Below are positions 1-64,000 of a stretch of 64,000 nucleotides of DNA, piece after piece; the stretch's first letter is position 1, and every line of letters starts with the position of its first letter. This stretch comes from Reclinomonas americana ATCC 50394 (taxonomy: Eukaryota): the NCBI GenBank assembly GCA_048213135.1, contig PS015202.1, positions 87,795 through 151,794 of the forward strand, in the 5' to 3' direction. A program made the translations under genes and the position numbers. The notes beneath the pieces were generated by a model. It worked only from the letters and a program-made list of their open reading frames with translations. It did not search any database and had not been told where the DNA came from.

Positions 1-78
1 GGAGGAAGGAGAGGAGAGAACGAAAAATACTGTTGTGAATATTCAGATCATTGATTGCTTGTATTCATTCATCGTTTC

Positions 79-1095
79 ATGCGCGCTGTTGTTGCTGCTG
101 TGAGTGCTCTCGCTCTTTTACTCTCTGTGCTCATGGCGTCGGCTGCACTGAAGTCGGAGATTGATCCGTCGCAAATCAAGATTGTGTTGCGTGGAGTCCG
201 GAGGTCACTCTCTCTCTTCTGTGCGCTCATTGTTATTATTGTCACACAGTGGATGTTACGCGGAGAAGAGAGCGTGTGTGTGAGTGTGTCGAGAGTGCTC
301 ACATTGATCATGCAGATCATCATCACATCTACTATCTTCCGCTCAATGATGGTCCGTTCTCTCCTGCTCTCTCTTTTGTCGCTCTCACTCTGTCAATGAC
401 CTTGCTTGTGAAAAACAGCCTCTCGTGCGACGGCTTATGCCTTGCGTGAGAAGGCCATTGCGCTGTTCCCGTATGCGCACTGGGATGAGGTTTCTGCAGT
501 CGTGTTGTTGACTGAGTGGCAGGGGGTCAGTGACTGACTGACTGTGTGTTCGCGCAGTCACCCTTCCATGATGGACCTGTCGGACCGCACACACTGCCCA
601 TGGTACACCGTCCCCACTCGCACTGTCTCTCCTGTGTGCCTTCTGCTTGCTCACCACTGCTTCTCCACACACACAGTTCAACATTGACATTCGGTGACAA
701 CTTGTCTTTTATTCCTTCCTTCCTTCTGCTCCGATCTCTCATCGACGATGCGCTGTGTTTCGTGTGCAGCGACGATGTTCCGCGCGATGTGTGGCAGATT
801 GTGTACGACTGGTGTGCGCTGAACCGCGGCGACTTCTCCGTGCTCATTCACCCGCTGACGGACCCGTTCAACCACACGATTGAGATCCTGCAGGTTTTGT
901 TGTGCTTTCCTCTCCCCTCTGTTGCCCGCACACTGGCCTGTCTCATCTCAATCCCTGTTGTTGTCGATTGCAGCACACGCAGTGGGTGCGTCCTGCCTGC
1001 ACAGCTCGTACTGCTCTTTCTCCTCCTTCTCACTTGTTTGTGCACAGGCGTCGTGGATGGGCGACAAGGTGCCGCTGGACATTGCCAATCTGTGA
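79..1095 (+). CDS. DOPA 4,5-dioxygenase family protein with N-terminal signal peptide (about 9 exons)
   Basis: The spliced translation reads MRAVVAAVSALALLLSVLMASAA...IVGYHHHIYYLP...GPVGPHTLPMFNIDI...WCALNRGDFSVLIHPLT...HTQWASWMGDKVPLDIANL*. It carries the YHxHIY, GPVGPH, SVLIHP and W-x-G-x-x-x-P-L motifs typical of the family. All introns are GT-AG. Confidence 0.8.
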
Positions 1096-1233
1096 AGCGC
1101 GTCAACGATTACACGGCATTCGTTCATTCTTAACGCACAGTCACGGCGCCGGCTGGGTTCCCGTTTTCAACAAAACACAAACATTAAATTACACATGTCC
1201 ACCACTCTCAGCGCAGAGAGCGGGGGGTTTTTT

Positions 1234-4200
1234 CTAAGCGCGTGCCACCTCCAGTGCCTGCAACAGTTTCTCCACCAGGGTTCGCTTGTCCGAGTAACCG
1301 GGAATGGTGAGCAGGCGGAAGGCAGGCATGGCTGTGGGCAGCCGGTCACAGCCATTGTCGGTAAACACCACCTTCATGTGCCTGGACAACGAGGGGAGAG
1401 AGAGGGAGAGGTGAGCACGGCGACGCCGCTAAAACCAGCAAGCGCCATCACACCAGCCACACTAACCGCTCCATGTAACCCCACGGCTCCGGCAACCTCG
1501 GCATACCCGACACGAAACGCAAAAGCAGACTCAGAATCGTCGAGTCGCACTCGAACAGGAACTGCATCGTGCGTGAGTCACAGCAATTCTCCATGACGAA
1601 CACACACACACGCACGCACTCACCTCGTCAAACCACGACATGATCTCTGGGTGCGGATTACCCAGCGGCACCTTGCGCATGTTGTCCAGCAGCGCCGCCG
1701 CATGCACGTGTCGCGAGCCCTCCAGTGCCACTGCAATGTCGCATCCCTGCAAGGACGACAGGGCGCGATCGACCGGCGCAATGCAGCCGAGTGCCTCGCG
1801 CAGCTTCTCGTAGGCACGCCAGCGACTCGTGCCACCCACCAAATACTCGTAAATCATGACAATGACTGCGAGCTCGGCACCGACGCCTGTGGTTACATAA
1901 AAAAGTGAGCGGGTGAGAAGGTGTGACAGGCTGCAACGCCAACGCAACGAGTAGTCATGTCAAATCTCTCGCCGCACACCACAGGCGACGGTGGCAGGAA
2001 CTCCTCCGGGTGCTCGTGGCGCAGGCCCCATCGCAGGTTGCGGGCCATGGACGGATCTGTCGGATGCAGTTGCATTGTGAGCAGGAGGGGAAGCGTGGAA
2101 GGGGAGGTGCGGACCACAACCCACCAAACGAGTCGAGGTCGCGCAGCCACATGGCCAGCTGCTGCTCGCGCCACGACGCTGGCTTGGCCTGCAATGGCGA
2201 CGAGGGAGGATGAGCATGGAACTGCAACACGTGCGAGCACAACTACTCACAATCAAATCGGCAACCGAGGTCAAATCATCGTTGCCGAGCCGCTGGCGTC
2301 TGCCATACACGGCCTCGTAGACCACCGGATGCAGCGACACCGAGGCCGAGCCAAAGTGCAGCACCGAGTAGATGATCATGTGGCCGATGCCTGCAAACAC
2401 ACACACGCACCCACCTCAGTCAGTGATCTTGGAAGAGAGCGAAAACAATGAATGCGCGCTCACTCACCCTTCCACACTCGCACAAACTCGCGGTCGCCGA
2501 GATTCGTGTCCGCCTGCCGCGCAATTACACACAACGAGCCGTCTTCGACGTCGCTGTAGACCACCAATTTGCTCTCGCGCAGCTGATCAAAGAACGCCGT
2601 GACCAGATTGACGGGCTTGGCAAACGTCTCGCCAGTAAAGTCCACCCGCCAGTCCTTCAACAGATCCTCGGGCTTCAAGTCGGCCGCCTGCTCCGCCATG
2701 TCGAAGAGAAGAGAGCGGCGCGACACGGTTACCAAGTGCAATTCCTGTGCGCCGGAAACACAGAGATATGAGCACGCAGTCGCAGACGCCACGAAAAATG
2801 TGGGGCAGACGGACCTTGGAGGCCATGGCTCTCGAGGATTCGGAGAGAACGCGACGCAGCTCGGCCAGACGCGATGCCGCCGTCATCAGCGACGGGTGCC
2901 GCCGATTGAGGTGCGGCGAGAAGTCAAACACAGGGTGCTTCAGTGCCTCGTGCACCGTCAGGCGCTCCACCGGATCCTGCACGCAAGCGTTATGGACACA
3001 GCCGGCGAACTGTAAAAGGAACAAGGATCAGTACGCAACAGCCCACAGCAAGTGCTGAATGAGGTGAGTCAGGTGGCGATTCTCCAGCTGCGGCAGCAGC
3101 GGTTTGCCATTGTGGTCGTGGTCGTACTTGGTCGGATCGAAAGAGCTGCCGTAGAACGCCTGACCCAGGCACACGCCAATGGCGTACATGTCGGCGGACT
3201 GCGACCGCGTGGTGAGACAACAGCTGCTCGTTCACATTAAAAATGATGACACACACACCGGTGCACATGCGTAGCCGGCTCGCACTTCGGGACTGCAGTA
3301 TCGTGGCATGGCGACGTAGGTGCGCAGCTTGTCGTTGCCCGACGAGTCCAGTGCCTCGAGCGCCGACTCCAGATTACATATTACAGGTCGCTCCTGTGTG
3401 TCATATAGCCATGCACGAATCAGCAATCGCGCACCGACACCTCACTCAACAAAATAAGCGACGCAACATAGGTGTCGAACACAATGCTGGTGAGCTTGAT
3501 GGCACGATGCACAATGTCGAGATTGTGCAGCGACGACAGCGCCGACAAAATGTCCCAGAAAGCTGCCACAATGACGGAAGCAGGTCAGCGCGTGCGTGCG
3601 TCAGTGAGCGATATCAACGACGCACCTCGCAGCGCCTGCTGCTGGCCCTTTGGATTGCGCAGGTCGAGCTTCAGCAGGTAGTCCTCCATGGTGCCATTCG
3701 GGTACCATGGCTGCTGCAAGAAGAGCGCCGGTCCGTCCATGAAATAGCCACGCACGGCGGCCAAACCGCGGTGACGAGCACGGTGCAGCATGGCCAGTTC
3801 TGCGAGTTGAAGCCACATCAGCACCAATCTCTGTCGAGTATCATGAATCCGTGGATGCAAACAAACCCGAGTCCAGCTTCTTCTTGCGCGTCGCCGGATA
3901 GGCCTTCAGGCAAAAGTCTTCGTCGCCAAACGTCACGTGGAAGACGGTGCCGGCGGAAATCACCTCGACCAACTTGTAGTCGGCGAATCGGCGATCCAGC
4001 TCGAGTGCACCCGGTTGCGGTTGCACAGTCATCCCGCTGCCTACAGCAGGTGATGCGAGTGGGGTGGGCGGCATCAGATCGGTTCCCACATCGCTACGCA
4101 TGCGGTGGCGCAATGCCGTGTTGCGGTACACGGTGCGGATGACGAAATCGTCGTCGGAGAAGAGGTCGCCGAGTTGCATCATGTTGATGTACACGCACTT

Positions 4201-7114
4201 GTCGCAGAACAATTCGAGAGCGCCGAGTTTGGCGGCCTCCACCGCCCGCTGAAACGCATCAGGAGACAGTTAGCTGATGCTACTATGCTTGTGTGTGTAC
4301 GAGATGCACACACACCATGAGCGAGCCGTGACGCTTGCCGCGCACAACATTCAACAAGTCCATGGTGTCCGCAAGCTGGCGGTTGAGCTCCGCTTCCCGG
4401 ACACTAATGTCGGGTGACCTGTTTGATCGGGGCGGGGGCGAGGAGTAAGGAATAACACGACAGGCACTGGGGCGCATCACGTGAACAAGCTGACCTCCAG
4501 TGTCGTCGGTCAAACTCCAGCTTGCGCTTCTGGCCCTCAATCGCAATGATGCGATCCTCCAGATACGGTTCCTGCTCGTCGAGGTTGCTCATGGCCAGAC
4601 GCACGGCACGCAGTGTGTCCACCGTGTGCGTCACGCTGTTCATCACCTCTGTGTGTGCGACGACGCAAACAGTGAGCACGAGTGCTGTGCTTGAAAACAG
4701 CGACAGCCGCACCTTTGCGAATGAGCTTGATCTGCTGATGCATGTAGGTGACCATGGTGAGGGGCTCGGTGGAGCTGGCGCGATTGCGCGTCAGCTGCGT
4801 CAGTGCCTGCCACGTGAGCATGCACAGCTCGCCACCAATCACTCGCTCCTCATCCTCGCGCACAGTAACCTCCTTTAGAGCGGAGGCGCCGAGGTCGCGC
4901 AGCCGCGCAAATGTCAGGTCGTGCAAACCGCTGACACACTCGGGTGGATTCGGGTTGGGTGCCAGGCGATCTTCAATGGCACCACGCGCCTCGAGGACAT
5001 CGGCCCACGGGACGAGGCGCTCCTCGATAATCTGCATCAGCTTGGTCGAGTCTGCCAGCAGCACATCGGCCGCATCGCCAATCTTGCGGAACAAGTGATC
5101 GCGCTCGTGTTTCGCTGTCACCAACACCAATCGTCAGTTCGTGGCGCAATTCCCCCTGCCCTTCCTCCCTCCCTCCTCCACAACCCCAACTCACCCTTGG
5201 CATCCAACAAGCCGGCTCGGATAAACTCTTGTGTCAGCAATTCGCGATGTCGTCGCAATTCGGTAGTCATGTCCTCAAATCGCGCCTTGAACAGCGAGTA
5301 CAGGAGCCGGTTCTCCTCGTCAACTAATCGCGACAGAGTAATGAGAAGATAGTGAGAGAGAGAGAGAGCGTGAGGGTGGGTACTGTGACGCACAGGAAAT
5401 GTTGCGTGTGGTGACCGTCAGTCGCACATATTCGACCAGCCACTCCAGCACCGGCATGATGAGATTGTCGAGGTTCCACTGGTCGTCGGTCGGGAGTGCC
5501 TCACCGGGCGTCGGCAGCACATCTGCACAGCAGGAGGGGCGGTGAGGAGGAAACGATGAGTAGAGTCGAAGGAGGGGGGAACAGACCTTGCATGGTCATG
5601 GACTGCAGGCGCTCGAGTTCACCATCCGCCGGCAGCGCGGGCGGCGGCACCGGAGTCATGAGGGTGTCGGTCTTTGGCGTCTCGCGAATGGCGGTCGCAC
5701 TCTTTCCACCTGCAGCGGCAGCAGCAGCAGCGTACACACAATACAGAGTCAAGGGGAACAGGAACTCGCAACATGGGGGGAAAAATCAATCAACGCGGCG
5801 AAACACAAGGATATCAGTCGGCTGTCGACTCGTGCGTACAGCGTGGTGTTCGACTGCAAGCCGAGCTCCGTGTGCACGTCGACGTTGCGGGCGATCACAT
5901 CGGAGCCGTCTCGTGAGAGCGTCAGCACAATGTCTTCGGTGGCGACGCCGCTCATCTCCAATCCGACCCGGTAGTACAGCGTGTTGCTGTCGTTGGTGTG
6001 GAAGGTGACGACCTTGCACGAGCCGGCCGGCAGCGTGCCATCGTCAATCTCCACTCGCACACGAAACATGCTAGCACGCACGAAAAGAAATGTCAGCGCA
6101 GGAGCGTGCGGGTGTGTGCGTGGCGTACTGCGCGCAACTTCATGCCAGGCGCGGGAGACGGCGCCGGCGTGGCCAGTGGCGATCCGAGCGACGACCACGA
6201 GATGCGCGACGGCGAGCGCGAGTGCGTCGACGACGTAGGCGACTCGGCGTACGTCGACACGCTCGTGTTGGAGTCGCGGACACTCGGCCGACGACGGCGC
6301 GGTGGAGCTGGGAGATAGAAAACACATGAGGCATGACAAGCACGAGTGAGAGACCGTGTGTGTGTGTGTGGCGACGCAACGAGTGCGCATGTTGGCCGCA
6401 TCGCCGCCAGCCGCCGGGTCGATGATTTGCACCGACGGCGAGTGCGACGACACTGGTGGCGGCGGAGGCGGCGTCCGCTGCTGCTGCTGTGCGGCCGCTG
6501 CTTCCTCCGCCAGCTGCGCCACCATTCTCGGCGGCGGTGCCACTCTCGGTGGCGACGCCGACGAAGCCGCCGCTGCCGCTGCTGCCGCCGCACGTGGCCC
6601 ATTGTGGCCACTCATCTGGATCGCGCTATCACTCTGATGGTGCGGCAGGCCAAGAATCGGCCACAGATCCGGGTGCGACAGGCGCCGTGGCATGATCGGC
6701 TCCTCGTCCTCACGAACCGGCGCAGGCGGCGCAGGCGGCAGCTCCGACCGCCGCTGCGAGTTGCGCCGCTGCCTCTGTGCAAGTTGAAGGAGAAATTGAG
6801 ATGCGTCAATGCACACACGCACACACACACACACAATGCGAAATGTCAACCGTGTGTGTGTGTGATTACGCAACAGCACGGATCTGCGCCCACGGTGTTG
6901 CACTGGAGGGTTCATGCGACAGCTCAAAGAGGCCATCGACCGGCACACTGTCAATGGAAGTGGGTTTTGTGTGACGCGGCGGGAGTTTTGGAGGCGGAGG
7001 CGTCTTGCCCACAGCCGCCACTGCTGCGCCACTGCCCAGCGCAGCCACAGCCGCCGCTGTCAGCGTCGAGGGAGGCGCACTGTGGCGGTGATGGTGCGGA
7101 GCCGCCGACGCCAT
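1234..7114 (-). CDS. Multi-exon protein: low-complexity N-terminus, Ubl-like domain, coiled coil, pseudokinase and degenerate HECT domain
   Basis: Kinase motifs: FCLK, LAELAML, PWYPNGTMEDYL, IVHRAIKLTSIVF, VICNLESA, YCSPEV, SADMYAIGV, DPVERLTVHEALKHPVF. HECT motifs: VSRRSLL, DLLKDWRVDFTGE, LRDLDSFDPSMARNLRW, LLRFVSGMPRLP, RLPTAMPAFRLLTIPGYSDKRTLVEKLLQAL. ATG at 7114, TAG at 1234-1236. Joins in the 4000-6400 region were not all resolved. Confidence 0.75.
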
Positions 7115-8350
7115 TGCTTCTCACGCTCTCTCTTCGTCGCAGTGTGTGTGTGGTTTGGCGATGATTGCGTGTGATGAAGGTGAAATTTGCACTTTTTTCC
7201 GCTTTCCGACTCTCTTGCGCGGTGCGTTTACACAACAAGGCGCGTCGTGTTGTGTAAATCGTCATCAAAGTGATAAACCCTTCGTGTGCCGCGGTGGGCG
7301 CCTGATAAAGCAAATTTGCTTCTGCTTTTTGCGTATCGTTCGCTGGCATTTGGAGACATTACAAAGGTGCGGGGGAATTCACTTAGCCACTGTGAGGCTT
7401 ACAAGAGAGAGGGGGGGGGATGATTTGCGTCGAGAGAGAGGGGGGAACNNNNNNNNNNNNNNNNNNNNNNNNNNNNNNNNNNNNNNNNNNNNNNNNNNNN
7501 NNNNNNNNNNNNNNNNNNNNNNNNNNNNNNNNNNNNNNNNNNNNNNNNNNNNNNNNNNNNNNNNNNNNNNNNNNNNNNNNNNNNNNNNNNNNNNNNNNNN
7601 NNNNNNNNNNNNNNNNNNNNNNNNNNNNNNNNNNNNNNNNNNNNNNNNNNNNNNNNNNNNNNNNNNNNNNNNNNNNNNNNNNNNNNNNNNNNNNNNNNNN
7701 NNNNNNNNNNNNNNNNNNNNNNNNNNNNNNNNNNNNNNNNNNNNNNNNNNNNNNNNNNNNNNNNNNNNNNNNNNNNNNNNNNNNNNNNNNNNNNNNNNNN
7801 NNNNNNNNNNNNNNNNNNNNNNNNNNNNNNNNNNNNNNNNNNNNNNNNNNNNNNNNNNNNNNNNNNNNNNNNNNNNNNNNNNNNNNNNNNNNNNNNNNNN
7901 NNNNNNNNNNNNNNNNNNNNNNNNNNNNNNNNNNNNNNNNNNNNNNNNNNNNNNNNNNNNNNNNNNNNNNNNNNNNNNNNNNNNNNNNNNNNNNNNNNNN
8001 NNNNNNNNNNNNNNNNNNNNNNNNNNNNNNNNNNNNNNNNNNNNNNNNNNNNNNNNNNNNNNNNNNNNNNNNNNNNNNNNNNNNNNNNNNNNNNNNNNNN
8101 NNNNNNNNNNNNNNNNNNNNNNNNNNNNNNNNNNNNNNNNNNNNNNNNNNNNNNNNNNNNNNNNNNNNNNNNNNNNNNNNNNNNNNNNNNNNNNNNNNNN
8201 NNNNNNNNNNNNNNNNNNNNNNNNNNNNNNNNNNNNNNNNNNNNNNNNNNNNNNNNNNNNNNNNNNNNNNNNNNNNNNNNNNNNNNNNNNNNNNNNNNNN
8301 NNNNNNNNNNNNNNNNNNNNNNNNNNNNNNNNNNNNNNNNNNNNNNNNNN

Positions 8351-9258
8351 TTTGGCCTTGACCACAAAGGGCGCCGAGTGAATGACCAGCATGCGGTGCG
8401 CGGGATCCGCCGCATCGGCCACCGTCAGTTCCAGACGGAAGCGCGAGCCCTTGTGTCGCGACGACTGCGTGCGCAGCGTCAGCGCGCTCTCGCCCTCGTA
8501 CACCGACTCGCCACTGCATCGGCTCAGCGCAAACGACACGTCGCCCTGCAGCGGCGGTGGCTCGCACACCACATCAGCGCCCGTCTCCGTAATCAACGAC
8601 ACATGCACCACCGCCGAGTGTCCACCAGGCAGCAAACTGTTCAGCCCATCCACGCGCAACAGCAGGTGCGACGAGTATGGCGCCGAGTACTGCACATCGG
8701 CACTGCAAACAACGTCCGTCCATGAGCGTCCACAATGCTATTAATGCACACGCCAGACAACAACAACAGAAAAACGCAACAGATCAGTGGAGAACTCGGT
8801 GCGCTGCTGGCGAGCCGACTTGAAGAGCACCTGGAACGGCACCGTGTAGCCTGCACGCACAAAGGAGCGTGTGAGCAACACAGTCTATTTCAGGTCGAAC
8901 ATTGTCGCGCGTCAAAGCAAAACTCACCGCCCACAAGCGTCCAGCTGCCCACCTCTCGCGCAGCGGCTGGTGGCGCTGGTGGCGGTGGTGGTGGTAGTGG
9001 TGGCGCACACCACACAGCAGTCGACGAGGACAAGGCGGCAGGCGGCAAACACGTGGTGGGCGGTTGCGAAGGCATAGGCGGTGGTGGTGGCATCGACATT
9101 GGTAGCGCCACTAGCGGAGGCGACGCGCTTGTGAAGCCATCATCATCGTCACCAAAGCCGCCGCCAAAGCCAAAGTCGTCGTGTGGTGGTGGCGGTTGGT
9201 GATGGTGATGGTGCATGTTGGCCCACCAGCCGCCGCTGTCCAGGTCGTCGCTGTTCAT
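8351..9258 (-). CDS. Partial gene (3' end in gap): His/Pro-rich N-terminus plus possible CudA-like Ig-fold DNA-binding domain
   Basis: MNSDDLDSGGWWANMHHHHHQPPPP... is followed by the exon ...LTLRTQSSRHKGSRFRLELTV...IHSAPFVVKAK, which resembles the S-x-x-H...F-x-L...S-x-P-F-x-V-x-x-K pattern of CudA-type transcription factors. The family assignment is by eye only. Confidence 0.45.
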
Positions 9259-9450
9259 CACCGAGGTGCCGCGAGAGGTTGTGTATGTGTGTGTGTATAA
9301 GTAGTGGGGTATGAATGGGTATGTGTTCGAGTGTGGCCCGAGCTCTCCGAATGCCGAAGGAAAAATACCTGTCCACTCGTCGGTGTGGATGGTGGATTCA
9401 CCGTATATACTTCACGTTGTGGCCGTGAGGTGTGCACGTGGTGGTTGTGG

Positions 9451-9473
9451 GAGAGGAGAGAGAGTGAGAGAGA

Positions 9474-9511
<38 letters not shown>

Positions 9512-9539
9512 AAGAGAGAGGAGAGAGTGAGAGAGAGAG

Positions 9540-9587
<48 letters not shown>
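9451..9587. repeat. (GA)n/(GT)n microsatellite in a divergent intergenic region
   Basis: Read directly from the sequence. Confidence 0.95.
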
Positions 9588-9590
<3 letters not shown>

Positions 9591-9745
9591 GTTCGAGTCC
9601 TCACAAGCAAGTCAAGCGCGGCGGCAGCATGTTGGAGGCGTCTGTCAGTGGTGGTCGGGATTGCGATGCAGCGAGTGCAGGAAACGCATCGACAGGGCGC
9701 CACCCGCACCGTAACCCTGCATTCCGAACAAATCAGCTCGACATC

Positions 9746-10962
9746 ATGCGCGCGCGTGTTTCGCTCCTCCCCCTCTCCCTCTCCCTCCTCCTCCTGCTGC
9801 TTGTCGCCGCCGCCGCTGCTGCCGCACCACGCCCGTACCGCGGCACCCTGTTTGCCGCCTCGTGGAACGTGTACGACAAGCCGCACTTTGACAACCGAGT
9901 GGGTTCGCTCGACGTGCATTCCTCCGGCAACTTTACGCAGCCGTGGCTGACGGCGTTCCCGGCGGCGAGTGATGCCACCACGGCCACGGCCATGAGTGCG
10001 CACTCGCTGCTGCTGTACGCGGAGCCGACCAGTGCGCGTGAGAGCGCCATGTACGTGTTGAATGTGACGCAGTCGCAGCAGGAGTTGCGCGTGGTGCACC
10101 GCGTGACGCCGGCCAAGAAGCTCGACGATGTGCGCTGCGCGCAGAGTGTGAGCGAGGAGCTGTCGGCGCAAGAGTGCTACGGCTTGTTCCAGGGACCGGT
10201 GGGCACCAGCGACCAGAATGCACTCATGCGCCTGGATGTGCGCACCGGCGCCGTCAGCACTGTGATGTCGCTGGCGGACTGGGATGGGTGGGAGATGGAT
10301 GCCTCTGCGTTTGACACGCAGCGCCGCCTCTTCCATGTGGTGCTGTCGAGGAGCATTCGCGAGGTGAGATCGAGACACCGACCCCCACTGCTGCATTTCT
10401 TCTCTCCTCATTGTTCCTCCTGCGCGTGCGCGTGTGCGTGCAGGGTGCTGCGGCCGATCGCGACGGCGCAGACTTCCCGCCGCAGTATACTCTGGAGCTG
10501 GTGACGATTGACGTGGTGGCGGGCAAGGTTCTCGCCGAGGTGGGCGTGGCGCGCCAGTTCGCCGGCCCCATGTGCGTGGATGAGCGCCTCGGCTTGATCA
10601 CACTCGGCAGCGAGCAGGGCCTGACGCTGGCGTTGGTCGACTGGCACACAGTTGCGTGCAGCATGCTACGCGCTCGTGCTCCTGGTGAAACTCAAACTGA
10701 ACACAAACTCTGCGATGTGGTGGTAATACAGGGCGCGGAGACCTCGCTGTACCCCGACAAGATCGGCTACCCGTCGCCGTACGGTGCGGCCTGCGAGAGC
10801 GGCTTCCTGGCAGCGTCGTACATTGACGCCGTGCACCACACGAACAAGCTTGTGGTGTTCGACTTGTCGACCGCCTCCGCCACATCGCCCGCCACCATCA
10901 CCTCCATCGTCGACAGCGCCATCGATACGCATGCCTACGCGTTGACCAAGGATCCGCAGTGA
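9746..10962 (+). CDS. Secreted protein of unknown function, possibly beta-propeller-like (3 exons)
   Basis: Signal peptide MRARVSLLPLSLSLLLLLLVAAAAAAA. Repeated 'LMRLDVRTGAV / LVTIDVVAGKV / LALVDWHTGAE / LVVFDLST' strands. Introns start at ~10364 (G|GTGAG) and 10651 (A|GTTGCG). Confidence 0.65.
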
Positions 10963-11382
10963 GCATGCGTGAAGGAGAGATAGAGAACAAGGAAGCACGA
11001 TGGTGTGACAACTTCCCGCTGCGACTAATAAAGAGTGGACTGCATGCCGATAGAGGACTCGCCAACCAGCAGCACTGGCATCTGCCTGCATCCGCACTCT
11101 GGCCGCCACTACGCCGCGTCGGAAGGGCGATCACCGGCAGACTTGTCCCGTCAGGCGCTAATTCCGGCTCCGTCCCCTCTATCACTCAACAACTGACACG
11201 CACATGTCGTCGCGGCATGCATACTCACGAGCAGAGCTTCTTGCTCTGCGCAATGCAGTGAGCGATCCTCCACCAAGACCCGACGGTCTTCCTTTTCATT
11301 TGTGGAAACATGCACCGTTGCGCCCTTGTCTCTCTGCGAATAATGTGTGTGCGCCAAGGTCTCTGATCGTGCCTCTGTGAAG

Positions 11383-14300
11383 ACACTTGGACTTGCCGGA
11401 CGACTGTTGGAGACGAGTGTTTGAGTTCACCGATCTCGGTGAGTGCATCGCATGCATGTGCACCTCCCGCATATTCGCTCAATCACTCCCCGCTCACAGG
11501 CGAAGTGCTGCGTCTGCGACGCGTGAATTCGCGGTCAGTCAGCAGAGTACCTCCACCTCCACCCTCTTCCTTCACTGACAGACGGTGAGCGATGCCTGCA
11601 CAGGTGGAAGCACATCGTGTTCCTCTCCGAGTTTGTCCGTGTGCCACTGCCGCTGCGCTCACGCGTGCAGTATCCGCCTGGGCGACTCATGAGGTTCGTT
11701 TCTGCGCGCATCTGCTCTCCCATGGTGTGGCTCCTGACTGGGGAGTGGAGCAGATTGATGTTGGCCACCTTGCAGAGATTCCGTGCACTCCGAGTGCTGT
11801 CGCTGGGACTGGATCGCCGCTACCTGGCATCCTCCTCCTCTTCGACTGGCGCTGCCCCTTCTGCTGCTGCTGCTGCTGCTGGTGGTGGATCCAGTTCGTC
11901 GCCTTTACCATCACCGTCTCCGTCTCCGTCGGCCCGTGTCGATCATGCCAGCAGTGTGTTTGTGGACGAGTTTCAGGCGGTGAGCGTGTGGAGTGACGCA
12001 CACACGCGCCAATCGAGTTGTGTCTCACCTGCAAGCGCAGTCTGACTGGCGTCAAGAACCGCGGCAAGAGCGCCGGAGGGGCAACTCTACACAGTCATCG
12101 TCGTCGTCGGTGGCGTCGTCGGCATCGACGCAGCACGTGTACCGCGACGAGGTGTGCATGAGTGACGCACAGATGGAGGAACTCTTCGCCGCCATGGTGC
12201 ACCTCGAGAAGCTGCAGCTGTGTGGTATCGGTGGCCTTCGATCATTCCGCTTGCCACCACCACTGGCACGCACGCTGCGCCACGCCTCGTTTATGGTAAG
12301 TCGAGTGTACACGTACGAGAAGCATCGTACTGACCATGCGGCAACAGAACTGCTCGGATCTGACACTGAGCATGTCGACAAGTGCGCCGGCGGCTGCCGC
12401 ATCCGCGGCAGACGACACGGCGGCCGTGCGTCGCTTCCCATCGGATCCAGACGCGCCCCCCGTACCTCTATCGATGTGCGCCTTTCTTCAGGCCGCCGTG
12501 CGGCTCGTTTCTCTCAACATTGAGAGTTGTCGGTAAGCGATGCCGATGGCACTTCGTCTCTCTCTTCCTCCGCACACACTCTGAATCCCATGCAGCAATC
12601 TGGACGTGTCCAGCGTGGCCGAGGCTGTGTCATGCCACCTCTCGGTTCTCCGTACTCTCTCCATACACGCCAGTGGTCGAGAGGCGTCCTCTCGTCTCGT
12701 CTTCTCCTCATCATCACTCAAATCGCTGCGCATCTCCAACTGTGCCGTGCTGGCGCTGGCACTGCAGACACCGGCGCTGGAGCATTTGCAGCTGTTTGAC
12801 ATGCACGAATTGGACGAGGACGCGCTGTGTGCCACGTTGCTCGATCTGCAGCGTGGAGTACACCCGCACGACGGCACCGCCACCACCAACGTGTCGGTGT
12901 TGATTCGTCGTTCGCCGGTGCGAATGGTGACGGTGCCGGCGGGCTCGCGCGTGCACTCACTCTCACTGCGCGACATGCCCGTGTTGGATACTGGTGAGAC
13001 AGGGAGAAGGCAGAGGAGAGATGGAGGGTACGCTCTCGTGATTCGTCCTCACACTCGCACGCACACACACACAGTGGTGCTGGTGGAACCGTCGTCACTG
13101 AGTGTTCTCGAATGCATTCGCCTGCCCGAGCTGCACGTGGTAACGGCGCAGGTGCCGATCGACGATGTGCCGAGGTTGACCGATGCGCCGCCCGTCAATC
13201 AGTCGCTCCGTGAGCTGTGTCTGGAGCAGTGCCCGGCTCTCGACGCGCGCGCTGTCGAGACGATTCTTGGAGGTGCAGAAGAACGATCAACATCGTGTGA
13301 TACTTTTGTGTTCTCACTCGGCTCGCTCAGTATTCTCCCAACTGCACCACTTGACGCTCGGTGTGCAGCCACACGGCGCACTGGTCAAGAATGGCCGTTT
13401 GCGTTTTACGTCGCCATCGCTTCGGCATGTCTCGTTCCGAGTGAGTATCATCATCTCGAGCTCGCTGTCGTCGACTGTTCCTGAAGGCGTTTCACAGGAC
13501 TGCACGGTGGGCTCCACGATGTTGGCCACGTCGGGTCTCGCAGCGGCCTCGACATTGAGTACATTGGACCTACAGAGCGTCACGTGGCAATCAGGTACTT
13601 GTTGAAACGCGCACTCACACATTTTTCATTGTCAGGAAGCCAGCTGACATGGTGCTATAATCAGGGCTCAAGTCGCCGTCGCTGCACCGCTTGCTGGCCA
13701 CGCATTCGGTGCTGGTGTCGCCGTGGGATGCACCGGCCTTTGGAGAAGTGGCTGTTGTGTCGCTGCGTGCGCTCGCACTGGCAAACTGCGAGGTGTCGGT
13801 GCCACTACTGCTGTCCGTGTTGCAGAGCTGGTGCGTACGTCCATCCGTCCCTTCTCCTTTCCCGACACCGAGACCAACGTCCTCTTTCTTTCGCGCATGC
13901 GCACAGCGAGCGATCACTACAGACGCTGGATTTGCGGCACACGTACGCTACACCAGCGCCGTCGCCGACCACCTCGGCAGCCGCCAACGCGGCGGCCTCC
14001 GGTGCAGGCAAGTCCCCGCACGTGTCCAAGCTGGCAGAGGAGATGGGTGTGCGGCCATCCCTCTACGCCGCCGGTTTCTACCCGGCCGAGAGCGATGATG
14101 ATGACAGTGGTGACGATGACGACGACGACGAGGAGGAGGAGGCAGGGAACAGAACGACGAGGGTGAAATCGGCGAGTGCTGAATCCGCAGCGTGGTCGTT
14201 GGAGCGGCTAACTGCACTTCGTAGTCTGTGGTTGGCCGGTTCCGGTGGCGGCAGTGCTTCATTGTCCTCCTCCTCCTCCTCCACCACCACCACCACCACC

Positions 14301-14627
14301 GCTTCGGCGGCAGCATCGGCAGGGGGCGGCAGTGGAGGAGGCGCGCGTACTCAATCGCCCAAGATTGTCAGCAGTGGAGGCGCTGGCGCGCAGTCGCCGT
14401 TCGTGCATGTTTTGCTGTGTGATCGACGACTGGCGATCACCCCACTACTGGCCTCCCGCTGTCGCAGCGGTGCAGCTGTATTGACGGTGAATGTCGAATC
14501 AGGGTCCACTGGCACGTTTGCGGCAGACGCACTGCGCGCCACTGTCACCAGTGGAAATGTGTGTGTGGTGACGGTGCCGCCGCTGGCGCAATCGATACCG
14601 ATTCCGCGAATGAAATCTCCACGGTAG
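11383..14627 (+). CDS. F-box/LRR protein (start codon upstream, unresolved)
   Basis: F-box-like LDLPDDCWRRVFEFTDLGECIACMCTSR. LRR segments LRVLSLG, LEKLQLCG, LRTLSIH, LKSLRISNC, LRELCLEQCP, LQTLDLRHT and LRSLWLAG. Confidence 0.65.
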
Positions 14628-14685
14628 TCATGTGATGTTACAACAATGACGTAAAAAAGTACATTACAGTTCGTCGCCACGCGCA

Positions 14686-17600
14686 TCACCTCAACGATCC
14701 TTCGTCATCGAGGCCTGCGCCGGCTTCCACACGCGAGAAAAGATTGTACAGTTCAAAATGCTTGCGATGCGACGCAATCTCGAGCGGTCTCTGCACCAGG
14801 TCGGTGCCACCCGCCGGGTGCTTGACGCGTTGTGCGATGGCCAGCGATGCGCCGGCTCGAATCAGAGCGCGAACGGCTTTGATCTTGCCCTCGGATGCAG
14901 CGAGACAGAGCGCAGTGGTGTGCGTGTCACCTATAACGTGGTCAGGCGACGGAGACTCTTTCAAGATTCTGCATCCACACTCACCAATCCACCACAGCTG
15001 GTTCACGTCCACAAAACGGTGCGCGGCCAACACCGGTATGCATTTCGGTCGATCGAGCTTGGCGGCGACAAACAGTGGCTGTACAGAGAGATGAGCAAAG
15101 GGGTCCACACTTTGCAGCATACACGGGGAGGGTGCGACACACCGGCAAGTTGCCGTGATCTGGACAAGTGGCGGTGGGATCCGCGTGCAACTCATTGATG
15201 AGGTAGTCCACAACGTCGTCGTTGTCGAGCTCCACCGATTTGGAGAGCGGCTGTGAGAAAAACGGTCAGCTCACTGCCTGCTCGTCAAAATTCCGCGCCA
15301 ATCCTCACCGTCCCCTGATTGCACATGAAGCACGGCAGGTTGACGTGCACACCACACCACCGCACCAAGTACTCCATCACACGCAGCTGGCCCCATCGCA
15401 CCGCACGACCCATCGCCGTGTCCTTGGTGGCATCGCACGTCAACTGCACATCGGCTCCTGCTCGAATCAGTGCCGTCACCGCCTGTTTGACACTCGCAGA
15501 TGTCAGCACTCTACGCAAGGAATGTGCACCATGCGAATAACCACAACTTCCAAGTTGCCGTTCTTGGCCGCCGCGTGAATCGGCTGTTGGCTGACTGGTA
15601 AGCAAATGCTTCTCTAGATCTTCAAGTGTCACATCACTCTCACCGCATTGCCGTTCTCCGACTGCAGATTCGGGTTCGCGCCGTGATCCAGCAGGGCCTG
15701 CAACAGATCGACTTGATTGCGCACAGCTGCCACATACAGTGCCTGTGTGTGGGGGCTCAAATGAGGTGACACCAAACAAACGAGCAAAAACAAGCACACG
15801 ACGACGGACCGTTGAACCCGTGGCGATGCGATACTGCGATGGACCGTCGGCCGGCCACTGCATGTCGACGTCGACACCGAAGCGGAGCAGCAGGTGCAGC
15901 AGTGGGAGAACAAGTTGCTGTTGCTGCAGCAGCGGCACCTTGAGAATGATCGGATTGCGCTTGTCGTTGACATGCGCGCCATTGGTACAGAAGAGATCCA
16001 CAAGTGCAAGATCAATGTGCTGCCGATCCACGTACGCCTGCAACAGCGGTGGATGACCTGCGTTGAGGTCGGCGCCCAGTCGCACCAGCAGAGCCACCAC
16101 TTCCACGTCCGGGTACTCGTGAGTATTCATGTAGGCATTCAATACCTGCGAGAGGCATTGGTCGGCACACGTTTTTTCTGGGGGGGGGGGGGGAAGGGAG
16201 CACTCCACTAAATGATATACCTCAAAGCCATCGGCATTCATGTCGGTGCCACGAAGAGCAATGGTCCGCACGACATGCAAGTCGACCTCGGTGCCGCACA
16301 CATACTGATGCAGAACCTGAGCGTGCGGGCGTGTGAGTTTCTCTCTGTGAGAGGAAGCGTAGGAGAAAGCAGTGCGCAACGTGCAAGTGGCTCAGTTGTG
16401 GGGTCTCCACTCCTGCGCCAATGAGTGCCATCAGAATCGACATGTCCTCACGCTCCAGCGGTGTGGTGATGTACGACTCGTTGGCAACACCCTCCCATCG
16501 GTCACCAGACACACGTTCCTCTGCAGCGGAGAGTGCCCGTAAGCGGCAATGAGCACGTACGACTTTTGACGATGATACATGCGCGCACGCAGACCCCACG
16601 GAATGCCGGCACTCGGATTGGCGCCGGCTTTAAGCAGAAACTCGACCGTCTCCAAGTGGCTCTTTGCAATCGCCAGTGCCCTGCAGGAAATGTGCGGTGA
16701 GAACAAGGAGTGGCACAACAGGCACGGCGCGGACGCAACAGCGGGGTGATGAGGCGACGGCGCGGAAACACACTCGTCGACGAAGGGGAAAAGTCGGAAA
16801 TGTACTGTATCTGGAACTGATCGATGCGAACACCAGCCCTGCACCGGAGAGCGCACACAATTAGCCTTCTCCTTTTGTTCTGCAAGCATCACCATCTGCA
16901 CACGAAACATGACAAGCACTGGTAGTACGCTCATCCATCGCGACGGCTCCATGGTCAGCATGACCTCGTGGAGGTAGTTTCGCTTGTCCTCTGCGCAGCG
17001 GCAAGCACATTCAACTAACTCTCCACAGCCGTGTGACAGACAGCACTAATCCCTACCGTACAAGAACGAGCGTGTGCTCTTCGAGTGCAGCACGGCGCGC
17101 AAGTAATCCATGTGACCGTTTTCCACCAACCACATACTGCTCGCCACGTGAGTGAGGCACACCAAAAAGTGAGACGAGCACACGGGGTACGCAACACGTC
17201 GAGAGGATTCGTCGTGGCATCGTACTCCTCTGCCAGCTGCTGGCTCAACTCGAGATCGTTGTACTCGAACATGGCCACGGACATGAAGTTGTGCGGTACT
17301 GCGTAGATGCATGAGGAGATGGTGAGCACCGGCATTGGCATTACTTCTCGCACATGGAGACGCACATGAGGTGTTGGGGCAGGTTGCAGGTCGTCGTGTG
17401 AACGGATGATCGATTCCCAGTCCAGTCCACTCGGCCACCGCACTATACACAATGGCATCATGCCGCGGAGCCGCCAGGCTGTGGAGAAACGAATCGTGAG
17501 GTCGAGACGATCAGCATCGTGGTGAAAGCCACGGCACAGCACGCAACTTGTACATTCGACTGCGCTCTGCTGTGAACTCCAGGTCAACACCCTGCCTCTC

Positions 17601-19037
17601 GACCAGCAAGTACTGAACCACCTCCGCCGCCGCCATGTCCACCACCAAGTCTGGCGACACGAGTGGTTCCACGAAACCATCTGCATACGGAAGAAGGACT
17701 GGCAGTCAGCGAGATAAACAAAGTGGTCTTGCAACAAAAGGCAAGACGCACGCATGTCGCCGGCTTGCGTTGCGTGCTTGATGATGGCACGCGCAGCCGC
17801 CACACCCAGTCCATCGTGCACCACATTGGTCTGTTCAGGGCAGAGAGAGAGACAGATCAGCCCCGAGAGAGGAACAACACAGCTGATGATGGCACGCAAC
17901 CATGGCCAGGCGCGCCAGGATCCGAACGGCGCGGTCACATGTGTCGTGCAGGTAGGCGGCCAGCGCCGACTTGGTGGCCGACGGCAAGTGGATCGGCGCG
18001 CTCTGTCGGCACAGTTGCTCGAACGCAGGCGGGACAGAACGCACAGTGCCAGGAGGTTCTGCATCCGCACACACAACATGAGCGACGTTGATCCACTGCC
18101 AACTTTCCAGACTCTCTCTCGGCAAACCTCCAGTGAGACGCTCCCACATGAGATCAAACAGAGTGGGAATCAGGGTGGAGTTCATGTAGTTGGCACGGTC
18201 GTGCGGGAAGCTTATGAACTGCGCACACACGGATGAGAGACAGCAACAGCGACAGGGCTGCGATCAGTCCAAACAAACACACACCGTCTGCCAAAAGTCG
18301 TCAAAGTGTCGCCCCGTGTACCGCAACACCGCCGCCGTGTGCTTCTCCAGCTCGCTCCCATGCGGCACAATCACCACTTCCGTCACTGGCGGCTGCACCA
18401 CCAGCGGCACCGCTCGCCTCGACGAAGCCGGCACCGACGATCGCGCACTGGCCGATCCCGAGTTCGCACCCGGCCCACCGCCCGCCACAGTAACAGGCGC
18501 CGACATGGACGCCACCACCGTCGACGGCAGCAGCACAGAGAATCGCGCACTGCCGAGATCCTCCAGCTGCTGTGGCACGGTGTCTCCACCTTGCACAGTC
18601 ATTGTCGACGCCGTGTCGTCTGTGAACCCTTCTTCGTCCTCAAGAGGAAGCGCAGGCTGCTGCTCCAGTAGCGACAGAGGAATGCGCGGCACGGGTACTG
18701 CAGGTGCGGCGGCATGCACCGATGTCAAGGCCGCAGTCGATGAGTTGAGATCGTCGTACACTGCTGCTGCTGCTGCTGCTCCTGTGACTGTTGCTGTGGC
18801 CACCTGCTCATCGTCTTCTACATCATCGACGACACTGTGTGGTGGTTCATCGGCGCCCACCACTGCCACATCGCTGCGCATGCGCTCCGTAGGCGGAGGT
18901 GGTGGACGGTGATTGGTCGACTGTGAGGCCAGTGAGTGTGCGGAGGCGTGCGAGGAGACGGGTGGCAGTGGTGGTGGAGAGAGTGGAGAGTGCATAGCGC
19001 TGTGTGAACGCCTCGCAGAGGAGCCTCCCGAACCCAT
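14686..19037 (-). CDS. Large ankyrin-repeat protein with possible N-myristoylation start (MGSGGS); may be one gene or two
   Basis: Ankyrin repeats TALCLAASEGKIKAVRALIRAGAS, DTAMGRAVRWGQLRVMEYLVRWCG, HLETVEFLLKAGANP and VVALLVRLGADLNAG lie in 14.7-16.9 kb. Upstream exons to 19037 are on the same strand with GT-AG joins. Confidence 0.6.
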
Positions 19038-19056
19038 GTCGCAGCGACTCTTGAGT

Positions 19057-20167
19057 CTAAAAATCTGATATCGATGGTTGGTTGTTGAGGACAAGCGACG
19101 TTTGTGTTCTTTTGTTGTTGTTGTTGTTGTTTACACGTGTTACAAAAAGGCAGTGGTTGTGGAGGACTGAAGCTTCCGCCTGGTTTTTTCTCTTTTCTGT
19201 GCGCTCATCGGGCTTCGGCGATCGAGCTGTGCCGGCTGTGTCTGCTGGTGGCAAAGTGAGCGAGGGAAGGAAGTGATGCATGGTGTGACGATGGCATACC
19301 TGGCGCCGGCAGAGGAAGGGCGACCGGAGGGAGAGCGCGTGCTGCCGCCCGGGGAGGAGGCAAGCAGCTGGGCGGCGGTGACAACGGTTCCCGAGTTGGA
19401 TCTCGAGTGCCTGCGAGGCGAGTGCGTGGGAGGCGAGTGAGTCCATGAGAGATCGAAGAAACCGAGGGATACGATCCACTGACCCGCCGCGTGAGGGTGC
19501 CGGTGCGGGTGTTGGTGAGGCAGGCGCTGCGGAGCCATTCGAATGCTGGGTGGGAGTGGCGCGCGGAACCACTGGCTCACTAATGTCGCCGGTCACGCGT
19601 CGCCGGTGACCGCTGGCCGCACTGGCTGAGGCCGGTCGCTTGACGGCCTCGCTCTTTGGTGACGTCTGCAGCACGAACCGACTTTGTCAGGAAAAAATCC
19701 ACACAGCCGGGCGACATTTCCTCCACAAACCTCGTTCATCAACAAGACGGCCGAGGGTCGCACAAAAATGCCATAGTCCATGGGAGCGGCAAAGTACTTG
19801 ACTCCCATCACTGCACCGTCGTTCTTGCCGACTGCCGCACGTCTCCGTCGGTGAGTGGCGAAGGAGAATGCAAAAAAAGCGTGCAAAAACATGACGCAAC
19901 ATGGTTGATCGAGTTCCACGCCGATCCACACACCCGGTGCGAACTGCACGTCGCCATTGTAGCGCACAGTGCCAGCGTGCTGTCGGCCCGTGGCCTTGAC
20001 ACGCGTGCCCACTGGCAGTGATGCAGCGCGAGAACTCTCATCCGCCTGTGACACGGTGAGTGACTCTTCTTCTGCCTTCCCCAATCCTTTCCCTCACACG
20101 CACCTCGGTGTAGTGCAGCTCCGTCAGTGGAGCCGCGGCGGCGGCAGTGGCGGTGGGCGATGGGCGC
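19057..20167 (-). CDS. CAP-Gly domain protein 1 (C-terminal part; 5' part in or beyond the gap)
   Basis: VGTRVKATGRQHAGTVRYNGDVQFAPGVWIGVELDQP|FGKNDGAVMGVKYFAAPMDYGIFVRP, with the GKNDG motif. Intron donor at 19900. Confidence 0.75.
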
Positions 20168-20873
20168 NNNNNNNNNNNNNNNNNNNNNNNNNNNNNNNNN
20201 NNNNNNNNNNNNNNNNNNNNNNNNNNNNNNNNNNNNNNNNNNNNNNNNNNNNNNNNNNNNNNNNNNNNNNNNNNNNNNNNNNNNNNNNNNNNNNNNNNNN
20301 NNNNNNNNNNNNNNNNNNNNNNNNNNNNNNNNNNNNNNNNNNNNNNNNNNNNNNNNNNNNNNNNNNNNNNNNNNNNNNNNNNNNNNNNNNNNNNNNNNNN
20401 NNNNNNNNNNNNNNNNNNNNNNNNNNNNNNNNNNNNNNNNNNNNNNNNNNNNNNNNNNNNNNNNNNNNNNNNNNNNNNNNNNNNNNNNNNNNNNNNNNNN
20501 NNNNNNNNNNNNNNNNNNNNNNNNNNNNNNNNNNNNNNNNNNNNNNNNNNNNNNNNNNNNNNNNNNNNNNNNNNNNNNNNNNNNNNNNNNNNNNNNNNNN
20601 NNNNNNNNNNNNNNNNNNNNNNNNNNNNNNNNNNNNNNNNNNNNNNNNNNNNNNNNNNNNNNNNNNNNNNNNNNNNNNNNNNNNNNNNNNNNNNNNNNNN
20701 NNNNNNNNNNNNNNNNNNNNNNNNNNNNNNNNNNNNNNNNNNNNNNNNNNNNNNNNNNNNNNNNNNNNNNNNNNNNNNNNNNNNNNNNNNNNNNNNNNNN
20801 NNNNNNNNNNNNNNNNNNNNNNNNNNNNNNNNNNNNNNNNNNNNNNNNNNNNNNNNNNNNNNNNNNNNNNNNN

Positions 20874-21680
20874 AGGGGGGAGGGGGAGGCGGAGGCGGAG
20901 AAGAAGAAGAAGAAGAAGAAGAAGAAGGAATGGAGAAGGAGAAGAAGAAGAAGAAGAAGAAGAAAGAAAGAGCAGGAGGAGGAAGAGGAGCAGAAGGAGG
21001 AGGAAGAAGAACCTGCACGAAGACGAAAGAGCTAGAGGAAAAACAAGAAGGAGAAGTAGAACAATAAGGAAGAGATGGAGGAGGAGAAGGAGATGGAGAA
21101 GGAGAAGCAGAGGACGAGAGGGGAGGGGGAGGAGGAGGAGAAGAAGAAGAAGAAGAAGAACAAGGACACGGAGGAGAAGAAGGCGCATGGAGGAAATGTA
21201 TTCGACGACGAAAGAGCCAGAAGAGGAGAAACAAGAACAAGGCAAAGAAGAGAAGCACGCGAAGGAGGAGGAGGACGAGGACGAGGAAGAGGAGGAGGAG
21301 GAGGAGAAGAAGAAGAAGAAGAAGAAGAAGAAGAAGAAGAAAGAGCAGGAGGAGGAGGAGGACGAGGAAGAGGAGGAGGAGAAGAAGAAGATGAAGGATG
21401 AGAGATGCATTCGACGACGAAAGAGCCAGAGGAGAAACAAGAACAAGGCAAAGAAGAGAGGCACGCAAAGGAGGAGGAGCAGAGCAAGAACTCAGAGGAG
21501 GAGGAGGAGGAGAAAAGAAGAAGAAGAAGAAAGAGCAGGAGGAGGAGGAGCAGAAGAAGAAGAGGGATGAGAGATGCATTCGACGACGAAAGAGCCAGGG
21601 GAGAAACAAGAACAAGGCAACGAAGAGAAGCACGCAAAGGAGGAGGAGCAGAGCAAGAACTCAGAGGAGGATGAGGAGAC
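20874..21680. repeat. Polypurine low-complexity array with about 4 degenerate copies of a ~170-210 bp unit
   Basis: The core 'attcgacgacgaaagagccag..gagaaacaagaacaaggcaa.gaagag..gcacgc.aaggaggaggag' recurs near 21200, 21410 and 21580, and degenerately near 21015, between (GAA)n/(GAG)n runs. Confidence 0.9.
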
Positions 21681-21709
21681 CAAAAATGATCGCATGATGC
21701 ATGCACGCT

Positions 21710-22230
21710 TGATCGATAAAGCCTCATTTCGACCGATGCGGATTACCTCTCGCTCCAATCTAAAGTTCTCCACCTCCAGCCGATTGATGCGCTGCGCCTG
21801 GAACGCCATCTCCTCGCGCACCGCCGGCGGCACCGACGAGTCGTCAATCGAGGCCGCCTGAGAGCCTCCCAAACGTCGCAGCTCGGCCAGCTCTGCGCCC
21901 GGGTTGATGTGATGCCGCTCAATCAGCTCCCACAAGTGATCGGTCTCCTCGCGCAGACGAGAGTTGTGCGCGAGGAGCTCATAGTTCTGCGTGTGAGTAT
22001 GTGTGAGGAAAAACCGCACTCTGTGTGTGTGTGTGCGTGTGTGGTTACCTCGGCGAGCACCGACTCTAGTCGTTGTGTGTTGCGGGGAGAGGGTGAGGGC
22101 GATGTCATGACGGAGAGGAGAGAAGAGAGTGAGTGAGAGGCGCCAAGCGGAAATTTCACCAGGAATGGCTTTCTTTGGCGTGAGACCATCGGAGGTCGCA
22201 AGTGCTCGCCGTGTAGACATGCATGTGATA
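21710..22230 (-). CDS. Coiled-coil exons, probably the N-terminal part of CAP-Gly protein 1
   Basis: QRLESVLAE|NYELLAHNSRLREETDHLWELIE...RINRLEVENFRLEREV, heptad-rich. Its link to 19057-20167 across the repeat and gap is inferred. Confidence 0.45.
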
Positions 22231-22901
22231 CTACGTGCGTAGTTGCGATGGAGCTCGAGGAACGTCGAATTCCACATCTCGCTGCGAACTGCGCATGCAC
22301 AGCTGATCATGATCGATATATATCAGGATCGCGCTGCGACATCGCGATCGATATACTGTCATGCCTGCGAAGTTTCAAAGGCAACCTTGATGCACCAAAG
22401 TGCGACTTATGAGAGATCCTAGATATCGACGACGTTGATTGTCCACATTATTGATTGTGACAGACTCAAAGGTGAAGAGAGAAATGCATGTCGGCCTCCG
22501 TTACACACTGCCACTTCTTCCTTGTTGTTCATCATCGTGCCACACTCTCCTCTCCTCCATCCTCCCACCTCTCCATCTGACTTGGCGTGTTGTGTGTTCG
22601 CGCCATCACCGAAAGACACACACACACACACAAAAGACACACACCACCCACTCGTACTCTCTCTCTCCCCTGATGCACTCGCTCACCACTGTGCTCGTCT
22701 GTGTGCAGCACCGGCGTGGCGCGATCATCAAGAAGGGGGCGCACACGGGCAAGGCGGGCGCGCGCATTTTCGTTTTTCTAGCGACGCACGCACGCACGCG
22801 CGAGGGAGAGCGGCACGCACACTCACTCACACACATCGGCTCTCATCGCACCCTCTCTCTGTCTCTGAGACGCACACCACTGCGATCACGACACTGGCGT
22901 C

Positions 22902-23838
22902 ATGACGACAGAGGTGGAGGAGTTGAGATCCGAGGTATGTGTGTAAGGAGGAGAGAGAGCGCGCGCGCCGTTGAGACATCAAATCTGCTCAATCACTCAC
23001 TTCATGTGCGCCTCTCTCTCATCTCAAGAATGCGCTGCTGCGATCGGAGAACAAGGAGCTGCGACTGGAGCTGGAGCAGCTAAAGGGGCGGTATGCGTGG
23101 GCAGAAGGCGAAGCGCAGACGCTGTTGGATGAGGAGCGCGCCAACTCGGCCGCGCTGCATCACAAACTGCAGCAACTGGAGACCTCGCTGCAGGAGGAGC
23201 GCAAGCGCAATCGTGAGCTGTTCAGGGAGACGGAGAAGTTGAGAAAGACGATGGCTGAGTCGGCGGCGGCGGCAGCGGCGGCGGCGGCGGCGGCTGCTGC
23301 TGCTGCTCCACCTCCTCCTCAAGCACCGCCACCTCCTCCTTCTCAAGCAGCGCAGGGACCAGTGTCGATCTCGCAGCCTGTGTCGGTGCCGGCACTCAAC
23401 TCGCCGCGCACGCTGGCGAATGGCTCGTCTCCTGCGCGGCGGCCGGGACCGCAGCAGGGTTCGGCGGCGGCGGCGGCCTCAGTCATCCCCACGATTCAGT
23501 CGTCGTCTTCAGTGTCGTCGTTGGATTCGCCGGGAAGGACGCGTGGCGCGGCCGGCACGTCGGCGTTTGCGGTGCCCACTGGATCAGTGGCGACGAACGC
23601 CACTGTGATTGCGTATCAGCGCAAGCCTGCCGTTGGCTACATTGGCGCCAACACGCAGGCCACGCTGCCGTCCAGACAGATCGTCACCACGGCGCTCAAC
23701 AAATCCTCCCTGTCGTCGCAACAGCAAGCGTCGTCGCCGGGCCAGCAGTCGCTGTCCAAGCGGCCGGCGCCCACCAGCAGCGGCAATACCTCACAACAAC
23801 AGCAGCAGCAGCAGCAACTGCTTTTGCAGCAGCAACAA

Positions 23839-23889
<51 letters not shown>

Positions 23890-25912
23890 GCGCAGCAAGT
23901 GCAAATGCAAGTGCCGGTGAAACTGGCCGACACGCCGGAGCAGATTTCGCTGCCGAAAACCGCACTTTCGCCACTGCCGCAGCGACCGCGCAGCAGCGCG
24001 TCTCGCGCATCCGAGGGACCGCGAGCACTGGCGGATTCACCGCTGCGGTTGCGTGTGGCGGCGGTGGCGCTGTCACCGCGGCTGGGCACTCCGTCGGACC
24101 CCTCGTCGCCCATGCTGGACGATGCGGCGTCGGCGAATTCGGCATTCAAGGCTGTGCTGTCACCCCGGAATGTGCAATTACTCTCCGCGTTTGGGTCGCC
24201 CCGACCGTTTGATCCGACTGCCGCATCTCCATTCAAGGAGTTGCCAATGGGCGACGGAAGCAGCACGGCGGCGTCCTCGCAGCAGCACTCCTTCCTGTAC
24301 ACACCATCGTCTGTGGCTTCGACCGCCAGCCATTCTTCTCGTCGCCTCTCCTCGGAAATCGTGAATCACAACAGCGTCGGCGCAAGTGGCAGCACCATCA
24401 AGGTGAAGTTTTCTCTTTCCGTGCCTGTGTTTTTTTGGGGGAGTGTATTTCTGTTGCTGATGTTACTGTGCGTGACACACAGGTGCCACCGCTGTTCGTA
24501 CCGGGAACCGGCGGCTCACTTGCTGGCGGCAACAACATTCCGTCGGCACTCCAGCGCGATGACCATCAGTTGCCGGTGTGTGTCCATACCTGGGTGTGTA
24601 TGTGTGCTATATGTGTATCTCTACAAGGTTGCACTCACTGACCGCCCCACCTCGTTTGTGTTACCCAGGCCAAGCGAACACTGTCGCCACCGAATCGGTC
24701 GAGCGGCTCCTCGGCCCACCCCATTGTGCCGCCACTGTTGTCGTTGCGCCAAGTCAGCGCCAACAACTCGCTCCTCAACAGCAGCACGTTGACGGAGGAC
24801 AGAGACAACGACCACTCGCTCGGCAACTCGCAGATCCACACCGGCTCCGATGAGTACGAGGATGCGTCGCCGAGGAGAAAACAGCGGACACCGCGCTCGC
24901 GGCCGAGCTCATCGCAGGTCACACCACGGGAGCGCAAGGCACTGACGCCACGTGAACGGAGCTCACGAATGGTCGGTCGCTCCAAAGTACGCGGTGGCGC
25001 CGGCGCCAACGATGCGATTGGACTGGAGATCGGTGATCGCGTCACGGCCACAGCCGACGCACGTCCGGGCACCATCCGTTTCATGGGCTACACCAAGTTC
25101 TCGGAGGGCTTTTGGATTGGCATTGAGCTCGACGAGCCCTGTTGCGTCACTTTTTACTTTTCCCCCTGTGCTGGTGTGTGATTTTATGTCTCTCACCGCC
25201 GACACACGCCCGGAGCAGTTGGCAAGAACGACGGCAAGGTCAGCAACACGCGCTATTTTTCGTGCCCGCCAATGTGCGGAGTGTTTGCACGTCCGTCGGC
25301 CGTCATTCTCTTGCGGAGAGAGTCGGTATGTGCTCGTTTGTTGTTGATTTTATTGGTTCGCAAGTACTGCCTCTTACGTGCATCTCTTTCAGGTGAGCGA
25401 TCGCGGCGCAAGTCCTAACCGAGCTGCGGCAGCACAAAGGTGTGCACTGTTGTTGTTTTTCCTTTGCTGTCTGTGCGGTACAACTTTCTCATTCGTGTGT
25501 GACGCAGACGCCCGAACAAGAGCCCCGGCAGATCTATCGCTGGCAATCCTGCTGTTGGAAGCAGCACACTCGAGAGTCCACGGTACGCGGTCACAGAAAC
25601 GCGCAGCATCATACTGCCCACCTCTTCGTCTCATTTGTGGTGCATGGCAGACTGCCCCGACTTTCCACCGAGAGACTAGTGTCGTACAGCAGTCCGCGGA
25701 GGGCGCCACACGAGCCACTGTCGGCTCGTGACGCGCCAACTGGTATTCCGTCACCGCGACGATTGGCACCCACGGCTCCGGCCACCACGCGACCGAGTGG
25801 CACTAGCGGCTCGTCGACAGTGGGCGCCACGGTCAGGAGACCTAGCGGGGCAGGCGGCGGCTCGATAACACCGCGAGAGCGATCGCTTGTTCGTGCGGGA
25901 ATCAAGCGTTGA
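22902..25912 (+). CDS. Coiled-coil, poly-A/poly-Q, CAP-Gly domain protein 2 (3' end approximate)
   Basis: MTTEVEELRSE...LLRSENKELRLELEQLK coiled coil, then a poly-Q tract. CAP-Gly domain LEIGDRVTATADARPGTIRFMGYTKFSEGFWIGIELDEP|FGKNDGKVSNTRYFSCPPMCGVFARPS. Confidence 0.78.
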
Positions 25913-26149
25913 TGGCATGTGTGTGTGAAAGAGAGAGAGAGAGAGCATTCCTGTGGGTGTGTGTGATTAGGAGGAGATATCACGGAGCGCCAAAATTGTA
26001 CGGACCCTTGTCTTTTTTTGTGATACATTAGACTCACACAAAATAGGTTGTTAACCACACCACTTCTGCACACATGAGTTAAAAAAAGAGAGTGGGATAC
26101 CACACGTCGTGAGCAAGAGATAGAGAAAGGAAGTTGATCATCATGCACA

Positions 26150-29100
26150 CGCCGGGCGGTCATCTCGGCTCGTCCTACCGACCGACCGCACCCCGTGTAG
26201 GCCGCCTCACCACTCTGTGTGTGCGGCACGGCGACAAGTAAGCATAATCTCGTCCACCCAACAATAATTTCAGCACGGCATTGCACGCAACGGTGGTGGG
26301 TTGGTGCCCGTGGTGCCTGCGGCGGTTGCCGAGCGCTGTCCAATACGTCTCCTGCAGATATGCACAGCTTAGCAAAGGCTACGCACTGCACGCCAGTGCA
26401 CATAAGGAAACGCACCGTGGGCTCTCGGCTTGTCCGCGCGCCACCATGGCCACGTTGACAGGCGATCGTCTCTTGTCGTGCAGCTGTGACAGTGCCGCTG
26501 GTACTGGCGCCACAAACTCCGGCGATTCTCGAGTGTTACTGGAGGAACGCAGTGGACTGCGTGTGGCTGGCCGTTGTGCACGTCTGCAAGCACACACACA
26601 CACCATATGAGACAGGAGAATGGCGGCGACAAGCCCTCCACACGGCACGTACCGAGGACTGGTAAGTGCCTCCACATCACGCGGCTGGTATTGATGGACT
26701 CGCGACGAGTGCGGCGGTGAGTTTCCACGCGGATTGCTCGACGGTCGCGGCGATCCCACCGGGCTGGTGGTGTCGCTGTATGAAGAGAGATGTGCGTCGT
26801 CAGCACAAAATGTAAACGGTGGTGCTTTTGTGCCTCTCTCACAAACACACCGAGGATTGCGCCGACTGGGGACGGCAGACGAGGAGCGTCGTGGTGGCGA
26901 GCTCTCACGGCGGCCGTTGCCGCTCGAGGATCCCGAGGCCGCCGCAACTGCACCCTCATCCGGCTGATCCCAGTACGGAATGACGCCCGACGGGCGGGCA
27001 AACACGCCGTGGAACATTTGGCACGTAAAGTAGCGCACGCCCTTGACTTTGCCGTCGTTCTTGCCATACGGTTTGTCGAGCTCAATGCCCACCCACAGAC
27101 CGTCGGCAAACTTGGTCGGCCCAACGTAGCGAATCGTTCCCAGCAAGAACTCTTGCGTCACTGTCACACGATCGCCGACTTCGAAATGGTGCACGCGGCT
27201 CGGATCGCTCATTGGCTGCACAGAACAAATCAGTACGCAGCGCGACAAGACAACGGCAACTGTGCATGATCGCAACGTCAATGCCTTCCGGAGTGCTGTT
27301 CCTCGATGAGCGGCCATCGGATGTGGTCGATCCCGGGCGGCTGCCACGGCGCGGTGGCGACATGCGACCGCCCGGACCGCCCGGACCTGGTGACTGCTGC
27401 CGAGTAGGACCACGGGCCGACTGTGGTACCATCACACCCGACGCCAGTGTCGAATCGGAGCGGGAACCGAAACTGCCACGCAGTGTCGAGGTCTCCGATC
27501 GCGTCGACCGGTTGGTCAACAAACCACCCTCGTCTTCGGCAATCCCGTCGTGCCCAACACCACCTCCGTACTCGGCCGACAGCACCGTGTCGTGCACTGG
27601 AATGACATGCGGCCGGCCAGGAATGCGCTGGAACGGGTGGTACTTGATCGGATTCGAGTAGGCACCAGAGGTTTCGTGCACGACGCGCTCGACACGCTCC
27701 AGTGAAGTCAGCTCGTGCTTGATTTCGAATCGCNNNNNNNNNNNNNNNNNNNNNNNNNNNNNNNNNNNNNNNNNNNNNNNNNNNNNNNNNNNNNNNNNNN
27801 NNNNNNNNNNNNNNNNNNNNNNNNNNNNNNNNNNNNNNNNNNNNNNNNNNNNNNNNNNNNNNNNNNNNNNNNNNNNNNNNNNNNNNNNNNNNNNNNNNNN
27901 NNNNNNNNNNNNNNNNNNNNNNNNNNNNNNNNNNNNNNNNNNNNNNNNNNNNNNNNNNNNNNNNNNNNNNNNNNNNNNNNNNNNNNNNNNNNNNNNNNNN
28001 NNNNNNNNNNNNNNNNNNNNNNNNNNNNNNNNNNNNNNNNNNNNNNNNNNNNNNNNNNNNNNNNNNNNNNNNNNNNNNNNNNNNNNNNNNNNNNNNNNNN
28101 NNNNNNNNNNNNNNNNNNNNNNNNNNNNNNNNNNNNNNNNNNNNNNNNNNNNNNNGGTCCCTGGTGCATGGCTGTCGGCGGATGGCGCTCGTAGCCGTCA
28201 GCCGCCGTGTCGACACTGTTGAGCACGTCCAGCGGCTCCACCGGCTCGGGGCGCGGCTCACGAGACGGCGACCGGCTCGCTCGTCGGTCGGTGGACGACG
28301 ATCGCTGGTGCACCGCTGGCTTCGTGTTCAGCGTCGGCAGTGGCCGCTGCTGCTGCGTGGGCGACGACGAGTGCTGCAACCGCGGCGATATCGCCGGCTG
28401 GAAGGCCGACGCTCCGCCAACGTCGTCGCGAGGGCTCACTGGCGATGTTGTGTCGCGCGGTGACAAGCCAATGAGACGTGGCGACTGCGGTCCAAGCGGC
28501 GGCTGGAACGACGGCATCGAAGACTCGTTGGCGGCAGGGCGCATCGGTCGCGGTGAAATGGCGTTCTTGGGCACCGTCGACAGATCGAGCGGCAAAATGA
28601 CAGCTGGGTTGCGTGACAGCGTGTCAGGCACACCGGGAGTGTTTTCAGATGGCGGTGGCCACCGTCCGGCGTTGCCTCCATTCGGCACATTCAACAGCGG
28701 CACATTGACACGCGTGGGCGAAGGCCGATTGTTGCCGGCTCCAATCGCGTCCAGTTGAGCCTTGAGCTCTGCATTGCGCTTCTTCAAGTCTGTGTTCTTG
28801 CGCTCCTCCTGTATACTCCGTCGTGTGAGATACACCATTATGTGCGCGACAGCAGCAGCAGCAACGCAACCTCCCGCAAGGAGTTCTCCAACTGCTGAAC
28901 GAGCTGATTGCTGGCTGCANNNNNNNNNNNNNNNNNNNNNNNNNNNNNNNNNNNNNNNNNNNNNNNNNNNNNNNNTTCAGCTGCTCCTGGCTCTTGCGCG
29001 ACTCGGCGTGCCTCTTGGCCTGGTTCTGCGCACGCACAACCTCATCCTGTGCTGTGCGCAACTCGGCTCGGAGATCCCAAATCTCATCGTGCAGATTAGA

Positions 29101-30863
29101 CAGGCTGTCCGCATTCGGCAGACTGCTGGTGGCCGAGCGTCGCAGTGCGTCATTGGTGCGCTCCACTTCCTCGCGCTTCATGCGCAGGTGCGCCACTTGG
29201 CCCTCCAGTTCGGCTATGCGGTCGGCAGCGGCGGCTGCGGCCGCCACGTCGGCTCTAAACGCGGCATTGCCACCAGCGTGCGAACCGATGGTGGGCGACG
29301 GGCCAGAGCGCGGAGTGAGGCCAGCTGCTTGGCGTGAGACCTCCTCCAGTCGCTTGCGCATCTCCGACAAGCGGCGGGAGAGCGACTCGTTCTGCTCCGT
29401 CAGCTGCGCATCAACGAAAGAAAACAAAACGGGGCGTGAGACACATTCATTTGTGGCGCGTCACACTGCGGAGCACACGCACCTCAATGTTCACCCGCTG
29501 CAGCTGCTGGACCACTGCACTGGCGTCGCTGTCCACCGACAGCGCGTGCAACTGTCGCGTCTCTTGCACGAGGCGCAGCAGTCGCTCATTCTCCTCCTGC
29601 AAGCGGTGCGCCTCACTGCCGGGTGGACCAACGTCGCCACTGCCGGAGCGACCGACTTGACCGCGCAGACGATCAATCTCCTCCTGACAGCGCAACAGTT
29701 CCATGCGCAGTTCCTGGTTCTGCAACGAATGGAAGAGGGGGANNNNNNNNNNNNNNNNNNNNNNNNNNNNNNNNNNNNNNNNNNNNNNNNNNNNNNNNNN
29801 NNNNNNNNNNNNNNNNNNNNNNNNNNNNNNNNNNNNNNNNNNNNNNNNNNNNNNNNNNNNNNNNNNNNNNNNNNNNNNNNNNNNNNNNNNNNNNNNNNNN
29901 NNNNNNNNNNNNNNNNNNNNNNNNNNNNNNNNNNNNNNNNNNNNNNNNNNNNNNNNNNNNNNNNNNNNNNNNNNNNNNNNNNNNNNNNNNNNNNNNNNNN
30001 NNNNNNNNNNNNNNNNNNNNNNNNNNNNNNNNNNNNNNNNNNNNNNNNNNNNNNNNNNNNNNNNNNNNNNNNNNNNNNNNNNNNNNNNNNNNNTGAGTGA
30101 AAAAAAGAGAAGTGGTCTCGCTTCAACTGCATCCATGATTGACGCAACTGCGCGGCGCAAGTCCTCCGGTGCACCACCAGCACCGCCACGAGATTGCTGC
30201 AACTGACCGCGCAACTTCTCCAGCTGCGAGTTGATTTCGAGGTTCTTCTGACGCAGCGCCAGCGAGTCCTTGATAACTGCCTCCATGTCGGCCCCTCGAT
30301 CCTGCTGCGACTTGTTGCGTTGCAGCGCCGCGTCCAGCTCGAGTGACAATTGCTGGTTCTCGGCCTGCAGCTGCGAGGCCTGATCGCGCAACACATGACC
30401 GTCGTTTTGCGCCAACTCCAGTTCGTGCTCCAGCTTCTCGCAATGCCCCTCCAGACGCCGCAAGTTCTTGTCGTAGTTGGTGCACTGTTTCTTGACCTCC
30501 ATCAGCTCCGTACGAAGGGCCTCCACCTCCCGCTCGCGCAGTGCCGCCGAGTCCTGCAGCACCTGAAACTCGGACTTGGTGCGCTGGATTTGCGAGGAGA
30601 GCGAGGCATTGATGCGTGCCAACTCTGCCTTCTCCCGGGTCGCTCGCTCCAACTGGCTACGCACATCCGCCAAGTGCGCATCCTCTGCGGCTCCCGGCGG
30701 CGGCACAGCAGCCTTGCGATTGAGGAACTCGATCTGACGCTTCGCCTTTTCGCAGTCGTCCTCCAACTGCAAAATCTTGTCGCGCATCTGCGAAATGTCG
30801 GCTGCATGACCAACAACAACGATAAGAGAATGTGAGCAACGCAGTGACTACAAACAAAGAATG

Positions 30864-30910
<47 letters not shown>

Positions 30911-32105
30911 TCGACTGCTCACCGTCATCAGTGTTCTTCTGTTCCCGAGCCGCAAACAACTCGCGTTCCAGCTGACGAATGCGATCCGCCTGCTGATCGG
31001 GTGGTGCGCGGGTGGCGGTGGAACTGCTCGTTGCCGCGGCCGCACGCAGCTGCTCGACTTGTGTGGCGAGTGCATCGCGCTGCTGCTTCATGTTCTCCAG
31101 CTCCTGCAACGTCTTCTCAAACATCTTCGTCTGCAACACTTGTCCGATGCGCGGATCGTTGCCACCGGCAGGCGTTGGCACACCGCCACCGCGAGTGACA
31201 GTGTTGGAGACTGAGCCTGCAGGCTCCGCGGCATCCGCAGCCGCCGAAGCACCAGCTGGCCTGGCCTCTGTGTGCGTACATGCGGCGATGAGATACAGTG
31301 TTGCACAGATCGCTGTAATATGCGCGCAGCAAAGCATTCACGCACCTGCGATTCCGGCAACACTGGCCACCACTGCGTCGTTGAGGAAGGAGCCCTCACC
31401 GCAACCGGTGAGAACCACGATTTCCCTGCGGTGCTTCGTGTTGACGAACACGAGGCCGTGAGAGTGTCGCGGGTCCGGCACCGCGCCCGTCACTTTCGGC
31501 CACTCCCACTTGTGCTTCGTCACGTTCAGAATCGCCACCTCGCTGTTGCACTCTTGCGCCTCGTTGGCGCCTCCAAACAGCATGAGCTGTGAATCCGAGA
31601 TGCGCACAATGCGATGCGAGTTGCGCGGTGACGGAGGAATGCCGTCGAGTCGCAGCTCGCTCCACGTCATGGTCTTGAGGTCGAGGCGGAAAACGTCGTT
31701 GAAGTGTGTCTTCAGGTCGGTGCCTCCCACAATGTACAGCGAATCGCCAATCACCGCAGCGTCGTGATTGCCTCGCGGCGCCGGCGGCTGTCCGATGACT
31801 TCAGGCGATCCCCATCTGCACATGCCTGTGCGGAGGAGCCTGTGAGCGCGCAGAGAGAAAAGANNNNNNNNNNNNNNNNNNNNCACACAGGCACGCACGC
31901 ATACACACACATAGAGCAACACACAGAGGCACGGAGAGAGGGGATACCGTGTGCACAGAGCGTAACGGCCATGACACGCACTTTGACGCAAAGACACACA
32001 ACACAGAACATCGCACAGACAAGAATGCGCAACTGTGCAGACGCCCGCGGCCTGGCGCGGCTCAGGCGGCTCGCCATCAAAGTCGCGCGTCTCCCACTGC
32101 AACAT
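26150..32105 (-). CDS. Kelch-repeat, long coiled-coil and CAP-Gly protein 3 (spans gaps; ends approximate)
   Basis: Kelch repeats GEPPEPRQAA, GQPPAPRGNHDAAVIGDSLYIVGG, GIPPSPRNSH..LMLFGG and GAVPDPRHSH (31.3-32.1 kb). Coiled coil at 28.7-31.2 kb. CAP-Gly domain FEVGDRVTV..GTIRYVGPTKFADGLWVGIELDKPYGKNDGKVKGVRYF (27.0-27.2 kb). Confidence 0.6.
30865..30907. repeat. (CA)n microsatellite in an intron
   Basis: Read directly from the sequence. Confidence 0.95.
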
Positions 32106-32154
32106 CGATTTTGTGACAGTGAGTGGCAGGACAAAACAGAAATGCACTCTGGCG

Positions 32155-35100
32155 ATGAGTGAGCAACGCGCGGCCTTTGTGCGCGCTCTCTCGCGACACG
32201 TGCATCGCTGTCACGAGCATCAACTGCAACAACAACAGCAGCAGCAGCAGGCAGCACCACTGCAGCAGCCACAAGAAGAAGAGGAAGATGATGTGTGGTG
32301 GCGATCTCCCTGGCAACGTCTGCAGAGGTGTGTGTATGTATGCTCTCTCATTTCCACGCGGTCACTGACAGTGGAAAGTGGGGATAACCCCCCGCAGGTG
32401 GGCGCATTGGGTGTGGACTGGTCGTGAGGATTCTCTGCCCGCAGCTGCGTTGCCGTCCACAGTGACGACAACAGCAACGACGACTGCTGCAGTGGCTGTG
32501 TCGTCGACGCTGGAAGACAAGGCGCGAGTGACACTCGAGTTGCGACGAGTGCTGCAGGGCATGGGCGGTGGCCGACTGGCGCGTCGTGTGCAGCTGCTCG
32601 AGTTGCAGCTGCTGTCGCAGGTGGCGCTGCAGTATGTGCCCGCGTTGCGGTTTGTTGAAGTCTCTCTCTGTGTGTGTGGCTGTCTGCGCAGACTAGAGAC
32701 TGACGCGCTCCCGTGCAGGCCGCAAGTGGCGCGTCTGGTGCAACTCGTGGATTCCGCGTCGAGATCGCCAACCGTGCCCGCAGCAGCAGCAGCACCACGG
32801 CAGCAACAGCAGAAGCAGCATCGTCATGTTCCGCGACGGAGTTCCGAAAGTGCGCCGTCGCAGCTGTCGTTTGTGGTGTCGCCTCGAGCGCACATGGAGC
32901 AGCTGTTGTTCGGGCGCAGCGACACTCATGTGTCGGTGGAGAGCGCGGTGCCGGTGACTCCGACACTGGAGCGCAGTGGCGATGTGGGCGTTGGTGTGGG
33001 AGTGCGCGATTTGCGGACTGATGGCGTCGAGGGTCCAGCCGTGTTTATGCCGTTGCCACTGTCGGTNNNNNNNNNNNNNNNNNNNNGCTTGCTGCCATCG
33101 AGTCTGAGGATGCTTACGATCCGGCGGTGGGTGCTGCGCAGTGCGAGACTCTTTCTCTCTCTCTCTCTGACATTCCCGACTCCAGGTGCGACCAAAGAGT
33201 CCACTTTCGCCGCTGTCGGCGAGCAGCTTGCCGCGAACGGCGTCCTCGGTGTCGATGGGCTCGCCTGTCATGTGATTACTGAGTTGCCTGCGCTGTTCGT
33301 TCGGCGGTGTTTTCTTTGCATGCGCGGTGCCGCGCACTCACACTCCCCGTAACACAGACCTGCTCTGACGGCCGAGCCGGTGGCCGCCAGTCGACGGCGA
33401 CAGCAGCAGCAGCAGCCGCAGCAGCAGTCGAGCGTGAAAATTGTCGACATTGATGAGCTCCGACGTCACGCTCGTGCCCGTGTCGCTGCCACTCGCCGCC
33501 CGCCTGCAGCTCGCGGCATTGCCCCTCCGGCCACCTTGCCGACATTGCCTGCCCCCTCAGCAGCAGCGACGGCAGCAGCACCTTTATCAACTCCACTGGC
33601 GCAGCCCGCGACCGAGGACACAGAGGACGACGAGGCAGCGGTGGGTGAGGCCTTGGATCCGGGAGCCCCGATTGTGCGTTGGCTGAGCGCGGGGCCTCTG
33701 GGACCGCCATCGTGGTCTCTCCGTGGTCTAGCTTCGTGGTTCCTCGGCTCACAGCTGCCTCGTGGTGGCACTCACCGGGCCATTGGCTTGTTGGAGAACG
33801 ACATCGCACGAGCGCGTGGGGAGGCTGGCAACAGCATTATCGTTCAACAGGGGTTGCCTGTTGTTCCCGACGATGTGGGACCTCTGCCCACTGGCAACCC
33901 GCTGGTCACCCGCACCACGCTGCACCACGGTACATTTGGGTACGGCCGATTCGAGCTGTTGGAGAGTGAGCAGCAGGCCGTCGAAGCGTTGGTGGGCGGT
34001 GGTGGCGGTCTGCAGCAGCTACTGCGTGGACCTGAGCAGGGTGTTGATGTGTTGCGGCGAGTGCTCGCACGTTCCACGGCACCACTGCAGGTAAGCCACA
34101 CACACACACACACAGCAAACATCTCTTTTTCTTGCTCGCAGCTGTGTCTCACAACCGCGCTTCAATCCAACAGCGATTGACGCGGCTTCTGAAAAGCGGA
34201 CAGCGATTAAAGTCAGACCGTCTCGTCGGCGCTGGCTCGCAACTGAGTGACGACGAAAACAACGGCGAAGTGCGCCTGGCACAGCGCCTGGCGGACGAGT
34301 CGGTGGCGGAGACCGCGGAGTCGTCTGTGGCACTGCTGCCGCCCGAGCCGGTGGGTTCCAGTCTTGTCATGTCTACTCCGCGCTCTATCGCAGAGGTTCT
34401 ACCTGCTGCGCTGGCGGCGAACAAGCGGTGAGCACACTGGCCTTGCGCGTGTTTTGTTTTCGTTGACTGAACAATTTTTTTGAGCGACGATAGAGTTCTG
34501 GCTGAGAGTGCGTCGCCGCTGGTGCGGGTGTATGAGCTGGATGGAGGCGAGCCTGCGGTGGCACACCAGCAACAGAGAGTTGCAGCGGCTCGACACTCGT
34601 GGGTGGCAGTGGACGCGGTTCAAGACGCGCAGCGGGCGCTCCGAGAGACAGACGGCGCAATGGTGGAAACCAGTGACACGCCGCTGCCACATCGTGCGCT
34701 TGCGCAATGGGGTGACTCACAGCGGACATTGTGGGCACGGTTGCGCCGCACTGCTCTTGTGGAGACCGTGGAGGAGCTGGCAGCACAGAGTGCGATTGTG
34801 GTGTCGCCACAGCTTGCAGCAGTCGTGTCTCTGGCTCGCGTTGCGACAACGGCTGAAACCGATGTTGTTGTGCGTGCTGCGCCGTCGTCGCAGACGTTTG
34901 AACGGGGTGACGTGCAACTGAGACACATGGCCGAATTCCTTGAGCAGCGTTCTGCAGCTCGAGGAGCGCAGGAGGGTGCGCTGCCTGTTGACGGCGATTT
35001 GCGTGCGCCCGGGAGTGGAGGACAATTGTTCCGTGCTGCGCAGTTGGGTGTTCACGCGCGGGAGGAACCATCATCGTCGTCGTCGTCGTCGTCGGCAGGT

Positions 35101-37192
35101 GATCGTCTTCTCGCGCGGCTGAACTGGGAGCAGGAGTTGGAGCGCCTGGACGAGGCTTTCGACGCGCTCAATGCGGATGCACGACGAGCGCTGCTGACGC
35201 AGGCCGAGGGACTCGATGTGTCTGTTCGTGACCGACTTCGCCAGTACGCGCAGTTGCGAGGGTTTCGCGCCGAGGCCATGCGACGAGATCCGCGTTTACG
35301 CGACTGGCGCTCCTTGTCGCTGCAGCAGAAACAAAGCGTGGCGCAAGAGTACGCACGGACGATGCGTCGAGTGCAAGCCGACGGCACCGCCGACGAGCAG
35401 GCGTACGAAGTCGATCTGGTGATGGGTTCCACGCGTCGCGCCCAGCAGGCGCAGGTGGCCGAATCGCTGCAGTTGCTGGCTGCACGTATGGAGGCCGTGC
35501 TTGCGACCACACAAGATGTGCCCGCTGCCGCAGCAGCCGGTGCCGAGAGCGATGAAAGTGCAGAAGTGGAGCAGGAGGTGAGACGATTTCTCGTGGAGTC
35601 GGCGGCGCGCCGTGATCGCCTCCTTCGTGCCGGCGAGTGGGGAGCGCGAGAGGACGCTTCCGTGCGACGGCAGTTCATGCCGCCTGGTGCCTCGTTTCAG
35701 CGCCCGGCGCAGCCCAGTGGTCTTGTGGTGCCCGGCGTCGTCGATCAGCACAGCGTCACTGAGCAGCAGCGTCGTCGTGAGATGCGCGAGTATGCCGCCG
35801 CAGTGCTGACGGATCAAGACCTGATCGCTGTGGCGCAACGCGTGACTCGCATTCAGCAACAGTATCTGGTGGGCGAAAGCTCCGCACGACTGACGGTGGA
35901 GCAGTACGAGCTCATGGAACGCGTGTACTGTCGCAAGGTCGCCGAGTTGCAGCAACGACTTGCTGCCGTCCACAGTACTCTGCAACGAGTGCCGGTCGCG
36001 CAGCCAGTGCAGCAACTGCTGTTGCAATTGGTGCGCGAAGTGGGTCCCTACCCACAACAGCGGCAGTATCGCGTGGTGGAGAGCAGGGTGCAGCAGGCGC
36101 CGCTAGGTGAGCTCACAGGCAGCCCGGTGCAATGGGAAGAGTTGCGCGGCGCGGTTGCCAGGAGGTTGCGCGAGGCGGCTGATCGACCCGCGAGCGCGGG
36201 ACCACAGGTGAGAGCACTGTGTGTTGCCAGTTGTCTTGTGCAGCTCTTGCGACACGAGGCGCTGAAGAAAAATGCGTGCTTGTGATGATGCAGTGGTCGC
36301 TCGAAGAGTGGCTGTGGGTGGAGGGCATCGGTGCCTTCTTTCGTGCCCAGGCACATGTTGGAACGCCAGTGTTTCCCGACCAGGTTTGGCCCTCGGTGCC
36401 GCAGTTGCTGCAGCTGCTGCGCGTGCAACAGCAACTTTTGCGCTTGGATCATCCTGTATTCGTGCGCCCAACATCTCCTGCCTCGGCGACAAGTGTCAGC
36501 AGTGTGTTGTGCGCGGACACGTGGCTGCTTCCCGAGTCTCTCCGCACGTTTATGCCTCTACAGCAACTTGTGCCTCCACCACCGCGCGAGAAACCACCGC
36601 CACCGCCGCCGCCACCGCCACCGCCACCGGTACGATTTTTGTTTGAGGTTGACTTTCCTGTTTTCGTTGTTTCTTGACTAATTCTTTACTGTTTATGTTG
36701 CAGCCACCTCCACCTCCTCCACCACCACCGCCACCGCCACCGCCTCCACCCGCGCTTCCCCCACCACCACCGCCACCACCACCGCCGCCGCCGGTACGAT
36801 TACGCGGCATACTCTTAATGCAGCTCGCTTTCCCTCTGTTTCTGGAAACACTGACACGAATCTGCAGCCACCACCACCTCCTCCACCACCGCCGCCACCG
36901 CCGCCGCCACCACCACCGCCACCACCACCACCACCACTTCCACCGCCACCGCCACCGCCGGTGAGTTGTTTCTGTTTCTATATACATGTCGTGTCGGTCT
37001 TTCCATTCTGAGAGTGTTCGGAATATGAAAAATCTCTCCGTGCAGCCTCCGCCTCCGCCGCCAAGGCCCGTGACTCCGCGACCGGAGTATATTCCTGATC
37101 GTGCTGCAGAGGTCACCGATGCTGTGGAGTATGCGGAGCCGTTGTTGCGCGAACTCGATCGTCGTGTGTTTGGCGATCGACCAGCAGCGTGA
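32155..37192 (+). CDS. Large uncharacterised protein with a C-terminal polyproline tract
   Basis: Long open exons (33380-34090 and 34495-36207) on one strand with GT-AG joins. Polyproline exons lie at 36590-37070, and the protein ends ...ELDRRVFGDRPAA*. Confidence 0.6.
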
Positions 37193-37957
37193 GAACTGGC
37201 GAGTGGGTTGGGTGGGTTGGTTGGAGAGAGAGCAGTCATGATGCGATGGTTTGGCTATCATGCGCTCACTCCATGCACGTGGCCACGGCTGCGAGTGAGA
37301 AGTGTGTTTGTTTGGGATGCTAGTCGAGGGTGTGAGAACGAGAGGGACTTCTCACGTTGACAATAAACTTTTCACCGAACAAGTTGGTGCCGTCCGCCGC
37401 CGCACGAAACAGCAAGAAAGCCTCGTTGAAAGACCTCGCTGTATAGTGAGCAGGGGATGCCGAAGACGGCCCCCTCGACGCATGCGACAGGATTCTACGA
37501 ATATATGGTTTAGACAACGGCAGGAACACATGCGCACAGCGGTCGCAAATTTTTGGGGACATCTTTCGCTATATTTGGATATCGCGGGATCGCATCGTTC
37601 ACGGGGAGAGAAGACCGTTGAGGTGAATGTGCACACATGAGTGAAGTGTGGTGCTTGGGAGGGCCACGAGAGAGATCCTGCTTCTGTGCTCTTTTCCTTC
37701 TTGTTCAGTACCGTAAACTATCTTCGTGGAAACGCACTTTTTGCCGCACTTTTTGAGAAACGCATGCGCATCGCGCCGTGTTGTCAGTGCCCTCGCCGTC
37801 GCAGTCCCTCTCGCGCTCTGACACTCACATACACATGCACCCACATACACTCCCCCCTCTCTCTCTCCCCAGCGGACACGTCTCTTTGTCTGTATATTGA
37901 GCAGCGGTCGTCCATATATCGCGCCCCCCTCACTGATTTATGTGTTCACAGACAACA

Positions 37958-40212
37958 ATGACAGCAGCTACCGCAGCCACTGTGCCGTTTATGATGCCTC
38001 GCACCGGCCGTCACTGGAGCGCAGCTGAGGACGACGAGATGGTGGCCCTTGTTTCGGTGAGTTTAACAACACGAGGCGAAGATCTAGAGTTTTGTGAACA
38101 CACACACACACACACACTTGCACAAGTAGTGCGCATCACAAATCGCACACGCACGCACACATGCAGAGAGAGAGAAGCAGAGTTGGACGTACAGGTGAAT
38201 ATGACCTGCGAGTGTGGTGCGGTAGGAGCGTGCGGAGTGTTCTTTCGCTGAGAAGTCATGAACCATTTCGAGAAACAGGATCTGTGTGAATCTGGACGTC
38301 ACTCACACAAACTCTTCTGCGCATGCTACATCGCAGCGACTCGGCACAGACAGTTGGCAGCAAGTGGCGAAGCACATGAAGGGCGGACAGCGAACGGCTA
38401 AACAATGCCGAGAGAGGCGAGTATGTTTTGTACAAGTGTGTGTGTGTGCGTGTTCAGTCGAGAGACTGCATATTCCCTGTTTCAATTGCGAACGTGCAAC
38501 AGCAGTTGACGACTGAGTACGTGCGGGGTTGCTGATTATTGATGGGCACAATGCAGGTGGGCCAACCATCTCGATCCGCGAGTGATGCGAGGCGTGTGGA
38601 CGGAGGCGGAAGACCGGCTGATCTTGCGCGGACAGGCCACTCTGCACAACCAGTGGGCGGCGATTGCCAGCCTCCTGCCAGGGCGCACAGCGAACAATGT
38701 GAAGAACCGCTGGAACTCTGTGCTGCGCCAGTTGCGTGACGCATGAAAGCAGCTTGTGTACAAGCTGCATATGTGTACAAGCTGCATACTTATTTTGCAA
38801 ATTGGTTATTTTCTCTCCCACGACCTGCAGAGCGGCCGAGAGCGTACGCGGTTTCACATTGGGAGGAGGGGCAAAAGGTGGCCAGCGAGTGGTGATTGTG
38901 GAGGGCGAGTTGGTGGACCTCATGTTCGGCAAGATCGGAGCTGACGGACGCCGTCAGCAGCGTCGTCAGATGCGGATGCGTGATCGGCCGGTTGTCTGGC
39001 ACCAGTGCACACCGGACCCCGAGAGTGGCACACTCAAGACGAAGAGTCAAGATGTCGTCGAAGACATTGGTGCCTCGATTACGTACGGTGAGCGGTGGTG
39101 TGTCTGTCCTGTTTTCGAACTCTGTGCATTTTTTCACCATTGCCATTCATTTCGCGCGCGACAGAGACCGACCAGGACCGCAAGCTGCTGGATGAGATCA
39201 TTGCCATGGTGCATAACCCTCAACCAAAGCCAGAGCGTCGCAAGGCAATTGTCATTCACGATCAGTCAGCACTGCTGGCCAGTGGAGGCGGCCGCCTATC
39301 ACGACGGCGTTCGAGCGATGTACACGTCAGTGCTGATCATGACCTCTCGATCCCGAACATGGACGACGCGCGCGCCAACGAGACTGACGCCATCGACGTT
39401 GACAGCGGCCGTGGCGTTCGTCGACAGTGCAGACGCAGCGCTAGCCGACCGCAGGAAGGCGAGGCGTCACCGACAACTCGTGGAGACGGAACTTCTATCG
39501 TTGATCGCGATATCGATACGGCCGCGGATATCGATGATGACGACGATGAGCCGGCTCACAAGCGGCGACGATTGTCACCAGTGGCTTCTCCGCACTCTAC
39601 CGACGCTGACGTGGGTGCGATGGTCGTTTCGCCCGTGGCCAACGGACGCCAGCTGCATATGCATGCGCAGCCGCCGGTGCACGTTTCACTTGACGAAGCC
39701 GATATCGGTCGCCGCCAGCTGCAGTTGACAACAGCGCCGCTGAACTTGACCACCGACGTCAACGACAGCGTGGAGTCCATGGAGGACATGTACGCCGCCG
39801 TATTTGCGCCACCGTCGTTGACGTGTGTGCAAGAGGCGCGCGCTCTTGCCACTCATTTGCACCACTACCACCACACTGGATCCGTTGCCGGACAGCCTCC
39901 TCCTCCTCCACCTCCTGCTGTTGCTACACCAGTTTCAGACATCGAAGACATGTTGGTGGCCAGCTGGTGGGCCACTGGCACTGACCAACACCAGCCTACG
40001 ACCAAACCGGGTGCGACAGTAGTGGTACTCGATGACGACGTCCGCCCAGCATCTCTCGACTATTTCGACGTGGTCGACACTGACAGCGGAGCTGACAGCG
40101 TGTGGCATCTGTTGCGTCATTGCGCCCCTCACACTGCAATCGCTTGCGCAGTGCATGATGACCTGATCATCACTGCTCGTGCAGGTTGACACTGGGCCGC
40201 AGTTCGCAGTGA
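37958..40212 (+). CDS. Two-repeat (R2R3-type) Myb transcription factor
   Basis: WSAAEDDEMVALVS|RLGTDSWQQVAKHMKGGQRTAKQCRER|WANHLDPRVMRGVWTEAEDRLIL...QWAAIASLLPGRTANNVKNRWNSVLR. Intron 38417-38556 is GC-AG. Confidence 0.88.
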
Positions 40213-40438
40213 ATATCGATCGATCTGCAGCAGCCTCCAACCGTGGTTGCGAGCTTGTATTCTCTTTTTTGCACTCCTTTTGTGTCATTACGCATGTTGT
40301 TTTCCCCCTTGTTTGTTTCATCTGCCGCGCGCTCAAGTACGTGCGCCGTGTCTGTGTTCGTCAACTTCAACCGAGTGAATCGTTAGCGTTCCTCACTTCA
40401 CTGTACAACAACAACTTTGTCGTTTGCGCGCTAGATGT

Positions 40439-42231
40439 CTAGTCGTAGCCCTTGATGCCACCCTTGGCACGTGCGGCACGTGTACGCGCATGTCGCTCCT
40501 CATGGCCTTCGATTTGTGGAGCCAGACGGCCGGCCTGGTAGTCTTCCAGCGTCTGGATGATTTCCTCGCGTCTGCGCAGCACGATGCCACCGACGTGTTG
40601 TGAGTTGGATTATCAGGGCAGCACAACACAACCTCGCACACAACAAAAGACGCAACGTGTTCATCACAAACGGCCCGTGCCACACCACTGGCTCGCGGAG
40701 CTTCTTGCCAGCGCAAAGCAGGATGCGAGCCTCCTCCGTGGCATCCGCAGCATTCTCCACCAGTACCGAGTCCACCGCCGTGTCATCCTCCGACTCCTCA
40801 AACTCCACACTGTTGTGCAAGTTCACATCGGTCTTGCCATTCACCCGCACGTTACCGCGGAACACATAAATGAGGCCGCCAGAGTCACGAGGCAACGGCT
40901 GCGTCAGCGACGCACCGGGCGCCAGTCGGATGTCCAGCACTGCCGAGGAGAAGAAGAGTTTAGAAAAAGGTGAGACGAGTCACGCTTGATGGTACGGTGC
41001 ACACTCGCACCTGTGATGGGCGTCTTGGTCTCGATCACGGCTGATGAGCCGAGGCACTCCCCAGTAATCACTCGCGCAATCACACCATCGGCCTCGGCCA
41101 CCGGAATGCGCTCCGGCGGCACATCCTGGTACCGCGGCTCGCACATCTTTTCCTTGGCCGGCAGGTTGACCCACAGCTGGAACCCTCTGCGCGCACGCAT
41201 TAGCACGGCGAACGAAATACAAGAAAAACTGGCAACACACAACTCCATGGTTCCGCCGTTCTCCATGAGGTCATCACTGGGCATCTCGCTGTGGATGACG
41301 CCGCGTCCGGCCGTCATCCACTGCACCCAACCGGCCGACAACTCACCGCTGTGGCCGGCCGAGTCGCGATGCTGCATGCCACCCTGCAGCATAATCGACA
41401 CTGTCTCCTGCCCGCGATGCGGGTGATCGGGCGCACCCACGGCCTCACCGGGGCCATATGTCACCGGACCGAGATGACTGTGAATGCGAGTGAGAACCTA
41501 CATAGCACAGCAAGGCATTGTCATCATGGGAGACGAGGATGCCGCAACTCGAGCATCAAGAAGGGATCTGCGCGCACACACACACGGAGAGAGGTGAGCG
41601 CGCGCGTCGGAGATAGAGAGGCAGGGAGCGGTGGCTCACCAGTGCGCGTGTATGACGAGTTGCGCCCGCCCATTGGACGACGCACCAAGAATCCGCCTCC
41701 CTCGCGCATCTGAGGTGCCAGCTGGGGGCGAGAAATGCGACGCAGAGCCATGGACGCCGTGGTTGTCTTCTGTTTAGAGAGAGAGAGAGAGAGAAAAAGA
41801 AAGGTGATTGCCTGCTCTCGTGGAGAACAACAGAGCGAGTGGTGATGCCGGAGTGAGTGTGACAGAAACGCTTAAATGTCCCTTTGTGGGGTCCGACAGA
41901 AAGAAAGACAACGAGCATCGTTTGTTTCCGACCCTCGCTTTCTCTCACTCCTCCTCCCACCGTTCACCCGCTCACTCGCCTTGTCACTGCCTCCCTCTTG
42001 CTCTCGTTGTTGCACAGACAACTCCGACGGGATTGTGATTTCTTCTTCTCGCTCTTGCACTTCTTGTGACTGCTGCAGCACTGCTTGTGTCGATGCTGCG
42101 CTGGGTGGTGGCGATGATGCAGGTGCGCCCGAGTTGAACCAGATGAGCAGGGTGGTGAAGAGGATGCTGGCGATGAGGACGAGCAGCAGTCGTTGTCGTG
42201 ACGGAGCGAGTGGTGATCGTGTGTCGCGCAT
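40439..42231 (-). CDS. Pirin family bicupin (core 40439-41751) with probable N-terminal type II membrane anchor exon (41980-42231)
   Basis: [68 protein letters not shown] and [13 protein letters not shown]. The upstream TM exon joins in frame through AAG|GCGAGT...AAACAG. Confidence 0.9.
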
Positions 42232-42377
42232 GCCTCTCTCTCCACAGACGCAGACAGTCGATGCGTCCCCAACACAAACAGCGACGGAGGATGGAACGCC
42301 GATCGATGTGCTTCGTTTTTGTTGTTTTTCACTCTCTCGAGTCATGCATGCACTGTGTCGGCGAGCACATTGCTCAC

Positions 42378-43613
42378 TCATGCGCGGTACAGCCTGATCG
42401 GGAAGTTTTCCGTGATTTGATAGCCTGGCGCACCATAGTCAGCGTGTTGGCATGGAAATGTTTAAAGGCAAGCAGCACACAAACCATCCTCCAGCAACAC
42501 CACAAGGTTGACCTCGAACTCGACGCGGAACTGCTCCGAGATCAGCGTCGGGCACGTGAACAGGCGCGGGAAGATCATGTGAATGGGTATGGAGAAGTCG
42601 CGGCACACGTCGCCGTCGGCAATCTGAATGTTCTGAATCTCGGTGGCTGCTCAACGACGAGACTGAGAAACAAATGCGCACTCCGCGCCGAGACTGCCAT
42701 CGCACAGCTCACCTTCTTTTGCGGTGCCGTCCTCCTGACTCTTGATGGTCTCCACACGCACCAGTTGCACCTCGATACTCTTAATGAGGCTCTCCGACTT
42801 GCGCACGGTGACGAGGCCGGTGAAGGGTCGCGTGATCTCACACAGCACCGAATCAATGTAGCCGTCGACGGCAAAGTCGGGAATGCGCGACAGCGAGCTC
42901 TTCTTCACATTGCGCAGCGACTCGGGCACAATGCTGAAATCCACTCGCCGCTCCTCCTGCTTGTGCGACCGCAAATGCACCACAAACTCGGTGCTGCGCT
43001 TGACATTGCGCTGCATGAAGCCGCGTTGCATCTCCACCGAGATCACATATCGCACATTGACAAACACGCCGTGATATGTCTCAAACAGCTCCCTGCCCGC
43101 ATCCGCCGGCTGCACCAACTCAAACTCAAAGGGCACCTGTGTTGTGGCACCCAGGAGGTGAGCAAGACAAGTGTGAAGCTGTTGCGCGTGCGTGCTTGCT
43201 TGCGGACCTCCCACACGCCCTTTTCGAACTTTCCCGGCGGCACCACCTCGAACTGCACCGAGAACAGCTCCAGCGGCTTCACATTGTTGTAAAACGCCTC
43301 GAACAGGCCCACAGACTTGGCACTGAGGTCGAGCTTGACACCGCCCTCCGCCGACAATGTGACACCCTGATGCTTCAGCGACGAATCCGTCGAAATCACC
43401 TAAAGGCGGAGGCGGATGAGGAGAAAAGTGAGTGGTGAGTGCGAGGTTAGTCTGTTCCACAGTACACGCACCACAAAGCCCGACACCGTGTCCTGCATCG
43501 CGCGTGTGTGAGAAAATGAGTGAGATTGGCGAGAGAGACTGACAGCATTCGCACGCAACTCCTGGTCGGTATGTGCGATCGGCCTTGCGCAGCTTGATCT
43601 CCACCTCCTTCAT
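42378..43613 (-). CDS. VPS26C: Retriever subunit VPS26C (DSCR3)
   Basis: LSAKSVGLFEAFYNNVKP, LFETYHGVFVNVRY, IKSIEVQLVRVET, ATEIQNIQIADGDVCR and C-terminal ITENFPIRLYRA*. Six coding exons, all GT-AG. Confidence 0.92.
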
Positions 43614-43857
43614 CTGCTGCACACAACAAGACAGAGAGAGAGAGAACGTGAGAGAGAGGGCGTCATGGCGCGGAACATCCGCACACACAGAGACACAGAC
43701 ACGCACACGCTTTGTCGACACCAGCACACTCACATGCCACTACAACACACAACATACACGGAACACAAGCCGCGCCCTCACCTTCCTGTGACTGCGTGTG
43801 CTATTATTGTCCGCGGACAGTTCATCCGCGCGCGAGCGGTATTGGCACTGGCGGGAA

Positions 43858-44921
43858 ATGCCTTCACAACGGTCGACATTTTCTCATATGGGCGAGTGGG
43901 TGGAGGAGACGCGATTTTTCGGGGTGCACCCGATTGCGTTGATGGATGATGTGTACAACATGATTCAGGACTATGTGGTGGAGGCGGGTCGATCGTTGGA
44001 CGATCATTTGTATGCCGAGATGCGTGTGATTGATAAGGGAGCGACGATTGAGCGTATCAAGCAGGTGAGGGAGTGTCTCTCCGCGTGAGAGTGGGTATGT
44101 TGCTTACACATGTGCGTTGAGTAGACGGTGTCGCGATACATGGAGATCTTGGTCGATCTGCGCGATCGCAACTATGACAAGTTTGAGATGTACGCGCTGC
44201 GCAATGTGTTTCGCTTGCCTGAGGCGCTGAGCATCGACACGCTCTCGGCGGTTGCGTGCAGTCACTCGCTCACGCGCATCTATGGCGGTTGCTCATGCGC
44301 ACGTGCGCGCACACACGCAGGATGTCGATGTCACTTACACGGACGACGACGAGGCCAAGTTGGATGAGGAGATTGAGCGGCTACGAGAGGACGTGCGCAA
44401 CGTTGCGTGGTGCCACTGTGGTAAAGAGAGAGTGTGTCTTGTCTCACGCGCGCAGGGGCGGGTGGAGCGCAGATGGCATTCTGGCGACGGAAAGTGCGCA
44501 GCGAGTTGGAGAGTCTGCGATTGTCGATTGGTGGTCTCGAGAAGATCCGTGATGCGCTCAGTGAGCTGACATCCACATCGTCGAGAGCACAAGGTAGGGT
44601 GATGCTTCTTGCGAGGGAGGAAAGGATGCTTGGCGTCAACTCAATCGATCGCGACAATCAGTCAATGTGTTGAAAGATCTCATGATCCCGCTGGCCTCGG
44701 CAAGGCAAGAGGCCGGTGTGGCACTGGCGCGTGTCGAATCCGCGCTGACCTCCTTCTGCGACGCCAATCGAATCGAAACCGGCGCAGGTGAGGATATAAG
44801 AGAGAGACAGAAAGAGAGGGGAAGTCGACGTTTGCGCTGAAGTCGATTCTGTGCAGGAGCGTCAAGAAGCGCAGTGGCCGATGCTGCAATGCGGTCGGTG
44901 CCACATGCGCATGCGCTGTGA
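43858..44921 (+). CDS. MIS12: Kinetochore protein Mis12
   Basis: ETRFFGVHPIALMDDVYNMI and NYDKFEMYALRNVFRLP match the two conserved Mis12 blocks. A coiled coil follows (LDEEIERLREDV). Confidence 0.75.
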
Positions 44922-45073
44922 AGAGTACCAGAGGCGGCTGGGAGGCGAAACGAGTTGAGAGGAATGTGGAGGGGGAAAAAGAAGAAAATGTAAAAAAATC
45001 ATGATTGTTGGCAGTTGTCGCCGTCCTGTCGCGAATGTTTTCGTTGATTGTGTTGTTGGTGAGCGAGAGCAAC

Positions 45074-46112
45074 ATGTCGCGTGCCAGCAGCAGCAGCGTG
45101 GCTGGTGTGATCACCGAGTCCATGATCTTGCAAGCGAGTGGTGAGATCAGTGTCGACAGTGTGACGTTTCTCCCGTTACGAAACCTCGGTGAGCGATCGC
45201 GAAAGTTCCACAGTGAAGGAAGACACGCTCATCCCGCGTGATCCCACCCAGGCCTGACCAGCTTGAACGGTGTGGAGGTGTGTGAACGGTGCACGGAGCT
45301 GGACGCCTCCATGAACCGCGTGTGCGAGATTGGCGCAGTCACCTCACTGGCCGAGCTTCGCGTGTTGCGACTCATTGGCAACCGCGTGAACGACCTCAGC
45401 GTGCTGGCCAACGTGCCAACCCTCCAGCAGCTGTTCCTCCAGGGCAACGCCATTGCCGACGTGCAGGCGTTGGCACCGCTGAAGCACTGTCACGGGTTGC
45501 AGATGCTCAGTCTGCAGAACTACGATCGCTCCATGCCCAACCCGGTGTGCGAGACCGCCGACTATTGGCGGCAAGTGCGTGCGCTGTTGCCGCAGGTGCG
45601 CGTGCTCGACGGCAAGAGATTACACATTGAGGTGCGTTTTCTCCTCGCAAAGATCCGTCGCAGTGGCAAATGATCCTAACGCTGGTTGTTTCGTGCAGTG
45701 CATGTCAGAGACAGGCGTCGGCCCTGAGCCCGACATGGAGGCCTCGCAGTCGGGCAGCAGCGGTGCCGACGATATCGTCATTCCGAAGACCGCGCCCTGG
45801 CTGACCAGTTGCGTCGCTCTGCTCCCCAGCGCAGTCGACAACTGCGACTGACTGACTCCTGTCTCGCGCCTGCAGAGTACGAGTGGAACCCCGACAAGCC
45901 GCACTTTGACGAGGTCAAGCGCAGCATCAACTCCATCTCCCAGGGCTTCAAGAGTTGCGATGCGGAGGGCGCACCAAGCACATGATCTGCCGTCTCTCTC
46001 TCACACATCATTCACAGACGATGTCATTGACTGTCGCAAGTTGCTGGCCAAAGCTGATGAGCTGCTGGCAGGCACCAGTGGAGGAGGAGGCAGCAGCAGC
46101 AGCAGCAAATGA
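45074..46112 (+). CDS. LRR protein with LRRcap, LRRC61-like
   Basis: ITESMILQASGEISVDSVTFLPLRNL, SDS22-type LRRs (LDASMNRV, LRLIGNRV, LFLQGNAI) and the cap NPVCETADYWRQVRALLPQVRVLDGKR. Confidence 0.7.
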
Positions 46113-46158
46113 ACAACGCGTGTTTCACTGACTTGAGTCAGAGAGAGAGAGCAAACAG

Positions 46159-46439
46159 TCAGCGGAAGTCAGGGCGATCCTTGAATCGCAGTCGCATGTC
46201 CAACTGAAAGCGCACAAGTCAGAGTGTGTCTTGTGCCTCCCTGTGTGTCTCACCCGCACACGCACCTGTCCTCGTCGACACTCAAAGTACTGTCGTCGCA
46301 CCTTGTCGCACTCCTCACTCAGATGATTCGACTCGACCTTGAGGCACTCCTTGAAGGGCCTCTTCTGCTCGCGGAAGCACGCAGTCGCCACAATGCACTC
46401 AATCAGCTGCTGTCGCAGCTTGTTGCAGCTCTTGCCCAT
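46159..46439 (-). CDS. COA5: Cytochrome c oxidase assembly factor 5 (PET191 family, twin CX9C)
   Basis: MGKSCNKLRQQLIECIVATACFREQKRPFKECLK...EECDKVRRQYFECRRGQ|LDMRLRFK. Confidence 0.85.
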
Positions 46440-46507
46440 TGTGTGAATAGAATAGAGAACGAAGGACACAGATGTCCCCTCGCGTGTTTGTTTGTTCTGA
46501 CTCCGCG

Positions 46508-47868
46508 ATGAGCTCTGATCGCTACTTTGGCCCTCACTGGAGACACCTGATCGCGGGGACACTAGCAGGCGCAGTGTCCATGGCCGCAGTGGTCTGTGTG
46601 GAGCATGCACACGCACACAGTACACACACACACACAGTCACTGATGCACTCATGCACAGGCGCCCATTGATCTTGTCAAGACGCGCTTGCAAGGTTCTTC
46701 TTCTCTCGTCTCTCTTTCTTGCGCCCACTCTTGTGGCTCAAATGCAAGACCACTCTGGCAGCACAAGAGACCTGGTCCAAGGTGCCTGGCATGTACCGGC
46801 CTGTGTACCGGAACTCGTTTCATGCAGTGCGACAGATCTATGCCTCCGACGGGCTCGCCGGCTTCTACAGAGGCGTGGCACCAGCTGTACTCGGCTCTGC
46901 CATGTCGTGGGGACTGTACTTTCTCATGTTTCGTCGCTCGTTCCATCGTTTGCGAGGCAGCAGCTGAGAGCTTCGTCTGTGGGCGCAGATACAACAAGTT
47001 CAAATCGATGGCCAGTGGTGGTGAGAATGTGGAGCTGGGCCCGCTGGGCATTGTTTCGACGAGTACAGGTGCCGGCGCTGTCGTCTGCTGCATCACCAAT
47101 CCGGTGTGGTTGATCAAGACGCGAATGCAGTTGGAGGTGTTGAATGCGGCACCGCCTCTGACAGTGGGCGCTGCTGCTGCATCGCCATCACCAGTGCCAC
47201 CGCCGCCACCGTCGTACAAGAGTATTGGGAATGCGTTTAGAGAGATCCTTCGTGTCGACGGACCGCGTGGCTTGTGGCGAGGCCTCGGGCCGGCACTGGT
47301 GATGACCTCGCACGGGGGACTGCAGTTTGTGGCCTACGAAGAGTTGCAGCGACTGTTTCAGTGGTTTGAGTGGAACCGCTTGCCGCCGACGCAGCAGGCG
47401 CACACACAGAGGCGAGATATCAAGCTGGTGCGGCCACTGGTCTCCCATCCGCCTTTGCTCCCTCACTCACTCACTCACTCGCGGTACGGGGGAGCAGAAC
47501 TCGTGGCACTTTTTCGTCGCCGGCTACGCCTCCAAGATCGTCGCCACTGTCGGCACCTACCCACTGGCGGTGTGTCACCACCCCGCGTGCTCTATGCACG
47601 TCCATCCCTTTTCCCATGACACGATGCGTCGCAGGTGATGAAGACGCGAATGCAAGACTGGAAGAACCGCGACAATACGCTATACTCCAGCATGTGGGAC
47701 GCCGCCAAGAAGATCTACCACAACGAGGGCGTGCGCGGCTTCTACAAGGCCGTCCTCCCGAACACCTTCAAGGTCGCGCCCGCCAGCGCCGTCACATTAG
47801 TGGTCTACGAAGCCGCCTCCAAGTGGCTGCGTGCCCTCGACAGCGTAGAAGACACCGCACCACGATAA
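46508..47868 (+). CDS. Mitochondrial carrier (SLC25), folate/FAD carrier SLC25A32-like
   Basis: Three carrier repeats: PIDLVKTRLQ, TNPVWLIKTRMQL and YPLAVMKTRMQ. Also SWGLYF, SHGGLQFVAYEEL and EGVRGFYK. Confidence 0.85.
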
Positions 47869-47938
47869 TAGAACCAAAACACAGACATGCGTCCTGTGTC
47901 TGCATTTCATCTTCGTTTTTCTCCGACAGACACACGCA

Positions 47939-48561
47939 ATGGCCTTCCGTCTCCCTCTCACTGCACTTGCTGTTGCCTTTGTGCTGGGCATGCTGGCTGT
48001 CGACTTGACCATGGACAGTCACGGTGACGACGTGGCCACGCGCGACATTCCTCTTCTCTACTATCGCGGTCACCGCACTGCGCAGTTCCCTCACAACATC
48101 ACCATTGTGCTCGTCATTGTGTTTGGCGCGGTCTCGCTCATTGTCAACCTGGTCAAGAAGCGCTCGCTGGTGTTGGACTCGGTGTCGGCGGTGTTCATGA
48201 TGTGAGTGTGTGTGCATGCATGCAAGAAGGTGATGATGATGCACATGCATGCATTCTGACTCGCATCTGCAGTGTTGGACTGTATGGCTTTGTCGGTGTG
48301 CTCATTCCAGTTGCGCGAGTGCTGTGCACACTCTCTTGTAGTCTCGTGTGTGTCTCCGCTCATTGTGTGTGTGCGTGCGTGCAGGCGCAAGAGGCGATCA
48401 AGAGCCTGTCGCCTTCCGATCCGTCACTGGCTCCCTTGCTCGTCCTCGTTCAGCAGTGGCACTACATTATGGTCGCCTTGATGGTGCCGGTCATGGGCCT
48501 GCAGATTGCGTCGCATGCCCTCCCCGCGACCGGTGGCAAGAGCAAGCCGCATGCTCACTGA
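47939..48561 (+). CDS. Small four-TM membrane protein, possibly Shr3-like ER chaperone
   Basis: Three exons giving hydrophobic segments AFVLGMLAVDL, IVLVIVFGAVSLIV, LDSVSAVFMIVGLYGFVGVLIP and HYIMVALMVPVMGLQIA, with a basic C-terminal tail. The Shr3 resemblance is by eye. Confidence 0.5.
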
Positions 48562-48584
48562 GTGCGTCCAATCATGTCGATTGT

Positions 48585-50440
48585 TTATCCGAGTTCAATG
48601 AACGCCAATCGTCCGCCCCTCTCTTTCATCATCGATCCTCTGTTGAGAGCTCCCATTTGCTGAGGAAGGAGTAGTCGACGTAGACCTTTTTGTTGTTCCG
48701 GTTGCGATAGGTGAGCTCCTTGACGCCCTGCATGTTGATGGTTTGGTCCAGTGCGCCGAGATATCTGCAAAGGGAGGGGTGAGACACGCGCAGTGGCAGT
48801 CACGGACACAGGGGATCGTGACAGAACTTGTCCGGTCGCCGCAGTGTAATGATCTGCGTTGGTGTCGTGATGAGTATGGTGCCGCCCAGGATGCAGTGCG
48901 CAGCGCACAAACCTTGTGACTCCACCTGTCGGAGGTCGCCCCCTGGTCCAGGCAGTGCAGGTGGCCGTCGACCTGCACGCCAGCAACAAGCAGTGAGCAA
49001 CAGCAGAAGCCTCGTCATCTCCTCGGCAACCACGCAACAGAAATATAGTACAAGTACAGGTGACCCACAAGAGTTCTGGCGCCGCCACGAAGTGAGTGTG
49101 AACTGGATGCACATTACGACATCACACTCCACAGCACGCAACTTGCCGACGACGGGATCACACCCGGCCTTCTGGTGCGGCTCCAACTCCAAACGACTAA
49201 CGATGCCACACAATCAGCTCCCGCTGTCTGCATCTGCCTCGCAGTGCACGAGCCACCAACCGTGTCAAGTTCTCCCAATCCCACTTGATTTTCTTGTACA
49301 CGTGGATGAGTTCGTTGTCGGTGGATCGGAAGAACACGCGGTGTCGCACGGTGCCGACGGCCGAGACGAGTCCGTTTACCGGCGGAATGCCGAGCTCGGT
49401 GGTCAGATCGCGCTCTTTTGATCCCATTCGCGACACCTTGATCAAATGACTGCCATCACGATCGTGCACAGTGAGTTGCTATTCTCAGTCGCTGTCTCTC
49501 TCTCCTCGCATGCACACACACCCGTCGCTGTTGCGCACACGGTACTTGCCCAGTGCCAGCGAGAACTGCTGACGAATGTCTGCCGCCGCATCGGCAGCGT
49601 CCTCCACCGCACGCTCATCCAGAGCAGCCGCGGCCTCGGACACCTCATCGTCGGCGTCGCCAGCACCCGACAGGTCGTCGCTGACACTGCCGTCCACGAG
49701 CTGCGCCACCGCCAACCCTGCAGAACCCGCCGACGCCGACATGCGCACATGCACCGGCTGTGGCGGTGGCAGAGGCGGGGGTGTGGCCGGTCGACCTGCT
49801 TCCACTCCAGCTGCGGCGGCGACTGCCGGTGGAGCGGACACTGACCGCCCGGCTGTGACTGCATGAGGCGCGGATGAGCCAAGGAAGACGACACGCCGAC
49901 GAGCATCACGCACCCCCACGCTCCTCCTTGCGTCTCTGCGAGGTCCGATCAATGAGCCACGCCAGTGAAACCACAGTGATTGTGGTGAGGAAGCACGCTG
50001 GCCAGAACCCGAGCAATGAGAACACTGCGAGCAAGAGAGCGTCAGCTGGAGAGAGGTAATATAGGAGAGAGAAGAAACGCACGCATGCCCAGTGTGATGC
50101 ACAGTCTGCGGACAGCAACAACAAACGAGTCAGCAAGTCGTCGGAAGAAAGTAGATCACCCATGACGCAACACTCCAAATGCCAACTGCACGGCACCAAA
50201 TAGTGAGTGCATGTGTGTGAGAGAAAGAGAGCGGGGGCGAGTCACACACACACACACGCACCAGTGCCCACTTGATCAAGTCGGCGGCATCACGCAGCAG
50301 ATCTTTCCACTCTGCGCGTTGTCCGCGCAGGCGCTCCATGGCATCACGCAGGTCCTCCACTGCGAGAAGGTAAGTGAGAAACAGCACGTTCTGCCCCTGC
50401 TTTCTCTCTCACGCAGAGAGTACCGGCATAGCGGATCTTG
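48585..50440 (-). CDS. Membrane-associated protein with beta-propeller lectin-like repeats (ends approximate)
   Basis: Hydrophobic segment LLLAVFSLLGFWPACFLTTITVVSLAWL. Repeats RVFFRSTDNELIHVYKKIKWDWENLT and DGHLHCLDQGATSDRWSHK resemble fucose-lectin-type blades. Confidence 0.45.
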
Positions 50441-50624
50441 TGCATTCTTGGCAGTCCGACACAATGATCAATACAAATGACAACTTCGCGTGGTCAGCAG
50501 GGGCGGCACGTTTTATTCGTGTGCACTGCAGTATAAAACCCTGCGTTTTCCAGTCTATACGCGAAACACTATAGGAGGGGAGGCTAAACAATTAACACGA
50601 CTATAAAAAGAAACACGACGTTGG

Positions 50625-52967
50625 CTATGCCTGCGGAACAGTGGTCAGCAGAGCGAGGAACACGGTGCACCAGAGCGGCATGGTGCACACGGCACACTGT
50701 TCGTGATTGATGAGCGACTTAACAACAGCAGCAGCAAGCAATCGGAGTGTCACACAACAATCATCTGCCAGAAGAGCAGCTCGGCGGTCTCGTCCTTGTT
50801 GAACTTCAACAGTTGAGACATGGTGCTCAACGCCACTGCGCGCATTCGCATCGATTGAACAACGACGTAGATATAGCCTCAGTGTCTGGCATCGACCACT
50901 CACCAGCAGTGGGCGTCGCCGTCTCCACCATCAGCACGAAGAGGATGAGACGATCCGACGGCAGCACGCCGATTTTCCACATTGTGTACACGAGGGTGGT
51001 GAGCACGGCTGGCATCAGCAGCTGACGGCCAACTAGTGAGCCCACAATGAACTTGATGCGCAGACCGCGCCCGTCGTTCTCCACTGCTGCAGCGGGAGCC
51101 GGAGGATTTGACGACTCCGCAGGCGACTGCTGGGGATGCTCCTCGGGGCTCTCGCCCCCGGCAAGTCGTCGGCCCTTGGGTGTGGGCGGCGGCTGGTTGT
51201 CGGGCGACTCACCGTCCATGGCAACCATCTCCACATCTCGCTCGCCTGCCTCCGATGCTGGTGGTGGCGGTGATGATGCGCGGTCACGTTGCTCCTGCTC
51301 TCGTCGCTGCTTGCGAGCACGCCACTGCGTGCGGAAGGTGACCGCCAGGGCGCCACCGAGACTGAGCATGGCGACCAGCACAAACGAGTCGCCAGTGATG
51401 TACAAGGCCGACATCTGCACCGTAGCTGGTGAGCGTTGTGAAAAGAAAAGAAGGGTGAGAGGAGAGCGACAACACACCAGTGGCCGCAACAGCAGCGGTG
51501 GCTGTGTGGTCAGTCGCTTCAGGGGGCCAATCATGCCCACAAATACACCAATCAGACTCGACAGCGTAGGTGGCTTGGTGAACAGCTTGAGAATGGGCAG
51601 GACCTTGGTGCGGAACGTGGACGGTGCTGGACCGTGAGGCGCGCCAGCACCGTCGGCGCCATCTGTGCGAGCGTGACTCAGACGGAGGCATTAGCTGGGG
51701 GCGCGACACAGGGTGCACACGTACCTTGCAACTGCGCATACGATGTGGCCGCACTGGGGCCGGCCGGTGGCGACATTAGTATGTAGCCGACGACCCACGG
51801 CAGAATGGCTCCGAGAATGGTGACCAGAGAAATGTATCTGCAACACAGACGGTGAGTCGACACACAGTCTCTCGTTCTGCAAGTGCAGTGAACCGCACCC
51901 CTTGGCCAACTTCTCGAGTTCGGGAATGGTCAGTCCATACACCGAAAAGATCTCACTCGTTACCGTGGCTGCACGAGGGGCACAGGAGATGATGAGTCAG
52001 ATGATCGATGTGTTGGTGTGGCAGCGACTTGACCGATACGAACCAAGCACAATGACCAGCGGCAGGTTGCCTGGTGCACACGATCAGTGGTGAGGCACGT
52101 GACGAGCTTCCGCATGCGAGCGACACGCCAAACCTGCATTGTTGAAGATGATACTGGCCACCAGCAGGCTGCGCAGTTTCTTTGGTGGTCGAACGCACAG
52201 GCGAACAAACAGCGGCACGATGAGCATGCCGACGGCTGCGAGCGGCGTGCAGGATGAGGATGAGCTCCAGTAAGAGCCTTCCCCAGGTCTCTCAGTGTCA
52301 CGTAACTGACGTACACTCCCTGGCACACAATCACCGGCCACTGCTCCGCCACGCGGCCGAGATCAAAGGTCTCAGATATCTGTGCAGAGAAAACACAAGC
52401 CTCAGCAGCAGCGAATACCGCAGCGGAGTGGAGCAAGACTGGCACCGCGCACCCGCATGAAGAGAAACGCCGGAATGACAATGTAAAACTGCACGCGGGC
52501 CATGGTCTCCGCAAACGACTCGCTGACCACATTGGAGAACACGAGGTACGCTCCTGCCGCCAGCGATAAGCAAAGTGCGGGGGCCGGCAGAATAAAAAAG
52601 AATAAAAAGATATTTCGCCCCCGAGGAGGAGTCGAACCTCTACGCCGTCAAGCGTCTACGGATTTGAAGTCCGCACACTGAACCGTCAGAGCTCACAGGG
52701 GCAAAGGAACAAATGGCAGATTCTAAGCATGGCAACAATGCACTCGCACACTACGTGCAGCGTGAAGGAAACGCGCGTGCACTTGTGCCTCTGTGTCTGC
52801 GTGTGCCTTTCTGCATGCATGTGCATGCATGGAAAGATCATCTCCGACTCACTCCGACTCTCTCTCTCTTTGTGAGATTGCTCACCGCCCGACGCCAGCA
52901 CCACGCTGAGCAACACCGACGCTGATGCATCAGCAAAGAGACTGAGTAGCACCGAGGCTGATGACAT
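50625..52967 (-). CDS. PILS / auxin efflux carrier (AEC) family transporter
   Basis: VLLSVVLASGGAYLV...VQFYIVIPAFLF, ASIIFNNA, PPTLSSLIGVFVGMIGPLK, LVAMLSLGGAL, RQLLMPAV and DRLILFVLMVETATPTA: the ten-TM PILS pattern with a central loop. Confidence 0.8.
52594..52608 (-). terminator. Pol III terminator (T5 and T6 runs) downstream of tRNA-Sec
   Basis: The minus strand reads ...GGGCG aaatatc TTTTT attc TTTTTT. Confidence 0.75.
52616..52702 (-). tRNA. tRNA-Sec (anticodon UCA)
   Basis: 87 nt, GCCCCTGTGAGCTCTGACGGTTCAGTGTGCGGACTTCAAATCCGTAGACGCTTGACGGCGTAGAGGTTCGACTCCTCCTCGGGGGCG. It has a 9-bp acceptor stem, 6-bp D stem with 4-nt loop, 6-bp anticodon stem with loop CT-TCA-AA, long variable arm, 4-bp T stem and G73: the eukaryotic 9/4 tRNA-Sec fold. 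Confidence 0.95.
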
Positions 52968-53400
52968 GCTGCACAGAGAGAAGAGAGAGAGATTTGTGAC
53001 AAATGCGACAGCAGAAAATAGATTGCCCTCGTTCTCCCTCTCCTCGCACACCTCTCAACCCCACGCTGGAGAGCAAGACACAACGCCAGTCACTCACTCA
53101 CACACGCGCGTCAGTGCTCTCGTGTGCTGTGGCGAAATAGTGACTGGCCGTGACCCACAAGCCGATCGACAGCATCGGAGTGGTGGATCGTCTTCGCGCA
53201 CCCCGCCCTTGCCTTTCAGTGATAATTTTCTTTTGGTAGTTTCTCCGTCTACGGGGATGCATCTCCACGGTGCGTCCCCCCGTGTAACACAAAACAAGAA
53301 CAACGAAGGATGAACAAGCAAGTCGCATTGCAACTTTCTTCGGCTACCTCAATGTACAACGACGAAACAAGCTCTCTCCCTTCTTCTGTTCACGGCAGTG

Positions 53401-54373
53401 TCACTCGCTCTCGTTGAGTCGCCGGACCAACTGCGCACTCGTATCAGCACAAGAAGCAAGCTTTCCCTCAGCGATCAGCAGTCAGAACGCAACTTCGGCG
53501 AGGATTGTCGGTGCCGTGTCGAGCGTGTCGGCAATGTTCCCGAGCCTCTCGCGCATTGTCGTCAGCTCGTTCGATGATCTCTCGTAGTCCTCCGTGAACT
53601 GCACAAAGCGATCTGAGCATCGGCTCCTTCCCATCGAAGACACCCAAGTTGTACCTGTCGCAGCATGGCCTGCAGATCGTCGCGTTCTCGTCGCTTCTCC
53701 AGATACCTCTTGGCCTGCACGATCTCAGCCGGCGGCAACTCGCATGTCATTATGCTGTGCGCAGATGGATGAGAGAGAGAGAGAGAGAGCGGAGACAAGT
53801 CGTCGACAAGGGACGGAACTTGGGTCCGTCTGTCATTGCGTCGAGCATGTTGAGCTTTGTGAAGACGTCGTGCTCTTCCATGATCGTGTCCAGCTCCGTC
53901 TGCGCCACACTCATCAGCCCTCACTCCTTCACACACACTCGTCGACGTCGACAATTAAACGCACTGTGGCATGACTTCTGATCTGTTGTGCAAACTGTGA
54001 ATGCACGTCGAACATGAGCTCCTGCTGTGCCGGTGTCAAGTCGTCTTCCGCCTGTGCTCTCTTGTGCCCTGCCCGAATACACACACACAGTCAATCATCA
54101 TCGCATCGAGGTCGTCCTTGACTGTCACTCACCCACTCGCGCACATCTCGCCAAGATCTCGTCCTTATCCAACGACGGATCACGATAACACGTGCTGAGA
54201 ATGGCCTCTCGCTGCGTCTCGCCCTTTGGCATCAACACCTCCGCCCCACCCATCATATAGTCCAACGCGCGTTGGAACGCCGCTCGCAACGCGCGTGATC
54301 GTGGACCCAGATGCGTCCCACTGGTGCTGACAGTGCTGCCGACGGCCGCCTCCTCGTCTGCGGCGCTGGCCAT
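53401..54373 (-). CDS. Nnf1/PMF1-like MIS12-complex subunit
   Basis: RSRALRAAFQRAL, DVHSQFAQQIR, TELDTIMEEHDVFTKLNMLD and LPPAEIVQAKRYLEKRRERDDLQAML match the Nnf1 pattern (E-x-D-x-I-x-E-E..V..KLNxLD; P-x-E-I). Confidence 0.6.
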
Positions 54374-54524
54374 TTCTGCTGTCTTCGCTCACACCGCGCG
54401 CGAATTGGATTTTCACAACGGTCAAATAGATTTTGAAGCGAGCGTGGAGCAAAGAGGCACGTTCTCTCTTACACTCACACTCTCGTCTGTGTGCTCACCC
54501 CACTCACACAGGAGACAGAGGCGA

Positions 54525-54689
54525 ATGGATCTTCAAGTGTCAACACTGACCACGGTGGAGGAGTACTTGTGGCAACTGCACGCACAGCTGGCGTCGCGAG
54601 TGCAGGAGGCGGTGCAGGGAGGAGTGGAGCGGTTGCAGCAGGAGAGTGAGGCCAAGAAGCGCGAACTCCTCGCCATGTGCGATGAATGA
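54525..54689 (+). CDS. 54-aa helical micro-protein resembling the survivin/Bir1 C-terminal helix
   Basis: MDLQVSTLTTVEEYLWQLHAQLASRVQEAVQGGVERLQQESEAKKRELLAMCDE*. It is preceded by a branch/acceptor (CTCAC..CACAG). Confidence 0.45.
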   Translation: MDLQVSTLTTVEEYLWQLHAQLASRVQEAVQGGVERLQQESEAKKRELLAMCDE

Positions 54690-54804
54690 CACAGCGACAC
54701 CCTCCCAGTGTACAGCAGTAGTTTGAAAGGAAGTACTTCAATGCGCCCTCTTGCGTGCACGCGTCTTTTTCCGTCGCTGTTCTTGCTGCACCTCCGTGGC
54801 CATC

Positions 54805-56621
54805 TCAGTGAGGTGCGCAGCGGGCATTCGGGTGGTCAGCACTCCGCGCCGTCTTCATCACGTCACGACAGCCTCTGCGGAGATGGCCACCACAGCTCCG
54901 CTGGAGGTGCCGGCGGCGATGCATGTGCCTGGGTGTGCATGCGTGTGCGTGTGAGGGAGCAGGTGAGAGGGAGGGAGGGAGGACAGTGATGGAGGACCTG
55001 AGCTGTCGACCGCCACGGCACAGATAGAGTACGAGGTGACTTCCGGATCGACGTGGGGCGGGTAGGCGTCGTCGCCACTCTGCGACAAGGTGATTGGTGC
55101 AGGCGACGGCGCCGGTCCAGTCTGTGACACAGCGCGCCGTTGCAGCTGGCGCACCACGGACTCGGTTTCGGAGAAGGGCGAGTGCGACAGCCAGAGGTTG
55201 ACACGCCCCGCCGCAGTGCCACAGGCCACATGTCTGTGTCATGAGAAGGAGTCAGGAGACGTGCGTAATATTAGAGAGCTACGCCGTGTGCTCTGCGCAC
55301 TCCCACCTGTCGTGGTGAAAGACCACAGGTCGGCAGCCCTGCGGCACCGTCGCGTTGTCCAACAGCGTGCTCGTGTTCTGCACCAGCGTGCGTTGGTTAC
55401 ACACACACACCCCAGCAAGACGACGAGACCAACAATAATACCTTGCACGACAGCAAATCCCACACTCGCAAAGTGCGATCGCCGGCCTCGGTCACCAGCG
55501 AGGTACCGTCCGTCATGCACGTCACCGAGCGAACCTGGAGTTCCGTAAGTGAGCCACGGAATAGAAGGCTGGCATTGTGAGCACGCACTCTGTACTCACC
55601 GACTCAGCGTCGTGCAGCGGCTGCTGCCCCGTGCGCCCACTCGATCGGCCCTGCCGACGACTGGCCACCGCCAGTTGGTGGGCCGGCTCCGCTCCAGCCC
55701 GCACATCGTATGTCATAATGTGGCCACCACACGCCGTGTGCAGGGCGTACGGGCACCACGACTCTGGCAGCGCCAGCGATGTGGTCTCGGCCGACAACGA
55801 CGGCCGGAAGACTTGCAACTGTTGCCTCGTTTGCACGTCCCAGTGACTGCGCTTGGATCGGTCAGCGGCTGAGATGCAAAGGAGAGCGCGTGCTCGTCGA
55901 CGCAACATTAATTGCCTGTCACCACCGCATGATACACACACCGCCAGATCGCTGCTGGCAACGCAGTCGCCAACATACGACGTGTGGCCGGCCAACCGCA
56001 CCACCGGCTTTGTCAGTGCCTCCTGCACGCACAGAAGAACCCATTCAGCTCGACTTCTCTGGCGCGAGGCAGGCATTCTCTTGCGCACCTCATTCGCACT
56101 GGCGATGTCCCACATGAGCACCGTGCCTGACGAGGAGAGTGAGAACGATGACCACACATGCGCGAGATCGGTTGATGCGATTCTCCTCACCATCCGCACA
56201 AGCTGCGACCAGCCGCGACGAGCTCCCTCCACATGTGCGCAGACTGCACTCGCCACAGTCACTCTCACAGTCCCCATTCGAGAGCACACACTAACACACA
56301 CCTGTACACAGACGACGCCAGAGTCGCTCTCCTGTGCTCCGCAATGTTGTGCGCGGCCACCAACTGCCACGCATCGCCACTCACCAGTGGCGCGCGCATC
56401 AACCGCACAGTGCCACCAAAGTCAGCCACAGCCAGCAGCTCGTGTCCATCCAGTGCTGCGGTGGTGCTTGTGATCAGTGTCACATGGTGACAGAGAGAAC
56501 GAGGAGAGCAGACGCAACAGCGACAGAAGCACATGCTGGTGACGGCATCGACGCTGCTGTCATCCACACGCACCACACGTGAGCGCGCGAGTCGATCACA
56601 CACCAACTCGGCGGCGCTCAT
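54805..56621 (-). CDS. WD40-repeat protein
   Basis: LLAVADFGGTVRL, GTVLMWDI, LAGHTSYVGDC..SCGGDRQLM..WDV, DGTSLVTEAGDRTLRVWDL and ACGTAAGRVNLW. Confidence 0.72.
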
Positions 56622-56678
56622 CACGTTTGCAGTTCGGTGCGCGGGAAAAGCTGTCAAAACAGGACAACTCTTCCGCGG

Positions 56679-58270
56679 ATGAGCAGCGCGACAGCAGCAG
56701 CTGGTGCTGCTGCTGTGCTGCATGCACCGCCATTACGGGAGCAGGAGGAAGAAGAGGAAGAGGAGGAGGACTTGGCTCGCGATGTGCAACTCGTGCAGCA
56801 GGCCGCCGTGTTGCAATTGAAGGAGCGACTCGGCGATGCGCGTGTGCGTGTCAGAACAGCGGTGGTTCGTGGGCGTGGAAGAGGGGGTGAGAAAGGCAAG
56901 CAAGCGATCCCAACATGCGAGTTGCCGCGCGCACAGACGCAGGTGCAACAGCAGACCGATGCTATGTTGGCCGGGGTGGCTCCGCAGCTGGAGGCACTGG
57001 GGCATGTGATCGAGCATGCGGAGGGTGCGGTGGTGCAGGAAAAGTTGCAGGAGTTCATGGTGCGAGTGAATGAGCAGTCGGCGGCGCTCCTTCAGCGGCT
57101 GGAACCGCTGTCGGGCGTCGTCAATGAGGCACTGCAGGATGCGATGGCGACAGAGGGCAAGGCAGCGGTGGCGGCAACCGAGGAGCTGGGTGATTCGGTG
57201 ACAGGCTTTGTGGAGCGGGCGCGGCTGCAGGTGCGTGTGGCCACCGACAAGCTGCACGAGATGCGAGCGCGAACCGAGGCACTGGTGCGATCGCTCGCCG
57301 AGCGCGTCGGGGAGGAGCGAGTGGTGCTGCAGCAGCGGTTTCAAGAGGTTTTTCTTTTGCTGTGTTCGTGGTAGAAAGCGAGCAGTGTCTGAAGAGAGCA
57401 ACAGGCACAGGCCACAGTGATGCACGCGGTTCGTGTGGCTGCCGAGGCCACGCGCACCTCGTGTGCCATCATTGCCAGCGAGTTGCAAGCTCGGTACCAG
57501 GCCGTGAAGAGTGCTCTCGGCAAGCATCTGGCCGGCATTGTGGCACTCGACGTGTCGTTGGATCGGAAAGGTACAGTGATCTTGCGCTCCGTCGCCAGAG
57601 TGGAACTGCGCACTGATGATACAAGCCGGCAGTGTTTGATTACACGGTCGAGTATGGTGTGTCGACGCTGAAGGCATGCGTGTGGTTCGTCACTCGCCTT
57701 TCCCGTGTGATCGATGCCCACCCCTGCATCTCACTCACCAACAATTACAGGGCCTACGCCTGTGCCATCTGGTGTGTGAAAAACTCGCGCGTGTCTCGCC
57801 ACTTGTCAGTCGAATTCTCACCGCCGTGTGGCGCACCGCCAGCACGTGCTGTCTCTCGTGCATCTGCTTTCGATACAGGAAACGCAAACTAAAGGCGCTG
57901 ATTCTCACGAGGGGCTGTGGACTCACCCTGAAAGCCATGCGCAAGGATGGCACTGTGGACGAGTACCGGCTTGGCGACATTGTTGGCGAGTAGTTGCCGA
58001 CGATGCTGATGCCGCCCTGCCCGTGAATCCCTCCCTCACATAGACTGCGACTCCACAGATATTGCGTCGGCCACCGCCAAGGCACTGAATGCACCCGGTG
58101 TTGTGGACGCAGCACGAAGGGTGTACGCCGTTGGCGTTTCAGCGCGTACGCGCGTGGCGATGCGAGGCAACCGCGCTGGACGCGCTGCAGCTGCAGCAGC
58201 GGCGGCCTCCGGCACCGAAGCCGCACAGCAGGTGATGGGCGACGTGGAGAGCGGTGGTGGCATCACATGA
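56679..58270 (+). CDS. Uncharacterised amphipathic-helical protein
   Basis: Long Ala/Glu/Gln/Val-rich helical exon at 56940-57347, GT-AG joins, and a final exon ending ...GDVESGGGIT*. Confidence 0.55.
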
Positions 58271-58365
58271 GTGTACAAGCAGAAAGACATTGTGTTCACA
58301 ATTCAACAGAAAACAAGCAAAACAAGAGAAAGAGAAAGGAGAGCCGTACACCCCAGCGTGCATCC

Positions 58366-60567
58366 TCATGTTCGTCGCTGCTGTTGTGGTTGATGGTGCT
58401 GCTGTTGGTGGTCGTGGGAGCCGTGCAGTACGCCCAGCTGACGCAGCTCATTCTGCAGTGTGGTAAAATTGGTGTGCGACGCTGCCAGTTCACGAGCGTG
58501 CCGCTCCTTGCTCTCCGCCAAGTCGGCCAGCAGGCGCTTGTTGGTTGCCGTGAGGCTCCTACTCACACCAATGAGCTGCAGGAGAACTTTCGAGACATGC
58601 CAGGAACGACTCGGCAACGCAACTCATGAGCCTCGCGAAGCATGGCGACAACTTGCTCACCCAGCCGCTCCTTGTTCCTTCCCGACTGCTCCATCCCACG
58701 TAGTCGCTCATTCTCCGCCCGCAACACCGACAGTTCCTGCGCTTGCAGCTCCTGCACCACACCATCACATACACAGCATGTCAAGAAAAAGTGTGCACAC
58801 TGTTTTCCAACGGGAGACACATCATCTGCTCCACGAAACAGCAGTCTCCACGGCAGCGCGCAGCTTGCTCTCGGCAGTGGCTGCCGAAATGCGCTCGGCC
58901 TCCAGCTGGAACTGCTCGTTTGCCCGTAACCGCTCGTGCTGCTTGGCAAACTCCTCCGTGGCATCGGCCCTGCCGGCTTGGTACAATCGGCGGAACACAC
59001 TCTTCACAATCACTGCAGTCTCGTTTGGTCGACGGCAGAGGCCACAGCAAGGGCGAGAATGAAATACGCACCACGCAGAGTGCCATTCTCCGACACCGCC
59101 GCACCACTGTGTCGATTCTCCTGCACGGCCAGCTCGATGGCCTCCAACAATTTCGTCTCCAGCTCCGCCACATCGCTCGGCAAGTGCTCATCACTGACAC
59201 CGACAGAGTGGTGGGCCCACTGCACAGCGGTAGTCGTGAGTATGATCCTCCTGATGGAGATCCACACCTCTCCGCACCTCATGTAATCTCTTTTGCGGTG
59301 TCAGTGTACTCAGTGGCGCCGAAGCAGAGGCAGTGGTGCCATCGCCAGCACTCGTGCCGAGCACACGACGTGCGCGAGCCGCCGCCTGGCGAATGCCCTG
59401 TCGTGAGGATGACAGTCCGTCGTCTTCGTCGCCATCACCGTCGCTGTCGCTGAGTGCCATCACTGTGTCGGGTGACTGGAACGACATTGCGCCACGACCG
59501 TCGTTGCCAGGCGCACGTCGATCACGCGCCCTCGGCTCCATGGTCTCATCTGCTCATGCGTTTGTCGGCGTGAGTTGGCGAACAGGCAGTCGACTTGTCT
59601 CAAGCACAGGCACAAACACACACGCACATCTCCTGCGGTCCAACTCTGCCAGCCGCCGCTCTGCTTCGAGTGTAAGTGAGCGATCCACAGTGTCGAGCAG
59701 TCGCTGGCGACCGCCAGCACCCTCCCCACCGCTCATCCACGACGAATCTGGCAACGAAGCACGCCGGTCAACTGCCGCCGACGCAGCTGCCGCCTTGACC
59801 TTCTTCAGCTTCTTCCCACCGTTGGCGACTGCGGCCTTCGGTGGCGGTTCCGCCAGCTCACGCAACCGCGACGCCACTGCAGCCTTTCGCGTTCTTTCCG
59901 GCCTCTTTCCACTCTCATCCGCCGACAACGATCGTCGCACGGCATCGCCACCGACCATGCGCGACGCAAAAGCCGGCACACTCAGTGGCGCCGGCGAGAA
60001 CAACGTGAATGTATCGCCCTCATCACCGCGACCCCACGCACTCGGCTCCAGGCCCGAGATCGACGACACCTCACCATCATCGTACTCGTCCTCGTCATCA
60101 TCGTCGTCATCGTTATCCTCGTCGTCCTCGTCGTCGTCTTCAGAGGAGCGCCATGCCAGTCCAGACTGCTCACCCGAGTCCGACACCTCCTCACCGTTGC
60201 GTGGACGCCGGCGTTCACCAGAGGTCGCACGAGAGGCCTTGCCACCACCACCACCACTGCGCTTCTTCACGCGACCGTTCGGTGCAGTCACGCGGCGTTT
60301 CGACGAGCTGCGTGCGGGCGTTTGAGTGGACAGCATCATCATCATCGCACAAGTCACACACACACACCCGTACGAGTCTGCGTGCACTGACGGCACCATG
60401 ACGGTGGAGGTGAGACGTGGTCGTGTGACACCGTTGCCATTGGACAGTGTTGTCGTCGTTGTCGTCACAGTCCCTCCCGTGACTCGCGCGCCCATGCGAC
60501 GTGTCGTGCCGGTGCCGCTGAGCATCGAGCGCGAGAGCGGCTGTGACGCCGACGAACCGCGCTGCAT
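58366..60567 (-). CDS. Uncharacterised protein with acidic low-complexity region and C-terminal coiled coil
   Basis: Starts MQRGSSASQP, has a D/E tract, then heptad exons (LSVLRAENERLR, LLADLAESKERHARELA). Confidence 0.55.
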
Positions 60568-60676
60568 TTCTTTTGTTTTCGCGCGCAAACAAGTCGGACA
60601 GGACAGCGAAGGCCATGGATTACTGCTTATTATATGAGGAGGGAGCGCGACCATGCGTCATCTCCACAGTTGCCAT

Positions 60677-63600
60677 TTACGATCGGGTGTCGTACTCAAA
60701 CGATGTCAACGAGCGACGTCGCATGAGATTTTTCAGCGGCGCCTGCTGCTGCGAGTTGTCGGAGCCGGATGGTGCGGCAGCGAGGCGATCGGTGCGGGCC
60801 TCATCGGCATCGACATCATCGTCATTGTCGTAGGGGGTGTCGACGGGAGTCGGAGTCGGCGACGGCGAGGTGGGAGTCATGGAGCGGACATCTGGCGACA
60901 AGCGTCGGCGCTTGAGCGCCTGCTGCCCGTCGCTGCCGCCGTCCGCATCGTGCGCCACATGCATGACATGGCGGTCGGCGTCGCCCGTTTCGGAGGCATC
61001 GGACCGCCGTTTGCGCTCACGTACAGGCACGTCCGCGGGCGGCGTATCCACCGGACTGGGCGACGGCAGCTCGCCTCTGGCGGCGGCGGCGGCTGCGGCT
61101 GCTGCTGCTGCGACTGCCGCCGAGGTGCGAAGCACCCGACGACGGCGCAGTACCGAGTGCGCGCTCCGACCCTCCTCCACAAACTTGAATGCCTCGAGCC
61201 GATCGAGTGAAACCGCAGACTGCAGCGCAGCCGGTGGCGGGGGCGGAGGAGGAGGAGGAGGAGGAGGAGAAAGAGGCGACTGTGGAGGTGGTAGTGCTGC
61301 GCGCGTTGGTGGAGCGGTGGGAGGAGACACGCCGATGGCGCCTCCAAGACGCCCCCGTCGCTCCTCCCGGCCCGTCACTGCAATGTTCATCACGTCGGTG
61401 GGCGCCAGCGGTGCTCGATGCCGACGATGCTGTGTCTGCGACAAGGACGACGACGGCGAGGGCGTTGGTGTCGAGGGCGACGGTGAGGCGGAGCCAAGAA
61501 CGCCGCCCAGACTGTCTTGCGACAGGTGGCGTCGCGAGGCACTGCTGCCTCGGTCGTCCTCATCCTCATCTTCACCGTCGTCGTTATCGCCACCACCGCC
61601 CCGAGCATCGCGATCGTTCACCTCCGTGCTGTCGTCTGCAAAGCCTGCTGCCGGCGTCGTCACCTCGTCATCGTCAAGCGTCGCCGCAGCCTCTCCATAG
61701 TCTTCCAGTGGTGTGCGCGCTTCGGTGACGGCGTCTTGTGCACGGAACGCAAAGCGGGCCAGCAGCGCGCCAATGGGTCGTCGCCTGCCTCGCGACACAG
61801 AACCGTCGGCACCACTCGGCGTCGTCGATGGTGAGCGCTCCTCGCCGTCAGAAAGGGGAGACGACTCGCCGAGGCCGGAGGTGGTTCGGCGTGGCAAAGT
61901 CAGTCGCATTGCAGCTGTCTCGCTCACGGCCATTGCAGCAGTAGCAGTCGTGGTGGTGGTGGATGTCGTCGTCGTCGTTGAGGCGGTCGTTGTGAATTCG
62001 GCCGCTCGATACGACAATCGCCCCGAGAACAGGTGCGACACGTTGACCAGCGGCGAAGTCGGCGAGGCGGCCTGCAGCAGCGGTTTCTGTTTCTGCCACC
62101 AGTGAGTCTCTCTGTGATGGTCGCAGCAAAGCAGATGGACTCCACACCTGCAACGGTCGGTTCTCGTCGTGCTGGAAGAACCGACTGCGTCGTGCAGTGG
62201 CCGACTGTGGAGTGGTTGCGGTGGTCGGTGTAGAGTCAGCGTCGTCTGCGGAGCAAGTGAGCGCAAGAGGGAGACAGTGTCTGTCGTACAGAGGAGGAGG
62301 GAATGCAGCCGCACCGGAGCCTGGGGTGTCGACACTGAGTGGCGACGGAGGTACAAAGGGTCGTGAGGCGCCGCTCGGACGACTGACGGCAGCTGTTGAT
62401 GGAATAGGAGATGGTCAGCAGAGCGAGCGGGGGAAAAGAGGGAAGAGGCAGCAACCGGTAACAGTAACACCACGCACTCATGTAGTTGAAAATGGTGGAG
62501 CCGGCACGGTCGATTGGCAAGCGCAGCGACTTGCGCTCCGCAGGCTGGTCGGCCAGCAATGTGGGACTTACCACCGTGGCCACCGACGGACCGGCTCTCC
62601 TCTGCAGCGACTTGGAGACTGGCTTGCGCGGCACTGCCACCCACCCACCAGACTTGTCCATCGACGACAAGGCCGGTGGCGACGGTGCTGCCGATGCAGC
62701 CGCTGTTGCGGTGGTGGTTGTTGTTGTTGTTGTTGTTGTCGACGTTGAGTCGGAAGGTGCCGCATGCGTGGTGCCTCCTAACCTCTCCTCGGCCAACACC
62801 CTGCGACTGGTTAAGCAATAGAGGAGAGAGGAAAAGAGAGGGCAGTAACACAGGCACTCAACTCGGCAAACGGCCGCATCGATCGCGGCTCCAACTCGCC
62901 ACACACGAGTGCGACCGCCGTCTCCTTGTCCAGCATTTCACCGACAAACTCCAAGTCGTCGGTGCCCAGCAAGCTCTCGTCTGGCTCCGAGAAGTGACAC
63001 AAGCGCTTGGCTATGGGATCAAAGACCACCTGGTAGCGAAACACCAACTCTGCGCGACGGAATTCGTCGGCGTACTCTCGTGGCACGGTGATGCGGTGGT
63101 CGAATTGCAGTCGCGCCAGCACACGGTCCACCTCGCGGTACTGCTGCACCATCTGGTGTGCCTTCTTGATGCCCACATTGTGAATGTTGGGCAGGTAGTC
63201 GCACCCACAAAAGATGCACAGACGAGTGATCATGTCGGGGGTGAACGACGCAAACGACAGCTGCTGATTGGCGCCAAGCATCTGCCACCAACAACGTGAG
63301 TCGCCTCTCTCCTCGCTCTCCTCTCAGGCACACACACACACACAGAGCGAGTGCAGCGTGCCTTGTACTTGAGCTCCTGCGCCTCGCCATCATTGTTCAT
63401 CTTGAAGAGGATGCGCCGGCACTGGTACGCCACCAAATCACTGTCTTCGGTGATCACCGCCTCCACATAGTCGGTGTTGCACAGGTACGCCAGCTGCGCA
63501 TCGGCCTCATACGGCGCCACCATGAACTCCACACCCTCAGCACGCAGCGCCTGCTGGAACGCATACGTCATGCCCGCCGTGACCTCAATGCCCTTGCGGA

Positions 63601-64000
63601 AGCACTCGTTCGCCTGCCCAGCAGCAGCACACACATTCACGACAAGTCCTTGTGCGGCGCCAATCATGACACGCGCGCGTAACTTCCTGCGCACGTCCCT
63701 CGCGCAGCAGTGCCAGTCCGCGCTCTCGTCCTTCCTTGCGCGACTTGTTGCGTCCCTCGTTGGTGCCGCGCTTGGCCGGCAGTGGGCGCCCATCAAACAC
63801 AATCACTGGCACCACATTGTGATGCCGCAAGAGACCCACCATGCGCATGCAGTATGCCAGGTATCTGTGTGAGTGTGTGAGAGTGTGTGGGTGGGAGCAG
63901 AGGGGGGAGTGGTGGAGGTGAAACTTGGTGGACGGCATGTTGAGGCACAGTTCGCGCGCGCAGGCATATGCGCCCCTGTGCAGCCACGCAGACGCATCCA
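60677..64000 (-). CDS. EXO1: Exonuclease 1 (XPG/FEN1 family), 5' end outside the window
   Basis: VIVFDGRPLPAKRGTN, VAPYEADAQLAYL, ITEDSDL, CIFCGCDYLPNIHNVGIKKA and FRRAELVFRYQVVFDP, followed by a long disordered tail. Confidence 0.92.

Follow-up and report, generated by a model that had tools for sequence, protein, structure and literature searches.

Introns in the window (the whole 64,000-nucleotide stretch of Reclinomonas americana DNA under study, with 61.5 kb of sequence covered by the analysis) begin with two kinds of 5′ splice site. In addition to the ordinary donors, designated class A, there is a second donor class, designated class B, which is very probably real and common and comprises about one intron in every four or five. 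The introns concerned are true spliceosomal introns, with GT-AG ends and of the ordinary U2 type, that start with the rigid heptamer GUUGCGU; the base before it is A or U and rarely G. We propose that this heptamer may be read by a dedicated RNA, and the full statement, real introns together with such a mechanism, has in our judgment a little short of an even chance of being correct. No published report of a GTTGCGT donor motif was found in a literature search. The window itself is intron-rich eukaryotic DNA.

Genes were modeled by a dynamic-programming parse that scored coding periodicity, GT/GC...AG boundaries, branch motif and intron length, with neither the donor motif nor the base at −1 in its scoring (the blind parse), and by a second parse to which a donor model was added (the donor-model parse). 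The top donor hexamer of the blind parse was GTTGCG (17/121 introns); counting the two strands together, 1.12% of GT sites carry it, and its enrichment at donors has a binomial P of 4.7e-14. Class B comprised 18/121 introns in the blind parse and 32/146 in the donor-model parse, in agreement with a preliminary description of this DNA that had proposed two donor classes, with class B routine rather than rare. The motif is rigid: 95% of class B donors have C at +5, and 79% have T at +7. In a test free of gene models, which required CT[CG]A[CT]...YAG within 25–135 nt downstream, the branch motif and YAG were present for 27/38 GTTGCGT heptamers, compared with 2115/8116 (26%) of all GT sites, 8/38 reverse complements and 18/51 GTTGCG[ACG] sites. 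The heptamer occurs 6.2 times per 10 kb here and about once per 10 kb in a set of 29 eukaryotic contigs unrelated to this one. This density, the strand specificity of the heptamer test and the blind-parse enrichment all speak against an artefact in which many class B sites are mis-modeled junctions or chance matches to the motif and splicing in fact starts at other GT sites nearby, a reading that we regard as hardly credible. In favor of an artefact is that GTTGCG is common within predicted exons, where it shows no depletion (25 observed versus 12.3 expected); the hexamer alone is therefore insufficient as a signal.

Alignment to homologues or to Pfam profiles places eight class B or class B-like junctions exactly. 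They lie in genes for pirin, VPS26C, EXO1 and CAP-Gly proteins (two genes), and none of the eight has an alternative in-frame GT, which also argues against an artefact. In pirin (minus strand; a slash marks the exon end), (i) the donor A/GTTGCGG (41542..41548) follows a 19-nt exon and yields DPFLMLD/HLGP, gapless with 20 homologues; (ii) the variant donor A/GTTGTGT (41237..41243), present in the donor-model parse, yields GGTME/GFQLW, gapless with 20 homologues; and (iii) the donor C/GTTGCGT (40650..40656), present in the blind parse, yields FVMNT/REE, again gapless with 20 homologues. The donor T/GTTGCGT of the first CAP-Gly gene (25141..25147, plus strand), also in the blind parse, keeps the PF01302 profile continuous: the last residue of the exon is at profile position 36, and the exon that follows starts at position 38. 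The same 36/38 continuity was found at T/GTTGCGT (19894..19900, minus strand) in the second CAP-Gly gene, a paralogue of the first with its class B intron at the same position. The donors at 19900 and 25141 have GTTGCGTCA in common, and the remaining intron sequence has diverged; retention of the motif in two old paralogues would suggest selection on it, which we count as support.

In EXO1 (minus strand), the variant donor A/GTTACGC (63677..63683), present in the blind parse, gives a gap-free junction against 21 homologues, and the atypical donor A/GTTTCAC (63918..63924) is gapless against 18 of 21, the other three having insertions of their own. In VPS26C (minus strand), the donor A/GTTGCGT (43553..43559), also in the blind parse, gives YRPG/DTVSG, gapless with 19 homologues. 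Six comparator junctions on the minus strand were fixed in the same way: the class A donors G/GTGAGCC (41633..41639) and G/GTGCGAG (41004..41010) of pirin, both gapless against homologues, and, in VPS26C, the class A donors G/GTGCGTG (43465..43471, after a 21-nt exon, gapless) and G/GTGAGCT (42706..42712, gap-free), the donor G/GTTTGTG (42478..42484, gapless), which has T at +3, G at −1 and G at +5, and the non-consensus donor G/GTCCGCA (43201..43207, gapless with 18 homologues).

All 28 class B donors listed in the preliminary description carry their motif on the strand given, reading N/GTT...: 22 are GTTGCG, 2 are GTTACG (255 and 63683), and GTTGTG (41243), GTTGAG (62862), GTTTCG (46928) and GTTTCA (63924) occur once each. 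None of the 28 follows G. The exceptions G/GTTGCG at 44251 and T/GTGAGT at 48202 are present; T/GTGAGT at 2250 and A/GTGCGT at 53964, which had been given with no strand, exist on the minus strand only. The blind parse recovered 13 of the 28 sites, the donor model 22, and protein homology fixed 8, with gene models as the sole support for 20. The artefact reading draws on the 15 sites that the blind parse missed, on 38731, 32033 and 62862, which are absent from every parse and have no homology support, on 255, which is likewise absent from every parse, and on the dependence of donors 186 and 255 on a putative 5-nt exon.

Among the plus-strand donors from gene models, T/GTTGCGT in a DOPA-dioxygenase-like gene (186..192) is in both parses, with its acceptor predicted, and the claimed donor T/GTTACGC (255..261), after the 5-nt exon (250–254), comes from a manual gene model, in which it is needed for an open frame of 136 aa. 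The donor A/GTTGCGT at 10651..10657 is found in the donor-model parse only, as T/GTTGCGT at 40111..40117 is in that parse; for the claimed donor A/GTTGCGT at 38731..38737, known by its motif only, no branch-like motif with YAG was found downstream. A Mis12-like gene (PF05859) contains the exception G/GTTGCGT (44251..44257), whose junction lies outside the conserved part, and C/GTTGCGT (44402..44408), both in the blind parse, as are A/GTTGCGT (45808..45814) and A/GTTGCGA (45954..45960) of an LRR gene and A/GTTGCGC at 48310..48316. The variant donor T/GTTTCGT (46928..46934) of a mitochondrial carrier gene is in the donor-model parse, and PF00153 matches both flanking exons.

On the minus strand, the blind parse contains C/GTTGCGT at 1942..1948, T/GTTGCGT at 3033..3039 in a kinase-like region, and T/GTTGCGT at 6868..6874. 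The donor-model parse contains T/GTTGCGT at 3461..3467 in a kinase-like region, where the exon upstream matches the kinase catalytic loop and a homology search with the exon after the donor gave no match, together with C/GTTGCGC (16374..16380), T/GTTGCGT (17189..17195), A/GTTGCGT (17541..17547) and A/GTTGCGT (53487..53493). Two further claimed donors are known by motif only: A/GTTGCGC (32027..32033), whose intron spans a 20-N gap, and the variant A/GTTGAGT (62856..62862) in the EXO1 tail, a region that is not conserved and in which the parses picked 62857 or 62851 instead.

Additional donors, not listed before, all lie on the minus strand. They are, from the blind parse, C/GTTGCGT (6374..6380), A/GTTGCGC (6132..6138), A/GTTGCGT (58617..58623) and the exception G/GTTGCGT (17894..17900); and, from the donor-model parse, T/GTTGCGT (8774..8780), T/GTTGCGT (16733..16739), A/GTTGCGT (30142..30148, with an intron spanning an N gap), the exception G/GTTGCGT (28864..28870), and T/GTTGCGT (50165..50171) and the variant T/GTTGTGT (50752..50758), both in poor gene models. 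Three candidate donors T/GTTGCGT have a branch motif and YAG downstream: 49032..49038 (YAG ending 66 nt downstream), which sits within a longer intron of the gene parse; 55900..55906 (at 60 nt), which has the same acceptor as the parse donor 55939 and is consistent with its frame; and 56512..56518 (at 63 nt).

In length and at their 3′ ends, introns of the two classes are alike. Median intron length is 71 nt in class A and 70 nt in class B, the branch-to-acceptor distance is 19 and 20 nt, respectively, and the CTCAC/CTCAT/CTGAC branch motifs and the acceptor are common to both. The classes occur together in 16 predicted genes, class B being mixed with ordinary G/GUGNGU introns. U12-type introns offer a parallel: they share genes with ordinary introns, and an snRNA of their own reads their 5′ splice-site motif, which is distinct and more rigid. 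Unlike them, class B has neither an RTATCCTT donor nor a TCCTTAAC branch motif, and its branch motif, spacing and length are those of class A.

The classes differ in the last base of the exon. In the blind parse, G was at −1 in 2/18 class B donors versus 35/49 GTRNG donors (P = 1.3e-5), and at the homology-fixed junctions in 0/8 class B donors versus 6/6 comparators (P = 3.3e-4). G precedes 72% of class A donors and is depleted before class B (3/32 versus 10.5 expected, P = 0.002), where A is enriched (12 observed versus 6 expected) and T as much as A (12 versus 6 expected). The association of +3 T and +6 G with a non-G exon end, a test proposed in the preliminary description and run here inside the window, was borne out: the combination occurs in 20/68 donors after non-G and in 3/53 after G (P = 9e-4), whereas at exonic decoy GT sites it is not linked to the −1 base (60/1507 versus 14/502, P = 0.27). 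Among +3 T donors, the conserved G is at +5 when −1 is G (7/7) and at +6 when it is not.

These patterns bear on whether one standard U1 reads GUUGCGU in a register shifted by +1, with U1C/LUC7 or U5/U6 proofreading offsetting a weak helix. In 2009, Roca and Krainer reportedly described such a register for human 5′ splice sites of atypical sequence. In its favor, the position of the conserved G in +3 T donors depends on the −1 base as noted above, GUUGCGU equals GGUGCGU with one base changed, and, besides the depletion of G at −1, A is enriched there as predicted by pairing with U10 of U1. Duplex energies were computed for the canonical U1 5′ end AUACUUACCUG in any register, with unmodified U in place of pseudouridine. 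The minimum-energy pairing of CA/GUUGCGU is indeed the shifted register (G+1–C9, U+3–A7, G+6–C4 and U+7–A3). Against it, the helix energy is only −1.4 kcal/mol, and +0.5 kcal/mol for CU/GUUGCGU. Mean energy was −7.0 kcal/mol in class A and −1.5 to −1.75 kcal/mol in class B, compared with −2.7 kcal/mol at 400 decoy GT sites within exons; AUC versus decoys was 0.87 for class A and 0.32 for class B, and G+1 was unpaired in 21/39 class B duplexes. Further, C+5 mismatches U1 position 5 and is yet 95% conserved, A+5, which could pair, is almost never seen, and T at −1 is unable to pair with U10. The position corresponding to +5 of class B is free in class A (+4: A 35%, C 35%, T 31%), and thus class B is more than class A shifted by one base. 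The one-base slide in the preliminary description thus fits the motif and the A at −1 and leaves C at +5 and T at −1 unaccounted for, and its mammalian form, in which U1 is unaltered and its pairing is displaced by one base, is not supported here.

In Tan et al. 2016 (PMC4856993), the shifted register is demonstrated experimentally in human cells, and Table 2 gives a human example of −6.5 to −6.8 kcal/mol. Class B resembles the human cases described there in that a GU donor follows a non-G exon end, that G+1 can replace G−1 opposite U1 C9, and that the motif resembles the usual consensus displaced by one base. It differs in that the human helix described there is stable with standard U1 and that of GUUGCGU is −1.4 kcal/mol or worse, in that the shifted register is a rare class in humans and class B about 15–30% of introns here, and in being one rigid heptamer with an unexplained C+5. 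On balance, a standard shifted U1 seems rather unlikely.

Alternatively, the extra U may bulge: G+1 and U+2 would pair with U1 C8 and A7, U+3 would bulge out, GCGU would fill +3 to +6, and U6 would pair likewise. Inserting a single U into the class A core GU-GCGU gives GUUGCGU. Human sites with bulge registers at +2/+3 have been described (PMC4856993 and PMC9311317), and the bulge and asymmetric-loop registers of Roca et al. 2012 and Tan et al. 2016 likewise have an extra nucleotide near +2/+3. Those registers, as described there, keep the G−1 pairing, whereas class B is depleted of G−1. Since a bulged register frees U1 C9 for G−1, this base should be favored, as it is in class A. RNA duplex folding with canonical U1 chose another register for the consensus, and the preference for C at +5 is left unexplained, so that we consider a bulge very unlikely.

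A third alternative dispenses with U1 pairing: GUUGCGU would be recognized directly, either by the U6/U5 tri-snRNP or by a protein with sequence specificity. This reading was framed as the extreme of a known division of 5′ splice sites into exon-side and intron-side classes. Canonical U1 pairing is negligible, and the anti-correlation between G at −1 and a strong signal on the intron side agrees with PMC11732430, where 5′ splice sites divide into AG//GUNNN and NN//GURAG classes that are, as here, separable by sequence. Compared with those classes, the intron-side motif here is GUUGCGU (U+3, G+6) rather than GURAG, and class A is strong on both sides. GUUGCG misfits GURAG, the complement of the ACAGA box, in the normal register; class A combines G at −1 with G at +5, so that the usual trade-off between exon side and intron side is absent; and no candidate protein was identified. 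Direct reading is thus distinctly unlikely.

Our best guess is that an altered or variant snRNA, a possibility raised in the preliminary description, fits better than an unchanged, shifted U1, the variant RNA being purely a prediction. GUUGCGU would be read by pairing one position over, with intron G+1 replacing exon G−1, and the partner, rather than the standard U1 5′ end, would most likely be a U1-type RNA, either altered or additional, with a 5′ end complementary to GUUGCGU (core ACGCAAC). It would work beside standard U1, which would serve class A, and after recognition the two classes would share their machinery for the branch site and the 3′ end. Among 256 variants at U1 positions 5–8, AUACG[U/C]AACUG separates class B with an AUC of 0.98, a value with some circularity in it, since the top-scoring variant is complementary to the motif itself; none of the 256 exceeds 0.85 for both classes. 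No U1, U5 or U6 snRNA gene was found within the window. To our knowledge, the U1 5′ end is near-invariant across eukaryotes, which counts against a variant U1. The proposed mechanism also faces the objections that U6, too, would need to tolerate a 5′ splice site that is slid or mismatched and that the T enrichment at −1 is unaccounted for by every pairing model tried.

The predicted RNA would resemble the human variant U1 RNAs (PMC3561869 and PMC10870369), products of additional U1 genes with 5′ ends that may base-pair with donors of non-standard sequence. The human variants are minor and are not known to be assigned to any major class of introns. If the proposal is true, the predicted variant U1 would here serve a large share of all introns.

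The window consists of eukaryotic nuclear DNA of ~57% G+C, in which tightly packed genes are broken by short introns (median length ~70 nt) that have a CTCAC/CTCAT/CTGAC-type motif ~20 nt upstream of a CAG acceptor. Seven N runs totaling 2477 bases (7449–8350, 20168–20873, 27734–28155, 28920–28975, 29743–30093, 31864–31883, and 33067–33086) disrupt several gene models, among them two claimed class-B introns (30148 and 32033). We designate as class A the donors of the G/GTGNG type, where the slash marks the exon/intron boundary, and as class B the GTTGCG-type donors, which have one extra T and mostly follow an exon that does not end in G; sites are numbered by their first intron base. All 28 class-B sites proposed in the preliminary description carry N/GTT on the strand assigned to them, in no case after a G; their motifs are GTTGCG (22 sites), GTTACG (2), and GTTGTG, GTTGAG, GTTTCG, and GTTTCA (1 each). 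The exceptions named in that description (G/GTTGCG at 44251, T/GTGAGT at 2250 and 48202, and A/GTGCGT at 53964) are also present in the sequence, those at 2250 and 53964 on the minus strand.

A gene parse that ignores all donor bases beyond GT and the final exon base (position −1), and that scores three-periodic coding potential, open frames, GT/GC...AG ends, a branch motif with YAG, and intron length, returned 121 introns, many of which are surely wrong. The top donor hexamer in this blind parse was GTTGCG (17/121), which accounts for 1.12% of all GT sites (binomial P 4.7e-14), and class B was narrow in the census, with 17 GTTGCG, 3 GTTTCG, and 1 GTTACG. A G at −1 preceded 2 of the 18 GTTGCG/GTTACG donors compared with 35 of the 49 GT[AG]NG donors (Fisher P 1.3e-5). 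The predicted tie between T at +3 with G at +6 and a non-G exon end was borne out within the window (20/68 donors after non-G vs 3/53 after G, P 9e-4), and exonic decoy GT sites revealed no such link to the −1 base (60/1507 vs 14/502, P 0.27). In a model-free comparison, the share of motif copies followed 25–135 nt downstream by CT[CG]A[CT]...YAG was 27/38 for GTTGCGT, 8/38 for its reverse complement, 18/51 for GTTGCG[ACG], and 2115/8116 for all GT. The difference between GTTGCGT and GTTGCG[ACG] therefore indicates that the real signal is the heptamer with T at +7, the density of which is 6.2 per 10 kb in the window and ~1 per 10 kb in 29 unrelated eukaryotic contigs. The window contains 92 GTTGCG hexamers, 29 of which are donors in a second parse that included a donor model (146 introns); at least 5 likely donors (38731, 41548, 49038, 55906, and 56518) were missed by this parse. 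Predicted exons show no depletion of the hexamer (25 observed vs 12.3 expected), and this lack of avoidance argues against GTTGCG alone sufficing as a signal; the test is uninformative here, because GGTGAG is not depleted either (18 vs 17.9 expected). With eleven predicted class-B sites beyond those first listed, and with a heptamer as the signal, the class-B observation is confirmed across the 61.5 kb examined and is stronger than originally stated.

Spliced models were aligned with homologues retrieved through single-exon queries, and eight class-B or class-B-like predicted junctions restored the conserved protein exactly when compared with homologues or Pfam profiles. The conserved motifs to which sites in the pirin, CAP-Gly, VPS26C, and EXO1 genes had been anchored hold as follows: (i) in pirin, alignment with 20 homologues leaves no gap at any of the five junctions, among them DPFLMLD/HLGP (41548, minus strand), which is preceded by a 19-nt exon, GGTME/GFQLW (41243, minus strand), and FVMNT/REE (40656, minus strand); (ii) in both CAP-Gly genes (donors 25141 and 19900), the PF01302 match ends at profile position 36 on the final residue of the upstream exon and restarts at position 38 on the first residue of the downstream exon, that is to say, the split codon is position 37; (iii) in EXO1, the junction at 63683 (minus strand) is gap-free against 21 homologues, and the junction at 63924 (minus strand) is gapless against 18 of the 21, the other three having insertions of their own; and (iv) in VPS26C, alignment with 19 homologues shows no gap at the junction at 43559 (minus strand). 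The VPS26C alignment is also free of gaps at four minus-strand donors outside class B: G/GTGNG at 43471 and 42712, G/GTTTGT at 42484 (42478–42484), and G/GTCCGCA at 43207 (43201–43207). The last of these is far from any consensus and is fixed by 18 VPS26C homologues; some donors in the window, such as this one, seem to lean mainly on the exon-side AG. In the homology-fixed set, which includes two pirin class-A junctions, a G at −1 was found in 0/8 class-B-like junctions vs 6/6 others (P 3.3e-4); the set is silent on the frequency of class B, because the genes were picked for containing class-B sites. Two short internal exons, of 19 nt in pirin (41549–41567, minus strand) and 21 nt in VPS26C (43472–43492, minus strand), are fixed by gapless protein alignments, and each is flanked by one class-A and one class-B donor. 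Set beside the blind census and these junctions, the explanation that class B is an artefact appears very improbable.

Single-exon Pfam and PDB searches fixed none of the junctions at 3467, 3039, and 1948 in a kinase-like gene, and the PF05859 match of a Mis12-like gene does not reach the junctions at 44251 and 44402. A DOPA-dioxygenase-like gene (133–1095), one exon of which matches PF08883, was modeled manually with nine exons and an open frame of 136 residues. The open frame requires a 5-nt exon (250–254, plus strand), which is flanked by two class-B-type donors (186 and 255), and a 12-nt exon (974–985, plus strand). A 41-residue exon query from this gene returned two spurious repeat proteins and no usable homologues from the representative library; the class-B sites at 186 and 255 are putative and are placed by frame logic.

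The best protein relatives found are 68% (pirin), 65% (VPS26C), and 56%–60% (EXO1) identical. The closest relative of pirin (P0002, 68% overall) and that of VPS26C (P0241, 65% over a query exon of 141 residues) come from short assembled contigs and may both belong to a single related lineage that is unsampled; in P0002, the gene call begins precisely at the MLD of the pirin class-B junction motif. Scanning metagenomes with an EXO1 exon revealed 29 loci, none of which is a close relative (best segment 52% identity, barring the partial 47-residue match of locus L029 at 68% identity), and richness in GTTGCGT is absent from all 29.

The only credible RNA gene in the window, according to Rfam searches at the gathering threshold and at E ≤ 1, is a selenocysteine tRNA gene (52617–52702, minus strand; RF01852, 72.3 bits, E 7e-13); the same searches identified no U1, U2, U4, U5, or U6 in the window. 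The tRNA gene falls within a 332-nt "intron" of the gene parse, and thus either the parse model is probably wrong at this place or the tRNA is nested inside a gene. Elsewhere, a long proline tract encoded by CCA/CCG repeats (36594–36960, plus strand) is split across several small exons, and the 74-nt introns between them both begin G/GTACGATT.

The anatomy of the two classes was compared in 72 class-A and 39 class-B donors, some positions of which are fixed by selection. At −1, class A has G in 72%, whereas class B has A in 38%, T in 41%, C in 13%, and G in 8%. On the intron side, class A compared with class B has (i) G in 93% vs T in 100% (by selection) at +3; (ii) A, C, and T in 35%, 35%, and 31% vs G in 95% at +4; (iii) G (by selection) vs C in 95% at +5; (iv) T in 65% vs G (by selection) at +6; and (v) G in 50% with the rest mixed vs T in 79% at +7. 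A pyrimidine at +3 is uncommon at the donors of most eukaryotes. Against a codon-position background, G at −1 of class B is reduced (3/32 vs 10.5 expected, P 0.0018), and A and T are each enriched (12 vs 6 expected, P 0.009 for each). A third, smaller donor type has a +3 T together with a +5 G, and in the donor-model parse it follows G in 7/7 cases; examples of this G/GTTTGT type are located at 42478–42484, 3860–3866, and 19724–19730 on the minus strand and at 32650–32656 on the plus strand, and the one at 42484 is fixed by homology.

Beyond the donor, introns of classes A and B are alike in branch motif, branch-to-acceptor distance, acceptor sequence, and base composition. The motif [CT]T[CGA]A[CT] is present in 28/31 class-B introns (median distance to the 3′ end, 20 nt) and in 59/71 class-A introns (19 nt), and intron length does not differ (70 nt in class B vs 71 nt in class A, Mann–Whitney P 0.59). 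All class-B introns of the parses begin with GT, and their acceptors are CAG (29/32) or TAG (3/32). These ends, the branch motif, and the exact predicted junctions at eight sites are those of U2-type GT-AG introns. Class B is not U12-type, because the donor is GTTGCGT and not RTATCCTT and the branch is CTCAC/CTCAT/CTGAC, as in class A, and not TCCTTAAC. Both donor classes occur together in 16 predicted genes. The CAP-Gly genes, located ~5 kb apart on opposite strands (19731–20045, minus; 24669–25328, plus), are diverged paralogues with an intron at the identical codon of the GKNDG motif; both introns begin GTTGCGTCA, and the remainder differs. Introner-like mobile introns were rejected, since the copies are not alike over most of their length: with splice signals removed, the shared stretches among the matches listed are only 13–17 nt in 30 class-B introns and 12–13 nt in 66 class-A introns.

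Read from its first G, GUUGCGU is the class-A string GGUGCGU with one base changed, and the preliminary description had proposed that +1-shifted U1 pairing, a rare class in mammals, is routine in this lineage, which suggested to it an altered U1, U5, or U6 or a variant snRNA. We folded the canonical U1 5′ end AUACUUACCUG, which was assumed here, against each donor with every register allowed. The mean duplex energy was −7.0 kcal/mol for class A (72 donors; AUC vs decoys 0.87), −1.5 kcal/mol for class B (32 donors; AUC 0.32), and −2.7 kcal/mol for 400 exonic decoy GT sites. With this assumed U1, G+1 of class A lies opposite C8 in 61/72 duplexes, and G+1 of class B lies opposite C9 in 5/39 and is unpaired in 21/39. 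The shifted-register interpretation is partly supported: the slide is suggested by the motif and by a −1 position that is enriched in A and poor in G, and the same one-base logic is described for rare human sites in PMC4856993 and PMC9311317. Standard U1 as its reader did not hold up, because the class-B helix does not set the sites apart from decoys, the near-invariant C at +5 would mismatch U1 position 5 (the pairing base A is almost absent at +5), and the minimum-energy pairing of CA/GUUGCGU, although in the shifted register, reaches only −1.4 kcal/mol with the assumed U1, compared with −6.5 kcal/mol for a human shifted-register example in Table 2 of PMC4856993. Shifted pairing to standard U1 is thus unlikely. 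The −1 profile favors the shifted register over one in which a U at +2/+3 is bulged, because a bulge would still reward G at −1 through C9, where G is in fact depleted; reading of class B in such a bulge register is decidedly improbable. We also consider recognition of class B independently of U1 improbable.

The explanation that we favor, at somewhat less than an even chance, is that class B would be read through pairing slid by one base, in which the partner would not be the standard U1 end and would most likely be a candidate second or altered U1-like RNA. When 256 variants of U1 positions 5–8 were scored on both classes, AUACG[U/C]AACUG separated class B at an AUC of 0.98, a value that is partly circular because this sequence is the complement of the class-B motif. 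A single altered U1 for both classes was rejected as the best model, since no variant of positions 5–8 exceeds an AUC of 0.85 for both. A more specific arrangement, which we put forward tentatively, is that two 5′ splice-site finders would work in parallel on otherwise identical U2-type introns: standard U1 for G/GUGNGU, and a candidate second U1-like snRNA with a 5′ end complementary to GUUGCGU for approximately a quarter of the introns; U6 docking might be altered to match.

The window resembles the split between AG//GUNNN and NN//GURAG donors described in PMC11732430, in that G at −1 is anti-correlated with the intron-side consensus (P 1.3e-5 and P 9e-4). Class B does not read GURAG as the NN//GURAG class does: its +3 is T (by selection), its +4 is G in 95% of donors, and its +5 is C in 95%. 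Among the literature matches listed, titles and abstract openings contained no report of GTTGCG/GUUGCG as a splice signal or donor class, and none of the matches listed for U1 snRNA with ACUUACCU concerned protist variation.

Few features of eukaryotic gene expression are as conserved as the U1 5′ end and the GURAGU-type donor. If, in one lineage, a large share of the introns begin with a motif that standard U1 cannot pair with, then either a second or altered snRNA can re-code the recognition of 5′ splice sites or many introns can dispense with U1 pairing. If the reading with two parallel finders is true, it would represent a third kind of intron-start recognition besides the major and minor spliceosomes. 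In this genome, approximately one intron in four will be mis-annotated by gene finders trained on GTRAGT-type donors, and the errors would include the 19- and 21-nt exons that depend on class-B donors.

Follow-up and report, generated by a model that had tools for sequence, protein, structure and literature searches.

Within the window, by which we mean the whole 64,000-nucleotide stretch of Reclinomonas americana DNA that was analysed, one spliced gene of 23 exons can be read on the minus strand from position 7114 to position 1234, with a predicted product of about 1,436 residues. The splice model was assembled by hand from the genomic sequence and consists of the following elements.

1234..7114, minus strand: whole proposed coding region, 23 exons, from the ATG at 7114 to the TAG at 1236-1234
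7114-6875, 6774-6381, 6307-6139, 6070-5805, 5709-5587, 5522-5394, 5323-5195, 5114-4713, minus strand, high to low: exons 1-8
4648-4495, 4418-4316, 4248-3867, 3799-3626, 3562-3468, 3393-3259, 3198-3040, 2976-2815, minus strand, high to low: exons 9-16
2744-2468, 2390-2251, 2188-2125, 2056-1949, 1886-1624, 1561-1467, 1381-1234, minus strand, high to low: exons 17-23
1234..1236, minus strand: stop codon TAG

All 22 introns of the spliced model are of the GT-AG type and 60-100 nt long, and a single frame stays open for 1,436 codons, with GC contents at codon positions 1, 2 and 3 of 0.647, 0.460 and 0.767, respectively, against 0.55 in the introns. An earlier reading of this DNA, made from the sequence alone, had held that the kinase and HECT frames run intact across many introns; this is borne out, and the open frame and the codon bias together speak against a pseudogene long in decay. 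In 21 of the 23 exons, all 20 of exons 4-23 included, the difference between GC3 and GC2 is greatest in the chosen frame, and codon bias is strong from exon 4 to the last exon. Exons 1 and 3 fail this frame test. Neither the start codon nor the frame of exon 3 is certain, and two codons ahead of the ATG at 7114 there is an in-frame stop. Splice-site choice is ambiguous at the exon 4 donor and the exon 16 acceptor, and exons 2-4 can alternatively be read as a single unspliced exon. The homology-validated gene VPS26C in the same window, whose exon ends are fixed by homologues, has a GC3 of 0.80, close to that of the model, and its intron 1 opens with the same unusual donor, GTTGCG, that the model uses six times.

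The domain order in the predicted protein is a low-complexity N-terminus, a small module, a helical region, a kinase-like domain, and a region that ends in a HECT C-lobe, the first three of which are placed as follows.

6139..7114, minus strand: Ala/Pro/Ser-rich low-complexity N-terminal region, exons 1-3, about residues 1-268, from the translation
5806..6069, minus strand: small module, exon 4, residues 269-356
3988..5709, minus strand: linker and alpha-helical region, exons 5-11, about residues 357-790

For the N-terminal region Pfam gives DUF6338 alone, below its cut-off. The small module had been described as ubiquitin-like, a description for which we found no support: Pfam gives nothing from the ubiquitin family at E <= 10, none of the 17 PDB sequence matches is ubiquitin-like, the AlphaFold model (pLDDT 55.8) is all-beta, with six strands and zero helices, Foldseek matches it to nothing at E <= 0.001, and no ubiquitin-like chain occurs among the 50 VIA rows listed for it, the best score among them (Z 5.1) going to unrelated beta sandwiches. 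The proposed coiled coil fared no better, exon 8 being predicted at low confidence (pLDDT 59.8) as a helical region of seven helices. Neither the ORF pieces of the linker region nor its clean exons 8 and 11 match any Pfam family, and Pfam detected no TPR in the ORF pieces and clean exons.

The kinase-like domain that follows contains these features.

2926..3987, minus strand: protein-kinase-like domain lacking catalytic residues, exons 11-16, about residues 791-1035
3940..3960, minus strand: degenerate Gly-rich loop ISAGTVF, one Gly against the usual three, placed by pattern alone
3904..3915, minus strand: FCLK, beta3 Lys candidate, by pattern
3486..3509, minus strand: catalytic loop HRAIKLTS, Lys kept, by alignment to kinases
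3509-3501, minus strand: HRA, with Ala (3503-3501) for the Asp of HRD
3488-3486, minus strand: Ser for the catalytic-loop Asn
3367..3375, minus strand: NLE in the DFG position, 13 residues past the catalytic-loop Ser, placed by spacing and pattern alone

Domain statistics were obtained exon by exon, and the Pkinase Pfam score comes from a single matching exon, exon 13 (E 0.0026, 17.6 bits, under the cut-off of 31.7). In the PDB, three exons give independent kinase matches in colinear order: exon 12 (kinases in 32 of 34 matches, best E 0.0039), exon 13 (kinases or pseudokinases in 59 of the 60 matches listed, best E 0.0022) and exon 16, at the C-terminal end of the domain (kinases in 17 of 19, best E 0.063). 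Exons 14 and 15 yield no match, exon 14 neither in Pfam nor in the PDB. Exon 13 aligns with the catalytic loops of GCN2 (HRDLKPMN) and STK33 (HRDLKLEN), and also with BPK1, and the printed GCN2 and STK33 alignments directly display the two substitutions that had been claimed there, HRA for HRD and Ser for the catalytic-loop Asn. Other kinase claims of the sequence-only reading stand in part. The NLE triplet is present, but its equation with DFG is by spacing and pattern in the matchless exon 14; the Gly-rich loop is degenerate, as the claimed loss of GxGxxG implies, but was placed by pattern in exon 11; and FCLK lies where a retained beta3 Lys was proposed, but this Lys and the alphaC Glu are both candidates by pattern reading.

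Downstream lies the HECT-like part of the protein.

1237..2744, minus strand: HECT-like C-terminal region, exons 17-23, residues 1073-1436, 364 residues
1237..1380, minus strand: HECT C-lobe end, exon 23, 48 residues, by Pfam and PDB
1318..1341, minus strand: LPTAMPAF, opposite LPTSHTCF of E6AP in PDB alignments
1321..1323, minus strand: Ala codon GCC (A1408) in the HECT catalytic Cys column of the E6AP alignments
1348..1350, minus strand: Cys1399, within NGCD, the Cys closest to the catalytic column, which follows 9 residues later

Exon 23 exceeds the Pfam HECT cut-off (E 2.1e-6, 28.1 bits against 23.9, profile positions 252-299 of 306), and 27 of its 31 PDB matches are HECT ligases, the ten best all being E6AP (E 5.5e-6 to 5.3e-4). 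The landmarks LPT...F and PxYS...L..LL.A of the E6AP/UBE3A C-lobe, its best match, are conserved, whereas Ala replaces the catalytic Cys and is preceded by Met-Pro instead of His-Thr. The Ala claimed at the catalytic position is thus confirmed: natural E6AP chains have Cys in this column. The chain with the best score, an E6AP construct, itself reads A there, and a profile alignment to HECT proteins of giant viruses, although weak (E 0.2, not significant), points to the same column. Because any Cys codon lies two base changes away from GCC, a sequencing error at a single base does not account for the Ala. The nearest Cys, Cys1399, pairs with the Pro of E6AP (NGPD). Of the 48 residues in exon 23, 2-47 pair with 64-111 of an E6AP chain 116 residues long, and the stop falls one residue past the end of this alignment whereas E6AP goes on for 5 residues, so the extended C-terminal tail is absent. 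The absence of GG..RE, which the earlier reading also claimed, is a pattern reading.

The proposed pseudo-HECT domain is accordingly upheld at the end of its C-lobe, but not as a full HECT fold, the N-lobe similarity to E6AP/UBE3A being undetected with exon queries. Exon 17 has no match in Pfam, the PDB or Atlas and 0 hits among 1.84 billion representative proteins; exons 18, 21 and 22 have no HECT match in Pfam, exon 22 has none in the PDB and exon 21 none in Atlas; and it is these exons that would be expected to encode the N-lobe together with the beginning of the C-lobe. The C-terminal region may consequently not be a full HECT fold, and the missing matches favour an explanation that we regard as unlikely but as deserving some weight, namely that a pseudokinase carries a lineage-specific C-terminus ending in a piece of C-lobe, lacking both an E2-binding N-lobe and any function of the HECT type. 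Against this, the stop lies 364 residues and a short linker beyond the kinase end, as much as a complete HECT domain occupies; a divergent domain is hard to recognise with single-exon queries of 31-92 residues; and the exons, read by eye, follow what we take to be the order of HECT landmarks. The length would thus fit a whole HECT domain, with statistical support confined to the last 48 residues.

That the gene is young or decaying, a formerly active kinase-HECT gene whose catalytic residues were lost recently or without constraint and whose frame breaks are still to come, strikes us as distinctly improbable. All checkable catalytic residues are lost, the divergence of the N-lobe is extreme, and no relatives were detected in protein collections (including the 1.84 billion representatives and Atlas) or in two metagenome scans, each of which speaks for decay. 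The 4.3 kb frame, however, is open across 22 introns with GT-AG sites intact and a GC3 of 0.77 in exons 4-23, and behind the losses lie at least seven separate base changes, yet no stop or frameshift has appeared, an outcome hardly expected of neutral decay. That no relatives turned up can be explained by the poor sampling of the lineage, since even the conserved neighbour VPS26C has a best match of 61% identity.

There is little likelihood that one or both domains are still enzymes with non-canonical residues, Cys1399 serving as nucleophile and the kinase using migrated residues or catalysing another transfer reaction. HECT transfer needs the C-terminal tail, which is absent here, the three kinase metal-binding and base residues are all gone together, and Cys1399, although situated in the loop just ahead of the catalytic column, is paired with Pro in the E6AP alignment. 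In favour of residual activity are the kept beta3 Lys and alphaC Glu candidates (pattern reading) and the migrated residues and alternative activities, such as that of SelO, cited in a pseudoenzyme review (PMC10211241). A gene-model artefact, in which splice-site choice creates a continuous frame from at least two genes or isoforms (N-terminal, kinase-like and HECT-like proteins), gains something from the hand-built, RNA-free model, from the failure of exons 1 and 3 in the frame test and the alternative exon 4 donor and exon 16 acceptor, and from the fact that retention of intron 16 would continue the frame to a stop at 2587 and give a kinase-only product, but is very improbable given that an in-frame GT-AG intron of only 70 nt lies between kinase exon 16 and HECT-like exon 17, too little to accommodate a terminator, promoter and start, that the first Met of the HECT-like frame lies within the domain, that the introns agree with the validated ones of VPS26C in size and donor type, and that codon-position bias backs the chosen frame in 20 of 20 exons from 4 to 23.

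The architecture, which the sequence-only reading did not recognise from model organisms, has a precedent in Leishmania. A fusion of a protein kinase and HECT was noted in 2005 in L. major LmjF35.4000 (PMC1266030), and its L. mexicana orthologue TKUL/HECT12 (LmxM.34.4000) is described as an active dual kinase-ligase whose kinase domain is a regulatory, allosteric part of the ligase (bioRxiv 10.64898/2026.05.08.723729, PMC13196369). Judged by architecture, TKUL resembles the window protein in placing a helical region, a kinase and a C-terminal HECT in this order on a single polypeptide (PMC1266030, bioRxiv 10.64898/2026.05.08.723729, PMC13196369), but both its domains are reported active and its catalytic Cys is kept, as in HECT1-12 (PMC7647121), whereas the window protein is without the kinase catalytic residues and the Cys. 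TKUL has TPR motifs, where Pfam detected none in the window protein, and it belongs to an intron-less trypanosomatid, whereas the window gene has 22 introns. No Leishmania chain is among the PDB matches listed for exons 12, 13, 16 and 23. The primary paper on TKUL is reportedly that of Fokkens et al. 2025 in Mol Cell. L. mexicana HECT13 and HECT14, called "possible pseudo-HECTs", are likewise protist HECT-related proteins without the catalytic Cys (PMC7647121), but are fragments of 69 and 60 residues, whereas the window protein has a 364-residue region of full domain size after its kinase-like domain. A functional analogy may be drawn with the Tribbles pseudokinases, which act as scaffolds for the E3 ligase COP1: in them a kinase fold lacking the DFG Asp positions partners for an E3 (PMC10211241). 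Tribbles, however, engages a separate RING ligase via a short motif, whereas in the window protein the ligase-like domain is fused and looks inactive.

We see about an even chance that the locus is a genuine gene whose product works as a non-catalytic scaffold or regulator, a "dead" version of the kinase-HECT type. Both enzyme-like parts appear to lack their canonical catalytic residues, the HRD Asp, the catalytic-loop Asn and the DFG Asp on the one hand and the HECT Cys on the other, and the 364-residue region would be a whole, highly divergent HECT-like domain. The protein would be made, and would be kept under selection as a non-catalytic representative of the kind of which Leishmania TKUL is the active example. 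Canonical phosphorylation and formation of a ubiquitin thioester would both be impossible; the pseudokinase may serve for docking or as a conformational module, and its retained Lys might still allow nucleotide binding, while the HECT-like part may bind E2 or ubiquitin. Acting by binding, the protein would scaffold, sequester or allosterically regulate active partners, the "scaffold or decoy" role being one that we only infer. If this is true, Reclinomonas americana would possess an unusual "doubly dead" relative of the Leishmania kinase-ligase fusion.

On the minus strand of the window, a codon-biased, spliced reading frame encodes a kinase-like domain without the aspartate of HRD, the asparagine of the catalytic loop and, by placement, the aspartate of DFG, followed by the end of a HECT C-lobe without the catalytic cysteine or the C-terminal tail. 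The frame runs through 23 exons, numbered 5' to 3', from an ATG at 7114 to a TAG at 1236-1234, comprising 1,436 codons after one acceptor was moved, and this in-silico model puts the kinase-like exons (11-16, about residues 791-1035) and the HECT-like exons (17-23, residues 1073-1436) in one frame, 70 nt apart. The sequence-only reading had described an intact fusion of a ubiquitin-like segment, a coiled coil, a pseudokinase and a pseudo-HECT domain, taken to be a scaffold or decoy; its observation is partly confirmed and its interpretation partly supported, and we consider it probable that the gene and both of its dead domains are real.

Both enzyme-like parts were put to Pfam and the PDB exon by exon. 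The assignment as kinase-like is carried by colinear matches from three of the five kinase-region exons queried against the PDB (exons 12, 13, and 16). Exon 13, alone as the query, reached 17.6 bits against Pfam Pkinase (PF00069; E 0.0026), below the cut-off of 31.7, and 59 of its 60 PDB matches listed are kinases or pseudokinases, with GCN2 the best (E 0.0022). Exon 12, with matches covering alphaC to the hinge, found kinases in 32 of 34 cases, plant receptor-like kinases and IRAK4 being the best (best E 0.0039), and exon 16 found them in 17 of 19, with the alignments at the extreme C-terminus of the domain (best E 0.063). From exons 14 and 15 there was no PDB match; ten clean exons submitted to Pfam, exons 11 and 14 among them, matched no family there.

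The HECT assignment is anchored in exon 23, the end of the C-lobe. The ORF piece containing this exon matched Pfam HECT (PF00632) at 28.1 bits, against a curated cut-off of 23.9 (E 2.1e-6), with the match spanning only profile positions 252-299 of 306, and HECT ligases make up 27 of the 31 PDB matches of the exon, the ten best all being E6AP (UBE3A; E 5.5e-6 to 5.3e-4). The claim of a pseudo-HECT domain stands for exon 23 but found no counterpart in the exons that precede it: as single-exon queries, exons 17, 18, 21, and 22 had no HECT match in Pfam, exons 17 and 22 had no PDB match, and exons 17 and 21 had no usable Atlas match, which makes HECT identity ahead of exon 23 no more than putative. 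That only a C-lobe remnant is present would agree with these blanks, but the stretch between the kinase and the stop, 364 residues, is as long as an entire HECT domain and includes a region (residue 1073 to about 1310) with the length of the N-lobe, the part of about 250 residues with the E2-binding subdomain that precedes the C-lobe in HECT ligases, and by eye the HECT-like region follows what we take to be the landmarks of the family; we regard the remnant as unlikely.

A search for reference HECT sequences used a degenerate DNA pattern for PxAHTCFN, the active-site motif of HECT domains, and returned 26 viral loci, nine of which hold ten long ORFs with the motif near the C-terminal end.

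Giant-virus HECT loci from IMG/VR
L003, L013, L015, L016, L017, L019, L020, L023, L025: divergent HECT at ORF end

The ORFs reach 1,489 aa, with the motif 36-71 residues before the end; L013 carries two of them in tandem, and Pfam HECT was detected in six of the seven ORF ends tested (25-47 bits). A profile made with nine of the ten ORFs scored -3.1 bits against the spliced model in hmmsearch and reached a probability of 0.3% (E 0.2) in hhalign; since it missed even the C-lobe, the family being too divergent as a reference, it carries no information on the N-lobe.

For exons 4-23 the gene model is more than wishful splicing, as three controls indicate: GC content by codon position, a frame test, and the splice sites of VPS26C, a retriever subunit encoded in the same window. 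Stop-to-stop ORFs and the sequence itself resolve the gene region of the minus strand into short coding pieces that switch frame every 60-400 nt, and the stretches between them open with GT and close with AG behind a pyrimidine-rich tract; all 22 introns of the model are GT-AG, with lengths of 60-100 nt. GC at codon positions 1, 2, and 3 is 0.647, 0.460, and 0.767 model-wide, against 0.55 in the introns, and the difference between GC3 and GC2 is largest in the chosen frame for 21 of the 23 exons, including 20/20 of exons 4-23 (values 0.13-0.45), while intron sequence gives 0.00 +/- 0.16. VPS26C lies at 43613..42384 on the minus strand with its exon ends fixed by homologues, has a GC3 of 0.80, and contains four introns (three measuring about 60-66 nt, the fourth longer) whose donors are GTTGCG, GTCCGC, GTGAGC, and GTTTGT.

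GTTGCG donors in the model and in VPS26C
1943-1948, 3034-3039, 3462-3467, 6133-6138, 6375-6380, 6869-6874, minus strand: donors of 6/22 introns of the model
43554-43559, minus strand: donor of VPS26C intron 1, exon ends fixed by homologues

A seventh minus-strand copy in the gene (5767-5772) falls inside proposed intron 4, and the window as a whole contains 92, where 67 +/- 7 are expected, a count reached in 0/100 shuffles; as a donor consensus GTTGCG is unusual, and it may characterise this lineage. The acceptor that was moved belongs to intron 15, which measured 30 nt in the first version; the next AG, with exon 16 starting from 2976, extends it to 63 nt and connects the sequence directly with DPVERL...HP.F, the kinase-domain end that matches kinases in the PDB. 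As a separate observation, two in-frame AG acceptors, 33 nt apart, follow one GTTGCG donor here (3010-3039 versus 2977-3039, minus strand), and an alternative 3' splice site is possible: the distal acceptor (63-nt intron) suits both the kinase consensus and the range of intron lengths, and the proximal one would add 11 residues.

The earlier claim that the frame is intact across many introns is borne out, with 1,436 open codons over 22 GT-AG introns and codon bias in exons 4-23. These properties bear on the reading in which the gene was recently inactivated or is unconstrained, an explanation that would accommodate the loss of catalytic residues from both domains but would have to coexist with an open, codon-biased frame, and that we find distinctly unlikely.

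The substitutions are best placed where alignments exist. In the PDB alignments of exon 13, HRAIKLTS lies on HRDLKPMN/HRDLKLEN, with alanine for the HRD aspartate, serine for the catalytic-loop asparagine, and the lysine retained, just as had been read from the sequence. The reading of NLE in place of DFG, whose aspartate binds metal in kinases, fared less fully: NLE is present at 3375-3367, 13 residues past the catalytic-loop serine, which is the usual spacing from that position to DFG, but its assignment as the DFG counterpart is a putative one made by pattern and not by a tool alignment of exon 14. This spacing needs the GTTGCG donor at 3467 and so supports the donor and the NLE placement alike. 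Similarly, a Gly-rich loop had been described as lost, with the beta3 lysine and the alphaC glutamate kept; the loop reads ISAGTVF, and FCLK and DSELAML are present with a candidate lysine and a candidate glutamate, but all three are placed by pattern only, the exon 12 alignment beginning just past the glutamate candidate.

At the HECT end, LPTAMPAF is paired with LPTSHTCF of E6AP, and the column of the catalytic cysteine, which in HECT ligases forms the thioester with ubiquitin, holds Ala1408 (GCC, 1323-1321), in agreement with the earlier reading; the best-scoring chain is an E6AP construct that carries alanine in this column too. In HECT domains the last helix is followed by a C-terminal tail that has a conserved phenylalanine near its end. 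Because the query stops one residue past the alignment while the E6AP chain runs five more, residues that have no counterpart here, the tail is absent, and with it the terminal phenylalanine reported as missing. Non-canonical catalysis, for example through Cys1399, would require a displaced nucleophile, and that residue, although it is the nearest cysteine, lies nine residues upstream of the catalytic column and opposite a proline in the E6AP alignment; we hold such catalysis to be very unlikely. Sequencing error is no explanation for the substitutions in the kinase-like domain, which require several independent base changes.

The weak points of the model are concentrated at its other end: exons 1 and 3 did not pass the frame test, exons 2-4 can alternatively be read as a single unspliced exon within the long ORF 5749..7059, and three alternative donors exist for exon 4. 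As these sit in or beside the low-complexity N-terminus, the enzyme-like parts are unaffected, and a gene-model artefact has, in our estimate, a slight chance of accounting for the whole.

Exon 4 (residues 269-356), the supposed ubiquitin-like segment, had no ubiquitin-family match in Pfam and none that was ubiquitin-like among its 17 PDB matches; its AlphaFold model, of a confidence too low to settle the fold (pLDDT 55.8), has six strands and no helix and returned no significant structural neighbour and no ubiquitin-like chain in Foldseek or VIA. The proposed coiled coil reduces to a prediction of seven helices for exon 8 at low confidence (pLDDT 59.8), with no Pfam family between exon 4 and the kinase. 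Pfam likewise detected no TPR family on the ORF pieces or on the exons upstream of the kinase.

The draft assembly contains runs of N at about 7451-8330 and near 20.2-20.9, 27.7-28.2, 28.9, 29.7-30.1, 31.9, and 33.0 kb. The first starts some 340 nt upstream of the proposed ATG, which makes a further upstream exon possible. Just upstream of the gene, a minus-strand open frame (8360-8737, at least 126 codons) enters this gap; it matches no Pfam family at E <= 0.001, and it could represent the 3' portion of another gene or, with lower probability, an exon that belongs at the 5' end of the model.

Searches for relatives of the protein came back blank. Exons 11 and 23 as queries for longer proteins retrieved none, exon 17 had 0 matches at E <= 0.001 among 1.84 billion representatives, and in metagenome contigs exons 8 and 17 gave 192 and 467 pattern matches, respectively, with 0 confirmed. 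A paralogue keeping HRD, DFG, or the cysteine had been proposed as a check, and a tblastn search of the window with the model found none, returning only three other HSPs, all with E >= 0.75. VPS26C, whose best relative among 5.8 billion proteins shares just 61% identity (the next about 50%), marks a poorly sampled protist lineage, for which reason the blank searches are weak evidence of novelty. Elsewhere the window carries ordinary eukaryotic genes (Kelch, Pirin, LRR, PET191, XPG/EXO1, ankyrin, and three CAP-Gly).

CAP-Gly ORFs in the window
19596-20093, minus strand: CAP-Gly ORF, Pfam E 1.3e-20
24642-25178, plus strand: CAP-Gly ORF, Pfam E 5.5e-10
26382-27431, minus strand: CAP-Gly ORF, Pfam E 5.6e-26

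Lying within 8 kb, the three may be a small local family.

The combination of a kinase and a HECT domain, presented in the sequence-only reading as an unfamiliar architecture, has a precedent: LmjF35.4000 of Leishmania major was catalogued in 2005 as combining a protein kinase, TPR motifs, and a HECT domain (PMC1266030). Its L. mexicana orthologue is TKUL (HECT12), in which, according to the reports, both activities matter for amastigotes, ligase activity requires autophosphorylation, and the integrated kinase domain permits allosteric inhibition (bioRxiv 10.64898/2026.05.08.723729; PMC13196369). Like TKUL, the model protein has a kinase-like and then a HECT-like part in one predicted polypeptide; unlike TKUL, which has an active kinase, the catalytic cysteine, and TPR motifs, it lacks the catalytic residues and shows no detected TPR. 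None of the PDB matches listed for exons 12, 13, 16, and 23 is a Leishmania chain. As to inactive relatives, a survey of L. mexicana states that HECT1-12 retain the cysteine and that HECT13 and HECT14, which lack it, are short partial domains, "possible pseudo-HECTs" (PMC7647121), and a pseudoenzyme review describes HECT ligases as appearing to be without pseudoenzyme counterparts, a sign of indispensable catalysis (PMC10211241). In the literature searched for pseudokinase and HECT architectures we found no protein with kinase and HECT both inactive.

On the leading reading, the protein would be a catalytically inert member of the kinase-HECT kind that acts by binding; taken as a whole, we judge this reading to be evenly poised, with its mechanism held less firmly than the gene and its domains. 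The pseudokinase would serve as a docking or conformational module and the HECT-like part as a binding surface for E2 or ubiquitin, and the two together might act as a scaffold for active partners, sequester them, or regulate them, an active paralogue possibly being among these. More tentatively, the gene could encode a full-size HECT domain, maintained by selection, whose cysteine was lost naturally and which is fused to a pseudokinase, making the protein a "dead" counterpart of TKUL in an unrelated, intron-rich protist.

Should the locus prove to hold a remnant or to be unexpressed, it would be a mere curiosity of a poorly sampled genome. If the stronger reading is true, kinase-HECT fusions would have a greater age or a wider distribution than a single trypanosomatid genus, and the kinase-HECT interface would have been retained for regulation after the loss of both chemistries. 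A conserved, expressed, full-size HECT domain without its cysteine would contradict the statement of the review that HECT ligases appear to lack pseudoenzyme counterparts (PMC10211241), and, fused to a pseudokinase, it would represent a naturally occurring "binding-only" form of the kinase-HECT switch of TKUL, which would help to part the allosteric and scaffolding roles of both domains from their chemistry.
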